Shown: positions 1 to 64,000, numbered from the stretch's first letter. The stretch is DNA of 64,000 nucleotides from Lepidodermella squamata (GCA_047495785.1 JBLDXI010000048.1:1215499-1279498); one strand, 5' to 3'. Notes: generated by a model not told the origin, from the sequence alone. Translations and numbers: made by a program.

Positions 1-3000
1 AATATATTTTATTGGATATTAAACGCTGTGTCAACTTACAACTACTACCTACATTTATTACGACAGGGACATAACGCGTGCGATTTATTATTAATAGCCC
101 AATAGTATAATATGAAGTATAGGATAGGGTTATCAAAAGGCGCCGATCTCGTATAATTGTTGTCATCAACACACTTTTGTGTATTAGATTGAAATATCGA
201 ACAGATCACCCTGTGCCGCGTACAACACACCCTGCTCTACTACGACAGGTGATATTATTGTTTTCTAATTGTTTTCGTAACACATTTTACGCTTTCAATC
301 AAAAAGGTATATAATCGCGCACACAGGGACGCCACACACTTGCGCGCGTGTGATAATAATAAAAACCGCGCGCGCGCTGGGTGCGCGCAATATCCGCATC
401 CTATAAACGCGATTTTATAGTTGTCATTTTCTTTGTTATTCTAATAATTATTATATCAAGTTATATATTGCACCACCGCTGACCCACACCGGTGAATATT
501 ACATCCTATATACAAACCCAACTACAAATTTTAGTCACCCTTTCATTTGAAGAACCACCTGTTGTTCGTCAACAAACTCGAAATATTTTCAGAATTTTCT
601 CACGCCCGTGCTAATTTTTCTTGTTATCTTTTAATTTTCTCAACATTCGTCCGCTAATTTTTGGGAGAGTTCAGAGTTAAACAATGCATTGAGAACGGCT
701 GTTTTTCGCCTCGTTCTGTCGTTGAAAAGGCACGTCTTTTATAATTAAGGAGGCCAACTTTTCAGCTTTTTCAAAGAATGGAAAATTTTCTCTCGCCTCT
801 CGTCAATAATAGCGAGAAAATTCTTACAATTTAATGAAACGTTGCTCTCTTGAATAGATTTTTCAAAATTTTAAGGCAGAGACATGGTAATATATTACGT
901 TTGGAAACAAGCCATGAAAAAATTAACAAATTTTCAGTATATTTCTCTTTATTTATATAGGAATTATAGAAATTTATAGAAAGGAGAAAATTATAGGAAA
1001 TATTAGAAATTAAAGTAATCCTAAACCCTTAATCCTAATGTTCGTACCCCGTCTCTTCACATCATTCGAACTGATTTTCTAATGTCTTGCTGATAGAATA
1101 TTCAAACCAAAAATTTGGAAATTTATAGTTATCTTTTTAATTTTTTAATTTTATTAATTTATGCAAAAATCTTTTCAAATCCTGTAATTTTTTGGATGAA
1201 TCACCCTCATATTTTTAATCCTATATTCTAAGCGATTGTCCTCGTTTTTGCCCCATTTTTAAATTTTTTATATAAGATTTTTTATAGCAAAATCGTGGAT
1301 TTTTTTCCTCTATTGTTATATTATTTTTATTGCGCCAGTGATAGCGGTAATTATTTGTTCAAGGCATGATTTTCGATCTTAACTCGCGATAACCTTCAAC
1401 GATATCTTCTATCATCATCTCATACAATTTCCTATATGATCCTGTATCATCATCGCAAGCTTATACCTTGTTCACTGTAACGAGTTTGGTTAGTCTTGCC
1501 CGGCGCCTTATCACCGCCTTGTTTGCCGCCTGTGCGCGTGTTCTTTGCCTTTCGCGCCCCGTTTTGTTATTGTTTTGGCATCTCACGGCGCTGCGTTTTA
1601 GTTTTATACCGAAACGATCGCTGAATATGCAAAATTTGCCCGTGATAATACAATAATAATTATTATATTATTCGTTCCACTGCTAATAACACATTTCCGC
1701 GCCTTTTTGCTATAACTACTACCGAAGGCTATTACCATTGAAAACTGGAAAGTAGCCGGCAACGTAGTAGCAGTAGTAGGATACAATATATATATTATAG
1801 CAATTATTTATCCAAGGTTTTTGATACTCGGCTTGTATTGTATACTGTGCATCCACCCTAAGCCGTGTTTATAGCCTAGCTTACGAGTTTATTAAGGCAA
1901 ATGTTATTATTAGCCGGGCGGACAGTAGACGCGCGGCTCTCGCGCGGGATATAGATACATTAAGCGCCCGGTCCAATTAACCAACTCGACCCAATTAGAA
2001 ATTTACAAGTCGGGTATATTATATGCTCAGGGTTGGTGGTGGTATATACCAAACGCGGCGCCGTCTTGTGTATTAGAAACCGTTATTTATACTGTTACTT
2101 GCCGGCTTAATACTTGAGCGTTTTCCTAGTCCCAAACTGAAGCTAAAAGCAAACTATGACCCAGCGTAAAATTGACCTCATAATCCCTTGATTTTTTGCT
2201 AATAATCGGCCCTTTAATAATCTATCTATTACCAGATTGCATTTTTTCATTCGCTCATTGAATGATGCGATTGGATAATTAGGATAGTAAAAGAAAGAAT
2301 TTAGAACTATAATTACGCTTTTGGAATTTTTTAAGATATTTCGGATACCTAATTGTTTAATAGCAAAGGCAATTTTTTGCAATGTATAGCCCTTAATCAG
2401 CCGGAGAAAAAAAATTCCAGAAAAAATTCTGTATTTTTCATTTTTGCATTTTTACGACCAAATGACCAACATTTTTATTCCTCCAAAAACCATAGAAATA
2501 TTAGCGCTCAATTTCATTTGGAAGGCTAAGGCTAATTAGGATTCTTCTGATTGTCAACGGATAAATCAGAATTTTTTTCCAATTTTCGGAAATTTATTCG
2601 TGTTCCACTTTTCTTTTTTCTGAAGCGGTGCCAATTTTCAATTTATTTTTATGGTAAACTTACATGTGCCGGGGCCAAATTGGAAACGTTTATTAATCAA
2701 TAATGTGAATCACTTTGGCTTTTCGGCTGCCTCAAAAATTCCAGTCGTTGATGATTCATCAAAATTTTACCATAATTTGGCGACTGATTTTTGGTGCTTG
2801 TCAAATTTTTGTCCCAAAATTCTGTTAAAATCTAAAAATTATACAGGAACCAAGAAATGCCGATAAACTAGAAGAGAATTCCTTATTGGATTCTTATAAA
2901 AGAGGAACCAATTGAAATCTGGATGAATCATCATCGATTCGGATTTTTAGCGCTCAACATCGAAATTGAACTTCAAATTCCATTTAAACCTGGAAAAAGT

Positions 3001-6000
3001 TGTTGATTATTCGAGTCGTCTATAGTTTGGCAGACCCATCGTTCGACATGGTAACATTTAAGATTATAGGAAAAGGCCCAAACCCCGTCTGTGTCCCCGA
3101 TTATCTCTTCCTGGGCCGTGGCAACGCAAATAACACACGCCGATATAAGTAGCGCAACATGTGATGCGTGCAAAATCGAGCCATTTTCAGCAGCAGCAGC
3201 AGGGTATACAGGCTGCGTATGACTCATTAGAATTTAGCCGTAGTGTATAAGAAGTAGGCTACGACTAATAATATCGGCATATAACGCTGCAACAACGCGC
3301 GCATCTTTAACATGTGTCCTCAGTGGCGAAAGGAATTCAGTCCTATATAGGGCGGCTTAATTCTATGGCTCGCGAGGAAGAACAAGACAACAATTTTCAT
3401 GGCGACTGGTCGGCTCTTCGACGAAATGTAAATAAAGACTAGCCAATATATATCTCGCGCATGATCAGCTGCCTCGTTATCTATACTAAGCCCCGTATAG
3501 TCACCCTGCTGGCATAATTATTGTCATTATACTTATACACATAACGTCCCAATATATATATTTTCGTAAAACAATGCCGGCCTTTTTCACAACCGGTTGC
3601 TGCTTCATCTCGAGCAAAAAGATTTGATTATAACGATGCCCTAAACTCAATATAAATCTGAGACTGCCGGCTGTATAGAAGCCACTTTTATATTCAAATT
3701 TATCATTAGGATTGGCTTTTGGTGCACATTTTTCGACGACTTAATTATTCAACAATTTTTCTCACCTTTTCAGTGCGGCTTTAGGTTTAAACCCCCTCCG
3801 TTATATTATGGTCATTTTTTTCTTCCGCCATTTCGGCGCGACGACGACGATGATTGGAAGTATCCTCGGATTTTATTTATTCATAAATCGATGAAAATCC
3901 ACGCAAGTGCGCACCCTCTTGGTCCAGTATCATCCGCGCATGCCGAGATAATTATTATTCGAAAAAAACGTACCGAAAAATTCCTCGAATTTTTTTTTTC
4001 GGGCTGAAAATTTCTCGAAATTTTTGTTTATCGCGTTTGTGCGATTTGTGAAAAGTGGCCCTTGAACACGGCTTATTTTTAATGAATTACATTTTATCGC
4101 TTATATAGGTACTTGAGCGCGTCGGCGAGTATAGCCGCGCGCATCATTATTACTACTGCTTTTGTTTTACTTACAACAAATTATTAGCTTTTTACGCGGT
4201 ATAGGTAAGTGTATAGAGTAAAAATCACGCCGGCGAAAACAACACACAATAATTTTTCAGCAAACAACAAAAATAACAATAAATTATCGGAAAAAAGACG
4301 AGCGCGCGTTATATACTTCATAGGCGGTCAGCACTCGACTCGCTCCGGTGAATGCGCGCTGCTATATCATCCATATCTACTACCGAAAAATTCATCTCTC
4401 GCTCGATCAAAAATCGCTCTCCTGTACTTGAGATTATACGATTATTATTACAAGGTATAAAAATGTATCGCAATATCTCACGGATCAAGTATATATGAAA
4501 CGTTGAAATGATTAGCTGTCCGCGGTTTTTTTCGGTTATTTTTCCACCGTGAGGAAATGTTTGCGCATCATTTCTAGGTGCATCATACCTGGTTCTTATA
4601 CCGCAAAAAAACCAGTGCGTCCCTAAAAATTATAATTTTTTTAAAATCGATTTCACACTTGCCCTTAGGGAATGTAGAATTTTGTTAAAATTTAAGAATT
4701 TTATTTTAAAAAATTACTTCATTTTAAGGCGGCTTCTTTATTATTGAATATGTTGACGATTAAGAATCGAATTCGATTTTTCTCGAATGAAACCAATTTC
4801 CGACACCAATTATGCCCGATTTTACCGGTGTTTAAGGTGGCCTCCAGTTGTTTGTTGCAACATGTTATAAATTTACAATAATATATATTACGCGCCTTTA
4901 AAACGCGCGCGCCCGCCTGTTATTGTTGTTTCTTTTATTTCTATAATGCGGGGCAAAAAGTGCGCGCCATGTGCGCGATAACAGGCGCAATTTTTAAACG
5001 CTCGCCTCACCAACGCGCGATGTTACACATTACACATACTTATAGTATATCGGCTGCAAAATGGCCGGGGCGATTTTTCGTTGGATAAATAAATAAATAG
5101 GCCCACTTTACCCGAGCTTTTCACCAGGCCTTTTTCTAATATATATAAAGGTGCGTGTTTATTTCACCACCACTTCTTTCTAGGGTGTCCAGAGCATTAT
5201 AAATTACCATTTTTCGAGGAAATGAAATAATGGCGAGTGGATATTTTTTCTGAATTTTTTTCGTTGCGAGTTATGTTTGGATTAAGGTGGCGAAATATTT
5301 TCATTTACTGCCAGTGCGTTTTTTGCGGCTATAGTACTGATTTTTGGTCGCGATTTCAGTGAGTCATCTCGCCATTTCCAAACTTGAGAATAGTTTGTCA
5401 ACAGAAGGCGAGGGCGAATAACGCTTCGCAAATTAGCCGAACGAAGCGCGCCAAATCATTGTTAGTGGTGATGATTGTTGTCGCTTAGTTAAGCCATGTC
5501 TTATAGGCCATTTAATGCAGTGCGCGCGTCTCGCACGATATAACGCGCGCGCGCATATATTCCCAAAATATTGCCGATGAGCGATGAGCGATGATGATGA
5601 CGATAATAATTATTATTTATCATTCGATATATGAAAAGTTTCGAAGCGCCGATAACTATTTAACCGCGTTCATCGTCGCATGGCCGCCTTTTTGCGCGCA
5701 CAATTTAACGCTGCAAATATATGCTTGTCTTCTCGTCCTCCTTAAAATCGAAAGCCAGTAATAGTAAATAAATACTCTCGTAAATAATAATAACAATAAT
5801 CTTGTCCCGTTCTTCCTCGTCGTGAAAATCATCCCGGCTTCTCGTCGTTCGATATAATAGCCCTGTAAATAACAAGAAAACGATGATTTTTGAATTTCGT
5901 CTTGTTTGTTATTATTTACTTATTCAATCAACCATGTCTTGTTTATTTTTCAGAAAAATATGTAATATGTCGCGACATGAGAATTTCTTTTTTTTTCGCA

Positions 6001-7884
6001 TCGTTTGATTTTATAGGTCGGCTAATTATATTATTAATATCATGAATACTCTGCGATGGAATGTCAACAATGAATCGCATTAAATCCAGCAGTAAACACG
6101 GAAATGGAAATTTTTATACGCAATTTCCAGGTCTCTCATCTCAATCAAGCCATCAATCGGTTGATGATGATGATGATATATGAATTGCCTTTTTATTGTT
6201 GGTTTAAACTTGCGATTTATGAACCGACTCTTCTATATAGGTTAATTATTATGCCATAAATCTGCTACCAATTATGCAGGAAATGGGCAAATATTTAGGG
6301 CACATAATTTTATTATTATTATTACTCTATTAGAGCAGGAATATTTTTATTCCTTTAGAAATTCGGCGGGAAGACATTACAGAAATATTTTTACCAGAAA
6401 TTCCTCCTTAATCTTGTGTTTTTAGCACTGATTACACTAAAATTGTCCCTAGCGATCTAAATAAAACCGGAAAAATGTTGAAGAACTTGCGAATTCCGAT
6501 GTCAACAATTTAACTTTATTCGCGTCGATTTTTTGCTGTCTCCGGGTAAAAAAACTCGTAATTTTATTCCTTAAGAGTTTTACGGCTTTTTGACATCGTT
6601 TCACACTAAATTGTGACCTAATTACACCGCTCAACGCAGGCGATTTATAGAAAAAAGTTGCCCCATTTTATTTATTGATAGCAATAAAAACACGCCTTTT
6701 TGGTGTCACGAGCGCGATGATGATAGTAAGTAATAAAATCGATGAACCAGCCGCGATGTGTCGGCGGCGATTATTACATAGGACGGCCTGCTAAAAACAC
6801 GGCCCATCTATCTATCTATCGCCGTTATACACATGTCAGCAACACTTGTGTATTGCGCGTAAAAATAAATAAAATGTAACGACAAATTTTCTAGCAACTT
6901 GGGAACTAAAATCTCAGCTTTTATTATTATTTGCACTGTCATTAATTTGTCCGGATTTTTTAGCCGCCACGTGTAGTTAATTCAAATGTATAAATAAATA
7001 TAGGCTGTATAGGGGAGACACCTTTTACCTGTAGCCTATTCAATAATTTATTGCAAAAATTTACTAACAATGGGCGGACGTGCTGCATAGGATATGATTA
7101 TGACTTTTGTCACTCAGCGGGTAGTAAATAATAACAAATCGCTGGCCTGTAAATTTGCGGCTGCTGCTGCAGCCGTGATGATGTCATCGCTTTCGCTTGA
7201 TCGATTCGTGCGACTCGGCGTGAAAGTTCACGGCGCGTCTAATCTCAGCGGCGCGCGCATTTTGTACAACCATGCGATTAGCCGTGTGCCTGTATGCGCG
7301 TACTGGGAGCTAATTCATGTCGGCGATTTTTATTCACATTACAGCAAAAAATTCCAAGGTTTTTTTTGTATGTTCATGAGCCGCGAAGACAGGTAAAGTT
7401 TACGCACCGGTGAATTTATATTGCGATTTTTGTCCATTTTTTGTTGATAATTATAATTTTGTCGGTTTTGTGAACCGTAAAATGAGTGCGGAGTTCAAAA
7501 ATGTTTCAAAAATGATTTTTTGAACGAATTTTTTGCAATTTATTAGTTCTATAGCTGGAATTTTCTATATTTTTAAATTACAAATTTTTCTGAATTTTTT
7601 TCCGTAAATTTGGCTAATTAATTAAATTGACCGATTTAAATTTCAATTGACACAATTGAATTTTTCATTTTTACTAGATTTAATTTAATTAATAAAATGA
7701 TGCATTGACTGTTAATCTATGCAACACATTCGCGGTAACAAATTTTCGTCGACGACGCAGACGCGACGCAAATCGGCTGTGACAAGTTGATGCTGCTCAA
7801 CTCAAACACAACTCGAAAAAGAAGTCGTCTTATGCAATCGCAGCAAATCTTATTTGATTTTGCTCTCTCATTAACACTATCATC

Positions 7885-10800
7885 ATGCAAATGCGCGACA
7901 CGCTTTATCACCTGAAGGAGCAGTCATCGTCCAGTAGTGTCAAGCATTTGAAAATTCGCCCGGCCGATTCGTGGTGGTGGCGGCGGTGGTCTTGTTGTCT
8001 GTCCAACGCCCAGCGCTACTCGATTTTCTGCCTTATTTTACTACTCTATTTTTGCGGCTGTCAAGCTGAGGTTTACACGTTTTCGGGCGAGGACTCGTTC
8101 GCGCGCCTGCCGGAATGGCGGCCTTGCGCTGACAGTCGGCTTCAGTTTCGATTCCGCACCCGATCTGAGCATGGCCTCGTTTTCTACGCCGATGATGGCG
8201 ACAAGGAGTACATATACCTTAAATTATATCAAGGTGAGGTTTTCGCTTATTTTTTTCCGTCTGCGATAGAGAATATTTTTACTACTCAAAATTAAGGTGG
8301 AATTTTAGAAAGTTCAATTTGACCTACTTTCTAATTTTGACCCATTTGTTATCCTAATTGTCTCAACTCAAGTTTCGATTATCTAATTTGAGGCTAAATT
8401 GCGAAAAACCGCAAGTATCCCACCGGAATCCATCCCTGGTAATTGTCCAACTTCCCATCGCTGGGGATACTTTCCCTCAGGGGTATGAATATTTGGCAAA
8501 AAATATATTTTAATTATAGAAAAAATGCCGCTATAAATTTCAGAAAGATATGAAATAAAATTGAAAAAATTAATTATGTCAGTCATTATTCAGCTTTCAT
8601 CCAATTATAATTTTTGAAAAATGTCATATTTTTTCTGCTACCAGGCTCGTTACATTTACGATTGCGATTAAACCCGGCACAAGTCGATGACGTCCTAATA
8701 CGCGCCGGCTATTCGACCACCTTAACCGACAACGCATGGCACAACGTCGAGGTTCGGCGAAGCGGAAAAGACACGTTCTTAATCGTCGACGAAGAACAAC
8801 GAAAACGGTTCTTCGAACCCGGCGCAACCGAAGATTACTACCTGGGCGCGCCGGGTAACAGCGCGTACCGCCGGCCTAATCAGCTGTACTTTGGCGGCCT
8901 CAATCGCAGTGTGTTGCTTCAAGACGTCGCGTTGCCTGTCATTGTTCATGAACCTCGGTTTCGCGGCTCGATAGCGAATGTCTCGTTTTCGAACTGCAGT
9001 GGTCCGTTGAGGCGGGTGCGCATGCTGGAGAGCAAGGGCGTGCGCGTGTCGGATGCGGCGCATGATTGCGTGCGCACGACGTGTTTAAATGGCGGCGCCT
9101 GTTTTGTTGATTTGGCGGATTTTTCGGAGAAATGCGACTGCAGCCAGACTATGTTCGATGGCGACTACTGCGATCAACGTAAGACTCTTAATTCCTAGCT
9201 AAATTTCGATAATTGAAACCGGGAAACATTGAGAAATTATGGAGAAATTTATTTAAAAAATTCAGAAAAAAATTCCAAATAATCCTACTTGAAAATTAAT
9301 ATCGGCACTTGATCCGCCTTAAAATGGTTCTTAAATGGGAATTTTCGTCTTTTTTTAGCTCGTAAATACGCTGAAGCTACATTTTACGGCAACGGTTACC
9401 TGTCCTATGGCTTGGACTATTTAGACGGGAAGCCTTTTCTATCAGTTGCCGATGAGGTCTCGCTATACTTCAAAACAAAGCAATCCGACGGCCTGCTATT
9501 CTACAGTGGTGATTTAACCGACAGTTTGATCATAGCCCTGCGAAAAGGAACAATATGGGTGTCGTTAATGCTGGCTGGCGAAACTTCAGAAATGTCAGTC
9601 GATGCGGCGCAGACAGGCCTCGGAGCTGCATCAGGTGGTTCTGACGCCTCAACAGGTGGCGCTTCTGGGGTACCAGCTAACCCGTCTCGCTTCGATGACG
9701 ACCAGTGGTACTGGTTACGCGTGAAGCGGCAGGTCAAAGAGGTAGGAAAAAATCGGAAGAATATCGAAATTTTTTTATTCACGAAAAAAGTGACAAATCC
9801 TAACCTGAATTTTCGCAATTTTCCCGTCTCAATTTTTTGTTATTTTTTTTATTTGTTACTACAACTACTTTTCCTATTCCAAACTGTGCACTTTCACATT
9901 ATAGCTGGAAAATGGCCTCAAGGCCATTGCTGAGGTATGTTTCAAAAAAACATAATTTCCCGCGATTTTTTCGGTGGAAAATGGCTTACAGTCGAGTTGA
10001 ACAAGCTGTGTTACTTTTTGGTGTTTTATGTGTCGATAAAAAATTTGCCATTTTACACGCCTTTGGTATATCGGTTCTTGCTTGTCAATGTCTATTTTAT
10101 TACCGTTATTTTATGCGAAAAAAATTTGGAAGCGCATTTTTTTAATTATTCCCCGCCTTTCATTTGCTGCTTCGTGTGGGTCAATTTTTTTTTCTTGGCA
10201 ACGGGATTTTTTGGTAACTAAGGACGCATATTTCAAACTCCATGGCAACGCGGCTATTTTTTGCGCTCAAAATCACCCGAATCCATAAATATTATTGTCG
10301 ATGTAAAGTGGCATGCTAGTAAAATTTGGAAGAATAAAAAATCAATCACCAGGTGTTTTCGGAGATATCTCTTGCACTCAAAAAAAATTACCGCACCTTT
10401 TCGATGTAGTTATATAAAAATTGCGCACCGAGTATATTATTATCGCGCCTGCTTAATAGATGTTGTCTATAAATATGCGAAAAAATTGTCTGTAGAATGC
10501 TCTTCAATCGCTTTCAGTCGAGCAAATTTGTCGTTGTTTCAACTCAATTTTTTCTTAAATTTTTATAAAATTCCATTTTTTCCAGGTCGAAGTGCTGGTT
10601 AGGTCGTCTCGGCAGCAAGATTTCGCTGTTCGAAAAGTCGGCACCTTCGTCGGCCGGTTGACATTCCTCCGCAGCCGCATCATCTACGTAGGCGGGTCGG
10701 AATCGAACGCGGCCTTGACCGCAAATCGGGTGCGCGCAAATTTCCGCGGCTGCCTTAAACAGGTCATTTACAAAGCCGACGCAATTTCGCTCGACGTGCT

Positions 10801-13800
10801 TGAATTGGCGCGCAAAAATGAGCCGTTATTAAGGCGCACGGGCAATGTTGATTACTCGGGCTGTAAAGACCTCGCCTCATTTCAACCCGTCACATTTCGC
10901 ACCCCTGAGTCGTTTATCCGGCTTGAAAAATGGAGTGCTAGAGAAAATGGGTCGATCCAGTTTAAATTTCAAACAACCGAAGATCGCGGCCTGTTGTTCT
11001 ACAACAGCGGCGGCCGTGGTGGCGATTTTGTCCACCTTGAAATTTTCAACGGATATTTGAGGTTCGGCATCTCAGTCGGCGGGTTGGTTCAAGACCTGCC
11101 TATGGTTCAAATTTTTAACGAAACCCGGGTTAATGACGGGCAAGTTCACGCGGTTCGAATTACGAAAATGATGCCGCCGCAGTCGAGCGGAACGGTCCAG
11201 ATCACGCTGGACTCAACGCCTCGGCTGTTTTCGATAACTGGCGATTATCAGTTTCTTGATTTGGAGAATTACATGTACATTGGCGGGGTTGATCCGTCGA
11301 TTCCTGTTTCGAGAAGCGCATATACAGCGGTTTTAAGGCGCGGCTTGGTTGGATGTGTCCAAGATATGGAGATTAATGGCAAGAAAATCAATTTGGAAGC
11401 GGAGGCTCGATCTCAAAGTAAGTAAAAAATTTGAAATTATTTTAATAAAATTCAGCGATTTTACAAATTTTGGAAGAATCTTAATGAAATTTCAAAAATT
11501 CAAAAATTTCTTCAAATTTCAAATTTCTTCAAATTTCAAAATCAACTTATACTTATATTTTGAAAAACTTCTGAAAAAATTTAATAATAAATTCTGATTA
11601 TATTTTGAATTTTTGAATTTTTTGCTAATTCGATTTTTCAATATAAATTCAATAAAAAAATTAATTCGATTGGCCATCAACATGATCAAAATTAAATATT
11701 AATTCGGCAATTTTTTAATCAATTTTCGAATTTTTTTAATTTTAGATGTGAACGATGTGGGATTTTATTGCCAAACCACGCAAAGCCATTGCGGTCCAAC
11801 AAACCCGTGTCTAAACGGCGGTACATGCCAAGAAGGCTGGAACCGCTTCATCTGCGACTGTTCCGCAACTTCAATGACCGGCCGCGTCTGCGAACGCGAG
11901 GCCGTAGTCGTTGATTTCGCCGGCCCGGGCAACACCCTAGTCCTGCGGCTGCCCTTTGAAAGCCAGAGCGAACTTGAAGAAATTTCGTTCCGCTTCAAAA
12001 CCGTCTCGCCGAACGGCCTACTACTGCGGACATTTCCGAAATTAGGCGGTGATTCACAGATGAGATCAACCGATCGGTTACAGCTATCTCTTATCGAAGG
12101 CGATTTGGTCCTAGAAATCGAAATGGGCAGCGGAAAAACGGTGAGTAATTAAATATATTTGCGCGCGCAAAAAAATAGATCAAAGGAAATAGCGCCTTAA
12201 TGTGCGCGCATGAAAAATATGGGTCATTCAAATGTGAAATTTCAGGTTTTACGAATGGCTGGTACCTCTGCGAATACCGTGGGTGGTTGCCATCAGCTGC
12301 GGGTCGATGACGGCCAATGGCACGCTGTTAAATACCACCGTCTTCGGCACTCTTTATCGCTGAAAATCGACAACTGCCAAAAAACAGGTATGTGTATTTC
12401 GATTTTTTTTACCGAAAAATTCTCTATTGGCCTGTGAAAAATTTCGCTTTAATTTCTTCAAAAATTTCGTGCTCTAATACCTGTTGTACCTTTGTTATAA
12501 AACAAAAAATCTCGGGGATGTAAAGATGTGATAATGCATGCCATCAATACGCCGGCCACCCTGGAGATAAGCCACATCCTACTCGGCTCGGCTATGGCGC
12601 CGAGTGACGACGTAATCGCTGCAACACAGGCCACGTTAATCCCGACAAAACCAAACGCATTCGCCGCCACTCCATCGTCGTCGTCCTGGATTATAGGCCG
12701 AAGTGCTGTTAACGTCCGATCGCTGGCAAGGCGCGCTAATCGCACGGCTAATTTCCGCAGACCACGGGGTATTTAACGCAAACACAACAAATGATAGAAC
12801 AGATGGTTTTTTGAGCACTCGAATGGGTGTTTGAGTGTTTTTTGGTGTTTTTTCAAACCCGCAACTATGTATATGGATTTTTCGTGTCTCTTTCTCTGCG
12901 CGCAAATCTTTCAAGTCACACGTCTGTAAACAATCGTAATTTAGTTTAGAATACTTCGATATCGAGTCGGTTATAACAGTATAGGTGCATCCTTTCTATA
13001 TATGGTCATGCGAACACTTTCTTGCACGTTTTGTTAATTATTCCGGATTTTTCCCGAATTTTTCTGATATTTTTTTTTCAATTTTTTCTCAGGTACGGTG
13101 GTTGGTAAGGACTATCTACTGGACACGGATCAATTAGTCCTTGGTTCATCGAATTGGAGCCCGTCCGCTAGTATGCCCGGCCGGCCGCAGTACGCCGAGC
13201 TGATGGCGCCTAGAACCGGCGGGACAAATTCGATAGTGCCGAATTTTGTCGGCCAAATTCAGCAGTTCACGTATAACAACATCGATTTCTTCGAAGACTT
13301 GGTCGGTGGCCAGTCTTCGGTTGCTGCCTCGGCAGCCGGGCCCAGCCCAAGCCCGACCCAGGTCAAACCGCGCAATTTGATCGTTCAAAACTCAGCGCGC
13401 ACCGTCGACATGTTCGCCGGGCCGAAAATTACCGATGAAATTACGTTCAAAGTAAGCGAATTTAGTCATAAATTTCGCATAAAATAAAAAGGGGAAAACC
13501 AAGATTTAGGAAAAATGTGAGAAAAATTGTAGAAAAATTAGAATTTTTTTATTTTATTGCTGAATTTTTTAAATTTTTTAAATTTTAAAATCTTGAAATT
13601 TAAAAAAATTGAATATATATCGGGTGCAATATTTAAAAATTGTAAGACTATTTTATGCTAATTTGGCTCTATTTTAGATGCAAATTATGCATGAGGCTCA
13701 CACTATTCATCTTTGCTGGTAATAAAAGTGTGTGCGTAGTACTTTTATGCGAAGCCTCATTATCAGTTTTTGCATTAGGCACATAAAAGTGTGCATATGC

Positions 13801-16800
13801 AAATGATGCGCACATGTATTGTGTGTGCCATGCTAGAACGGGGAAGGGCGCGCAAAGCTATTGCCACTAAACTTACCTGGCACTGGGATGTCCCGCGATC
13901 AACAAGGCGGGCGCCCCAAGGCGAGGCGTGCCATTGCACTTCGGCGCGCTGACCCTTGCGCTTTGCCTCATCGGCGGAGTCGGGTGCAAAATATTTCACT
14001 TGGGTATCGGCGTTCGCGCCACACCCGAAAATTCAAAAACAAATATCCTAATTAATCCAATTTATCGAATTCATTGATGGAAATCCGGAATTGATGAAAA
14101 AAATTAATTTCAATTTGTTAAATTTACGTTATTTTTTTGCAGAATACGGAAACGTATTTGAAAATAGATGTTGGGGCGACGGCGTTTTCGTCCTTGTACA
14201 GGCAGTATTTTCAGCTGACGGTGACGCCGTCGTCGTCCTCATCCGTACTACTCGTGTCTTTCCTATTTCGAACCCGCCAAAAAGACGGCCTGCTGCTCTA
14301 CTGGGGCCAGCCGCGCCAAGACTTTGTGCTGCTCGAGCTAACCGCTGGCTACCTTGTTTACGTTTTCGACACCGGTGATGGCGTCAAGGTAACTAAATTA
14401 TCATACCTAAATAAACCTTAAATCAGAAAATGCAGAAAAATATTGAAAATATGACTAAAATGATGTTCTTAACAAGTTTCGAATTTTCATGCGGCGTTCA
14501 GAATTGATAAAAATTGACCTTGAACTGAGATGAATCGTTGTGTTTACAGACTTCAGAGTCGTATCAAGACAGTGAGGTATCTATCATCGCAGTGTTTAAC
14601 CCTATTCATTTTCAATTTTATTATTATTTAAGAATCTATAGCTACATATACCTACGTTCCAATGCTTTGGAACAGTCTTCGGTTCTTTCCCCAAAATTCT
14701 CAGAATTTTCCCAAATTCCAATGCCTGATTAGCTAATCCATTTTCTTTCGAATTACAACCTCCTCCATTTAGTAGTCTGAATTAGGAAAAATATAGGAAA
14801 TTCATGAATTTCACCTTCTGTCGCTTAGAACCTTCTTTATTTGCGATTTTGTTTCAATTTCAATTTTAAAAAGATGTCAAAAATGTAAAAACAAAGTCCA
14901 ACTGGAATTTTATGATGGGATGCTGGGAACTTTTAAAGGGAAAAAATAGAAAAATTTGATTACTCATTTGTGTGGCATACCCAGGAAAATTGTTGGGAAA
15001 ATCTTACGCCGGTACCAAATTTAATTTAATTCTATACCTCACCATTTTATTCGATATTTAACTGATTAGGGTTAGGACACAGAGAAAGAAATGACCTTTT
15101 TCTCTTCTCTCGGGTTAGGGTTCGGTGAGTCGTGATCGGGTTAGGCTTTGGGTTAGGTTGGGGTTGAGGGCTGGGTCTTGAAATATGGGATAATTCGTCA
15201 GGGTGAAAATCGAATTTTTGTTGTACAATTATTTGAAAAATCAATAATATTATGGTTTTGCGATTGAGTTCAGAATCCACGCGAAGTGTAGGAATCTAAA
15301 TCCAAGATTTCCACGAAATCGTGCTATGAGTTCTCGAAATCTTCTGAGACAAGTAAAATTAATGACTATAATTTCGGTCTCAGATCACTTTATCGACATC
15401 TTGAGGATTAAATATAGTCAAAAATCTTGAAATGTTACCTAGAAAAGCGAACTACCTTAGATTAGGATTCTTTTTCTGCCTTTGACTTCTGAGTTGAAAA
15501 TTATGTTGAATTTTTCAGAATTTTCTTGATTAATAATTTTGACCCGGATGTGTTTGTTTTCGCTTCAGGTACTCGAGGCGGATCCTAAAGACCGGCGCTT
15601 CCTGGCGGACGGCGCGTGGCACCACGTGCAGCTGCTGGTGGTCGACGCCGCCGCCGCCTCGCCGACGCACTACTTCGTCGTCGACCGGCGCGAGCTGAAA
15701 TTCTCGTACGCAAACGCGCTGAACCGCAACGTCAACCTAAACCTAAACACGAAAAACTCGTCCCTGTACATCGGCGGCCTGCCGTCCGAGGCCTTCCAGG
15801 ACGGCTTCTTCCTGCCATCGGTTGTGAGCGCCCGCGCCGGCTTCGTCGGCTGCCTCGCCAATTTCCAGCTGAACGACGTTTACCTTAACCTAGCGTCACG
15901 CTTGACCGCCTGGACGCGGCCCCAGGTCGGCCAAATCGTGCCCGGGTGCCGCGATTTGACTAAATCCGAGTGCCGAAAATCGCCCTGTAAAAACATGGGC
16001 GAGTGCATAGAAGAGTACGACTCGGTCTCCTGCATCTGTGAAATGACCTCGTTCGACGGACAACGCTGCTCGGACGAAACGTTCGCGCTGCGTTTCGACC
16101 CAGAGCGGCAACAGCCGTACGGGTCGCGGCCGGGTTTCGTCCGCTACGCCCTGCCCGAGTCGACCCAACCAAACACCCTGCGAGACCGCGTCGCCCTGGC
16201 GTTCCGCACGAAATCACTGAGGCGTGGCGGCAAGCGGTCGACCCTGCTACACGTCCTCGGCGCTAAACAGCCCGGCCAGCCTCACCCGGATTTCATCCGA
16301 ATCGACGTTATGTTCGATAGGGTTGAGGTCCAGTACAACATGGGCGTCGATACGGTGACAATGGGCTGGTCCCCACCCTCCGACCGGGCCGGCCTCCAGC
16401 AACAGGGCGCGTTCAATTTGAACGACGACAAGTGGCACGTTGTGCGCTTCAAACGCTGGGGCCCTAATGCGTCGCTTCAGGTCGACGAACACCCGGAAAT
16501 TGTGCGCACGCCGCAAGGTGAGTCGAAAAGTTGCAATTTTTCACGTAATTAGAGTTATATATCAATCGACTCGCCTTGACTCGCCCATTCGATTGGTATA
16601 TATCTCGAATTACGTGAAAAAAATCATTTTTATTCTCTACCTACAGCAAAAATTACCTGCTTGTAGATCCTTGATTTGTAGCAACTTTTTCTATCAATTC
16701 TCTCTCGGAAAAAAATCTGCGAAAAATTAACAATTATTATTATACCCTATATAAATCACCTGTGTTATTATTTTTACCGATATTACTAATTATTATTTTT

Positions 16801-19800
16801 TGAAAAATAACCACAACTAATTCCTGTTTTCCAAAATTAACCAAGACATCATTATTTTTTTTTGTATTCATATAATTTTTGCTCACGATTACCTTTGATA
16901 TTATATTATTGCCATCACAGTTTTCGTCACATCTGCTGGTAAGCACATTGCTGAATTTGAACAGCAATTAGTTTAATTAATATATATATGTGGGAACTAG
17001 CCTTATTAATTACAATAATTCATCATCATTTATCGGAAAAAAATTCACATATTTTCGTCGTGTTTTTTTAATTTTTCCGCGTACTATGATTTATTTTAGT
17101 TTTAATTTTTTCGATTTCTGCCTGCCAAATTTTTCGTCACCTTTTCCGCTATTATATAGCTGGAAGTTGCATGCGTGTCGCTATAAATTTTCGGTTTTCG
17201 GAGTGCATGCTTGTTTCTATTTTTATTTTTGAGTGTCTTTATTTGGGAACTTTTTCTTCGTTTCATTGCTTACCAATGTTGTGTCCGTAGTTGTAAAAAA
17301 CGAGAAATCACCCTGAAATTCAGCATGCGAATTTTCTATTCAAAAAACAATTAATTAAAATCTGCATTTATTTTTGGCGTAATTTTTGAAATTTAACAGG
17401 TCGTATCTATTAGCTTAGTCGTTGTGTATTTAATTTCCGTTAGTATAGTTCGTTGAAAAAACGAAACAAAACATCAATCAAATTCACCGCTTAACAACCA
17501 GATTAATCAATTTTACACTCGTATTAAATGCTATTAAAAATCTGGTTGTGATATCGGAATTTCACGTTTCAAAGGTATTAATTTGTTGTTTTTTGCGATT
17601 GAATTTTTTCCAGATCACAAATTTCGAACTTTCAACTCAATAGCCGACGTCTATATAGGCGCCGGTGTAAAAGATGACTCGGTTGTCGATGCATTTGCTG
17701 GCCGGATTCGAGGTACTTTTTGAAAATTTTGAAAGTTTCGAATTTTTATATCTTTTTTTCTTTTTTTTCCAGGCCTCGTTTTCAACGGAATTCCGCTTAT
17801 TAGATGGTTCGGCGAAGGCCGTCGCGATCGATTTTCTAGCGATACGGTCAATTTCTTGGAAGATTTGAGGTTGGTGCCAAATATTTCCGCCCTAATAATT
17901 TAACTCTGGTGCAATTCGGTCCTAAAAAAAATCGAGCATATATCTTTTATTCTCTCTCTCATGTCTAATCGCATTTCCTCGAGACCGGCAATTTCGGCGT
18001 CTACTTTTAGGCCCGATTATTTATACATCATATGGGGGTTATTTTTATTCAATTTAATTTCGCCCTCTCCGAGACGTAAAATCTTGCGTATAATTTATAT
18101 CGCTATTATATAGGATAAATGTTTAAACAAGATGCGCATTTTAGGGACGCGCGGTTTCGCTTGGTCCCTGCGCGGCGCGAAGATGGCCTCGCGATGCGAT
18201 TAAATGCGCGCGCCGCGCTCGCTCTCTAAAACCGATTTCAATGATTACACTCGAAATTTTGATGCGCAATATTTCCTCGCGATAATTTTTTTTCATCGTC
18301 GCTCAACTCAGTGCGCGGAATTTTATTTATTATTTATTATTGTTGTTATTTTTATTTTCCTCAACTTGTCAAAATCTTGTATTATTTTTTGCGCGGCTAT
18401 TTATTGCGAGAAAAACCGATTTTTATATGATAATTTCGGCGACAGAGCGTGAAACACGGCACGCTTGATTGACGATTTTTCTCATCATTATGGTGGCGCA
18501 TTGATTTTTTGTCGCGCTTCTTATCTCTACAAAGTTTTTCTACAAAAATCCGCCTTAAAAATTATTTTTATACTTACGCAGGCGAATTTAACGTTACAAT
18601 ATATTACAGTATATAATCTGATAAGTAAATAATAAACAACTTGTTGTCGAAAAATCAAATTTCAACCGGACCGAGCAAGAAGAAGATTGTTGCCGAGTGC
18701 ATCAGCAGCTGATTCGACACCGGAAGAAGCGAAAAAAGCGCCTCTAATACGCGCGGGACGAGTCGAGAAGCAAGTTTGTTTGCTACTTTATTACTATGTA
18801 TATTGCTATCATCATCGTCGGTTTTTATCATCTTCGGTGGTTTTTATAATAATTTATTCGACGCGCCTCGTTTCGCAATTTAGCTGAAAAGAAAACAGGC
18901 TGGGATAATAACATAAGTGACTACGCGCGCAGCAAAAAATCCTAATTTGATTCGGCCACAGACGATGGCTTATATACTTGACAACTTTTTTTTCAGGCCT
19001 TCCGCACATGAAGAAATTCAGGCACTTCATTACATTAGTATTTCGCCTCGCCATTGCTAATAGACCGCGGTCACTCGTGTGTTGTAGTAGCCATTGAAAA
19101 TTGACGTGATATAATGCGTTTTTTTGCGTCTTGACATGCGCTTTATCACATTAAACCGAATCGCGTGTGATTTTTCCGAACTTTGACATGCCGCCTTTCA
19201 TTATTAGCCGGCAGTCCCTTAAATTACAATTGTATCTCGGTGCGAAAATTTCCGCATTTCCTGGGCTTGTAATTTCTTAAAATAAAAAAAGTATTTTATT
19301 TCTTTTTTACTGCGACATAATTTCTCGTGTTCTGTGATCCGTGAAGCGCGACATGTGATTTATGTGTTATTATTTTGCAGATGCGCGCTATTCATTCTCA
19401 TTTTAATAGGCGTATTAATTTCTAATAACTAAAACATGGCTTTTTTACAAAACGCGCGCGCGCACCTTTTGACTCACATTTTTATGCGCGTCTCAAATTT
19501 TCGCGGCCGCTTTTCATCTGGCTAAAATTCGCCGCTTGGCCCCGGCCTTTCATGTATATATCTAGTAAATATTAGAAATTATACCTGTAAGAGGTATGTA
19601 GTAATCTAGCGTCTTACAAGGTCACTTGAGAGAGCGATCGGCGCGAGACAGGCCTCTTAATATAATTAGTCTGAGTACGTCTCAGTTAATCGGATGCTTA
19701 TAGCTATAAATAAAAACAAAATTTCGTGACCCTCGACAATTTTTTTCCGCCGTTGTTTTTCGTTTTATTTATTCCGCCCTGCTGTAAATGATATTTAGCG

Positions 19801-22800
19801 TTTCGCTAATATTTGCCCTCGACAATTGAGTCGCAGTCGTTTGATTTGCCATTAAATATTTACCCGGTGCGTAAAAATTTTGTTTATACCATCATCATTA
19901 TTATTATCAATCGCCGCCTTTTGATGATGATAAACATGATGTCGTAGAGCGGGCGGGCCACGTGCTGTCATAAAAATTCGATTTTTATTACCATCGTCGT
20001 CGAGACACACTCGAACGCATCTCTAAACAGCGCGCGCGCAAAAATCTGGCCGCCTTAATTGCTTCGTTTTTCGCTCCGAATTTCGTTCGTTCGCTCGTTC
20101 GGCCAGTGCTCGATATTTCGATTCCATCTCATCTACCTATAGTTGTGTTATTTCAGGCGCCATAAAAGTTGCATGTTATTGTTATTTTATTATTACCCTA
20201 CAGCTAGCTACAACGTGTCTAATGTAGGAACAAAGCTATTTCCATTGGTATTGTTATTAGGCAGCAGCGTTACTGGACACCTTGAAGTGCGCGCGCCACT
20301 GCGGCTACATTTTAAGGCGGTGGTGGTCGTCAGGTAATATATGTGGGAGGCGAAAATAATAATTGATAATTGCGAATACGCGCGCACTCGATTTTTGCGA
20401 GGCCAGCGGCATGCATCGAGCCGTGATGGCTTAATAAGTGCGGTGATTTATCATTATATATCTCTCTTACACCCGGGCTCGCCTGTTTTGTTTGCGCGCG
20501 CAGTTGGCAAAATACACTTTTCGCGCTCTGTGATAATATAATATGTTTTAAGGTATAGGACCCGCTATATATGTTATTCCTGGGGGTGCGGCGGCGGAAT
20601 AACCGGGCGGCGAATGATAGATGAGCGAGCGTATCATCATCACCGTCCGTCGATGGGCTTATTACAAGACACTACGAATACAATAACAATAATGCAATAA
20701 AACCAGCTGCTGCGCGCTTTTTATTAGCGCGCACGCGCACACGCGCGCAGTCGGTTAATTCATGCGCTTGGTCCACTCGACGCGGGCGCGCGCTTAATTT
20801 TCTTCGACTGCTGGCCTTTTTACGTTTTTATTACTTATTATCATTAACTCTCGACATCCTACTACTACTACAACTACAACTACTACCACTAGGTATAGTT
20901 GGGACTTTGTATCGCACGAGCGCGATACAATATATACCCAGGTTACTATTTTTACCCTATTTTTAGCCTGAAGAAATGTGAGATTGTCTTTCTCGGCTCT
21001 ATTTGTTTGGCATGGCAAAAAATCTGATATTACGATGACAGTGCCACTTGAGAGTATGACAAAATGCACGAGTGCAATCGAGCGTATCCGTGCCTGGTGG
21101 TCTCGCCCCTTTTTCTTGACGACGATGACGAACCCAATTTTCCATCACTTCATAGCAGAAAAAAATATATACCTCTCATTAATTATTAAACGCCTGCCTT
21201 CTAATCACTATTTGAGTAAGCAGTTTTTCGGATCGATTTACTCTCTCGGTTCATCCAGGGCGTAATTACCTGGATCGGTTCTTCTATACTCTAAAATATT
21301 GTAGGAATAATCCAAGAAATTTCGAAAATATTTTCCGCGGTTTATTATCCAAGTGCATCATCACTCTTGAGCAAAAAATGCCGAAAATCCAGCTTATTTC
21401 CATTTGATCCGCTTTAAAAAAATCGCTATAAAAATATTGATACTTCTCAGGCTATTATTACGGCATTTTATCAATATTTAGTCTCTCACGTTCTAATATA
21501 TTGCTCGATTTTTTTATACTCCGAATTGTTACCATTTTTTATAACATTTTCCCTAAAGGAGGGTGGATGTTTCAATTTTTTGTTGAATTACAATTTTATT
21601 TAATCAAAACGACGACGGCGGTGAGGCGGTGAAAAATTTGATTCAGTGATTGTGAAGCCGCCTTAATAAAAAATCGCAAAAAATGGCGCCGTCGCGTTTG
21701 TGGTGTTTCATGGACGTTGGCAATTGCGTGGTTTCCGTTTTCAGACTGCCCATATCGAGCCCGGAACCGCCACAGCCGCCGCCGCAAACCGCCGCCACAA
21801 AGCCGGCCGCCGCAGTTAACACTCGCCAGCAGGAGAGGCCTGGTACTACGCCGCCAAATATGTTTGTTAAGGTGAGCGTTTTAAATATCAACACACATCA
21901 AGTGCTTTTTATACACCCAATGGACTATTTTATAGACTATATATTTATTGTAAGAAAAATCATCATGTTTTATCAATATATTAACAGTTGGGGCTGGTTT
22001 CTGTTCAAAATCAAACGTTATAGACACCCTGTATAACATCATGGGTGTTATAGGGAGATAATATTATTTTTAGCGCGTTTTATACACCCTGCTAATGATT
22101 TGCGTATATTTTTACTTGTGTTTATTTATTGTTATTATAACGCGCCATATTATATAGGGTGTTTACACCGGCTGCCTGCCATTTCGAGGCGCATATCCAG
22201 AATGCATATTTTACCAGTTTTGGCACAGATATTTCACGCTTCATCGCTCAAATCTTACGAAAATTAGCGAAAATCCATTGAAATTATTTTTAACAATTTT
22301 CCCAGCCGTAAATATTAAGGAATTTTTAGCCGATAATTTCATCTCTAAAATTCTGTATTTGTTCAAAAAAATATTCATTTTCCAAATTCGGAATTTTTTC
22401 GGTATTTTCGGTATTTTTCAGTATTAATAATTTTGCCCAATTTCGGTAATAATTATTTGTGATTTATTTAGACAACCACTGAGTCAGTTCGACCAGGCGA
22501 TTTGATACGCCCGACTGACGCAACGTGCGTGACCGATCCGTCGTCGTCGCGCTGCACGTCTACGCCGGTGTCTAGCGTAGACTCGTCCGATCTCGTCTCG
22601 CCCATCTCGGTTACCGAGCGCTTCGATTTCGTCGCCACTTCGCCTTCAGTCGGCGCACCGACTAAAGCCCCACCGCCGCCGCCTCCAGCGCCAAGCCAGC
22701 AACCGGCGCTACCTCAAACTAGCCCAGTGCCGCAAACACAGCCACTTTTATCATCGACCCCGTTTACAGGGTGAGTTGAAATTTTCGTATAAAAATTCGA

Positions 22801-25800
22801 TCAAATATGTTTAATTTCTGAAGTTTGAAAAAATTAGAAAAAATGATTTTTCGATAATATTTGGAAATTCTAATTTTGAAATGAATTTTTCATTATTTTT
22901 CGAATTTTTAATTAGTGTGGGAAAATCAAGGGTTTTTCCTATATCCTACTTGAAATGAACATATTTCCTTGGCTACTATTAGAAAAACCGGAGATTTCCT
23001 TTCAAAAGCGTCGCTCCTTATGAAAAGCGCCTTAATTAACGCGCATATATGCGGTCTAAAAAATCGCTTATTCAACGCGCACACGTATTATATTGATAGC
23101 CAATTTACATATGCTTGGCATAATTGCTGCACCATATAGGCGCGCAACGGCTAATTTTTATTTGCTCAAGTTTTTATTACATTGACCCCCTTCGCGCGAG
23201 AATAGCCGCTTTGAAAAAAACGATCCGGGTGCTTTGCATTTTTTATGCGTATAATAATCAAAAGCGGAATATTTATTTTATACCGTTTTTTCCACACGTG
23301 ATAAATAATAGGGGGATTAATTACTTATGGTTTTTTTGTCTGGCTTTCATGTCGAAAAAATCAGATTAAAATTGGTATAATGCAATAATAAAATTGCGCG
23401 CACTGATTCGCGATAATTTTTTTTGGCTCGCGCACGCTAATGAGTCTGATTTTTGAGGCCTCGCGAGGCTTGTGCACGCTCGGAATCTACCTACCTCTGC
23501 GCGCGGATCAATAAAACACGCGTACGATAGATTTTTGACATATATTCGAACTGCATATTTGCTCGGCGTTAGGCTTTATACCTGGTTGTAGTAAATGCAG
23601 CTGCTATACTACAACATTATATTCAAAGGCAATAAGGCGCGTATAAACAAAGTCGCGCTTCTTGTTGCGAGCTGCGCGCGTAATTGATCGCGCCGCTCAA
23701 ATAAAGGTGCCACGCCGTCCACCTGTCTTCTAAACGTCACCAGAACCAATATTGCGGCTTGTTGTCGCTTTATAGGCCTAAATTCTTATATACTTATTGC
23801 GCCGGCGCTCTTCAAACGCTATTATTGTCGCCACTCCTACTACGACTACCACTACTACAACAAGCGCATTTTCCGTCCGGCTATAAACAAGTGAATGAAG
23901 CTTAACTTCCTGTATTATAATGGCTTTAAAATTCTATTAAAAACCAACCTTTTTACTTTTTATCATCATCATCGCAAAAATAATAATCATAAATAAAAAC
24001 GAGGGCCGTGGCTTTGTAAATAAAAAATTAGGACCATTTCCTTTATTCGATTTATATAGGCAATATGATTTTTACGGGATGATGGGTTGCCTGGTTTGTT
24101 GAATTGACTGTTTGCTTTCAGAACGACTACCTCGTCGCCGAAAGACCTCGCCGCATCGAATAATATGGCAACAGCGTCGTCAGACATGGTTGCCGAACGA
24201 TCAACTTTACTGCCAGGTACAATTTCAGCCGATTCTTTTTTTTTTGTCTAGAAAATACCTTTTAACGTGTTGAATTTCTTAAAGACATGTGCTTTTTTTC
24301 GCTGCTCAATTTTAAACGAAAGCGTACCAAGTTCTTTCGATTTTTTTATATAATATAAAAGTGTTCTCAGTAGGTAGGGGGGATGTGGGGAAATAAGTTT
24401 AGTCTAGTCAGGTCGAACCCAAATAGCTCGATTTATACGTTGAAATTTGATCAATTTTTGCTTTGCGAATTCTCCTTTTTTTGTTGCGAGACATGGAACT
24501 GCCATCGCTTGGTACCATGAGCATTATGAAAAATGCTAATGGTCTCAAAAATTTGGCGCAACTCAATATTACCGTTTCAGGTAAAAAAATTAAAGCAAAC
24601 CTAAATTTCAACTTTTTCGACTTGATAGGTTTAAAAATATTAGAGAATTAGAGAATCGGAAGATGATATTATGAGAGCCAGAAATAGCTCGAAGCAATAA
24701 TTGATAATTTTCTGATATCAGACCGATTATATATTTTCCCATATTTTCAGAGTATTTCTTTTAGTAAATATTGCTCGTCCGAAGCCTAATCGATGCCAAA
24801 GTTAAGCGAAATTTTTTTAGCGAAAATCCTCCGATTTTCCCAATTCTAAAGAATAACGGAAATTGTTAGGAATATGATAAGATGATGGATTTCCCCTTGT
24901 TTAATGTTTTCTCATTTTTTTAATAATTGAATACTTATCTTATAGCGGAAGTAGATTTCAAAATTTGGCACCAAACTCAAACTTTCAAAAAATCAGTTTT
25001 CGAATAATTTTCTCAAATCATGATTAAGCCCTATCCCTTGAGCGGTGAAGTGGCTTAATGACTAAAATCACGCAGAATTTTCCAATACATTTATTTTGAT
25101 TTTTTTGAATTTTTGAAACATTCCTGAATTTCCGGAAAATTTGGAATGCAATTTTTTGAGACTATCAAATATCAAAAATGTGCGAACATTTTTCTTATCC
25201 AACACTTGACACTTACCTGCCTACTTACTTTTTCATGTTTTCAAAAAATTACGGTAAAAAACAGAAATTGGGATCGCCATAAATCCTTCACCATAAAATG
25301 ATACCGGTTCAATGACCAAAATAGGACGGAAAAATCGAACTCGGGAAATTCAATTTTATATTTTTATGTCGGATGATTTTGTTGGTTGCCGGATGAAAAA
25401 ATTCACACCCCATAATTTCCTATTACAAGCTAAATTGCCTTTTCATAAAAAGGGTCATTTTTTAAATTTGATTCAAATTATTTTGACCTGTTGAAGTTCC
25501 AAAAATTCCACTGCGACAGATTTTTACGCGTAAATATCGCATATATAGAAAATAATATTTGATTAAGGAACAGCTAATCAAACAATTACGTCTCTTCTCA
25601 CTTGAATAAGGCATTGTTAGTAGGTCTATAGTATTAGGCCCTCAAGAAGAGCACGTCTTTATCTATTATATTGGTCTCAATACTTTTTCTAATCCTAATC
25701 TATTTTATTTTATTTTTTTCCTGAAATTTATGGTAATTTTTTTTCGATTCCTGAATTTTTAGATACAGCCGCATCTGGGCCGTCGTCGATTCTCGAAATG

Positions 25801-26058
25801 TTAACGCGAACGAAAATACTCGGCATCGACATATGGCTATTCCTCGTTATCATCAGCGCCGTCATCCTACTCGCCATCATCATCGTCTGCATCGTTGTAC
25901 GGTGCCGGTCCAAGGACAAGGGCTCGTACCGCGTCGATGAATCACGCAATTACACGTTCGACCGCATGGGCGGGCGCGGGCGGTTAGCCGGCGATTTCGG
26001 CGATCAGGAAGCCATCGAACGGCCTATGCGGCCTGATCAAAAGGAGTGGTACGTGTGA
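7885..26058 (+). CDS. nrx-1: Alpha-neurexin, about 1733 aa. Core exons: 7885-8233, 8645-9178, 9359-9741, 10586-11417, 11746-12140, 12246-12387, 13093-13451, 14143-14388, 15569-16517, 17614-17712, 17773-17869, 21745-21871, 22472-22770, 24122-24216, 25763-26058
   Basis: All introns are GT-AG and phase-consistent (5202 nt total). Hydrophobic leader, then LNS-EGF-LNS x3 (EATFYGNGYLSY, CLNGGTCQEGWNRFICDC...CEREA, PNFVGQIQQ, LNDDKWHVVRFKRWG, RTFNSIA), an S/T/P-rich stalk with a Cys pair, TM, the GSYRVDESRNY juxtamembrane motif and the C-terminal PDZ ligand KEWYV typical of invertebrate neurexin-1. Confidence 0.95.
9905..9934 (+). CDS. nrx-1: Candidate 30-nt neurexin microexon (LENGLKAIAE) at the SS2-equivalent position in LNS2
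   Basis: ttcacattatag|CTG...GAG|gtatgt; phase 0-0, matching the flanking intron 9742-10585; no stop codon. Confidence 0.75.
12526..12768 (+). CDS. nrx-1: Candidate 243-nt alternative neurexin exon in LNS4 (cassette, or terminal exon if read through to TAA at 12774-12776)
   Basis: aaag|AT GTG...CGG G|gtattt, phase 1-1, open frame, GC-richer than the surrounding intron. Encodes the LNS-like strand TLEISHILLGS. The acceptor is weak. Confidence 0.5.
14550..14576 (+). CDS. nrx-1: Candidate 27-nt neurexin microexon (TSESYQDSE) in LNS5
   Basis: gttgtgtttacag|ACT...GAG|gtatct; phase 0-0, matching intron 14389-15568. The donor is weak. Confidence 0.4.
15063..15176 (+). repeat. Degenerate TTAGGG-like (telomere-like) G-rich repeat in a neurexin intron
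   Basis: attagggttagg, gggttagggttcgg, gggttaggctttgggttaggttggggttgaggg. Confidence 0.55.
16921..16938 (+). CDS. nrx-1: Candidate 18-nt neurexin microexon (VFVTSA) at the SS4-equivalent position in LNS6
   Basis: attgccatcacag|TTTTCGTCACATCTGCTG|gtaagc; phase 1-1; TGC just upstream of the acceptor; (T)GCATG motifs downstream. Confidence 0.75.
17168..17327 (+). promoter_or_regulatory. Cluster of RBFOX-type (T)GCATG splicing elements
   Basis: TGCATG at 17168-17173 and 17204-17209, GCATG at 17323-17327, all downstream of the SS4 microexon candidate. Confidence 0.45.
24491..24580 (+). CDS. nrx-1: Candidate 90-nt neurexin stalk cassette exon (DMELPSLG...LNITVS), SS5-like position
   Basis: Polypyrimidine tract then gttgcgag|AC ATG...TCA G|gtaaaa; phase 1-1; open frame. 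The GAG acceptor is rare. Confidence 0.5.
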
Positions 26059-26693
26059 AGAAAAAGCAGAAAAATCCATCCAGCTTTAACCACTCCAAAA
26101 CCGGCGGTAGTTGATAATTCATCATAATCATCATCACTTAAATTCTCTCTGTTGTCTTTTCTGTGACGAATTTTTTCTGAACAAGTTTGATGAAAAAAAA
26201 AATCTTCCATATTGATGACTCCGACTGTTTATTACGAACCCATGTTAAGAGGAAAGGAAAATATTATTTTTGAAAATTTCAGGATGAAAGATGAGAGATG
26301 ACGTGCCTCTCTTTGTGTTGTTTTTTGATGTCGATGTCGAGAAAAATCGCGCTGCCTCTTTTTTTTTATGAAAATCTTCTAGTCTGTTATAATTGGAGAT
26401 GACAAAAAATAACTTATATACTGGAGCGTCTGTAGGCACCCTGATGTATAATTGAGAAGAAATGTCTCGCGTTTTTTTGTAAATTTTACGAGGAAATTAT
26501 TGTATGATATAAATATGAAGAAATTTGTTTTGATTTGAAAACTCATCGCTACGTGTTGATAGTTTGATCGTTATAATTGCAGACGCTAATATTTATTCTG
26601 ATTATAATTATTTATTAATTGTATAATTTACGAGAAACACTCGCGTCGATTGATTGATTTATTAAAAAAAATGCAAAATGAAAGAAATGCAGA

Positions 26694-26699
26694 AATAAA
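26694..26699 (+). terminator. Probable neurexin polyadenylation signal AATAAA
   Basis: AATAAA about 640 nt after the stop codon, followed by a T/GT-rich tract. Confidence 0.4.
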
Positions 26700-27406
26700 A
26701 AATGACAGAATTCGATTCATTGTCTTTTTTGTACAGTAATGCGCCTAAAATCTTCGGCCCTGAGTATCCATTTGGGTGTAAGTGATAAAAATGAGCAAAT
26801 TTCACTGAAAAATAGTTCACCTCTTGGGCTTTCCAACGGTACCAAATTTGCCTATTAATTTATATATCATCGATTTTTGAGAAATCACCGAATCTCGATC
26901 ACTCAGAAAGGTGCGCAAAGGTTAAGTAGGCTCATAATTTTGGAAATTTTGAAGCATTCTGTAATTTATTTCTATGAGTAAAATCCTGCAAAAATGTTAT
27001 GGCTCAAAATTGGTAATTAAAAATTTGAACACGCATTTGAACACATTTTTTTAATTTTTTATTAAGGTAGATTTTTTCGAATTTTAAGGATACCAAATAT
27101 ACCTCGAATTTCGGATAATTTTTTATTTGAACGTTTTTCGAATCGAGAGTATAAATAATTTGCGGTATTTTATCACACCGTGCTGGAATGATTAATGAGG
27201 CGACTATTCGATAAATTCTATTGTCTCGACCGGCCTGACTAAACGCAAAAATCCATAGTCCAAACGCAGTAGAAACGCGTCGTCGCTCTACATTATTCAC
27301 ACCTTACTACAGCACTGACTATCGAGTTTTAGTCCAGCGAACATTTTTATACGACACATTGCGCTTATTTGCTAAAAACCTGGAGCCGAACAGCGAAGCA
27401 ATAAAA

Positions 27407-28667
27407 GTGGCGCCTAACCGGTACCAACGTCGAGCCGCGCGAAATGTTGCCATTTTTGCTGCCATCGTAGCTGTTTGTTTATTTTTCTATTTCGGCCCTG
27501 AGCTGTTGTACCTATGGTGGTCTAACAACGCCCCAATGCGGGCTCCGAGGCGGCCTGATTTTTGCTCTAGCCTCGAAGATATGGGCAACGTTAAAATTCA
27601 GTACAGGTATGAGAGTTAAAAAGATCAAAATTAAAAATTAAACTATTTTCTCCAGAAATTTCACCTTAGGAGATTCAAAAATTCCGAAATCATCCTGCCC
27701 TGAAAGTAGAGCAAAGGGCGGTCGGAGGATCCTAATTAACTACGCCTCAGGTTGCTGCCACGAAGCAGCTGCTGAAAAGTGAGCTAATTTTAAAATATTT
27801 TTCGCTAAAATTAAGAAATTTCATGATAGTTGTAAAACCGGGTTGACAACAGGTGGTTTCGACGTTTGCATCTCTTTCACTGAAAAATCCTTAGACAAAC
27901 GTTTCGTGTCGAAAAATGACCGGATATTCACGAAGGGTAAATCGCGAGGCGGTGGCTATTTTGTCTGGAAGCCTTTTATAGTTTACCAGGTCTAAATTAT
28001 TTTTTTATAATTTCCCGAATTTTTAAGATTTTTCTAGACTTTGATGTGTATGGGTAAAGATGACACGTTATTCTACGCCGATTCCGGGTCTAAATTCGTC
28101 CGAGATATGGACGATTTCTTCTGCTTTCAAGAGAAGCAAAAACAGGATATTGCGCTGTTTCAACTCGACCATCTAGAAATCGAGTACACAAAAGCGGATG
28201 CTTTCACGTTGATGCAATGCGAATGGAAAAAGTGCAAGGTGAGTCCGTTTATTCCCTATAATATCCCAATTTAGTGATTTTTTTCGAAGGAATCAAAACA
28301 AGTAATGGCAAGTTTCCTTAGTCTAAAGAAAACTTTCGAGTCGGCTGAATTCATCGGCGAATGGCTGACCTACGCCCAGGACGAGCGGATTATGCTGCCG
28401 CAGATGAGTATTTTCCAGGTGGATTCGAAAAAGCTGAAAGAACACAGGCACGATCAAAGCGTGCTGTCGCTGTTGTCGAAAAAGTGGGACATTGAGCCGT
28501 GGCCTGACATCACGCAGTACGGTGAGGTGAAGCCAGCCCGCGGCAAGTCGACGCTGAAAAGCGATGACGATGAGAAGAAGGGCGATGAAGCGTTACCACT
28601 GCGGCTGCAGTCAAAGTTCAAACCTATTGCTAAAACTTTCATTGAACACACGAGAAATAAAGCTTAA
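27407..28667 (+). CDS. Type II membrane putative glycosyltransferase. Exons: about 27407-27606, 27656-27778, 27830-27989, 28038-28238, 28290-28667 (start uncertain)
   Basis: N-terminal TM anchor; motifs RILINYA.GCC, RGGGYFVWKP, LFYADSG, EYTKADAF, EHRHDQSVLSLL; four phase-consistent GT-AG introns of 48-51 bp. Confidence 0.75.
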
Positions 28668-29535
28668 CAATCAGAGTGTGATCGCAATATGTAACACGTG
28701 TCACATTGTTGGATCGCTTGGTCTTGATTTTCGGTGAAGGTCATGTGACCAGCCTTTGAGTTTTACTCCAACTTTTTGTCGATCATTTTCGACACGTGAA
28801 TACACTTGAGTACAATTTTAAGTAATTTCCTACGATTTCAGCAAATGTCCAGGTCAACTTTTCCGTGCGCAGATCAACTTTTCATTATATTCAGCGCGTT
28901 CAGCTGATCAAAGTAGTTCCGTGTCGGTTCGAATTTCAGGCTGGGCCGGGGTGTTCCTCTAAAAGTTGACTCTTACCTGAGTACGCCGTTGAAAACTTCT
29001 CGAATAACTGCTGCCGATTTATCAAGGCTCATACCACCTCACTTGTTTGGTTAAAATATTGTTTGGATGATTTTTTTTTATTTTTGCCTTGCTATCATAT
29101 AAAAGTTAGCCGAGCGCGAGCTTGACTCATCGCCTGCGCATGTCGTTGTTTTGTGCGCAAACGGCTGTGACTATATCCCTCGGCTGTCGTCCGTGCATTT
29201 GATGCATTCGACAGAGCTGCGAGAGTCACATACGTCGGTACGACACTTGCCGTAGCTGTCGCGCTTTAGTGAGCCCACCAGACACGGCACCTTAAAGCAC
29301 TTCCTGAGGGCGATTTGTTGAAAGCTTTCTCAAAATTCTCCTGTCAGATTTCTCGATTAGACAACTGCCGCATCTTGTGGCCGCGCTATTACTGGATTCG
29401 AGTAATTCGAGACGCATTTATTTGAATATCTTCGAAATTCGAGCGGAGGCACCGTAGCGCACCCGACATGAGAAGGCAAGACAAAAGTGTTCAGCCTTCT
29501 AAAATAAAACTCGTTGATATCTCAGTATTTTCACC

Positions 29536-31848
29536 ATGACAAAATCAAAGATTTACCTACTTATGTTGCTGAGTTTGGCTGCAAGCATTGCAGCTCAGAA
29601 GCGCTTCAGACTCAGGGTCTTGTCGCTTAACACCTTTGTAGCGAATGACCCAAGCAACAATATGGCCTGCAAAACGGCCCAAAAAATCGTGGTCGATGCT
29701 ATCAATGCAAGAAGTGACATACTGCAAGATTACCATATCGAGCTGCAACACGTTGATGAAGGACGAGGGTCGCCATTTGCTCTAGCGAAAGGTGTCGAGT
29801 TTGCGAGGAGTTTCGATTCAAACGCCTCAGCATTCCAATCACCGGTCAGTATGGGCCCCCTAGCTACGGCTGGATGTGTCGCTTGGGGACAGGCGGCTCA
29901 GTTTGTTAACATGGTGGTCATAGGCAGTTCATGCACGAGCCCAATTCAAACAGCGAGGCGTGACCTGTACTCTACTTTGTACAGAGCAAGGCCACCTGCC
30001 GAGGCATCGATCTACGCCAAATATCAGCTCCTGTTGAAAGTAACGGCGTGGCGTAGGATCGCAATTTTCTGCATCGTGACCACTGTATATCCCGTTCACT
30101 TTCAAATGGCTTCCTTATCTTACTCAATTGCTACGTCTCTAGGCTTCGAAGTTGCGACATTCGAAGGCTACGGGCAACTTAGCGAAGAGAGGTTGGAAGT
30201 GCTCAAGAAAGCCGATATTCGCATCTTCGTTTTTGAGACAACCGATGCTTCCGAAATGGTTGAATTTTTCTGTTTGGCATTCAAGTTCGGGATTAAAGGG
30301 CCCAGGTATTCCTTCTTACTCCAAAGCATCAGTTTTATTGACCCATGGAAATTTGACAAGGAAATGATTCCCAGGAACTGTTCGATAGCTATAATTTTAG
30401 AACAGTTCAAAGAGGCGATTTTCATCGGACCGCCTATTGAGGCAGTCGAAAATCTAACGCGGCCTACTACCCTGGGTCACTCCAGGGCTGAATTTGAGGA
30501 AAGTTTCGGGAATCTGACTGGAAAAGCGCCATTACCTGCCGCTCATTACCGCCATTTGTGCTACGACAGAGCTTTGCATGCCCTAATAGTGCTGAACAAC
30601 ACAGAAACGCGATTGCAGGCTCGAAATATGAGTTTGCGAGACTACAGGGAGTACCCGAGAGAAGTCATGCAAATCACGAATCAGAGTGCGTTGGAAATCG
30701 ACTTTTTCGGAGTTAGACAGGGTCGCTTCCGCTATTCGGACCGCGGCGAGTTGGATTACGACCCACAGTTAGTTACAATTTATTCGGTTGAGCGCAGTGG
30801 TTTGTTGATAACACACCGTTTGACATGCCGCATGAACAGCTCCGCAACCAATGTCAGTTCCTATGATGTCGAAACCCTGACTTCTTCAGATAAGTTCAGG
30901 AAAGCTGACGCAGCGAAGAGTTACAAAATAGCTCAGGATACTACCACATTTTTTGGGTCTATGGTCGGTATATCCTCGGTATTCTTTATTCTTCAAATTT
31001 CTTTAATATACTATCACATAAAGAAATCGCCTTCTTTCGAAGTTTGCTTGAGAAGGTGTTTGCTGTTAGCGTTTTGTATATTGCTTGACCTGACTGTTGT
31101 TGTAGTTTCTTTCCCGGATGCTATTCTTAATAGCGGGGTTTGCCTACTTCAGGATGTGGTAATTGTGATAAGCGTATCTGCGTGCCACGGCTTCTTAGGC
31201 TTCAGATTACTTATCGCACTTGATGTAGTACGGAGAATCAGTATCCAACCCCGAAGCAGAAGTAGATTGAATACGAATGCAACAGGGACCAGGTTTCAAT
31301 CTCAAGATCCTGCTCGAAGTGAGGAAATCAATGGAAAAGAAATCCCAGTTAAGCAACGCTTCCCATCAATGCTTCTATTTGTTATCGTCAACGTAGCTCT
31401 ACTCAGCGGGTGGATGATCAGCGACCATCCTGTTTTAGTCGATGAAGCTCCGCAGCAATTCTATGTGCTGGAAAGAGACGCCTATTTCGAAATAAGACGG
31501 TTAGCCTGTTCAAGCCGGTTAGGAAAATACTGGATCTCATCTTTGGCTGCTCTAAATTTCTTGCCTCTCATCATGGGAATGGCCTCGATTCTACGCATGG
31601 GAGCTGCGGTTAAGCGTTTCAGTGCTGTTCAGGATATGCAGCAATGTAAAATAGCATTGCTAGTCGTGTCTACGCTGTATGCTGGCGCCATTTTCGCCTG
31701 TTTAATATTTCAAACGTATAGCAATCAGACGGCTGTTGCTGCTGTTGTGTCCATGTTAATGTCGATCGCAATAACGTGGATCTTTAATTTTCCAGTTCTA
31801 CGCAATGAAACAACAATCCTTTTTCGCGAAATCATTTTTAAAACTTAG
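29536..31848 (+). CDS. Intronless GABA-B-like class C GPCR, copy 1 (770 aa)
   Basis: Signal peptide; Venus-flytrap domain (INARSDILQDYHIEL, SSCTSP, CYDR); 7 hydrophobic helices with the GABA-B-type W...D.P and CSS...W motifs; no cysteine-rich domain; short tail. Confidence 0.85.
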   Translation: MTKSKIYLLMLLSLAASIAAQKRFRLRVLSLNTFVANDPSNNMACKTAQKIVVDAINARSDILQDYHIELQHVDEGRGSPFALAKGVEFARSFDSNASAFQSPVSMGPLATAGCVAWGQAAQFVNMVVIGSSCTSPIQTARRDLYSTLYRARPPAEASIYAKYQLLLKVTAWRRIAIFCIVTTVYPVHFQMASLSYSIATSLGFEVATFEGYGQLSEERLEVLKKADIRIFVFETTDASEMVEFFCLAFKFGIKGPRYSFLLQSISFIDPWKFDKEMIPRNCSIAIILEQFKEAIFIGPPIEAVENLTRPTTLGHSRAEFEESFGNLTGKAPLPAAHYRHLCYDRALHALIVLNNTETRLQARNMSLRDYREYPREVMQITNQSALEIDFFGVRQGRFRYSDRGELDYDPQLVTIYSVERSGLLITHRLTCRMNSSATNVSSYDVETLTSSDKFRKADAAKSYKIAQDTTTFFGSMVGISSVFFILQISLIYYHIKKSPSFEVCLRRCLLLAFCILLDLTVVVVSFPDAILNSGVCLLQDVVIVISVSACHGFLGFRLLIALDVVRRISIQPRSRSRLNTNATGTRFQSQDPARSEEINGKEIPVKQRFPSMLLFVIVNVALLSGWMISDHPVLVDEAPQQFYVLERDAYFEIRRLACSSRLGKYWISSLAALNFLPLIMGMASILRMGAAVKRFSAVQDMQQCKIALLVVSTLYAGAIFACLIFQTYSNQTAVAAVVSMLMSIAITWIFNFPVLRNETTILFREIIFKT

Positions 31849-33024
31849 TGGGACCCGTGAATTCACAATAATTTTTGATTGATATTTTTGAATGACGCGC
31901 AAAATCCATTGGAAAAATAAATCATTGTGACGCCGAAATTGCGTCTCAAGAAATATCAGAAAATCAAAACTGCAGCAAAACCGGCTCATTTTTCGCCCAC
32001 TGTCCTCATTTACCAAACCATCCTCGAATACAAAAATTCAGCCTGTAAGACATATTCCTGCAGGCTGCTTATTAGATTTTTTCTTGCGACGTCACTATGA
32101 TCACTATTACTTCACGTTCTTTATAATGTTGTATGTAGTTAATAGTCTAATGAAGGGGAGATACCAAATCCAGTGTACGAGGTAGGATCCTCGCTCGAGG
32201 TGGAAGGAAGGGGGGGGCAGTCACAAAGTGGGTCAGTTCAAGGCTGGAGATTCATTATCGCAGAAGGTCAAAGAGCGAACGATCTTTACAACGATAAGTA
32301 CAGTAACATCACAACCTCGATTTCTAATGCTGGTTACTAATGCTAAAATATTCCTTTGTTATAAAGTCATTGACAAATAAAGACGTCCCGAGTTCACGAG
32401 CCGTTGTTACCGTAGCGGAATATTGCAGTGAATAGTTACGACACCTCATATACGTTGTAAATCACTGATTTACCACGTATCCTATAGTGTCGAAGGAAAA
32501 AATGACACATGAACCCCAAACGTCGCGATTAATCCCATTTGATTCAAATTACCAGGGTCCTTTCCCCCCATCTAAACCAGCGGTTCTAAAAATTTGTGGA
32601 GTACGTGTAACAAAAGTGTAACAAAAAAAGGCAATCAAGGGTCTCGCTTGCCAATCCAAATTGTTTAATTTCCAGAGCCATCAGATATTTGCACTTTACT
32701 TCTTTACGTCAAATTCATTCGTCATGCTCTTGTTGGGACATTTTTTACCTTCAAAGTTCAGGACTTTCGTCACAACTCGACTTGTTCTTTATACTCATTG
32801 TCAAAAACATCTGTTTTCCGTTCCGCGAAGCAACAATTTACACACCTGAGAAGGACTAACCCAGACACAGCTGATCCTGAGTGCTTCCTGATAAAGTCAA
32901 TTGATCAATGAGCATGACGCAAGAGATTTACGAGAATTAACGAATACACAGTACACTCCTGGAAAAGGGGCAGGATAGGAGGGGGCGAGGCAGATATGTT
33001 CAGAAGAGACGTAGCATTGAAAAC

Positions 33025-35352
33025 ATGTATAGAACTAAACACTTTGATATGAAGCTCAACATGAATTTTCTTCTTTTGCTTTCAATATCAGTAACATGCT
33101 CAGCGGCATCAAAGCGTCACATGCTTAAAATCTTGTCGCTCAATAGCTTTTTGTCAAATGACGTGAGCAATAACTTGATCTGTAGGACTGCTCAGCAATT
33201 TGTTGTCGATACAGTCAACGCGAGAAGCGACATTTTGCCGGATTACCACGTCGAACTACAACATCTTGACGAAGGTCGTGGAGCGATGTTAGCTCTCGCA
33301 AAAGCCGTCGAGTTTGTTAGGAGCTTCGATACTAACACGTCAGCCTTTCAATCTCCGGTTAGTATGGGCCCTCTTGCAACTGCAGGTTGCGTCTCCTGGG
33401 GGCAGGCCGCTCAGTTCTTCAATATGGTAGTCATAGGCAGTTCATGCACGAGCCCAATTCAAACCGCAAGGCGTGATCTATACTCGACTCTCTACCGAGC
33501 AAGGCCACCTGCCGAGGCATCCCTCTATGCCAAGTATCAGTTCATACTGAAGGTAACGCCATGGCGCAGAATTGCGATTCTCACGGTTGTGAGCCCTGCT
33601 TTTCCTGTTAACCTTCAAACCGCTACAACATCATACTCAATTGCTATATCTCTGGGGTTTGAAGTTGTTAGATTTGAAGGCTATGACGAGTTGAACGAAG
33701 AGAGATTAGAAGTGATGCGAAAAGCTGACATCCGCGTTTTCCTCTTTGAAACAAATGACCCCACCGATCCTGTCATTTTTTTCTGTCTAGCTTACAAAGT
33801 TGGCATCACTGGGTCTAGATATGCTTTCGTGTTCCTTAGTCTCACCTTTAGTGATCCGATGAAACTTGATAAGGCGCTGCTACCAAAGGGTTGTACGATA
33901 TCAATTGTTCTGGATCAGATAAAACAGGCCATTTACATCGGTCCATCTATCGAGGGGGTGGAAAGCCTAACGCAGCCGACTACTCTGGGTCATTTCAGGG
34001 CTGAGTTTGATGAAAAGTTGGCCAATCTTTCTGGAAAGTTGCCTCTTGCTGGTTTTAATTTCCGCCACCTATGCTACGATCGAGCATTACAAACACTACT
34101 AGTTCTCAACAGCACCGAAACGCAATTGCTTGCTCGAAATATGAGTTTACGGGACTACAGGGAGTATCCGAAGGAGGTTATGCGAATCGCGAACCGGAGT
34201 GCACTAGAAATCGACTTCTACGGTGTGAGACAGGGTCGTTTCCACTATTCAGATCGAGGCGAGCTGGACTATGACCCACAACTAATTACTATATACTCGA
34301 TAGAACGCAGCAGTTTGTTGATAACACACCGTTTGACATGCTACCTAAACAGATCGGCAACTGACGCCAGCTCATATGGCGTGGAAAACGTGTTTTCTTC
34401 CTCTATGATGTTCGAAAAAGCTGATGGGGCCAAACGTTACAACCTGACAAAAGATACGTCCACATTTTTCGGGTCTTTAACTGGCATATCTTCTGTATTG
34501 TTAATCATTCAAATTGGTTTGATGTTCTTTCGCCTCAAATCGCGGCAGGCTCTTGAATATACTTGCGGGATTGGCTCAATTTGCATTCTGCTAAATGTTT
34601 CCGCTGTTTTGATCTCCGTCCCTAATGCCAGCCTTTCAGACAGGATTTGTCCAAGTCAAGTAGTCGTAGTGTCGATGAGCATCTGTCTAGCGCACAACTT
34701 CTTGGGTTTCAGACTTCTCTTAGCAGCTGATGTAATAAGGAAGAACGAAGGCACCGGCAAAAAGCGGGAACGTCTACATACAAATTTATCGGGTAAAACG
34801 TTCCGTAGCAATAAATCTCATGATCGCACGAAGGTTCGAGAACTGATAGACGTCAAAGGTCCACCAGTGACGCATCGCTTACCGCTATTGGTCATAATCG
34901 CTTTTGCAAACATTACAGTGATTACTGCCTGGATGACAAGTGACAGTCCCAAGTATATTCCTGAGCCACTGAAGCTTTACTATCTCGAGGATGAAGACAC
35001 CAACGTCGAAGTAACTAGCTTCGCCTGTTCGAGTCGACTAGCCAAATATTGGCTATGCGCATTAATTTTATTGAATTTCCTGCCCCTGGTAATAGGAATT
35101 GTCGCGATTTTACGAATGCGAGGAGCAATCTTGCGTTTCAACCGTGCACATAATTTACAACAGTGCAAATTATCTCTGCTTGCGGTCTCGACGTTGTATG
35201 CTGGCGCCATTCCAATAGTGTTTATGGTTCACGCTTATAGCGACCAGGCAGCAATTGTAGCAGTTGCTTTGATTTTGATGTCTACAATTGTCACGGCAGT
35301 TTTCAACCTTTCAGCGGTTCACAAGGTTCGCGAGGCTATGGTTAACTTGTGA
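33025..35352 (+). CDS. Intronless GABA-B-like class C GPCR, copy 2 (775 aa; start could instead be 33049 or 33061)
   Basis: Paralog of copy 1 with the same VFT + 7TM architecture. Confidence 0.85.
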   Translation: MYRTKHFDMKLNMNFLLLLSISVTCSAASKRHMLKILSLNSFLSNDVSNNLICRTAQQFVVDTVNARSDILPDYHVELQHLDEGRGAMLALAKAVEFVRSFDTNTSAFQSPVSMGPLATAGCVSWGQAAQFFNMVVIGSSCTSPIQTARRDLYSTLYRARPPAEASLYAKYQFILKVTPWRRIAILTVVSPAFPVNLQTATTSYSIAISLGFEVVRFEGYDELNEERLEVMRKADIRVFLFETNDPTDPVIFFCLAYKVGITGSRYAFVFLSLTFSDPMKLDKALLPKGCTISIVLDQIKQAIYIGPSIEGVESLTQPTTLGHFRAEFDEKLANLSGKLPLAGFNFRHLCYDRALQTLLVLNSTETQLLARNMSLRDYREYPKEVMRIANRSALEIDFYGVRQGRFHYSDRGELDYDPQLITIYSIERSSLLITHRLTCYLNRSATDASSYGVENVFSSSMMFEKADGAKRYNLTKDTSTFFGSLTGISSVLLIIQIGLMFFRLKSRQALEYTCGIGSICILLNVSAVLISVPNASLSDRICPSQVVVVSMSICLAHNFLGFRLLLAADVIRKNEGTGKKRERLHTNLSGKTFRSNKSHDRTKVRELIDVKGPPVTHRLPLLVIIAFANITVITAWMTSDSPKYIPEPLKLYYLEDEDTNVEVTSFACSSRLAKYWLCALILLNFLPLVIGIVAILRMRGAILRFNRAHNLQQCKLSLLAVSTLYAGAIPIVFMVHAYSDQAAIVAVALILMSTIVTAVFNLSAVHKVREAMVNL

Positions 35353-36903
35353 ATACTCAGCGCTTAGCGCAAACGATGAGACACGATCTGAGGACAATCT
35401 ACTGCTGCTCCCAAAAATACATTGGTCCTGCGTCCTGCATCTGTTCTGAAGAGTAAATCGGCACTGTAAGCAATTTGAAATCGTAAAAAGGTCGAATTGT
35501 TTGTGCCCCATAAGTATCTCTCATAAAATGCATGTCTGTCCACGTATTAATCCCCATTCAATGTCGAATTTCTTTATCATAGGTGTAAGAGTTTTTGGAT
35601 GATTAATAAGTAAATAAACAATAAAAATCCAAAATCAGTTGAAAATGGTCCAAAGAGTGCATGAACAACCTTGCAGTGAGTGCATGAAGTTGTTCGAAAT
35701 TTTCCATCTCCAGGTGTAATTTTTAAGAAAATACGACCCGGCGTTCAATTTCTGGAAATTGGTTATGAGGGGAGAAAGCTTGATTGAATGAGCACACTTT
35801 TATAAATTTTTAATTTACGAGTGGAGAAGACCAACGCCCACCGCTAAAGCCACGACCGCCACGAGACCCTCGGCCACGTCCAACGCTAGAACTTTGACCA
35901 CTACGAGATCCATGGCCACCTCGAGCACCAGAATCTCAACATACGACGTAATCTTCTTCGAATTTTGTCCCCGACTTCGATGCGGATGCAGCAGCAGCAC
36001 GGCGACCACGGCGAACTGGCGACGGAAATTCAGGTGACGGCGTGGGCTCCTTGCATTTTGACAGGTGAGTAGCTAACGATTTGACGTGGGATATAGATAT
36101 AGCTGCATTCTCGCGTGCCCCTTCCTCTTTGGAATCCAAATTTGATTGTCCTCACTGGGGATTGCCGATGAAATAGCAACGAACACCGAGTCGGGACCCA
36201 TACCGATATTTCAAAATTATACCGTAAAAACCGGAATTGGGTGCCGTGTTTTTATAGTTTCAAACCAAGACAAAAGTGAGGGTTTATTACAGGCGACGTA
36301 CAATTGTAGGCTGTGGTATTATTTATTTGAATCTATCATCATGAGATTAAAATGAATTAGGAAAAGAGTTTAAAAATGACAAAACAGTCAAATTTCTTCT
36401 TCGTAGAGATCGTTTTCATTTTTTCATTCTCCTCGGCATCTTCCTCGATTATCAACCACACCGGGAATGCTTTCCACAGAAGAGGAGGGTATGATGTAAA
36501 AGTTCGAGATGAGAAAAATGAAACTCAACATGTTTTAGGTTGTTCTTGACGGGAAATGATAACAACTCATCTCAACTAACAGGCATTTATATTCAGATCC
36601 GATTTGAGCTTCGCATCAATTTAATTGAAGCTTAAACGAACTCGGAAATGCAATTAGTAAATTTCAATCATGTTACAAGTGCAAAATATTTATTAAGAAA
36701 CCAAGACACTAATTTAGGCCTGAGATATTATTGGTTCAATCGTCGCTCAGACTGTGGGCTTAAACCAGGCGAGGCACTATTATAGACCTAAGACCCAAAT
36801 GTACACTAGCCGATGTGGTGGGCCGTGGGCCTAACTGCAAACTGGTGATACACTCTAAAGCTCCAAAGTACAATGGGCGACATACAAACACTTAGCGTGT
36901 CGT

Positions 36904-37075
36904 TAGCGTCGTTGAATAACTCGGATTTAGGTTTGTTTCAAAGTCACTGGTGACAAGTAAAAGGTGGCTTTTTTACGTGAATGGGGAGGCAAAAAAGCAA
37001 AAGACGTTTCACTTGTCACCTATCACCTTGAAATGGATGTAAACAAACCTAAATCCGAGTTATTCAACGACGCTA
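36904..37075. mobile_element. MITE-like hairpin element
   Basis: Perfect 35-bp inverted repeats 36904-36938 / 37041-37075 (tagcgtcgttgaataactcggatttaggtttgttt) whose outer ends are TA, plus an inner inverted pair ggtgacaagt / acttgtcacc. Confidence 0.7.
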
Positions 37076-37705
37076 GCGATGTGTTAGTTTTATTTATAGT
37101 AGGCCTTCCGCCGGGCGGCGCTATAGGCACAGTGGAATAAAGACAACGAGCACAGTTTTGCCCTCCATGCTACTGAGGGCTCTAAACATAACCGGTTATT
37201 TAAATGAGCACAGAGTTCGATAATATGATGTATTGTTTTTCTTTTTTTGTATTATATATCTTTTTTTTCTTTTCTTTTCCTTTTTCTCTACAAACAAACA
37301 CTTACACGACATAATCGGCGAAAGTAAGGGGCTCCCCCACATTTTCGAAATTTGTCACCTCTCGTTTATGAATCATTGAGAGACTATTTTATATTCTTCG
37401 TGCCAGCAAAGATACTTAATTCCCACCCACTATCTTGAGACGCCCATGTTTCGTCTTTGTTTCGTACCCATTCGCATTTCGCATCGTCGCCATGATTGCA
37501 GGTGTTACTAAAGAACGTACAATTCTGAGCAGCCGGAAGAAAACATAAACCCCGAATAGTTTCAGGTTCGTCATGAATGCTCCAAGAATTCAACATATTT
37601 GTAAACTCTACTTTGAAAGCATCCGGCATAATTTGTTCAATAAAGAATTACAGCTTCAAACTAATAGGGCTGCGTTATCTACTGCATCATTAGCTAATTT
37701 TAATC

Positions 37706-40056
37706 ATGAAGATCAGCTTCATTTTGCTTTCAGGCTTAGTTGCAGGAGTATTGACATCCAAACGTCATACGCTCATCATTTTGTCGCTAAATTCGTTTGT
37801 ACAGAATGACCCAAGCAACAATTTGGCCTGCAAAGCTGCTCAACAGGTTGTAGTCGATACCGTCAATGCGAGAAGTGACATTCTGCCTGACTACAACGTT
37901 GAACTACGGCATCTCGATGAAGGAAGAGGGTCGCCCTTTGCCCTGGCTAGAGGTGTCGAGTTCGTTCGGAGTTTTGAGGTAAATACCTCAGCTTATCAAT
38001 CACCTATCGCTATGGGCCCGACTGCTACATCAGGCTGCGTCCCTTGGGGACAAGCGGCTCAGTTCTTCAACATGGTAGTCATTGGTAGCGCATGCTCTAG
38101 TCCGGTTCAAACAACGAGGCGTGATCTATACCCTACGCTGTACCGACCCAGACCTCCAGCCGAAGCTTCGCTCTATGCCAAATACCAGTTCCTACTTAAG
38201 GTAACACCATGGCGCAGAATTGCGATTCTCACTGTTGTGCGCACTTTTGCGGTAAATCTCCAAACAGCCACGCTGTCGTACTCAATCGCTACATCCCTGG
38301 GTTTTAGAGTCGTGAGATTCGAAGGCTACGACGAGTTAAACGAAGAGAAATTGGAAGTTTTGAGAAAGGAAGATATTCGCATTTTCCTGTTGGAGACAGT
38401 CGACGGTCAGGACGTACTCAACTTTTTTTGCATTGCATTCAGACTCGGAATCAAAGGCTCCAGATATGCTTTTGTGTTTCAAATTGATGGCTACAACGAC
38501 CCGTCAAAACTCAATAGTGACATTCCAAACAACTGTTCGATAGCAATAATTATGGAACAGTTGAAAGAGGCCATTTTCATTGGTGCATCTATCGAGGGAG
38601 TCGATAGACTACAGCAGTTGACAACCCTGGGCCATTCTAGGGCAGATTTTGAAGTTTTGTTCGAAAAAATTGCTGGTAATGTCCCGCTGCCTCGCCACGA
38701 ATATCGCCATCTATGTTACGATCGAGTCTTGCAAACTCTGCTAGTGCTGAACAACACAGAAACTCGATTGCAGGGTCGAAATATGACTTTGCGAGACTTC
38801 AGAGAGCACCCGAGAGAGGTGATGCGAATCGCGAACAATAGTGCGCTGGAAGTCGACTTCTACGGCGTTCGGCAGGGACATTTCCAATATTCCAGCCGAG
38901 GCGAGTTAGATTATGACCCGCAATGGGTTAGCGTCTATTCAGTTGAACGCCGCCGCCTGTTAATCACTCACCGGTTGGTATGTCGTTACAATAGTTCGGC
39001 CACCAATGTTAGCTCATACGACGTGGAAACTATTGAAACCTCTTTCAAGTTTCAAAAAGCTGATGTGGCGAAACTGCATGTCATCGCAAAGGATACAACA
39101 GCATTTTTTGGCTCGATACTTGGAATCTCTGGCATTTTGCTTCTAGTGCAAGTCTGTCTAATTTACAATCTTCTGAAAACTTCCCACACCTTCGATTATT
39201 CAATGCGACGATGCTCGCTTATCGCAGCTTGCATTTTACTAAATATATCAGCGGTTCTGGTCTCGATTCCGAATGCTAGCCTGGATAGTTGGATTTGCCA
39301 GCTACAAGCTATTGCAGTGACAATAAGTATCGGCATCGTCAATAATATGTTAGGCTTTAGACTTTTGATAGCTGATGACTTCATTCGACATTGCCAAATG
39401 TTAAAACCGAAACGAGAACGAATGCATACGGCTGCCTCAGCCACAACTTTCACTAGCAACAAGTCTCAAAATGCAGCTAGTCGTGATCCAGCAAAAAGTG
39501 AAGACCTCGACAACAAAGGCCTTCCGATGAAGCATCGCTTTCCGCTGATGTTATCCGTCGCTGGGACTAACCTCGTCTTGATTATTAGCTGGTTTGCAAG
39601 TGATCTTCCTGGGGCTGTTAGTGAGTCACCAAAGCTTCTTTATATAGACGAAAAAGATACCCGCATCAAGATAACGAGTTTCACCTGCTCGAGTCAGTTC
39701 GCTGGATATTGGCTAGGCGCCGTAGCTTCATTCAACGCTGTGCCTCTGGTGGTGGGAATATTCTTGATTTTACGATTGCGAAATTCTCTGAAACGCTTCA
39801 ATCCGGTACAAGATATGGCCAGTGTAAAGTATCCTTGTTCGCCGTCTTCACGCTTTATGCAGGCGCTATTGCCACAGTGTTGTTGTTTAATGCTTATAGC
39901 GATCAGGCAGCAATAGCAGCTGTTGTTTTAATTTTAATGTCCATGATTGTAAGTGCAATATTCAATTTTTCACTGTTACGCAAGGCTGGTGCGGGAACTG
40001 TGGCAATCACGACGACAAACTTTAGATCACTCTCGCGAATTTTCAGCAACCAATAG
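37706..40056 (+). pseudogene. GABA-B-like class C GPCR, copy 3, with a 1-nt frameshift before TM6
   Basis: GATATGGC-CAGTGT at 39812-39825 versus GATATGGCGCAGTGT in copy 5. TM6-TM7 continue in another frame (ORF 39709-40056). Confidence 0.8.
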
Positions 40057-41759
40057 CTGACACGATTGTTATTTTTAGCAAGAACGTCCTACTTATATTC
40101 TGTCTAACGGAAGACAGACAAGCGGAGAAAAATATGTTGTTGTATTACGTTCTTTTAAGTACTTAGGAATGAGGCCGATTTAAGCGTCATTTCGGAAAGC
40201 GGAAGGAATTGATGAAAAGCCGTGGAAATTCGGTGGCTGTCCGTAGCAAGCCGTGGAAAACGAAGGAAAACGCGCGGTTTCAATTGTGTGCGCGAGCGGT
40301 TGCGCAACCAAAACGCGGCTAAAAGCCGTGGAAAGCGCGAGTGAGTGCGTGGAATTGTGTGCGCTATAACCACGGGCAGGAGAAAAGTCGATTTCGACGT
40401 TTTCCGCGTCGTTTTAAATACAATGGCGCACTGAGAACAATAGCGGGTCATTGTTGAGTCGTTTGCCTGTCACCGTGATTTGTTTTACACCGAATTTTAG
40501 CATTTTTTATTCCGAATTAGTAAATTCGATCAGACTTATTGAACGCGTCGCGTTATTTCGAGTATAGCAATATAAAAATTGCTTGAATTATCCTCATTTT
40601 TCGTGTTTCTGTCACTTCTATCAGGCGGCCGTTGTTAAAACAAAATTACCTTCATTTAAATGCTAATTTCCGATTTTCGCCGTGTTTAAAAGCATGAACC
40701 CAGTAGATTTTTACTTTCGACACCTGCGGCTGCTGGCTTATCAAGGGCGCGCGTAATAAACACTGACGTGTTATATTATCGCGGCTCAGCTTTTCACTGC
40801 TGTTCACAAATCTTGAGCGAAAACGATGAAAAAACGAACGACGCGGTCACTCAGCTCAATGTTTAATAAAAAATCAGAGAAGCGCATTAACAAAACACCG
40901 TCGGATTTACAATGATTTTAAAAATCGCTATCATAACAGCCATACAAAATAATAATTGCGTAATCATAAATCAATCACTATCCGCATCTGCAGATTCATC
41001 AAACCGGCTGCTCTTCGTAGCAACAGAAATTTTAACCGAGCCACCCTGTCGTTTGGCGGCTTTTTTGTCAACGCGACTATAGTGGTTGCCAGCCAACTCG
41101 CGCAAACGGGCGCATAGCACGTCTTGCATGTCAGTGCCATATATTTTACAGACATGCGTGATCAGCTTCGGATTGGCGGTTGAGTGCAAGAAGGCTTTTG
41201 CGTCGGCAGCGCTAGATGAAAAAAAATAAAAATAATAGTAACAAATTTATTAAAAAAAATAGGGAAACTACAAACTTTTCTAAATTCATCTAATTTTCGC
41301 TCATTTTAATCAACATTTAAATACTCACTTGTTGTTGACGAGACGCAGAATTATTGCGGCGGCGTCACGCAAACGGATGTGTTGATGCGTGAACGAGGGC
41401 GAAAACGAGGTGGTAAAGCGACGAGAGTGGGTTTACCTCTCCGTTTCAGCCGGGTTGTGTCAGCGTCACATCTCCTCACCACGCCCTCGACAAGATAACG
41501 ATCGGTTCCAAAATTCTAAAAACTTTTAAATTTTTAAGGCGGCGCGGTTTAAAAATTGGGTGTCGGTAATAAAAATTAAGAAAAATTTGGGGATGAATCA
41601 CTTTATTAGCCGTTTTAGGTATTTTTATTTGCTACTTGTCTTCAACTTTTTATTTCCACCGCGTTTTATTACCGAATTTTCGATTCGCTAGTGATCAGAT
41701 TTATTTAAAACGCATCTTTGAAATTTCTGATGTCTTTCGTATTATAGTCATTTTACGTA

Positions 41760-44597
41760 ATGTCGGGTGGCGGCGTTGGATTAAAACGCCAGTTACCTAC
41801 AAGCCTGGCTGTGTATGATCGTCCCAAGTATGAACTGGTCGAATTTGAGCGCCCAGCAATGACTGCGACACCATTTCAAAGGCCGTCGTTACCTGCACCG
41901 GTAAATTACGACAGAACCATCACCCAGGCTTCATTTAAACGACCGAAATACGAGATGGCCGTTTATGAGCGGCCGAAGTACGAGTTGGCTGTTTATGAAC
42001 GGCCGAAATTAGAGTGCGTAACAGTTGACCGCCCGGCGTACGCAGTCAAGGCTTTCGAGCGTCCGGAATACCGGCTGGCCGAATATCAAAGGCCTGAGCC
42101 GTCGCCGCCGCAAAACTGGGACGCCTTCCGGAAGATGAATAAAGTCGTGTGCTTGTTTGACGATGATGATGATGATGCTGATGCGGTTTCCGAGCCGAAG
42201 ATTAAAATCTTTAAGCGAGGCCGACAGGCGACGGAGGAATTATATCCAGGCATCGTTGAATGTTTGCACGCCTGTATCGATAAGAAACACGCCGTAATAG
42301 CAGCAGCTAAGCGCCACGGAAAGAATGAAGTTGTTGGCGTAAGTGTCCCTGAACTGGTGGAGGAGTGTCAGGTAAATCATATTAATTACTACTTGTTTTT
42401 TCATATTTTTTTATTTACTAAAATTACTGATTTTATTACACGAGCCGCAATAATGTCCTATAATTATTATATCTGTATTACAGTTGAATGGTTACAAGGT
42501 GAGCAGTTTGTCGATAAAACGGATGTTTCCTGCCCCGCACGCCGGTCACAATTACGCAAAGCAATACCGCGCGGTTATCGATTTGAAGCGGCGGCCGAAA
42601 CAGTGCAACATAAGAAATGGCGATGATCAGCTCGATCATCACCGAAATTCACGTATGGCCATGCTAGAAGAAGCTATGGCGGCTATGCCTCGCGGTGTTG
42701 TTTACATGTCATGCGATAATAAGCATTCGATTGTCATTGGAGGAAGTATCGTATCGAAACTGGTTACCGACCGATATTACTACACGCCTGAGAATCGTGC
42801 CGATCACAACGACCATGACTACCCCGCTGATAAAGACCTGAAAATAATTCCAGCTGGCTATGAAATTCTGGAGGAGCCGTTCCACAACGCCGAGGGCCGC
42901 TTGCTCTGGAAGGCAAGAAAAGTAATAGTCGTAAACAGGTAATTTTGACATTTTTTAATTATATTGGAAAATAAAAAAATGAATTAAAATAAATTTTAAA
43001 TTGAAATGTTAAATTCTTGGAAAAATTTGATTAAAAATAATGATTTTTCTTTGCGAGAAATTTCTTCAAAATAATTTTTTTTAATAGTGCAATAGTAAAC
43101 AAATTTTTTTCGTCACAATTAAAAAAGGAAATAAAATAATTATTCAATCTTCGAATTTTATCGTCTTTGCAGATGCAAACTCTTCAATGACTGCAGCATG
43201 GCGGAACACATGTCCGACATATTACGGCATGTTTTATGTAATGCTGAAAACAAACAACCGCAATGCCTTGTCCTCTCTGTTGACGCCGGGCCTGATTGGC
43301 ACATCGAATATGCAAACAACCGGCGTTTCTACTGGCTGCTGTTCAGGGAGCTCAAACTGGAATCGCTGGTGGTGGGCCATTATGCACCTGGTTTCAGCTG
43401 CCGCAATAAGGTATAGCTTATCACCTCATTTTTTAGATATGAGCCTGAATTTTTCTCGCTTCTCGCATGAAATTCGAAAACCAGCGTGTTTAATAAGTAA
43501 CAAGTATATAGTGTTCGTCTTTTTTTAGATCGAGCGCATGTGGTCGCGAGTCAACGAGTGCTACATCGGCCAGACAGAATATGCAAACAACCGGCATTTC
43601 TACTGGCTGCTGTTCAGGGAGCTCAAACTGGAATCGCTGGTGGTGGGCCATTATGCACCTGGTTTCAGCTGCCGCAATAAGGTATAGCTTATCACCTCAT
43701 TTTTTAGATATGAGCCTGAATTTTTCTCTCTTCTCGCATGAAATTCGAAAACCAGCGTGTTTAATAAGTAACAAGTATATAGTGTTCGTCTTTTTTTAGA
43801 TCGAGCGCATGTGGTCGCGAGTCAACGAGTGCTACATCGGCCAGACAACTGCGCATCCAGACGTCTGGCGCGAGATCTATCCCAATGATGAGCCGAAAAG
43901 GCGCGAAATGGCTGCGAATGCCGCGCTGGACACGGTAACCACGCTCGGCAATCTCAAAAAGACGCAAGTCACCATCAAGCACGTGACTGAAAAACGGCCG
44001 TGTCTTGACGAATTCCTCGTCACCCAGGAAGAGCACGACTTCGTGAATGAAAAGAAGCCGAGCAAACAACGGCGAAAAACTACCAAGCGGCTTCTACGAC
44101 AGCTCGTTCTAGCTGATAAACACATTGATTAGTAAGTTTTCTGCATTTATTATTTTATTATTTATTGATTATTTGATTATTTGATTATTTTTCATTTTTT
44201 ATTTTTATTATTTTTTATTTTTTATTAAACTGAATTAAAATGAAATATTTGAAATAATGGAAATATATTAAAAAAATTTAGCCGCTCCGGTTTGCTCATC
44301 TTCAACCGGTGCCGAAAATTCGACTGCCCCGCATGCTCGTCATTGCCGAGTCCCACGTCGGAGTTGCATCAGTACCTGGTCAGTCAAGGCTTGCCTGATC
44401 CGGAGCACGACCCGGCGCGACCCGGCCACTACCAGAAATTCGAGCAGCTGCGCGAAAAGGCGGCTCGGCGGGCGTCAGTCGAGGCAACAAATCCTCGTCC
44501 TCCTCAATTTGGTCGCTGCAAAATTTGCCCCAGCTACTCGTTTTTGAGCGACGCCGACCGGGCGCGCCACAATAATCGCCTTCACCCCGCCGATTAA
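41760..44597 (+). CDS. Zator transposase, about 650 aa (about 701 aa with the duplicated exon). Exons: 41760-42371, 42484-42938, 43173-43410, [43529-43681], 43800-44131, 44282-44597
   Basis: Phase-consistent GT-AG introns. DDE motifs YMSCDNK, DHDYP...KIIPAGY, LSVDAGPD and HYAPGFSCRNK|IERMWS (compare ISAzo13/TP36 HYPPGTSKWNKIEHR). C-terminal CxxxxCxxC and a C2H2 finger (CKICPSYSF...HNNRLH). Confidence 0.85.
43306..43847 (+). repeat. 271-bp tandem duplication inside the transposase gene
   Basis: 43306-43576 and 43577-43847 are near-identical (about 2 mismatches); each unit includes an intron. Confidence 0.95.
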
Positions 44598-44876
44598 TTT
44601 ACTATTTCAAGTTGAGTATTTGCAAGCGGCCGGTTTTTTTCTGAAAATACGGATATATTGTATTGAAAAATCGGAAATCGGATAACAAATTTTATACTGT
44701 TAGATTCGTAATAAAGAGGCGCATTCGATGAAAATGTTGTTTAATTCGTAAAATATTTTGGGATATCAAGGAATGGGCGGAAACGGAAATAAAAATGATG
44801 CGTAAAACACTACAATGACCCGCTATTGTTCTCAGTGCGCCATTGTATTTAAAACGACGCGGAAAACGTCGTTATA

Positions 44877-47754
44877 CACTTTTCTATCGTGCACATTGGG
44901 CATTATTATATAGTGTGCACGACGGCTGTGCACGATGAAAATGTCAGTCTCACTTTTGTCAGGCTTTAAAAATCATTTCATTCGATTTTAAACGTAACCG
45001 TGCAAAATAAAACGGTAAAATTTTATATTAACATTATCGGGTTGAGGAGGTCTATGCAATGGATCCGGTCATTTATTATAAATTTCTCGCGTTTAAAATT
45101 TAGCTGTGCACGACGGATCATGCACGACCTAGTGAGGACCAGTCATTAAATTGCCGATAATTACCGCGCCCGTACTCAAACATACATAATATAAGGAATA
45201 GTGCGCGCACCTTGATAGGTAATTAGGGCGCGCTGGCCGCTGTAAACATGAAACCGTATTTATTACCTTAAAAATCGGTAAAATCAGAAATAATATTTCT
45301 TGTTTTGGAATTTGGATTTTAATTATTTTGGACGCGCCTCCTTCGTCGGCGCGAGCGCGCTATTTTTATTACTACCAACTGACCCATCCTTTTCATTTCT
45401 ACACTTTTGATCTATAGTCATTAAGGCCGAGAAGCGTCCAATTGGGTCTGGTTTATTACTACCAAAGTCAGGAAAATCAGACGAAAATATTATTAAACTT
45501 TAGCGTAATTTTTGTTCAATTTTTTGTAGACGCGCCTCCTTCGTCGGCGCGATTAATATTTTTTTCAATAATACTTAGGAGCGCCGGCGCATATAAATAT
45601 TTGTGGTTTTATTTCAACTCTTTCAATCGGGAACACGCTCCCTGCGGTCGCGTGTGGGTGTTAAATTGGGTCATTTGTTTTGTTTCGTGGCTATCTCAGT
45701 TTTTTAATCTGGTTCATTTGTTTTCTTCTGGGCCATTAATTGATAATTATAATTTAGCTAACAGTTACAATCAGAAATGATATTTTTTTATGGGGATCTC
45801 GTTTTGCATTCTGGAACTACAAAGGAGCGCGCCTCCCTGCGGTCGGCGCGCATCCCTGTTTTTTCGGGTCATTTATTGTCTCTTCGGCCTCAAAGAAGCA
45901 CGCGCGCAAAAATAGTGACCTGGGTCATATAATTGTGTCAGGTCAATTATTGGAGCCCGCCTCCCTTCGGTCGGCGCGCGCGTGCCATCTTCTGGGTTAT
46001 TGTTTTTTACCGTGATGGGAATGTGACCCGGGTCATGAAATTATTACGGGAGCGCGCCTCCCTTTGGTCGGCGCGCATATGCCTTTATACTGGGCTTGAG
46101 ATTTTATTACAGGTAATGGAATGTGACCTGGGTCATGTTTTTTGGCAGGGCCGGGCGGACGCGGCAGGGGTCTCATTAATTTTACGCGGCAGCCCTATGG
46201 AATCCTAGTGGGCTGCCGCTGCGGCTGACGTGATCAACAAAAAGGGGTGTTTTCCTCTATTTTCGGGAAAAGTTGAAATTTTCAGAAAATCGTAGAAAAT
46301 CAACGGTTTATGACATTGCAATTTGGAAATCAGATTCAAAGAGACAATTTGCGTCTGAAAATGGGAAAAATTAGCTAGACGTAAGCACACCCACACAGCG
46401 AATAAGCGGCAGGTCTATTGATGTCTTATCAAATGAAAAATGGGTGTTATTTTTAATAATTATACTTTTCATATAAATTGAAATAAATTTAACCAGAAAC
46501 AAATGGACGCTTCTCGGCCTTGATGACTATAGATCAAAAGTGTAGAAAGAGAAGGATGGGTCAGAAATGCATCCTAGTTATCTAATTTTTTTCGTAATTT
46601 GGAATTTACATGTTTTACGGCTTTTTATAATGGCCTTGTTCCTTCAGTCAATCTCTACAAATTTGAAATGAAATGATGAAAAATTGGTGAAAAAATTTCT
46701 CTGGCGCCTTGACCTAGATTTCGGAATACGCGCGCACTCAGGTAATTAGCGTGGCGGATAATATTATTGCCGTTAATTATGGGCTGAAATTTAAATAATT
46801 TTTATCTCGCTGATTTTTTACTCGATTTTGATCGGGTAAAATTTGTTAGTCTTCGCTTGACGAATATTATGTGGCCGCAAATTTTCAAATTTTTTCAATT
46901 AAAATTGGGAGAATTATAACGTTTTGAAATTTTAAAGTACTGGCATGTGTGAATGACCCAGTGTGTGTGCACGATGGCCTGGTAACAGTCGTGCACACTA
47001 ATATTAGGCACTGTGCACGAAAAAAAGTGCGATTTCGCAGAACAATGCGCCGAGCGCTCCCAATAATTATTTAAAAATATTACTCGCGCCGACGAGGGAG
47101 GCGCGTCCACAAAAAATTAAACAAAAATTACACGAAATAAGGTAATAATATTTTGTCTGATTTTCCCGATTTTAGTAGCAACAAACCAGACCCAATTGGA
47201 CGCTTCTCGGCCTTGATGGCTATAGATCAAAAATGTAGAAATGAGAAGGATGGGTCAGTTGGTAGAAATTAAAATAGCGCGCTCGCGCCGACGAAGGAGG
47301 CGCGTCCAATAAAAATTAAAATTAAAATCTCAAAACAAGAAATGTTATTTCTGATTTTACCGATTTTTAAGGTAATAAATACGGTTTCATGTTTGAGTAC
47401 AGCGTCCCGCGCGCGCTAATAACCTCAATCAAGGTGCGCGCACTATTCCATATATTATATATGTTTGAGTACGGGCGCGGTAATTATCGGCGATTTAATT
47501 ACTGGTCCTTACTAGGTCGTGCAAGATCCGTCGTGCACAGCTAAATTTTAAACGCGACAAATTGTAAATAAATGATCTGATCCATTACATAGACCTCCTT
47601 AGCCCGATAATGCTGATATAAAATTTAACCGTTTTATTCTGCCCGGTTATTTTTAAAATCGACCGAAATGATTTTTAAAGCCTGACAAAAGTGAGACGTG
47701 CACGGCCGTCGTGCACACTATATAATAATGCCCAATGTGCACGATAGAAAAGTG
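44877..47754. mobile_element. Non-autonomous foldback-type element nested in the Zator right TIR
   Basis: CAC...GTG termini flanked by TATA (44873-44876, 47755-47758); imperfect inverted arms of about 710 bp (44877-45592 / 47045-47754); internal repeated motifs; no credible ORF. Confidence 0.75.
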
Positions 47755-48516
47755 TATAACGACTTTTCTCCTGCCCGTGGTTATAGCGCACACAATTCCA
47801 CGCACTCACTCGCGCTTTCCACGGCTTTTAGCCGCGTTTTGGTTGCGCAACCGCTCGCGCACACAATTCCACGGCTTTCCATTGAAACCGCGCGTTTTCC
47901 TTCGTTTTCCACGGCTTGCTACGGACAGCCACCGAATTTCCACGGCTTTTCATCAATTCCTTCCGCTTTCCGAAATGACGCTTAAATCGGCCTCATTCCT
48001 TATACCATGTAAAAATGTACGAACGAGACACCATCACACCAGGTTGATGAGATAAAAAAAACATCGGAACATGGAAGATATGGTGTGGATAACTTAATTA
48101 CTTAACTGTCTTAAGGAATGACCTGATCCAGCCCTCGGGCGATGATGCGGTAGAGTCGGGCGTCTGACGCGAGGATTAAAGGAAAGCTTCTGTTGCGTTC
48201 TTAGAGATGCGCTGTAAATGCCACGGTACGATTATGCGGTGCGATCTCGCGAGCGTCCATCTTCCTGCGCAAAAATGAGCCGACTTTGCTGCAGGAACAA
48301 CAAGTTCTGATGTTCAGATTTTCAGAGACACAATTTCGGCATCACAATGCGCACAATCCCATTTTACCCTGTGATTGCTCAATTAATTTTGGGGCCCGCA
48401 CGAAACTAAGGGGGCCCAGAATTTAGCCGTTTTGTACTGTCCGTGAATTTCCAGGACACCCGAGGAAAATGTCGAGCATCCGTGGGCGATATCGCTTCTA
48501 GCAGGACTATAAAGAC

Positions 48517-50412
48517 ATGGCGAGGCGAGATCTGTACTCCACTTTGTACAGAGCAAGACCACCTGCCGAGGCATCGCTCTACGCCAAGTATCAGTTCCTA
48601 CTGAAGGTAACACCATGGCGTAGGATCGCGATTTCCTGTCTCGTTACCACTGTGTTTCCAGTCCACTTTCAAATGGCTTCTTTATCTTACTCAATTGCCA
48701 CATCTCTTGGCTTCGAGGTTGTCAGATTCGAAGCCTACGATCAGTTTAGCGAAGAGAGGATGGATGCACTTAAGAAAGCCGACATTCGCATCTTCGTCTT
48801 TGAAACAGCGGAAGCTCCTGAAGCAGTCGAATTTCTCTGTCTAGCATCCAAGCTCGGAATTACAGGTCCCAGGTATTCCTTCTTACTCCAAAGCATCAGT
48901 TTTATTGATCCGTGGAAATTCGACAAAGAATTGATACCTAAGTACTGTTCGATAGCTATGCTTTTAGAACAATTTAAACAGGCGATTTTCATCGGACCAC
49001 CCATTGAGGCGGTTGAAAAACTACAGCAATTAACCACTTTGGGCCATAGCAGGGCTGAATTTGAGCAAACGTTTGGAAATCGAACTGGAAAAGCGCAACT
49101 ACTTGCCACCAATTACCGTCACTTGTGCTACGACAGAGCTCTACATGCCCTCATGGTGCTCAACAACACAGAAATGCGATTGCAGACTCGAAACATGAGT
49201 TTAAGGGACTACAGGGAGTATCCGAGAGAGGTCATGCAAATCACGAATCAGAGTGCGCTGGAAATAGAATTTTTCGGAGTTAGACAGGGTCGCTTCCGCT
49301 ATTCGGACCGAGGCGAGTTGGATTATGACCCGCAGTTAGTTACAATTTATTCGGCTGAGCGCAGTGGTTTGTTGATAACCCATCGTTTGGCATGCCGCAT
49401 CAACAGCTCTGCTACCAATGTCAGCTCTTATGAAGTCGAAACCCTGACTTCTTCAGATAAGTTCAGGAAAGCTGACGCAGCGAAGAGTTACAAAATAGCT
49501 CAGGATACTACCGCATTTTTCGGGTCAATAGTCGGTGTATCTTCGGTAGTCTTCATTTTTCAAATTACCTTAATATACTATCACGTAAAGAAATCTCCTG
49601 CTTTCGAAGTTTGCTTGAGAAGAACTTTGCTGTTAGCCTTTTGCATATTGCTAGACCTGATTGCTGTTGTATTATGTGTCCCTGATGTTCATCTTGACAG
49701 CGGAATTTGCGCAATTCATGCTGTATTCACGGTGATAAGTATTGCCGCGTGTCACAGCTTCTTAGGCTTCAGATTACTTATCGCGCTCGATATCGTAAAA
49801 GGCAGTATTATTCAACCCCGCAACAGAAGTTATTTGAACACAATTGCTTCAGGAATTAGGCCTGAATCTCGAGATCCTGCTCGAAGTAAGGAATTCGATG
49901 ACAAAGGACTCCCAGTTAGGCACCGCTTGCCACTGATGCATCTTCTTGTTTTCTGCAATGTAGCTCTTATCATCGGGTGGATGATCAGCGACCATCCTCT
50001 TTTAGTCGATGAAGTTCCGCAGCTATTCTATGTGCCAGAAAGAGATGCCAATTTCGCAATAACAAGGTTAGCCTGCTCAAGCCGGTTAGGAACATATTGG
50101 ATTCCAGCTTTGATTGCTTCGAATTTCTTGCCCCTCATAATTGGTATGGCCTCGATTCTACGCATGGGGGCTGCGATCAATCGCTTCAACGCCGTGCAAG
50201 ATATGCCGCAGTGTAAAATTGCACTGCTGGCCGTATCTACGCTGTATGCTGGCGGTATTTTCACAGTTGTGACACTTCGCACCTATAGTGATCAGACGGC
50301 TGTAGTTGCTATTGTAGCAATGTTAATGTCCATCACTGTGTCGGGAATCTTCAATTATCCAGTTCTACGCAAGGCACCACTATTTATTCGTAAAATGCTT
50401 CTTAAGGTCTAA
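48517..50412 (+). pseudogene. 5'-truncated GABA-B-like class C GPCR, copy 4 (paralog of copy 1; 631-aa ORF)
   Basis: Homology to copy 1 begins at ARRDLYST. The signal peptide and first ~140 aa are absent and the ATG comes from unrelated flanking sequence; the rest of the ORF is intact. Confidence 0.75.
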
Positions 50413-51223
50413 CATTATATTGTTTTACTCATCAAAAATTGCAACGCAGCTATGAAATGATTTAACCAAATTTGTTGTTTCGTTATAAATGTTGTGCATG
50501 CTTCGGACCCAGAGAGGAATTCTTCAATAAACACGTGAATAGGGAACGGTTAGAATTTTCTAAAATTAACGATTGGAAGTTGTCTGAAAGTTGAAAGGAC
50601 ACTGCCCCAAGGGTGCATAATCAAGATCGTGAATGGTCGCTCGTGAATGACCGTCATCAACCAACATTTTGCTTCATAGCACGTGCGGCGAAGCGTCGTT
50701 ATAAGCATGCGCGTTTCGGATTGGTTAATTACCGCAAAAGCTATTAGGTATTCAGCGCGAGTGTTAAATACCACCGGTAAATACATGGATAATTTTGCCA
50801 GTGAGAAAGCCTTGGAGAAAGCACAGCGGACGAGAACCATGCGTGCTCCCACGAGAAATGACATTACAAGCGTCAGGTTTTGTCATATTTTGGCTCTAGG
50901 GCAGACACTTTTTGCAAACCTGCTCATGAAGTGATTCTCAGTGAGTCGGAGAGACTGATCGGACTTTCGGAGAGACTGCGAAGAGTTCTCAGTCGGAAGA
51001 CTCCTTAAGAGCCGGAAGAAAACTACACAAATCCCCGCATAATTTCGAACGACATTCGTCGGAACTGGCAATAGTTCATTATTTTTTTGTGATCGTAACT
51101 TTAAAAGCTTCCTTTGAAATGCGGTACAAATTTCCTGACGACAGATTCAAAGAATGACAACAAGAATGTTAAAGTTTGGGCGGAAAATAATGATGACTGT
51201 TGCATTATTATCAAATTTTCAAC

Positions 51224-53560
51224 ATGAAGATCACTATGATTTTGCTCTCATACTTCGTCGCAGGAGTATTGACATCAAAGCGCCATATGCTAAGAGTTTT
51301 GTCGCTAAACTCATTTGTACCGAACGATTCGAGCAACAATTTGGTCTGCAGGGCTGCTCAACAAATTGTCGTCGATGCTGTTAACGCAAGAAGTGATATT
51401 TTGCCAGATTACCACGTTGAATTGCGGCATCTCGAAGAAGGAAGAGGTTCGCTGTTTGCTCTAGCTAGAGGTGTCGAGTTCGTCCGGAGCTTCGATGTAA
51501 ACACCTCAGCCTATCAATCACCGGCTGGTATGGGCCCGATTGCTACATCAGGCTGTGTCTCATGGGGACAGGCGGCTCAGTTCTTCAATATGGTAGTCAT
51601 TGGCAGCTCGTGCTCGAGTCCTATTCAGACAGCAAGGCGGGATCTTTACTCTACTCTATACCGGGCAAGAGCTCCAGCTGAGGCGTCGCTCTATGCGAGA
51701 TATCAGTTCATTCTAAAAGTAACCCCGTGGCGTAGGATCGCGATTCTCACACTTGTGAGCATAGTCTATCCCATCAACCTTCAAACAGCAACGCTATCAT
51801 ACTCAATAGCTACGTCTTTGGGTTTTGAAGTCGTGAGATTCGAAGGCTACGAAGAGCTGAACGAAGAGAAAATAGAAGTGCTGAAAAAGGAGGACATTCG
51901 CGTCTTCTTTTTCGAGACAGCCGATCCTCAGGATGCGCTTAACTTCTTTTGCCTTGCATTCAGACTCGGAATCAAAGGGCCCAGATATGCTTATGTATTT
52001 CAAGGCATTAGCTACACTGACCCGTCAAAAATAGATAAGGAAATACCTGCAAACTGCTCGATAACTGTTATCTTAGAACAGTTTGAAGAGGCGATTTTTA
52101 TTGGTGCTTCTATCGAGGGAGTCAATAGACTACAACAGTTGACATCCTTGGGCCACTCAAGGGCAGAATTCGAACAATGGTTTGACGACAGAACTGGTAA
52201 GGTCCCGCTGCCTCGCTACGAATATCGCCACTTGTGCTATGATTTGGCTCTGCAAGCACTGCTAGTGCTCAACAACACAGAAACTCGATTACAGGCTCGA
52301 AATATGACTTTGCGAGACTACAGGGAGCAACCGAGAGAGGTAATGCGAATCGCGAACAGCAGCGCGCTGGAAATCGACTTCTACGGCGTTCGGCAGGGAC
52401 ATTTCCAATATTCCAGCCGAGGTGAGTTAGATTATGACCCGCAATGGGTTAGCGTCTATTCAGTTGAACGCCGTCGCCTGTTAATCACTCACCGGTTGGT
52501 ATGTCGTTACAACAGTTCGGCCACCAATGTCAGCTCATACGACGTGGAAACTACTGAAACCTCTTTCAAGTTCCAAAAAGCTGATGCGGCGAAACTGCAT
52601 ATCATCGCAAAGGATACAACAGCCTTTTATGGCTCGATACTTGGAATCTCTGGCATTTTGCTTCTAGTGCAAGTCGGTCTAATTTACAATTTTATGAAAG
52701 CTTCTCATAATTTTGATTATTCAATGCGACGATGCTCGCTTATCGCAGCTTGCATTTTACTAAATATATCAGCGGTTCTGGTCTCGATTCCGAATTCTAG
52801 CCTGGATAGTTGGATTTGCCAGCTACAAGCTATCGCAGTGACAATAAGTATCGGCATCGTCAATAATATGTTAGGCTTTAGACTTTTGATAGCTGATGAC
52901 TTCATTCGACATTGCCAAATGTTAAAACCGAAACGAGAACGAATGCATACGGCTGCCTCAGCCACAACTTTCAATAGCAACAAGTCGCCAAAAGCAGCAA
53001 TTCGTGATCCAGCAAAAAGTGAAGATCTCGACAACAAAGGCCTTCCGATGAAGCATCGCTTTCCGCTGATGTTATCCGTCGCTGCGATTAACCTCGTCTT
53101 GATTATTAGCTGGTTTGTAAGTGATCGTCCTGGGGTTTTCAGTGAGTCAGCCAAGCTTTATTATATGGACGAAAAAGATACCCGCATCAAGATAACGAGT
53201 TTCACCTGCTCGAGCCAGTTCGCTGGATATTGGCTAGGCGCTGTAGCTTCACTCAACGCTGTGCCTCTGATAGTGGGATTATTCCTTATTATAAGAATGC
53301 AAAGTTCTCTGAAACGCTTCAATCCGGTACAAGATATGGCGCAGTGTAAAGTATCCTTGTTCGCCGTCTTCACGCTTTATGCAGCCGCTATTGCCACTGT
53401 GTTGTTGTTTAATGCTTATAGCGATCAGGCAGCAATAGCAGCTGTTGTTTTGATTTTAATGTCCATGATCGTAAGTGCAATATTCAATTTTGCTCTGTTT
53501 CGCAAGGCTCGAGTGGAAACTGTCGCACTCACGATGAGATCACTCGGCGTCAAGAAGTGA
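51224..53560 (+). CDS. Intronless GABA-B-like class C GPCR, copy 5 (paralog of copy 3)
   Basis: ATG at 51224 aligns with the copy 3 start (MKI...); full VFT + 7TM. Confidence 0.85.
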   Translation: MKITMILLSYFVAGVLTSKRHMLRVLSLNSFVPNDSSNNLVCRAAQQIVVDAVNARSDILPDYHVELRHLEEGRGSLFALARGVEFVRSFDVNTSAYQSPAGMGPIATSGCVSWGQAAQFFNMVVIGSSCSSPIQTARRDLYSTLYRARAPAEASLYARYQFILKVTPWRRIAILTLVSIVYPINLQTATLSYSIATSLGFEVVRFEGYEELNEEKIEVLKKEDIRVFFFETADPQDALNFFCLAFRLGIKGPRYAYVFQGISYTDPSKIDKEIPANCSITVILEQFEEAIFIGASIEGVNRLQQLTSLGHSRAEFEQWFDDRTGKVPLPRYEYRHLCYDLALQALLVLNNTETRLQARNMTLRDYREQPREVMRIANSSALEIDFYGVRQGHFQYSSRGELDYDPQWVSVYSVERRRLLITHRLVCRYNSSATNVSSYDVETTETSFKFQKADAAKLHIIAKDTTAFYGSILGISGILLLVQVGLIYNFMKASHNFDYSMRRCSLIAACILLNISAVLVSIPNSSLDSWICQLQAIAVTISIGIVNNMLGFRLLIADDFIRHCQMLKPKRERMHTAASATTFNSNKSPKAAIRDPAKSEDLDNKGLPMKHRFPLMLSVAAINLVLIISWFVSDRPGVFSESAKLYYMDEKDTRIKITSFTCSSQFAGYWLGAVASLNAVPLIVGLFLIIRMQSSLKRFNPVQDMAQCKVSLFAVFTLYAAAIATVLLFNAYSDQAAIAAVVLILMSMIVSAIFNFALFRKARVETVALTMRSLGVKK

Positions 53561-53933
53561 ACGCGATTTTCCGGGGTTTATAGCTGCTAGAACTGTCCTA
53601 AATTGGATCGAAAGGCGAAGAAGATTCTGTTGTTTGTACTACTAACTTCTCGTACTTATCTGTTAGCCATGCACAATAACGTAGTGTTTCACAAGGTCAT
53701 TTCAGAATGAAATTTGTAATGTGAATTTTCTACAAAATTCGAAGCTGAAGATAAGCGATCGTTGTTTTCTTCCTAAAACTCAGAGCCTTTAATAACTAGC
53801 CAAGCGAACTCAGGTTCACGGTTGTTTACAAATCTTAGTCAAAGCAATTCAGAGGGTTCGAAGTCATTTAAAATCAAAGTTGACAGAACCATACCAACAC
53901 TCCACCTTTTCTGCCTAACTCGCCGCTTGCCGC

Positions 53934-54100
53934 TTATTCATCCGCGTAGTTTGACAGCTTGACCTGCTCGCCACGCGATGGTTTTACCTCGGGATTGGCA
54001 CGCGACTTGAATCGGCAATTCAAACATTTGAGGAAAGCAATGTTGAGAAGGTAGTTCGAGAGCTGACCCAGAAGCGTGCTGGTCTCGTTCTGGACCAAGT
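53934..54100 (-). mobile_element. Degenerate non-LTR retrotransposon reverse-transcriptase fragment
   Basis: LSNYLLNIA...GEQVKLSNYADE resembles the L1/Tx1 RT segment LSPYLFNIA...VKLSxYADD; followed by a stop. Confidence 0.35.
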
Positions 54101-54249
54101 GTTCAACTTCGCCATCTGTTTGTTTGGCGCCTTTACACCCTTTAAGATTTGCGACAGTTTGCCGAAGATCTTCAGATGCACATCGACGCATCGAAATTTA
54201 CATTATTTGTAGATATTTTCACTGTATTTCACGTCGAATTTAGCATTCA

Positions 54250-54390
54250 TACAGCGACCAGGCAGCAATCGTAGCAGTACGTTGCTTTGATTTTAATGTC
54301 CAATGTTGTCACCGCAGCTTTCAACTTTTTATTGAGGCAGCTGGCTATGGTTAACTTGAGAATTCTCACTGCGAACAATTAGACACGATC
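54250..54390 (+). pseudogene. 3' remnant (TM7, stop region and 3' flank) of a copy-2-like GPCR gene
   Basis: agcgaccaggcagcaat.gtagcagt...ttgctttgatttt.atgtc...ggctatggttaacttg...agacacgatc matches 35236-35388 with indels. Confidence 0.8.
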
Positions 54391-54751
54391 CAAGCAATAG
54401 CAGGTTAGGGTTTGATATTTTTGTACTATTACATTTTGTTGTGGAAGTACAATGATGAGCTTGAAATCACCCGGTGCCAAACGTTAGAAACACGATGTGG
54501 ATATTCGTTTGCTTTTGAAAAGCCCCAATCGTCTAGAATAGTTGTGCGAAGAAGTTTTAAAAGTATGCGCTGCATGCTCCTATCATTATGGTAATAAATA
54601 ACGTGATGTATTGTAGAAAGATAGGATTACCATGTCTAAAATAATTTCGAAAGTGTGGCGGGGGTTGTGTCAACTGATACTGATTCCCTGATTCCCGACA
54701 AAGCGCGATTGGCAAAGCGAGGCTAGGCGTCACTGCAGTGTTTTTTCAATC

Positions 54752-56992
54752 ATGCAGAAAACTTTTTTATCAGTATATTTTATACTCAATGTGACAGCAG
54801 CGAAAAATTTCTCTTTGAGAATCCTCTCACTCAATGCATTCACCGGCTACGAACCCCGTGATAACTTGCTGTGCAAAGCTGCTCAGCAAATGGTTGTCGA
54901 TGTTGTTAACAAGCGTAGTGACATTCTACGCGATTATCATGTGGTTATGGACTATCAAGATGAAGGACCTTCTGGGATGTTTTCTCTATCAAAAGCCGTA
55001 AATTTTGTCAGAAAATCTGAGGAAAGCGATGACTTCTTGCAAGCCCCCATCAGCATGGGCCCTTTCTTTACTCCAGGCTGTATCTCCTGGGGTGCGACAG
55101 CAGTATTCTTCAATACTGTTGTGATATCAAGTTCATGCACAAGCCCCTTGCAAACTGCGAGGAAGGATCGATTCCCGACATTCTATAGGACAAGATCACC
55201 GATTGAACTGTCACTTAACTCGAAGTTCAAGTTTCTCATGCAGGTGACACACTGGAGAAAAATTGGCATTTTCACTGTTTTGGCCTCAAACCCTTACAAC
55301 CTTCAATCAGCGACATTATCTTATTCGATAGCATCTTCCTTGGGATTCAACATCGTGAAATTTGAAGGTTTCATTGATATCACCGATGAGAAAATGGCAG
55401 AGCTCAAACACGCTGGCATTAGAATTTTCATCTTAGAATCGGCTGATCCTACAATTGTGAATCTTTTCCTCTGTCAAGCTTACAAATTCGGAATTCACGG
55501 GAGAAAATACGTTTTCATCTTTCAGATCTTTGGCTATGTTCACCCGTATACCGCCGAAATTCCTGCTAAATGCTCCCTACAAATTTTACTCGACCAATTG
55601 TATTCTTCTTTTTTCTTCGGTTCGCCATATGAAGGCTTCAGAATGACAGGGGTAACCAGCCTCGGTCATTCCATGTTGGATTTCGAGAAGGAATTCGATT
55701 CGATAACAAATCACTCGAGAACAGCAGATTATGACTTTCGGCACATGTGCTACGACCGAACACTCCAGACTTTGCTGATACTTAACAAAACGGAACAAAT
55801 ATTGAGGAGCCGAGGCATGTCCCTACGTGATTACAAAATTAGTCCTCGAGAAGTTATGCTTGCCACTAATCAAAGTGCCGCAGAGATAGATTTCTTCAAT
55901 TTGAGACATGGAAGATTTTACTACTCACCTCGAGGAGAATTCGATTACGAACCGCAAGTTGTCGCCATGTTCCATCTTGATAGAGGTGGTCTTCACTACA
56001 CCCACCGTATGACGTTTCGAGGGAATCTATCTGTTATTGAGGTCTTTGAAAATTCAAGCATATTTCTTGTCCACGATGAGGCTAAATACATAGAATGGTC
56101 AGTAGATAACTCGGAAATTTCTGCCACGGTGGCCTGTATCATAGGCCTTCTTACTGGGCTTGAGATGAGCCTTATCCTGTATGTGAAGTTCGTCACCAAG
56201 ACTTTGAGAGTTTTTCTGAGGAAAACTATCCCTTTAATGATATGCCTATTCCTAAATGCGTCCGCCATACTCTTAGTCACTCCCAACAGAGCCCTGACTG
56301 CCGATGTCTGTTGCATGCAGATTGCTAGTCTGGGATTTGCGTTGCTCTTAGCCTACAGCTTCATATCGCTAAAACTTCTTTCGGCTTGCGAGTTCGTACG
56401 AAGCATCCCTCATGTTGCAATTGTTCATCAGGGCTGGAGGAAGCATGTCATAGGGGTGATTCGGAGATTTCCAACTGATTCTATTCCCTCTAAGCACCAG
56501 ATCCCTATTTTAACAATTATTGGATTCGCAAATCTGCTAACCATTATTGCATGGTTTTCAGTGGAAAAACCCAGGGCTCAAAAAATTATCGAAACACCAA
56601 ACCCAATTTATGATGGTGATAGCGATACTTACATTACTGTGACCAGTTTGACTTGTTACAGGGAGAACTTCGCGGTTTGGGCTGGAATTCTAGCATTCAT
56701 CGATTTTTTACCACTCAGCCTTGGAATCATAGCAATGCTGCTCATGGGGCGAAGGATTAGGAGTTTAAATCGATCAAAAGATGTCCTTCACTCGAAAATA
56801 GCCCTCATAACAATGGTAACGCTGTACTTTGGAGGAACAGCGGCTGTGTTTACGTTGAAATCCTATACGGCACGAACAACTGCTGTAGCCGTGTCTCTTA
56901 TCTTGTTATCAGTTACTCTGGCCATGATTTTCGACCATACTATCTTAAGAGTTATCCTTAAACGTATTGTCCACATTTCTAAGAAGCGATGA
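54752..56992 (+). CDS. Intronless GABA-B-like class C GPCR, copy 6 (746 aa)
   Basis: VFT + 7TM; second subfamily (AFTGYEPRDN, GPFFTPGC). Confidence 0.85.
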   Translation: MQKTFLSVYFILNVTAAKNFSLRILSLNAFTGYEPRDNLLCKAAQQMVVDVVNKRSDILRDYHVVMDYQDEGPSGMFSLSKAVNFVRKSEESDDFLQAPISMGPFFTPGCISWGATAVFFNTVVISSSCTSPLQTARKDRFPTFYRTRSPIELSLNSKFKFLMQVTHWRKIGIFTVLASNPYNLQSATLSYSIASSLGFNIVKFEGFIDITDEKMAELKHAGIRIFILESADPTIVNLFLCQAYKFGIHGRKYVFIFQIFGYVHPYTAEIPAKCSLQILLDQLYSSFFFGSPYEGFRMTGVTSLGHSMLDFEKEFDSITNHSRTADYDFRHMCYDRTLQTLLILNKTEQILRSRGMSLRDYKISPREVMLATNQSAAEIDFFNLRHGRFYYSPRGEFDYEPQVVAMFHLDRGGLHYTHRMTFRGNLSVIEVFENSSIFLVHDEAKYIEWSVDNSEISATVACIIGLLTGLEMSLILYVKFVTKTLRVFLRKTIPLMICLFLNASAILLVTPNRALTADVCCMQIASLGFALLLAYSFISLKLLSACEFVRSIPHVAIVHQGWRKHVIGVIRRFPTDSIPSKHQIPILTIIGFANLLTIIAWFSVEKPRAQKIIETPNPIYDGDSDTYITVTSLTCYRENFAVWAGILAFIDFLPLSLGIIAMLLMGRRIRSLNRSKDVLHSKIALITMVTLYFGGTAAVFTLKSYTARTTAVAVSLILLSVTLAMIFDHTILRVILKRIVHISKKR

Positions 56993-57320
56993 ATAAAGCT
57001 GCAGCAGGCAGCAGGTGTGAAGGGGTAAATATTAGGCCCAAGTATCAGTGTAATGTCCTCCCGGATAGCGGCAAATATGCGATTCTCTACAGTCGATTTT
57101 CAATTACGCATTATTGAAGCATTTCGACAGCATTTCCTGAGTTATTTTCGCTTTATATTCACCTGAAATGTCAAAGGTATCGCATTTCGATGTCTGGATT
57201 TTTCAAATAATAAACAGGTATTATATCGGCCAAAAACTTGATTTTTACGCACTGCGGAGTTTTCCTTCCGATATTCATATGGATGCATAAAAGGTCCGCA
57301 GATCAAGCATTTCAACAGCG

Positions 57321-59606
57321 ATGCTTTCCTTTATCTTGCAAGCGTTACTTTTGCCCTGTCTAATCGATGCAAAGCGCGATGTACTTAGAGTCCTTTCCCT
57401 CAATGCCTTCACTGGTTACGAACCTCGTGATAACATGCTATGTAAAGCTGCACAGCAAATGGTCGTTGATATCGTCAATAACCGGAGTGACATTCTACTC
57501 GATTACCTAGTTGAGCTGGACTACCAAGATGAAGGAGCTGCTTCAACGCTGGCTTTGGCTAGAAGCATTGAGTTCACGAGACGATCAGAGCAAAGGGATG
57601 ATTATGTTCAATCGCCGGTCAGCATGGGTCCGTTTTTCACCCCCGGCTGCTTTGCATGGGGTTCCTCAGCTCAATATTTCGACATGGTGACAATAGGCAG
57701 TGCTTGCACCAGCCCAATTCAAACGGCTAGGCGAGACCGATATCCGAATCTTTACAGAACACGGGGCCCAGTTGAATTATCTATCCAGGCGAAATACAAC
57801 TTCTTGCTACAGTCTACATTGTGGAGGAGGATAGGCATTTTCACCAATGTTAATCTCAACCCATTCAACCTACAAATCGCTACTTTTTCGTATTCAATTG
57901 CTGCTTCTCTTGGATTTGAAATAATTAAATTCGAGGGATTTCCAGAAATTACCGACGAACGAATGAAGGATTTAACGGATGCTGACATTCGAATATTCAA
58001 CTTTGAAACATCCGATCCAACTGCTGCGTATACATTCCTTTGCCAAGCCTACAAGTTCGGAATAACTGGATCAAAATACGTCTTTATTTTTCAGTTTCAA
58101 AGCTATGTCCATCCTCGCATGGTGGACAAAGAACTCCCAAAGGATTGCTCAAAGTTCATTTTGATGCAGCAGCTTGACGTTTCTATCTTCATTGGGTCAT
58201 CGTATGAGGCTTTGTTCAAAACTCCCAGTACAACAAGTTTAGGACACACGCGAGCGGATTTTGAGGCGAAATTTGATCTCATAACTAACGGTTCACGAGC
58301 GGCAGATTACGATTTCCGGCACATGTGCTACGATAGAGCCCTTCAAACGATGTTGATCCTGAACGATACTGAAGCAAGGTTGAAATCACGGAATATGACC
58401 TTGAAAAACTACCGAAGCTTCCCACATGAGGTCATGATTATTGCAAATCAAAGTGCATTTGAAATTCAATATTTCAACTTGAGACAAGGCTTGTTTCGTT
58501 ACTCGCCAAGAGGGGAATTGGATAACGAGGCTCAGATAGTCGCTAGGTTCTCCCGTCAAGAAAACGGTCTTCAGGTTATTCACCGAATTCTGTCAAGGCA
58601 GGAAAACAGCAGTCGCTTGTACACAATTGAAACCCTTCAGAACTTGAGCATATTTTCAGTTAGAGCTGAGGCATATTTCGCCGAAGCTGAAATGAACACC
58701 ATGCCAATCGCTGCTTCATTTTACTCGGTTGGAGCAATTCTGATGTTGATGAATATATCCATCATGGTTCACACGAAGATTTCTACCAGATGTAGGCAGG
58801 TGCTGATGCGAAAAAGTATGATCAGTACGGTTTGCATCTTCTTGAATGTCTCCGCATTTCTTCTCGTAACCCCAAATGAATTTCTCTCTGATTCTATTTG
58901 CTCCACCCAAATGGTTCTACTCGATCTTGCGATTTATTTTGCACACAGTTTCGTCGGATTGAGGTTACTAGCTGCATCAGATTACATTAAGAAGAAATCG
59001 AAAATCAAATCAAATAAGCAGAGCTGGAATAGAAAAGTTGGAGAAGTTGTAAGAACATTTTCGAACAACAACGACATTGTGAGACGCATTTCAGCTGACA
59101 ACATCTCAGCTAAAAGGAAACTACCCTTCATTCTAGTCTTTGGTATACTTAATTTACTGACTATGATAGCATGGCTTTCTGTGAATTCGCCGACGTCTCG
59201 CCGCATTGTTCCTTCTTCTAAAGTGTATCTGAGCGACATCGATACTTACGTTACTTACTCAAGCCGAGCTTGTGACTCTGAGAATTTCATAGTATGGGCT
59301 GGGGTGCTATCATTCATCAATTTAGTCCCTTTGATTCTCGGAATTTTGGCCATATTACGCATGGGTTCGAAGATAAAACAGTTGGAACGATCTCCCGATG
59401 TCAATCACAGCAAAATTGCCCTGATAGTGATGGTGAGTCTGTATTTCGGGGCTATCGCAGCTGTCTTCACGATGACATCATTCACGGCCCAGACAACAGC
59501 TATTGCGTTGGCGCTTCTAGTACTCTCGACTTCTGTAACACTGATTTTCAACCACGTCGTAGCAATATCGCTACTCAAACGCATGAAGAAAGTGATAACT
59601 CGTTGA
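57321..59606 (+). CDS. Intronless GABA-B-like class C GPCR, copy 7 (761 aa)
   Basis: Paralog of copy 6; VFT + 7TM. Confidence 0.85.
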   Translation: MLSFILQALLLPCLIDAKRDVLRVLSLNAFTGYEPRDNMLCKAAQQMVVDIVNNRSDILLDYLVELDYQDEGAASTLALARSIEFTRRSEQRDDYVQSPVSMGPFFTPGCFAWGSSAQYFDMVTIGSACTSPIQTARRDRYPNLYRTRGPVELSIQAKYNFLLQSTLWRRIGIFTNVNLNPFNLQIATFSYSIAASLGFEIIKFEGFPEITDERMKDLTDADIRIFNFETSDPTAAYTFLCQAYKFGITGSKYVFIFQFQSYVHPRMVDKELPKDCSKFILMQQLDVSIFIGSSYEALFKTPSTTSLGHTRADFEAKFDLITNGSRAADYDFRHMCYDRALQTMLILNDTEARLKSRNMTLKNYRSFPHEVMIIANQSAFEIQYFNLRQGLFRYSPRGELDNEAQIVARFSRQENGLQVIHRILSRQENSSRLYTIETLQNLSIFSVRAEAYFAEAEMNTMPIAASFYSVGAILMLMNISIMVHTKISTRCRQVLMRKSMISTVCIFLNVSAFLLVTPNEFLSDSICSTQMVLLDLAIYFAHSFVGLRLLAASDYIKKKSKIKSNKQSWNRKVGEVVRTFSNNNDIVRRISADNISAKRKLPFILVFGILNLLTMIAWLSVNSPTSRRIVPSSKVYLSDIDTYVTYSSRACDSENFIVWAGVLSFINLVPLILGILAILRMGSKIKQLERSPDVNHSKIALIVMVSLYFGAIAAVFTMTSFTAQTTAIALALLVLSTSVTLIFNHVVAISLLKRMKKVITR

Positions 59607-60057
59607 GCTATGTTACCCTTTTTGGTTTTCGCCAAATCTGCTTAGTGTTCCTTGAAGAATAAATTTCGAAAATTTCATAGGTAATGTCTTAGGGTGGGCG
59701 CCACAAAGACCTACCAGAATAGGAACAAATGGCGCATGACTTACATTGTGAAACTTCGCCAAACCTGTTACGTGCAAGATCGCTAGACGCACATCGAAAT
59801 CATTACGGCATTCGTTTCTGGATTATATTCTAGATTTTACTGTTTACCTTAACTCTGAATTGTACTTCCCTGGATTTTTCTAACTAATAATAGATGCCCT
59901 GATAATTGCGCATGAGTGCCGGAAATTATGGTGGACGTGTTTGCTTTACCATCATTGCGTCATTGTTTTGGCATAGCATTGAACGCTGTGCAATTCATTC
60001 TTCATTCTTGATTACGAATAATACTAGAGGAATTAGTTTTAACCCCAAATATTTATC

Positions 60058-61272
60058 ATGAAGCCATTCTTCTGTCTCTTCATATCTGTCCTCGTCAACT
60101 TGGCCTGTTTGTGCGAATCGCAAGTAACAACAACCAAAAATAAGACGCTATCGGATCGTCTCAAGACGCGTTTCTCTGAGCTATGCCCAGCAGTTCGTTC
60201 TAAGGACCTCCCCATCGAGACGATCAGGCAAAATCGCTTGTCAAACATCTCAAACGAAACTTTTATTACTGTTCGAGTTGGCCTGTCGTTATTTCGATTC
60301 ATTGAGATCAGCGACGTAGAAAGGCGGCTGTCTGTTCTGGGCGAGATGCGATTCTACTGGAAATATCCGTGCCCAGAATTAACTTGTCCTGATCTTTTGG
60401 AGGGGAATGACCTAGTGATGTGTAACGTCTCCGAGCTGTATTTTGGCGCGGATACTCAAGGATACTGGTACCCTCATCCCACCCATATCAATTCCCACAT
60501 TTTGCCTCGCCTATCATCGGATGAAATAGCTTCGCTGCCTATGCGAATTTACCCGTTGAATAACGAGGGGTACCTGTCACACCTGAGACGATTCGATTCC
60601 ATGTGCAAATCGTTCCAATTCAACCTATTTCCCTTCGATATTTTGAATTGTTCCATCACTATGGACACTGAAAGCCCTCTCATTATGTACGAACCATTTT
60701 CAATGTTTGTCGACAAAAGCACAACTGCTAACTACATGCGAGACGTTGAGATCTGGCAGCTGGTTAGGTTGGCGCCGAGGAGGGAGATGGTCACCGTTTG
60801 GGACAGCAACATTCCTGTGAGCCGTATTTACTTTTCAATGGTTTACAGGAGGAAAGCGTTTTTCTACGTCTGCAATACATTTTTACCCACTTTTCTGCTT
60901 TTCATCGTGCAAATAGTGTCGCTCATCGTGGAACCAACGTCAGGTGAACGGTCTAGCATTTGCATGGCTGTGATGCTAGCTTACACAGTCATTCTAACGA
61001 TGATCTACGACCAGATACCGAGAACTTCAGAGCCTGTCTATCTGATTTACATGGTCATTACAAAGTTCGCGATTGGAGTTGGTATTGAAGTTTACATGCT
61101 TATTGTCTGGCAGCTAAAAACAATTTCTCCTTCATTGCGAAGGGGTAAATTGATCGAAAGTTGTCGAAGATTATCAGGAGTGCGAATTGCGGACCTTGTA
61201 GTTGCTTCACTATCGATAATAACTGTCCTAGTTTCGGATGTTGCCTACTTCTGTCTAATGATGAGCGGCTGA
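60058..61272 (+). CDS. Intronless divergent Cys-loop ligand-gated ion channel subunit, nAChR-like and cation-type (404 aa)
   Basis: Signal peptide; Cys-loop CKSFQFNLFPFDILNC; pre-M1 RRKAFFYVCNTFLP; M2 SGERSSICMAVMLAY; IPRTS; 4 TM helices. Confidence 0.9.
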   Translation: MKPFFCLFISVLVNLACLCESQVTTTKNKTLSDRLKTRFSELCPAVRSKDLPIETIRQNRLSNISNETFITVRVGLSLFRFIEISDVERRLSVLGEMRFYWKYPCPELTCPDLLEGNDLVMCNVSELYFGADTQGYWYPHPTHINSHILPRLSSDEIASLPMRIYPLNNEGYLSHLRRFDSMCKSFQFNLFPFDILNCSITMDTESPLIMYEPFSMFVDKSTTANYMRDVEIWQLVRLAPRREMVTVWDSNIPVSRIYFSMVYRRKAFFYVCNTFLPTFLLFIVQIVSLIVEPTSGERSSICMAVMLAYTVILTMIYDQIPRTSEPVYLIYMVITKFAIGVGIEVYMLIVWQLKTISPSLRRGKLIESCRRLSGVRIADLVVASLSIITVLVSDVAYFCLMMSG

Positions 61273-61588
61273 TGAACGTTACTTTCGACCAAGGGAAGTA
61301 ATAAAAATCAAGTCCTTTACGGATTCACATAATTTGTTTGAGATGAAACCCATTAGATTGCTGAGCTGATACTTCATATAGTTGTGAGTTCGAATAGGAA
61401 TAAATGAAGCCAGTTAACTTGAGATGGATCTGCATATTGCTCTTCAGCCTAATGTATTAACATTTCAGCATGGCAATAAAATAATTCGGTTCGCATTCAT
61501 CATAGTTCAGTGTCACAATGCTCATACATGAATATCTCAGGTGAAAGAAGTGGGCGCCTATTTAATTCATTAATCCCACAAACGATGA

Positions 61589-63194
61589 ATGGTCCGCTGC
61601 TTTTGCGGCATGAAAAAGCGCCTTTTCTACGCAGAAAGCGAGAAAATGCTCAGGCCATCAAGTAGCAAAATAAGCTATGAGACGTTCAATGGTGACGAAT
61701 GGATGAAGTCGCAAGATGCTGTCATTGAACACTTCACCAAGCTATTCAATGACATCCGTTCGAACCCAGATCGCAGCGATGGGATAATGCAAAAATTCGA
61801 TGACGATCTTTGGCGATATATTTCCTACGTCCGAAGCCTCGATACACCTATTTTCGACCGAAAATTACGCAAACTAGTCCATGAGACTCGAAATTCATGC
61901 ATCGGCTGCTTGGATGCGCTGGACCTGCTCAAAACCTGGCTATGCTGTTGTGTTTTCAGCAAGGTTAAGCCAAAGCGAGCTATCATTCCGAAATCTACCG
62001 ATGACGTGACATTTTGGTTCATGTGCCTGGTAACTGGAATTAGCACATGCCAGTTTCCACCTGAAATTACTCGACCGCCTTTTGATCCGTCAAAACTAGT
62101 CTTCCAGATACCTGATCAATTCAGAATAGCTGTTGTTGGGGATCTAGGGTCCAATGACATCCATCATAAACGGACCCTACAGGCGATAAAATCCTTAAAA
62201 CCTGATGCTATCATTCATTTGGGCGATATTTATGCCTGTGGTCTACCAAGTGAATGCAAGGCTTTCTGGAATATCTATGAAGAAGTTTTTGGCACTTCAA
62301 ATCGGCCTCCACTATGGGCAATACCAGGCAATCACGAGTACATCTGCGGGCTGAGAGGTTTTCGAGAAGAACTGCTCGACAAAAAACGGCTGGGGAAAGA
62401 TGGCTGCCAGGCGAATACATGCTTCGCGCTTAGGAACCAGTTTGTCCAACTCATCGGGATGGATACAGCTAAAAATGCGGGTAATTTTGATAAGATTCCC
62501 GGGCTAATCCCCGAGGACACTTATGACGATGAGTTGACGTATTTGGACGACGCCGAGGCGCAGTGGCTGAGGGAGAAATTAAGGGAGTGGCCTGCGACGG
62601 TTCTTCTCTCTCACCACCAGTACTTCAGTCATACATGGGCGGCTCATAATCCGAATTCAAATTTGAAGGAACAGATTGGTGCTGATATTGCCAGGGTCAA
62701 GCTGTGGCTCTGGGGTCATGAGCATAACTTCTATGCTTATAGGCGTGATGAAAACAACAAAATTTACGGTGGATTGGTGAAAGGACGCTGTATAGGTGAG
62801 AACTCCTGGTTGAATCTAATGGCAATAAAGTTTTTCAATTCAAGGACATGGCGCAATGCCGAACTTGGTCGAGGAAAAGACCTACGATTACTCTCACCAG
62901 CAGGCTAGCACATTGTGTGACTGCTTGTTGAGCATGGGTAATCATTGCTATGAGGGCGTTCCAAAACTTGATCCAGCATGGAGCCCACCGGGGTTCTGCA
63001 AGGACAGTGAAACTGGTCTGAATATTTACAACCTTGGCTTCACTGTGCTTGAAATGACGAGCCTTGGCAACCTAATGGCGTCTTATTATGAAGTTGCTTG
63101 GCAGGGAGATGGAGCTGGGTTCAAAGTCATGCATGAGCAAATATTGCCTACGAATGGCCCATTGCTGTCAGAATCACTCAGTATTGTAGAATAA
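61589..63194 (+). CDS. Calcineurin-like metallophosphoesterase. Exons 61589-62795 and 62845-63194 (start uncertain)
   Basis: Motifs VVGDLG, HLGDIY, PGNHE, LLSHH and WGHEH. Removing a 49-bp GT-AG intron restores GRCIGHGAMP. Confidence 0.85.
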
Positions 63195-64000
63195 AATAGG
63201 TTATTGTTCATCTCTGGTATCTGTTTAGGCATAACTTGAAGGAGATATTTTGAATTTATTTACAAACCGTTACTACAATGATGATGCTAGAATAACATAC
63301 AACATACAACGGAGCATCAGCTGAGAAGCTTGCTGAGACGAATAAAACGACAGAGACAACGAGAGAATGATATAACATAGGCCTTGGGTTCAATTCATAT
63401 CATATGAACAGCTCACCAGGTTATCGCAAGCGGTCAGTATTGTTCATCATCTGGTCATTTCAGGTCGGCTTTGCCGAATATAAGGTGGCGGTCAAAATTA
63501 TAGAGCAGCCCCCATACATCAACTTTGGGATCTTCCATTCAATATGAACAGGCATATTTCGCACTTCATCTTTCTACTATTACTAGGCCTTAGCATTGCC
63601 TTCATTCTTAAACTATCAGTGGGATCGAGCTCGTCAAATAATTTGGGAATATCAAATTTAATATATCAGCATTGCCGGAGATCCCGATCAAAATTATAGA
63701 GCAGGCTGATCGAAATAAATCGCCTTTCAGCTACATAGGTTTGATAACACATTTCTATATCTTATTTACCCCTCCCGTCTATCATCTATTCGCTGGTATT
63801 CAGAAGTTGCGCGTAAGTCAGGCCGTTCCAGTAGGAAAAGAGAACTCTGTTTGAACTGTACTGAAATAGTACTATTCACGAGCATTTGTGTCCATACCTC
63901 AACCGATTTTCTATAGCATATGGATTCAAGGACTAAAAGGGGATGAATAAGGCTCAATCTTTCTCTTAGCGTCATTTCTTGAATCGTATGCCATAATCTA

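What the first reader, a model, noticed from the sequence alone, without database searches (positions are those of the whole stretch)
29536..61272. Intronless receptor island: tandem GABA-B-derived GPCR array plus a divergent Cys-loop channel, a candidate undescribed chemosensory system
Seen: seven co-oriented, single-exon VFT+7TM receptors, an eighth remnant and a single-exon Cys-loop subunit within about 32 kb, while the neighbouring genes have introns. The array contains frameshifted, truncated and remnant copies and TE insertions. Known: canonical GABA-B receptors are low-copy, multi-exon and have long coiled-coil C-tails, whereas intronless tandem arrays with birth-and-death turnover are typical of chemoreceptor families. 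Here the C-tails are only about 10-25 aa. Inference: a lineage-specific chemoreceptor family evolved from the GABA-B branch of class C, rather than from the CaSR/T1R/V2R branch.
Basis: partly seen in the sequence, partly recalled or inferred. Interest (0 to 1): 0.85.

Follow-up and report, generated by a model that had tools for sequence, protein, structure and literature searches.

The report
Tandem orphan GABA-B-like receptor genes
Seven neighbouring intron-free genes encode orphan receptors of a large, unnamed family built like the GABA-B neurotransmitter receptor but unable to bind GABA its way; a smell or taste role is plausible but untested, and the ion-channel gene next door is probably there by chance.

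Summary
The array is real. Seven co-oriented, uninterrupted ORFs (29.5-59.6 kb) encode a Venus-flytrap domain plus a 7TM domain, with 15-25 aa C-tails. A complete 404-aa Cys-loop subunit gene follows. Six receptor copies are probably intact: the G3 "frameshift" is contradicted by read-derived contigs. One copy (G5) is 5'-truncated. No eighth remnant exists. A 7.9-kb composite transposon splits the array.

A family profile aligns end to end with GABA-B1 (E 3e-71; mGluR only 1e-5). The fold matches GABA-B, with no Cys-rich domain. The GABA-contact residues and the coiled coil are lost. The genome has a separate canonical GABA-B1. The seven copies form one clade inside a genome-wide family of at least about 150 copies, whose only outside relatives are unnamed metagenome proteins.

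Against the simple chemoreceptor picture, the flytrap is more conserved than the 7TM, and no RNA data exist.

The "island" link with the Cys-loop gene is not supported. The genome holds about 1,700 Cys-loop signature hits (one per 70 kb), and paralogous loci do not share the adjacency.

The scan has already reported this receptor family on several other contigs of this genome.

The parts
29536..31848 (+). G1: intact 770-aa GABA-B-like class C GPCR (signal peptide, VFT, 7TM, 20-aa tail)
   Evidence: ORF. ANF_receptor 5e-10. Family profile positions 1-752. TM segments and tail. 76% identical to G5.
33025..35352 (+). G2: intact 775-aa family member
   Evidence: 58-61% identical to G1, G3 and G6.
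37706..40056 (+). G3: family member. The assembly shows a frame break near 39819 (ORF ends at 39916, TM6-7 continue in another frame at 39799-40011). It is probably intact in reality.
   Evidence: Frame break. Read-derived contigs carry an extra G behind 39819 at depth 101/101. With that base the ORF is 783 aa and 84.5% identical to G6 over 770 aa.
40146..48019 (.). Composite transposon of about 7.9 kb bounded by inverted arms of about 300 nt (40146-40459 and 47748-48019, 94-96% complementary). It separates G3 from G5.
   Evidence: Inverted repeats I3, I4 and I12. Internal segments recur together on C7:2.20-2.23 Mb, C32:175-183 kb and C42:4.217 Mb at 83-93% identity.
41760..42626 (+). 288-aa ORF inside the transposon with '(E/D)RPxYE'-type short repeats. 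It has no Pfam family and is not a receptor remnant.
   Evidence: Translation. No Pfam match. The segment is repeated on C7, C32 and C1 at 83-89% identity. No family-profile hit.
44807..47767 (.). Nested foldback-type repeat with inverted arms of about 730 nt
   Evidence: Arms 44807-45563 and 47073-47767. About 10 near-full copies at 86-91% identity elsewhere in the genome.
48517..50412 (+). G5: 5'-truncated copy (631 aa). It lacks the signal peptide and about 139 residues of lobe 1, so it is a likely pseudogene or truncated gene.
   Evidence: Starts at profile position 140. Stops in the upstream frame. No N-terminal fragment found by tblastn or HMM. Omega against G1 is 0.14 (VFT) and 0.39 (7TM).
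51224..53560 (+). G6: intact 778-aa family member (ATG at 51224; an upstream TTG at 51200 opens the ORF)
   Evidence: 84% identical to G3. dS falls from about 0.7-1.1 to 0.03-0.2 in the 3' half, which indicates gene conversion.
54752..56992 (+). G7: intact 746-aa family member
   Evidence: 52% identical to G8.
57321..59606 (+). G8: intact 761-aa family member, used as the reference copy
   Evidence: AF2 model with mean pLDDT 83.5: VFT, then 7 helices and an ECL2 hairpin. Foldseek top 27 hits are all GABA-B, TM-score up to 0.66/0.73. PDB phmmer finds GB1 at 1.6e-8.
60058..61272 (+). Complete 404-aa Cys-loop (pentameric ligand-gated channel) subunit in one ORF. It is adjacent to the array but not shown to be functionally linked to it.
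   Evidence: Neur_chan_memb 1.3e-6. PDB finds 5-HT3A at 7e-15. C-x14-C loop with FPFD, M2 'SGER' and Leu 9', M3-M4 loop of about 25 aa. AF2 and Foldseek match 5-HT3A/nAChR over the full length, TM-score 0.53-0.64.

Best explanation
This is a locally duplicated tandem array of seven genes: six probably intact and one 5'-truncated. They belong to a large, fast-evolving, lineage-restricted clade of GABA-B-type class C GPCRs in an unidentified small invertebrate.

SHOWN. Each gene is one uninterrupted ORF encoding a signal peptide, a GB1-like Venus-flytrap domain joined directly to a 7TM domain, and a 15-25 aa tail. The copies have lost the residues by which GB1 binds GABA, and they lack the coiled coil that pairs GB1 with GB2. 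They keep the TM3-ECL2 cysteines and the TM3/TM6 ionic-lock pair. They are under purifying selection. The array grew by local duplication, including a block duplication (G1~G5, G3~G6) and gene conversion between G3 and G6. It was later split by a 7.9-kb transposon.

INFERRED. The proteins act as dimeric, ligand-gated GPCRs for ligands other than GABA. Sensing of external chemicals is the most likely use for such a large, tandemly duplicating, intron-free repertoire. The adjacent Cys-loop gene belongs to an even larger independent expansion and sits there by chance.
For: Architecture and branch. ANF_receptor hits. The family profile aligns from the VFT to TM7 of GB1 at 3e-71, with GB2 8e-49, GPR156 3e-9 and mGluR 1e-5. 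AF2 pLDDT is 83.5, and the Foldseek top 27 are all GABA-B at TM-score up to 0.73, against about 0.38 for mGluR/CaSR/T1R. Paralogues pass the Pfam 7tm_3 cut-off.

Not GB1/GB2 orthologues. The GABA-site positions are replaced: W65->D/E, S130->V/I/F, H170->R, Y250 and W278 variable, E349->F/Y. Tails are 15-24 aa. A canonical GB1 elsewhere (L033) matches fly GB1 at 7e-92 and keeps Y250, W278, E349 and the coiled coil. In the tree the window's 7 copies form a clade (100), the 24 own-genome members form a clade (100), and a 60-row clade (98) holds only unnamed metagenome proteins besides; all named GB1, GB2 and GB-like proteins lie on the other side.

Size. All 59 scored candidates hit at E<1e-86. 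The family motif occurs 156 times against 9 in the control.

Selection. Omega is 0.10-0.25 overall. Basic 3.50 is kept in 7/7 copies and acidic 6.35 in 5/6.

Chance adjacency. There are 1,736 FPFD-x3-C hits against 14 in the control, one per 70 kb. None of 11 Cys-loop paralogue loci and none of about 30 GPCR paralogue loci show the other family within 1.5 kb.
Against: (1) No expression or ligand data exist, and no RNA run holds the locus. (2) The flytrap is more conserved than the 7TM, and the GB1-equivalent pocket positions are not enriched for variability, with a mean percentile of about 0.4. So the classic signature of a diversifying orthosteric pocket is missing. (3) The TM7 P-K motif lysine is lost in every copy that reaches that position, so G-protein coupling is not assured. 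(4) The pseudogene fraction is low: 1 of 7 here, and about 10% of the top genome hits carry stops. That is modest turnover for a chemoreceptor family. (5) The tree has no outgroup, so 'derived from within GABA-B' cannot be told apart from 'sister to GB1+GB2'.
Confidence: 0.6

Rival explanations
1. The receptors detect internal rather than external signals. Candidates are diversified neuropeptides, secreted cysteine-rich proteins or metabolites, with the receptors acting as neuromodulatory, developmental or immune/microbe-sensing receptors.
For: The conserved flytrap (entropy 1.78 against 2.53 for the 7TM; omega 0.10-0.16) suggests a shared ligand class. The pseudogene fraction is low. An earlier scan note describes arrays of this family interleaved with secreted Cys-rich protein genes (s1-374123). 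Mollusc nAChR expansions were linked to stress and immune responses rather than to smell (PMC6896357).
Against: At least 150 divergent copies in tandem arrays is far more than known endogenous-ligand class C families have. Nothing here shows co-evolving ligand genes: no secreted-protein genes lie inside this array.
Confidence: 0.2
2. The proteins are GB1-like ligand-binding or auxiliary subunits that cannot signal alone. They would need a common GB2-like (co-receptor) partner, like T1R3 or insect Orco.
For: The profile is much closer to GB1 (244 bits) than to GB2 (170 bits). The TM7 lysine is lost in all copies, and the 7TM is under weaker constraint, with omega 0.24-0.58.
Against: There is no coiled coil for GB1/GB2-type pairing. 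The ionic-lock residues are kept. No candidate common partner was identified. The homodimer prediction gave no verdict.
Confidence: 0.1
3. The GPCR array and the Cys-loop gene form one functionally linked receptor island: a co-regulated or co-acting metabotropic plus ionotropic chemosensory system.
For: The genes have the same orientation with only a 451-bp gap. Three further adjacent Cys-loop/class C pairs appear in the hit lists: C30:1479043/1480627, C50:111431/112957 and C30:634275/629852. An earlier first-reader note reports an interleaved array elsewhere (s1-374006).
Against: One Cys-loop gene per 70 kb predicts about 0.46 such genes per 32-kb array by chance, so P is about 0.37. None of the 11 closest Cys-loop paralogue loci has a GPCR neighbour, and none of about 30 GPCR loci has a Cys-loop neighbour. 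In the lists, 4 of 106 Cys-loop hits lie within 10 kb of a listed GPCR, against about 3.5% expected. The upstream regions share no sequence.
Confidence: 0.05
4. The copies are neutral or decaying products of runaway duplication, with no maintained function.
For: One copy is truncated, and a transposon lies inside the array.
Against: Six long ORFs of 746-783 aa are intact. Omega is 0.10-0.25 with dS up to about 2. The structural cysteines and motifs are conserved.
Confidence: 0.03

Closest known systems
Metabotropic GABA-B receptor subunits GB1/GB2 (class C GPCR)
   Same: Same domain order: the VFT is joined directly to the 7TM with no Cys-rich domain. The profile alignment runs end to end (GB1 3e-71, GB2 8e-49). 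The fold matches at TM-score up to 0.73. The TM3/TM6 ionic-lock pair is kept.
   Different: GABA-contact residues are replaced. There is no coiled-coil tail. The TM7 lysine is lost. There are at least about 150 intron-free tandem copies instead of 2-3 multi-exon genes. The clade is separate from canonical GB1, which this genome also has.
Lineage-specific GABA-B-like expansions in sponges, and short 'GABA-B subunit 1-like/2-like' orphans of corals, hemichordates, molluscs and nemerteans
   Same: These are extra GABA-B-type receptors beyond GB1/GB2, often with diverged binding pockets (Tethya genome preprint, doi 10.1101/120998). Named examples of about 750-800 aa turned up as hits here.
   Different: The preprint counts 9 mGABARs in Tethya and 46 across four demosponges; here the count is at least about 150. 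In the tree the named orphans group with GB1/GB2, not with this clade, whose only outside relatives are unnamed metagenome proteins.
Vertebrate class C chemoreceptors (V2R, OlfC, T1R) of the CaSR branch
   Same: Class C VFT+7TM receptors expanded in tandem arrays and used for chemical sensing (my own knowledge of the field).
   Different: They come from a different branch, they have a Cys-rich domain, and they are multi-exon. By my recollection (not checked here), their extracellular domain is the more variable part, whereas here the 7TM varies more than the VFT. A sensory role is unproven here.
Expanded intron-free nAChR-type Cys-loop genes of molluscs, and octopus chemotactile receptors
   Same: The neighbouring 404-aa gene is a cation-type Cys-loop subunit in one exon from a tandemly expanded family. 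Molluscs show intron-free tandem nAChR expansions (PMC6896357). Octopus uses nAChR-like receptors for contact chemosensation (doi 10.1101/2025.03.03.641191).
   Different: The scale differs: about 1,700 signature hits here against a published maximum of 217. The loop is C-x14-C, the M3-M4 loop is only about 25 aa, and there are no vicinal loop-C cysteines. No close relatives were found by the word-indexed search.

Membership tests
Class C GPCR | N-terminal Venus-flytrap (periplasmic-binding-protein type I / ANF_receptor) domain | tested here: met
   PF01094 at E 5e-9 to 2e-13 in six ORFs, and weak (0.07) in the truncated one. The AF2 model shows a bilobed alpha/beta fold.
Class C GPCR | 7TM domain of the 7tm_3 type | tested here: met
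   The window copies miss PF00003 even at E<=10. However, the family profile aligns across TM1-TM7 of GB1, Foldseek matches the full length, and paralogues of the same clade pass the 7tm_3 cut-off, e.g. C29:1790393 at 65 bits.
GABA-B branch of class C | VFT joined to the 7TM without a cysteine-rich domain, and closest similarity to GB1/GB2 rather than mGluR/CaSR/T1R | tested here: met
   The VFT ends at about residue 440 and TM1 starts at about 460. GB1 scores 3e-71 against mGluR 1e-5. Foldseek gives 0.55-0.73 against about 0.38.
GABA-B receptor proper (GB1/GB2 orthologue) | GB1 GABA-contact residues (GB1b W65, S130, S153, H170, Y250, W278, E349) | tested here: not met
   Every one is replaced in every window copy, except for a conservative S153->T/S. 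The genome's canonical GB1 exon keeps Y250, W278 and E349.
GABA-B receptor proper (GB1/GB2 orthologue) | C-terminal coiled coil mediating GB1-GB2 pairing | tested here: not met
   Tails are 15-25 aa. L033 has a stretch aligning to the fly GB1 coiled coil. The PF18455 genome search was uninformative.
GABA-B receptor proper (GB1/GB2 orthologue) | Groups with GB1 or GB2 in a tree | tested here: not met
   FastTree of 162 rows: the family plus 35 unnamed metagenome proteins form a clade with support 98 that excludes all named GB1, GB2 and GB-like proteins and the genome's own GB1. The tree is unrooted.
Chemoreceptor gene family (operational definition) | Large lineage-specific repertoire in tandem arrays with gene gain and loss | tested here: met
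   At least about 150 copies. Arrays occur on many contigs. The window's copies form one clade. There is one truncated copy here, and about 10% of the top hits carry stops.
Chemoreceptor gene family (operational definition) | Diversification concentrated in the ligand-binding part | tested here: inconclusive
   The VFT is more conserved than the 7TM. Of the GB1-equivalent pocket positions, only the two lobe-2 sites are highly variable, at the 78th and 90th percentile. No site-model test was possible.
Chemoreceptor gene family (operational definition) | Expression in sensory cells and response to external chemicals | not testable with these tools
   No RNA run holds the locus, and no functional data exist.
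Cys-loop receptor (pentameric ligand-gated ion channel) | Extracellular beta-sandwich with the disulfide loop (FPFD), plus four TM helices with a pore-lining M2 | tested here: met
   C183-x14-C198 with FPFD is conserved in 12 paralogues. M2 carries 'SGER' and Leu 9'. PDB finds 5-HT3A at 7e-15. Foldseek matches 5-HT3A/nAChR over 385-425 columns. The model is of moderate quality, pLDDT 65.

The most novel reading that the evidence does not exclude
This GABA-B-derived clade, together with the roughly 1,700-member intron-free Cys-loop family of the same genome, is the main chemosensory repertoire of a poorly sampled invertebrate lineage. It would be a second, independent invention of class C chemoreceptors, from the GABA-B branch. 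Specificity would be diversified mainly in the 7TM or allosteric part rather than in the flytrap.
Probability: 0.3. Interest if true: 0.8.

Novelty: new variant of a known kind. Interest (0 to 1): 0.5.

Why it matters
All established class C chemoreceptors (V2R, OlfC, T1R) come from the CaSR/mGluR side of the family. A repertoire of at least 150 genes built from the GABA-B side would be an independent route to chemoreception. This one lacks the GABA site and the coiled coil, has no named relatives in sequenced animals, and varies more in its 7TM than in its flytrap. It would also be a natural library of GABA-B-type scaffolds with new ligand and coupling properties.

The same genome's roughly 1,700 Cys-loop signature hits would be about eight times the largest published expansion of that superfamily.

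For this particular locus the practical message is more sober. It is one of many such arrays. One reported pseudogene is probably an assembly error. The GPCR-channel neighbourhood should not be read as a system.

Tried and rejected
1. The search for homologous proteins (word-indexed) found nothing for G8 or for the Cys-loop ORF. This is uninformative, because the exhaustive profile search found 2,787 relatives.

2. The Pfam 7tm_3 scan of the window's 7TM halves gave no hit even at E<=10. The profile, fold and paralogue evidence supersedes it.

I used the 1.5-kb flanks of loci already held, plus the coordinate lists, instead.

4. The eighth remnant was searched for by tblastn and by a --max profile search of all frames. 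It was not found.

5. The search for the GB2 coiled-coil family PF18455 in the genome found nothing, and the controls did not ring either, so it is uninformative.

6. Identifying the organism failed. Run and organism names are coded. Arthropod R&R cuticle proteins (PF00379) and nematode cuticle collagen N-terminal domains (PF01484) gave no hits. The nearest relatives are unnamed ENA metagenome proteins. A words search of the scan's notes gave nothing. My first guess, the sponge Tethya, was rejected: it has nine mGABARs and no ionotropic GABA receptors.

7. Complex prediction on two copies of the G8 flytrap gave no verdict (score 0.01). This is not evidence either way.

8. Upstream 400-nt regions of the eight genes were compared for shared control elements. 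No similarity was found at E<=1e-3.

9. PMC5620054 was checked for class C or Cys-loop expansion data. Nothing relevant was found.

11. Multi-exon genes (the neurexin-like neighbour and the canonical GB1) were searched exon by exon, by reference, and never joined.

12. The single-base read-through of G3 was done only inside a script, to check frames.

Full report
OBSERVATION. The region holds seven long, co-oriented, uninterrupted ORFs on the + strand. I call them G1, G2, G3, G5, G6, G7 and G8 (there is no G4). Their coordinates are 29536-31848, 33025-35352, 37706-39916, 48517-50412, 51200/51224-53560, 54752-56992 and 57321-59606. A 404-aa ORF follows at 60058-61272, and a 439-aa ORF at 61589-62908.

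Six of the seven reach Pfam ANF_receptor at E 5e-9 to 2e-13. The 404-aa ORF reaches Neur_chan_memb, and the 439-aa ORF reaches Metallophos. Hydropathy shows a block of TM segments in the C-terminal 300 residues, with only 15-24 residues after the last one. The upstream neighbour (about 7.9-16.6 kb) consists of separate Laminin_G/EGF ORF fragments, so it is a multi-exon neurexin-like gene. Earlier notes of the scan agree. I searched its exons one by one, by reference, and never joined them.

CORRECTIONS TO THE OBSERVATION.

(i) There is no eighth remnant. Neither tblastn with all copies nor a --max profile search of every frame of the window finds anything beyond the seven ORFs and G3's displaced tail. 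The best other hit has iE 0.016.

(ii) G3's frameshift is in the assembly: its ORF stops at 39916, and TM6-7 continue in another frame at 39799-40011. However, contigs built from a public read set carry one extra G behind 39819, at depth 101 of 101. That is exactly the break point. With that base G3 becomes a 783-aa ORF ending at 40056, 84.5% identical to G6 over 770 residues (done in a script only). That run may be the sample the assembly came from, so this points to an assembly or consensus error or an allele. It is not independent proof.

(iii) G5 is truly 5'-truncated. It starts at profile position 140, and the upstream frame is full of stops.

(iv) The 8.5-kb gap between G3 and G5 is one composite transposon. 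Inverted arms of about 300 nt lie at 40146-40459 and 47748-48019 (94-96% complementary). A nested foldback-type element lies at 44807-47767, with arms of about 730 nt and about ten copies elsewhere in the genome. Other internal pieces recur together on three other contigs. The 288-aa ORF at 41760-42626 belongs to this element and is not a receptor fragment.

WHAT THE RECEPTORS ARE. A profile of 19 family members (alignment A1) aligns from the start of the flytrap to the end of TM7 of human GABA-B1 at E 3e-71. GABA-B2 follows at 8e-49 and GPR156 at 3e-9. Metabotropic glutamate receptors reach only 1e-5, on the 7TM alone, and T1R3 reaches 5e-4.

An AlphaFold2 model of G8 is confident (mean pLDDT 83.5). 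It shows a bilobed flytrap followed directly by seven helices with a beta-hairpin ECL2. Its 27 best Foldseek matches in the PDB are all GABA-B chains, with TM-score up to 0.66/0.73. mGluR, CaSR and T1R come after, at about 0.38. There is no room for a cysteine-rich domain.

The window's copies miss Pfam 7tm_3, but paralogues of the same clade pass its cut-off. Placement on the GABA-B branch of class C is therefore well supported.

NOT GABA-B RECEPTORS PROPER. I mapped the GABA-contact residues of GB1 through the profile alignment. In every window copy they are replaced: W65->D/E, S130->V/I/F, G151->S/A, H170->R (invariant), Y250 and W278 variable, and E349->F/Y. Only S153->T/S is conservative. 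The tails are too short for a coiled coil.

The genome has a conventional GABA-B1 elsewhere (C21, locus L033). Its 773-aa 3' exon matches Drosophila GB1 at 7e-92, keeps Y250, W278 and E349, and has a stretch that aligns to the fly coiled coil. The flytrap of this gene begins in an upstream exon.

In a 162-row tree the seven window copies form one clade (support 100). All 24 sampled members from this genome form one clade (100). That clade sits in a 60-row clade (98) whose other members are 35 unnamed proteins from ENA metagenome assemblies. Every named protein lies on the other side. These are Xenopus and Haliotis GB1, Pogona GB2, the genome's own GB1, and GB-like proteins of Nematostella, Montipora, Glandiceps, Ptychodera, Lineus, Gigantopelta, Ciona, Macrostomum, Didymodactylos and Mesorhabditis.

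The tree has no outgroup. So 'sister to GB1+GB2' and 'derived within them' cannot be told apart. The metagenome relatives lie on compact eukaryotic contigs beside ordinary animal genes, as single copies.

SIZE AND DYNAMICS. With G8 as query, all 59 scored candidates in the genome hit at E<1e-86, out of 1,408 first-look candidates. A family-specific motif, F-x-Y-S-x-R-x-E-x-D, is absent from the canonical GB1. It occurs 156 times against 9 for the reversed control. So there are at least about 150 copies in 121 Mb. This is a lower bound, because divergent subfamilies lack the exact motif.

Within the window, G1~G5 (76% identity) and G3~G6 (84%) indicate a block duplication. G7~G8 are older (52%). 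Between G3 and G6, dS falls from about 0.7-1.1 in the 5' half to 0.03-0.2 in the 3' half, which is a gene-conversion signature.

Selection is purifying: omega is 0.10-0.25 overall.

Unexpectedly, the flytrap is more conserved than the 7TM:
- Pairwise identity is 69% against 41% for G1-G2, and 47% against 25% for the G1-G6 group against G7/G8.
- Column entropy is 1.78 against 2.53.
- Omega is 0.10-0.16 against 0.24-0.58.

The GB1-equivalent pocket positions are not enriched for variability. Only the two lobe-2 sites are highly variable.

In the 7TM the basic residue at 3.50 is kept in all seven copies, and the acidic residue at 6.35 in five of the six that reach it. The lysine of the TM7 P-K motif is lost in every copy that reaches that position. 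The canonical GB1 keeps all three.

THE CYS-LOOP GENE. The 404-aa ORF is a complete subunit:
- a signal peptide;
- a C-x14-C loop with FPFD, conserved in 12 paralogues;
- an M2 with a 5-HT3A-like 'SGER' start and Leu 9';
- four TM helices;
- an M3-M4 loop of only about 25 residues.

Its best PDB matches are 5-HT3A (7e-15) and nAChR subunits. A moderate-quality AF2 model (pLDDT 65) superposes on them over nearly its full length. Cation selectivity is my inference from the M2 motif.

IS THERE AN 'ISLAND'? The Cys-loop family is itself enormous. All 103 scored candidates hit, nearly all as uninterrupted ORFs of about 400 aa, with a giant array on C30. The signature FPFD-x3-C occurs 1,736 times against 14 for the control. 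That is one per 70 kb.

A 32-kb array is thus expected to touch about 0.46 such genes by chance. The Poisson P(>=1) is about 0.37 if they were evenly spread.

The eleven closest paralogues of the window's Cys-loop gene (42-60% identity, on C16, C7, C32 and C38) have no GPCR fragment within 1.5 kb, and five have another Cys-loop gene there. About 30 GPCR paralogue loci outside this array have no Cys-loop neighbour.

In the hit lists, 4 of 106 Cys-loop places lie within 10 kb of a listed class C place. About 3.5% is expected from roughly 210 listed places. This count was made by hand on incomplete lists. The upstream regions of the eight genes share no sequence. On present evidence the adjacency is coincidental.

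MECHANISM.

Shown: the genes encode GB1-like flytrap-7TM proteins under purifying selection. The GPCR disulfide cysteines and the ionic-lock pair are intact. The GABA site and the coiled coil are gone.

Inferred from what is established for class C receptors: they act as dimers in which flytrap closure on a ligand rearranges the 7TM pair and activates a G protein. The ligand is not GABA bound in the GB1 manner.

The scale, the tandem growth, the intron-free structure and the lineage restriction make environmental chemical sensing the most likely use. I put this at about 45-50% within an overall 0.6 for the whole statement. Endogenous or immune signalling comes next, followed by a GB1-like 'needs a partner' model.

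The conserved flytrap and fast 7TM could mean any of three things: a shared ligand class with diversified coupling, specificity residing in the 7TM allosteric pocket, or weak constraint on a non-coupling 7TM. None of these was testable here. No RNA run holds the locus, and the homodimer prediction gave no verdict.

COMPARISON AND NOVELTY. Extra GABA-B-type receptors are known in sponges: nine in Tethya and 46 across four demosponges (doi 10.1101/120998). Short GB-like orphans exist in corals, hemichordates, molluscs and nemerteans.

This clade is distinct from all of them in the tree, is far larger, and is known outside this genome only from metagenomes.

The scan has already reported the same family on several other contigs of this genome. 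Follow-up agents reached similar conclusions: a real expansion, a lost GABA site, and an untested sensory role. One also noted a conserved flytrap with divergent 7TMs. So this locus is one more array of a family that is a new variant of a known kind.

This report adds five things:
- the tree placement;
- the separate canonical GB1;
- the copy-number bounds;
- the correction of G3 and of the 'remnant';
- the chance explanation of the Cys-loop neighbour.

The roughly 1,700 Cys-loop signature hits are about eight times the published maximum of 217 nAChR genes in the pearl oyster (PMC6896357). That is the most surprising thing seen in passing.

ORGANISM. It remains unidentified. It has a neurexin-like gene, a canonical GB1 and Cys-loop receptors. 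It has no detectable arthropod R&R cuticle proteins or nematode cuticle collagens. Its genome is 121 Mb in 151 contigs.

Noticed in passing
whole genome (G000); example array C30:0.85-1.21 Mb; window 60058-61272: The Cys-loop signature FPFD-x3-C occurs 1,736 times against 14 for the reversed control, in 121 Mb. All 103 scored candidates of the window's Cys-loop ORF are hits, mostly uninterrupted ORFs of about 400 aa. That is about eight times the largest published Cys-loop expansion (217 nAChRs in the pearl oyster, PMC6896357).
   Followed up: partly
window 61589-62908 (+): A 439-aa single-ORF metallophosphoesterase lies just downstream of the Cys-loop gene. All its named relatives are bacterial (Paenibacillus, Cystobacter, Flagellimonas, Terriglobia, Bradyrhizobium) at about 31-37% identity over about 55% of its length. 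It also has an N-terminal extension of about 175 aa with no match. It is a candidate horizontally acquired gene.
   Followed up: partly
L033 = G000:C21:344644-348504 (ORF 592-2913 +): This is the canonical GABA-B1 orthologue of the genome. Its 773-aa 3' exon matches fly GB1 at 7e-92, keeps the GABA-site residues Y250, W278 and E349 and the TM7 P-K motif, and has a coiled-coil stretch. Its closest relative (57% identity) is an unnamed metagenome protein, P0042.
   Followed up: partly
window 37706-40056 vs 51224-53560: G3 and G6 show dS of about 0.7-1.1 in the first 360 alignment columns, but 0.03-0.2 from there to the end. This is the signature of recent gene conversion, or a partial re-duplication, of the 3' half.
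   Followed up: partly
window 39819: Assembly and read-derived contigs disagree by one base: there is an extra G in the contigs, at depth 101/101. This creates an apparent frameshift in G3. Other apparent pseudogenes in this assembly may have the same cause.
   Followed up: yes
window 43306-43847: A perfect tandem duplication of a 271-nt unit (99-100% identity) lies inside the composite transposon.
   Followed up: no
G000:C30:1479043-1481478 and G000:C50:111431-113811: Two loci each have a Cys-loop ORF (+) followed within about 450 bp by a 7tm_3 hit (-) in a 410-aa open frame. They have the same layout and almost identical spacing, so they may be a segmental duplicate or haplotig pair.
   Followed up: no
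L055 (ENA ERZ23486764 scaffold_2621), L056, L057 (ENA ERZ27332993 and ERZ27333047): Environmental metagenome assemblies contain compact eukaryotic contigs carrying single members of this receptor clade. The neighbours are ordinary animal genes: an activin-receptor kinase, ankyrin/SOCS-box genes, TAF1-like pieces and glycosyltransferases. An unsampled relative of this animal is therefore present in those samples.
   Followed up: partly
window 7885-16552 (+): A multi-exon neurexin-like gene (at least five Laminin_G-bearing ORF fragments with EGF domains between them) lies upstream of the array. Earlier scan notes discuss its microexons.
   Followed up: partly
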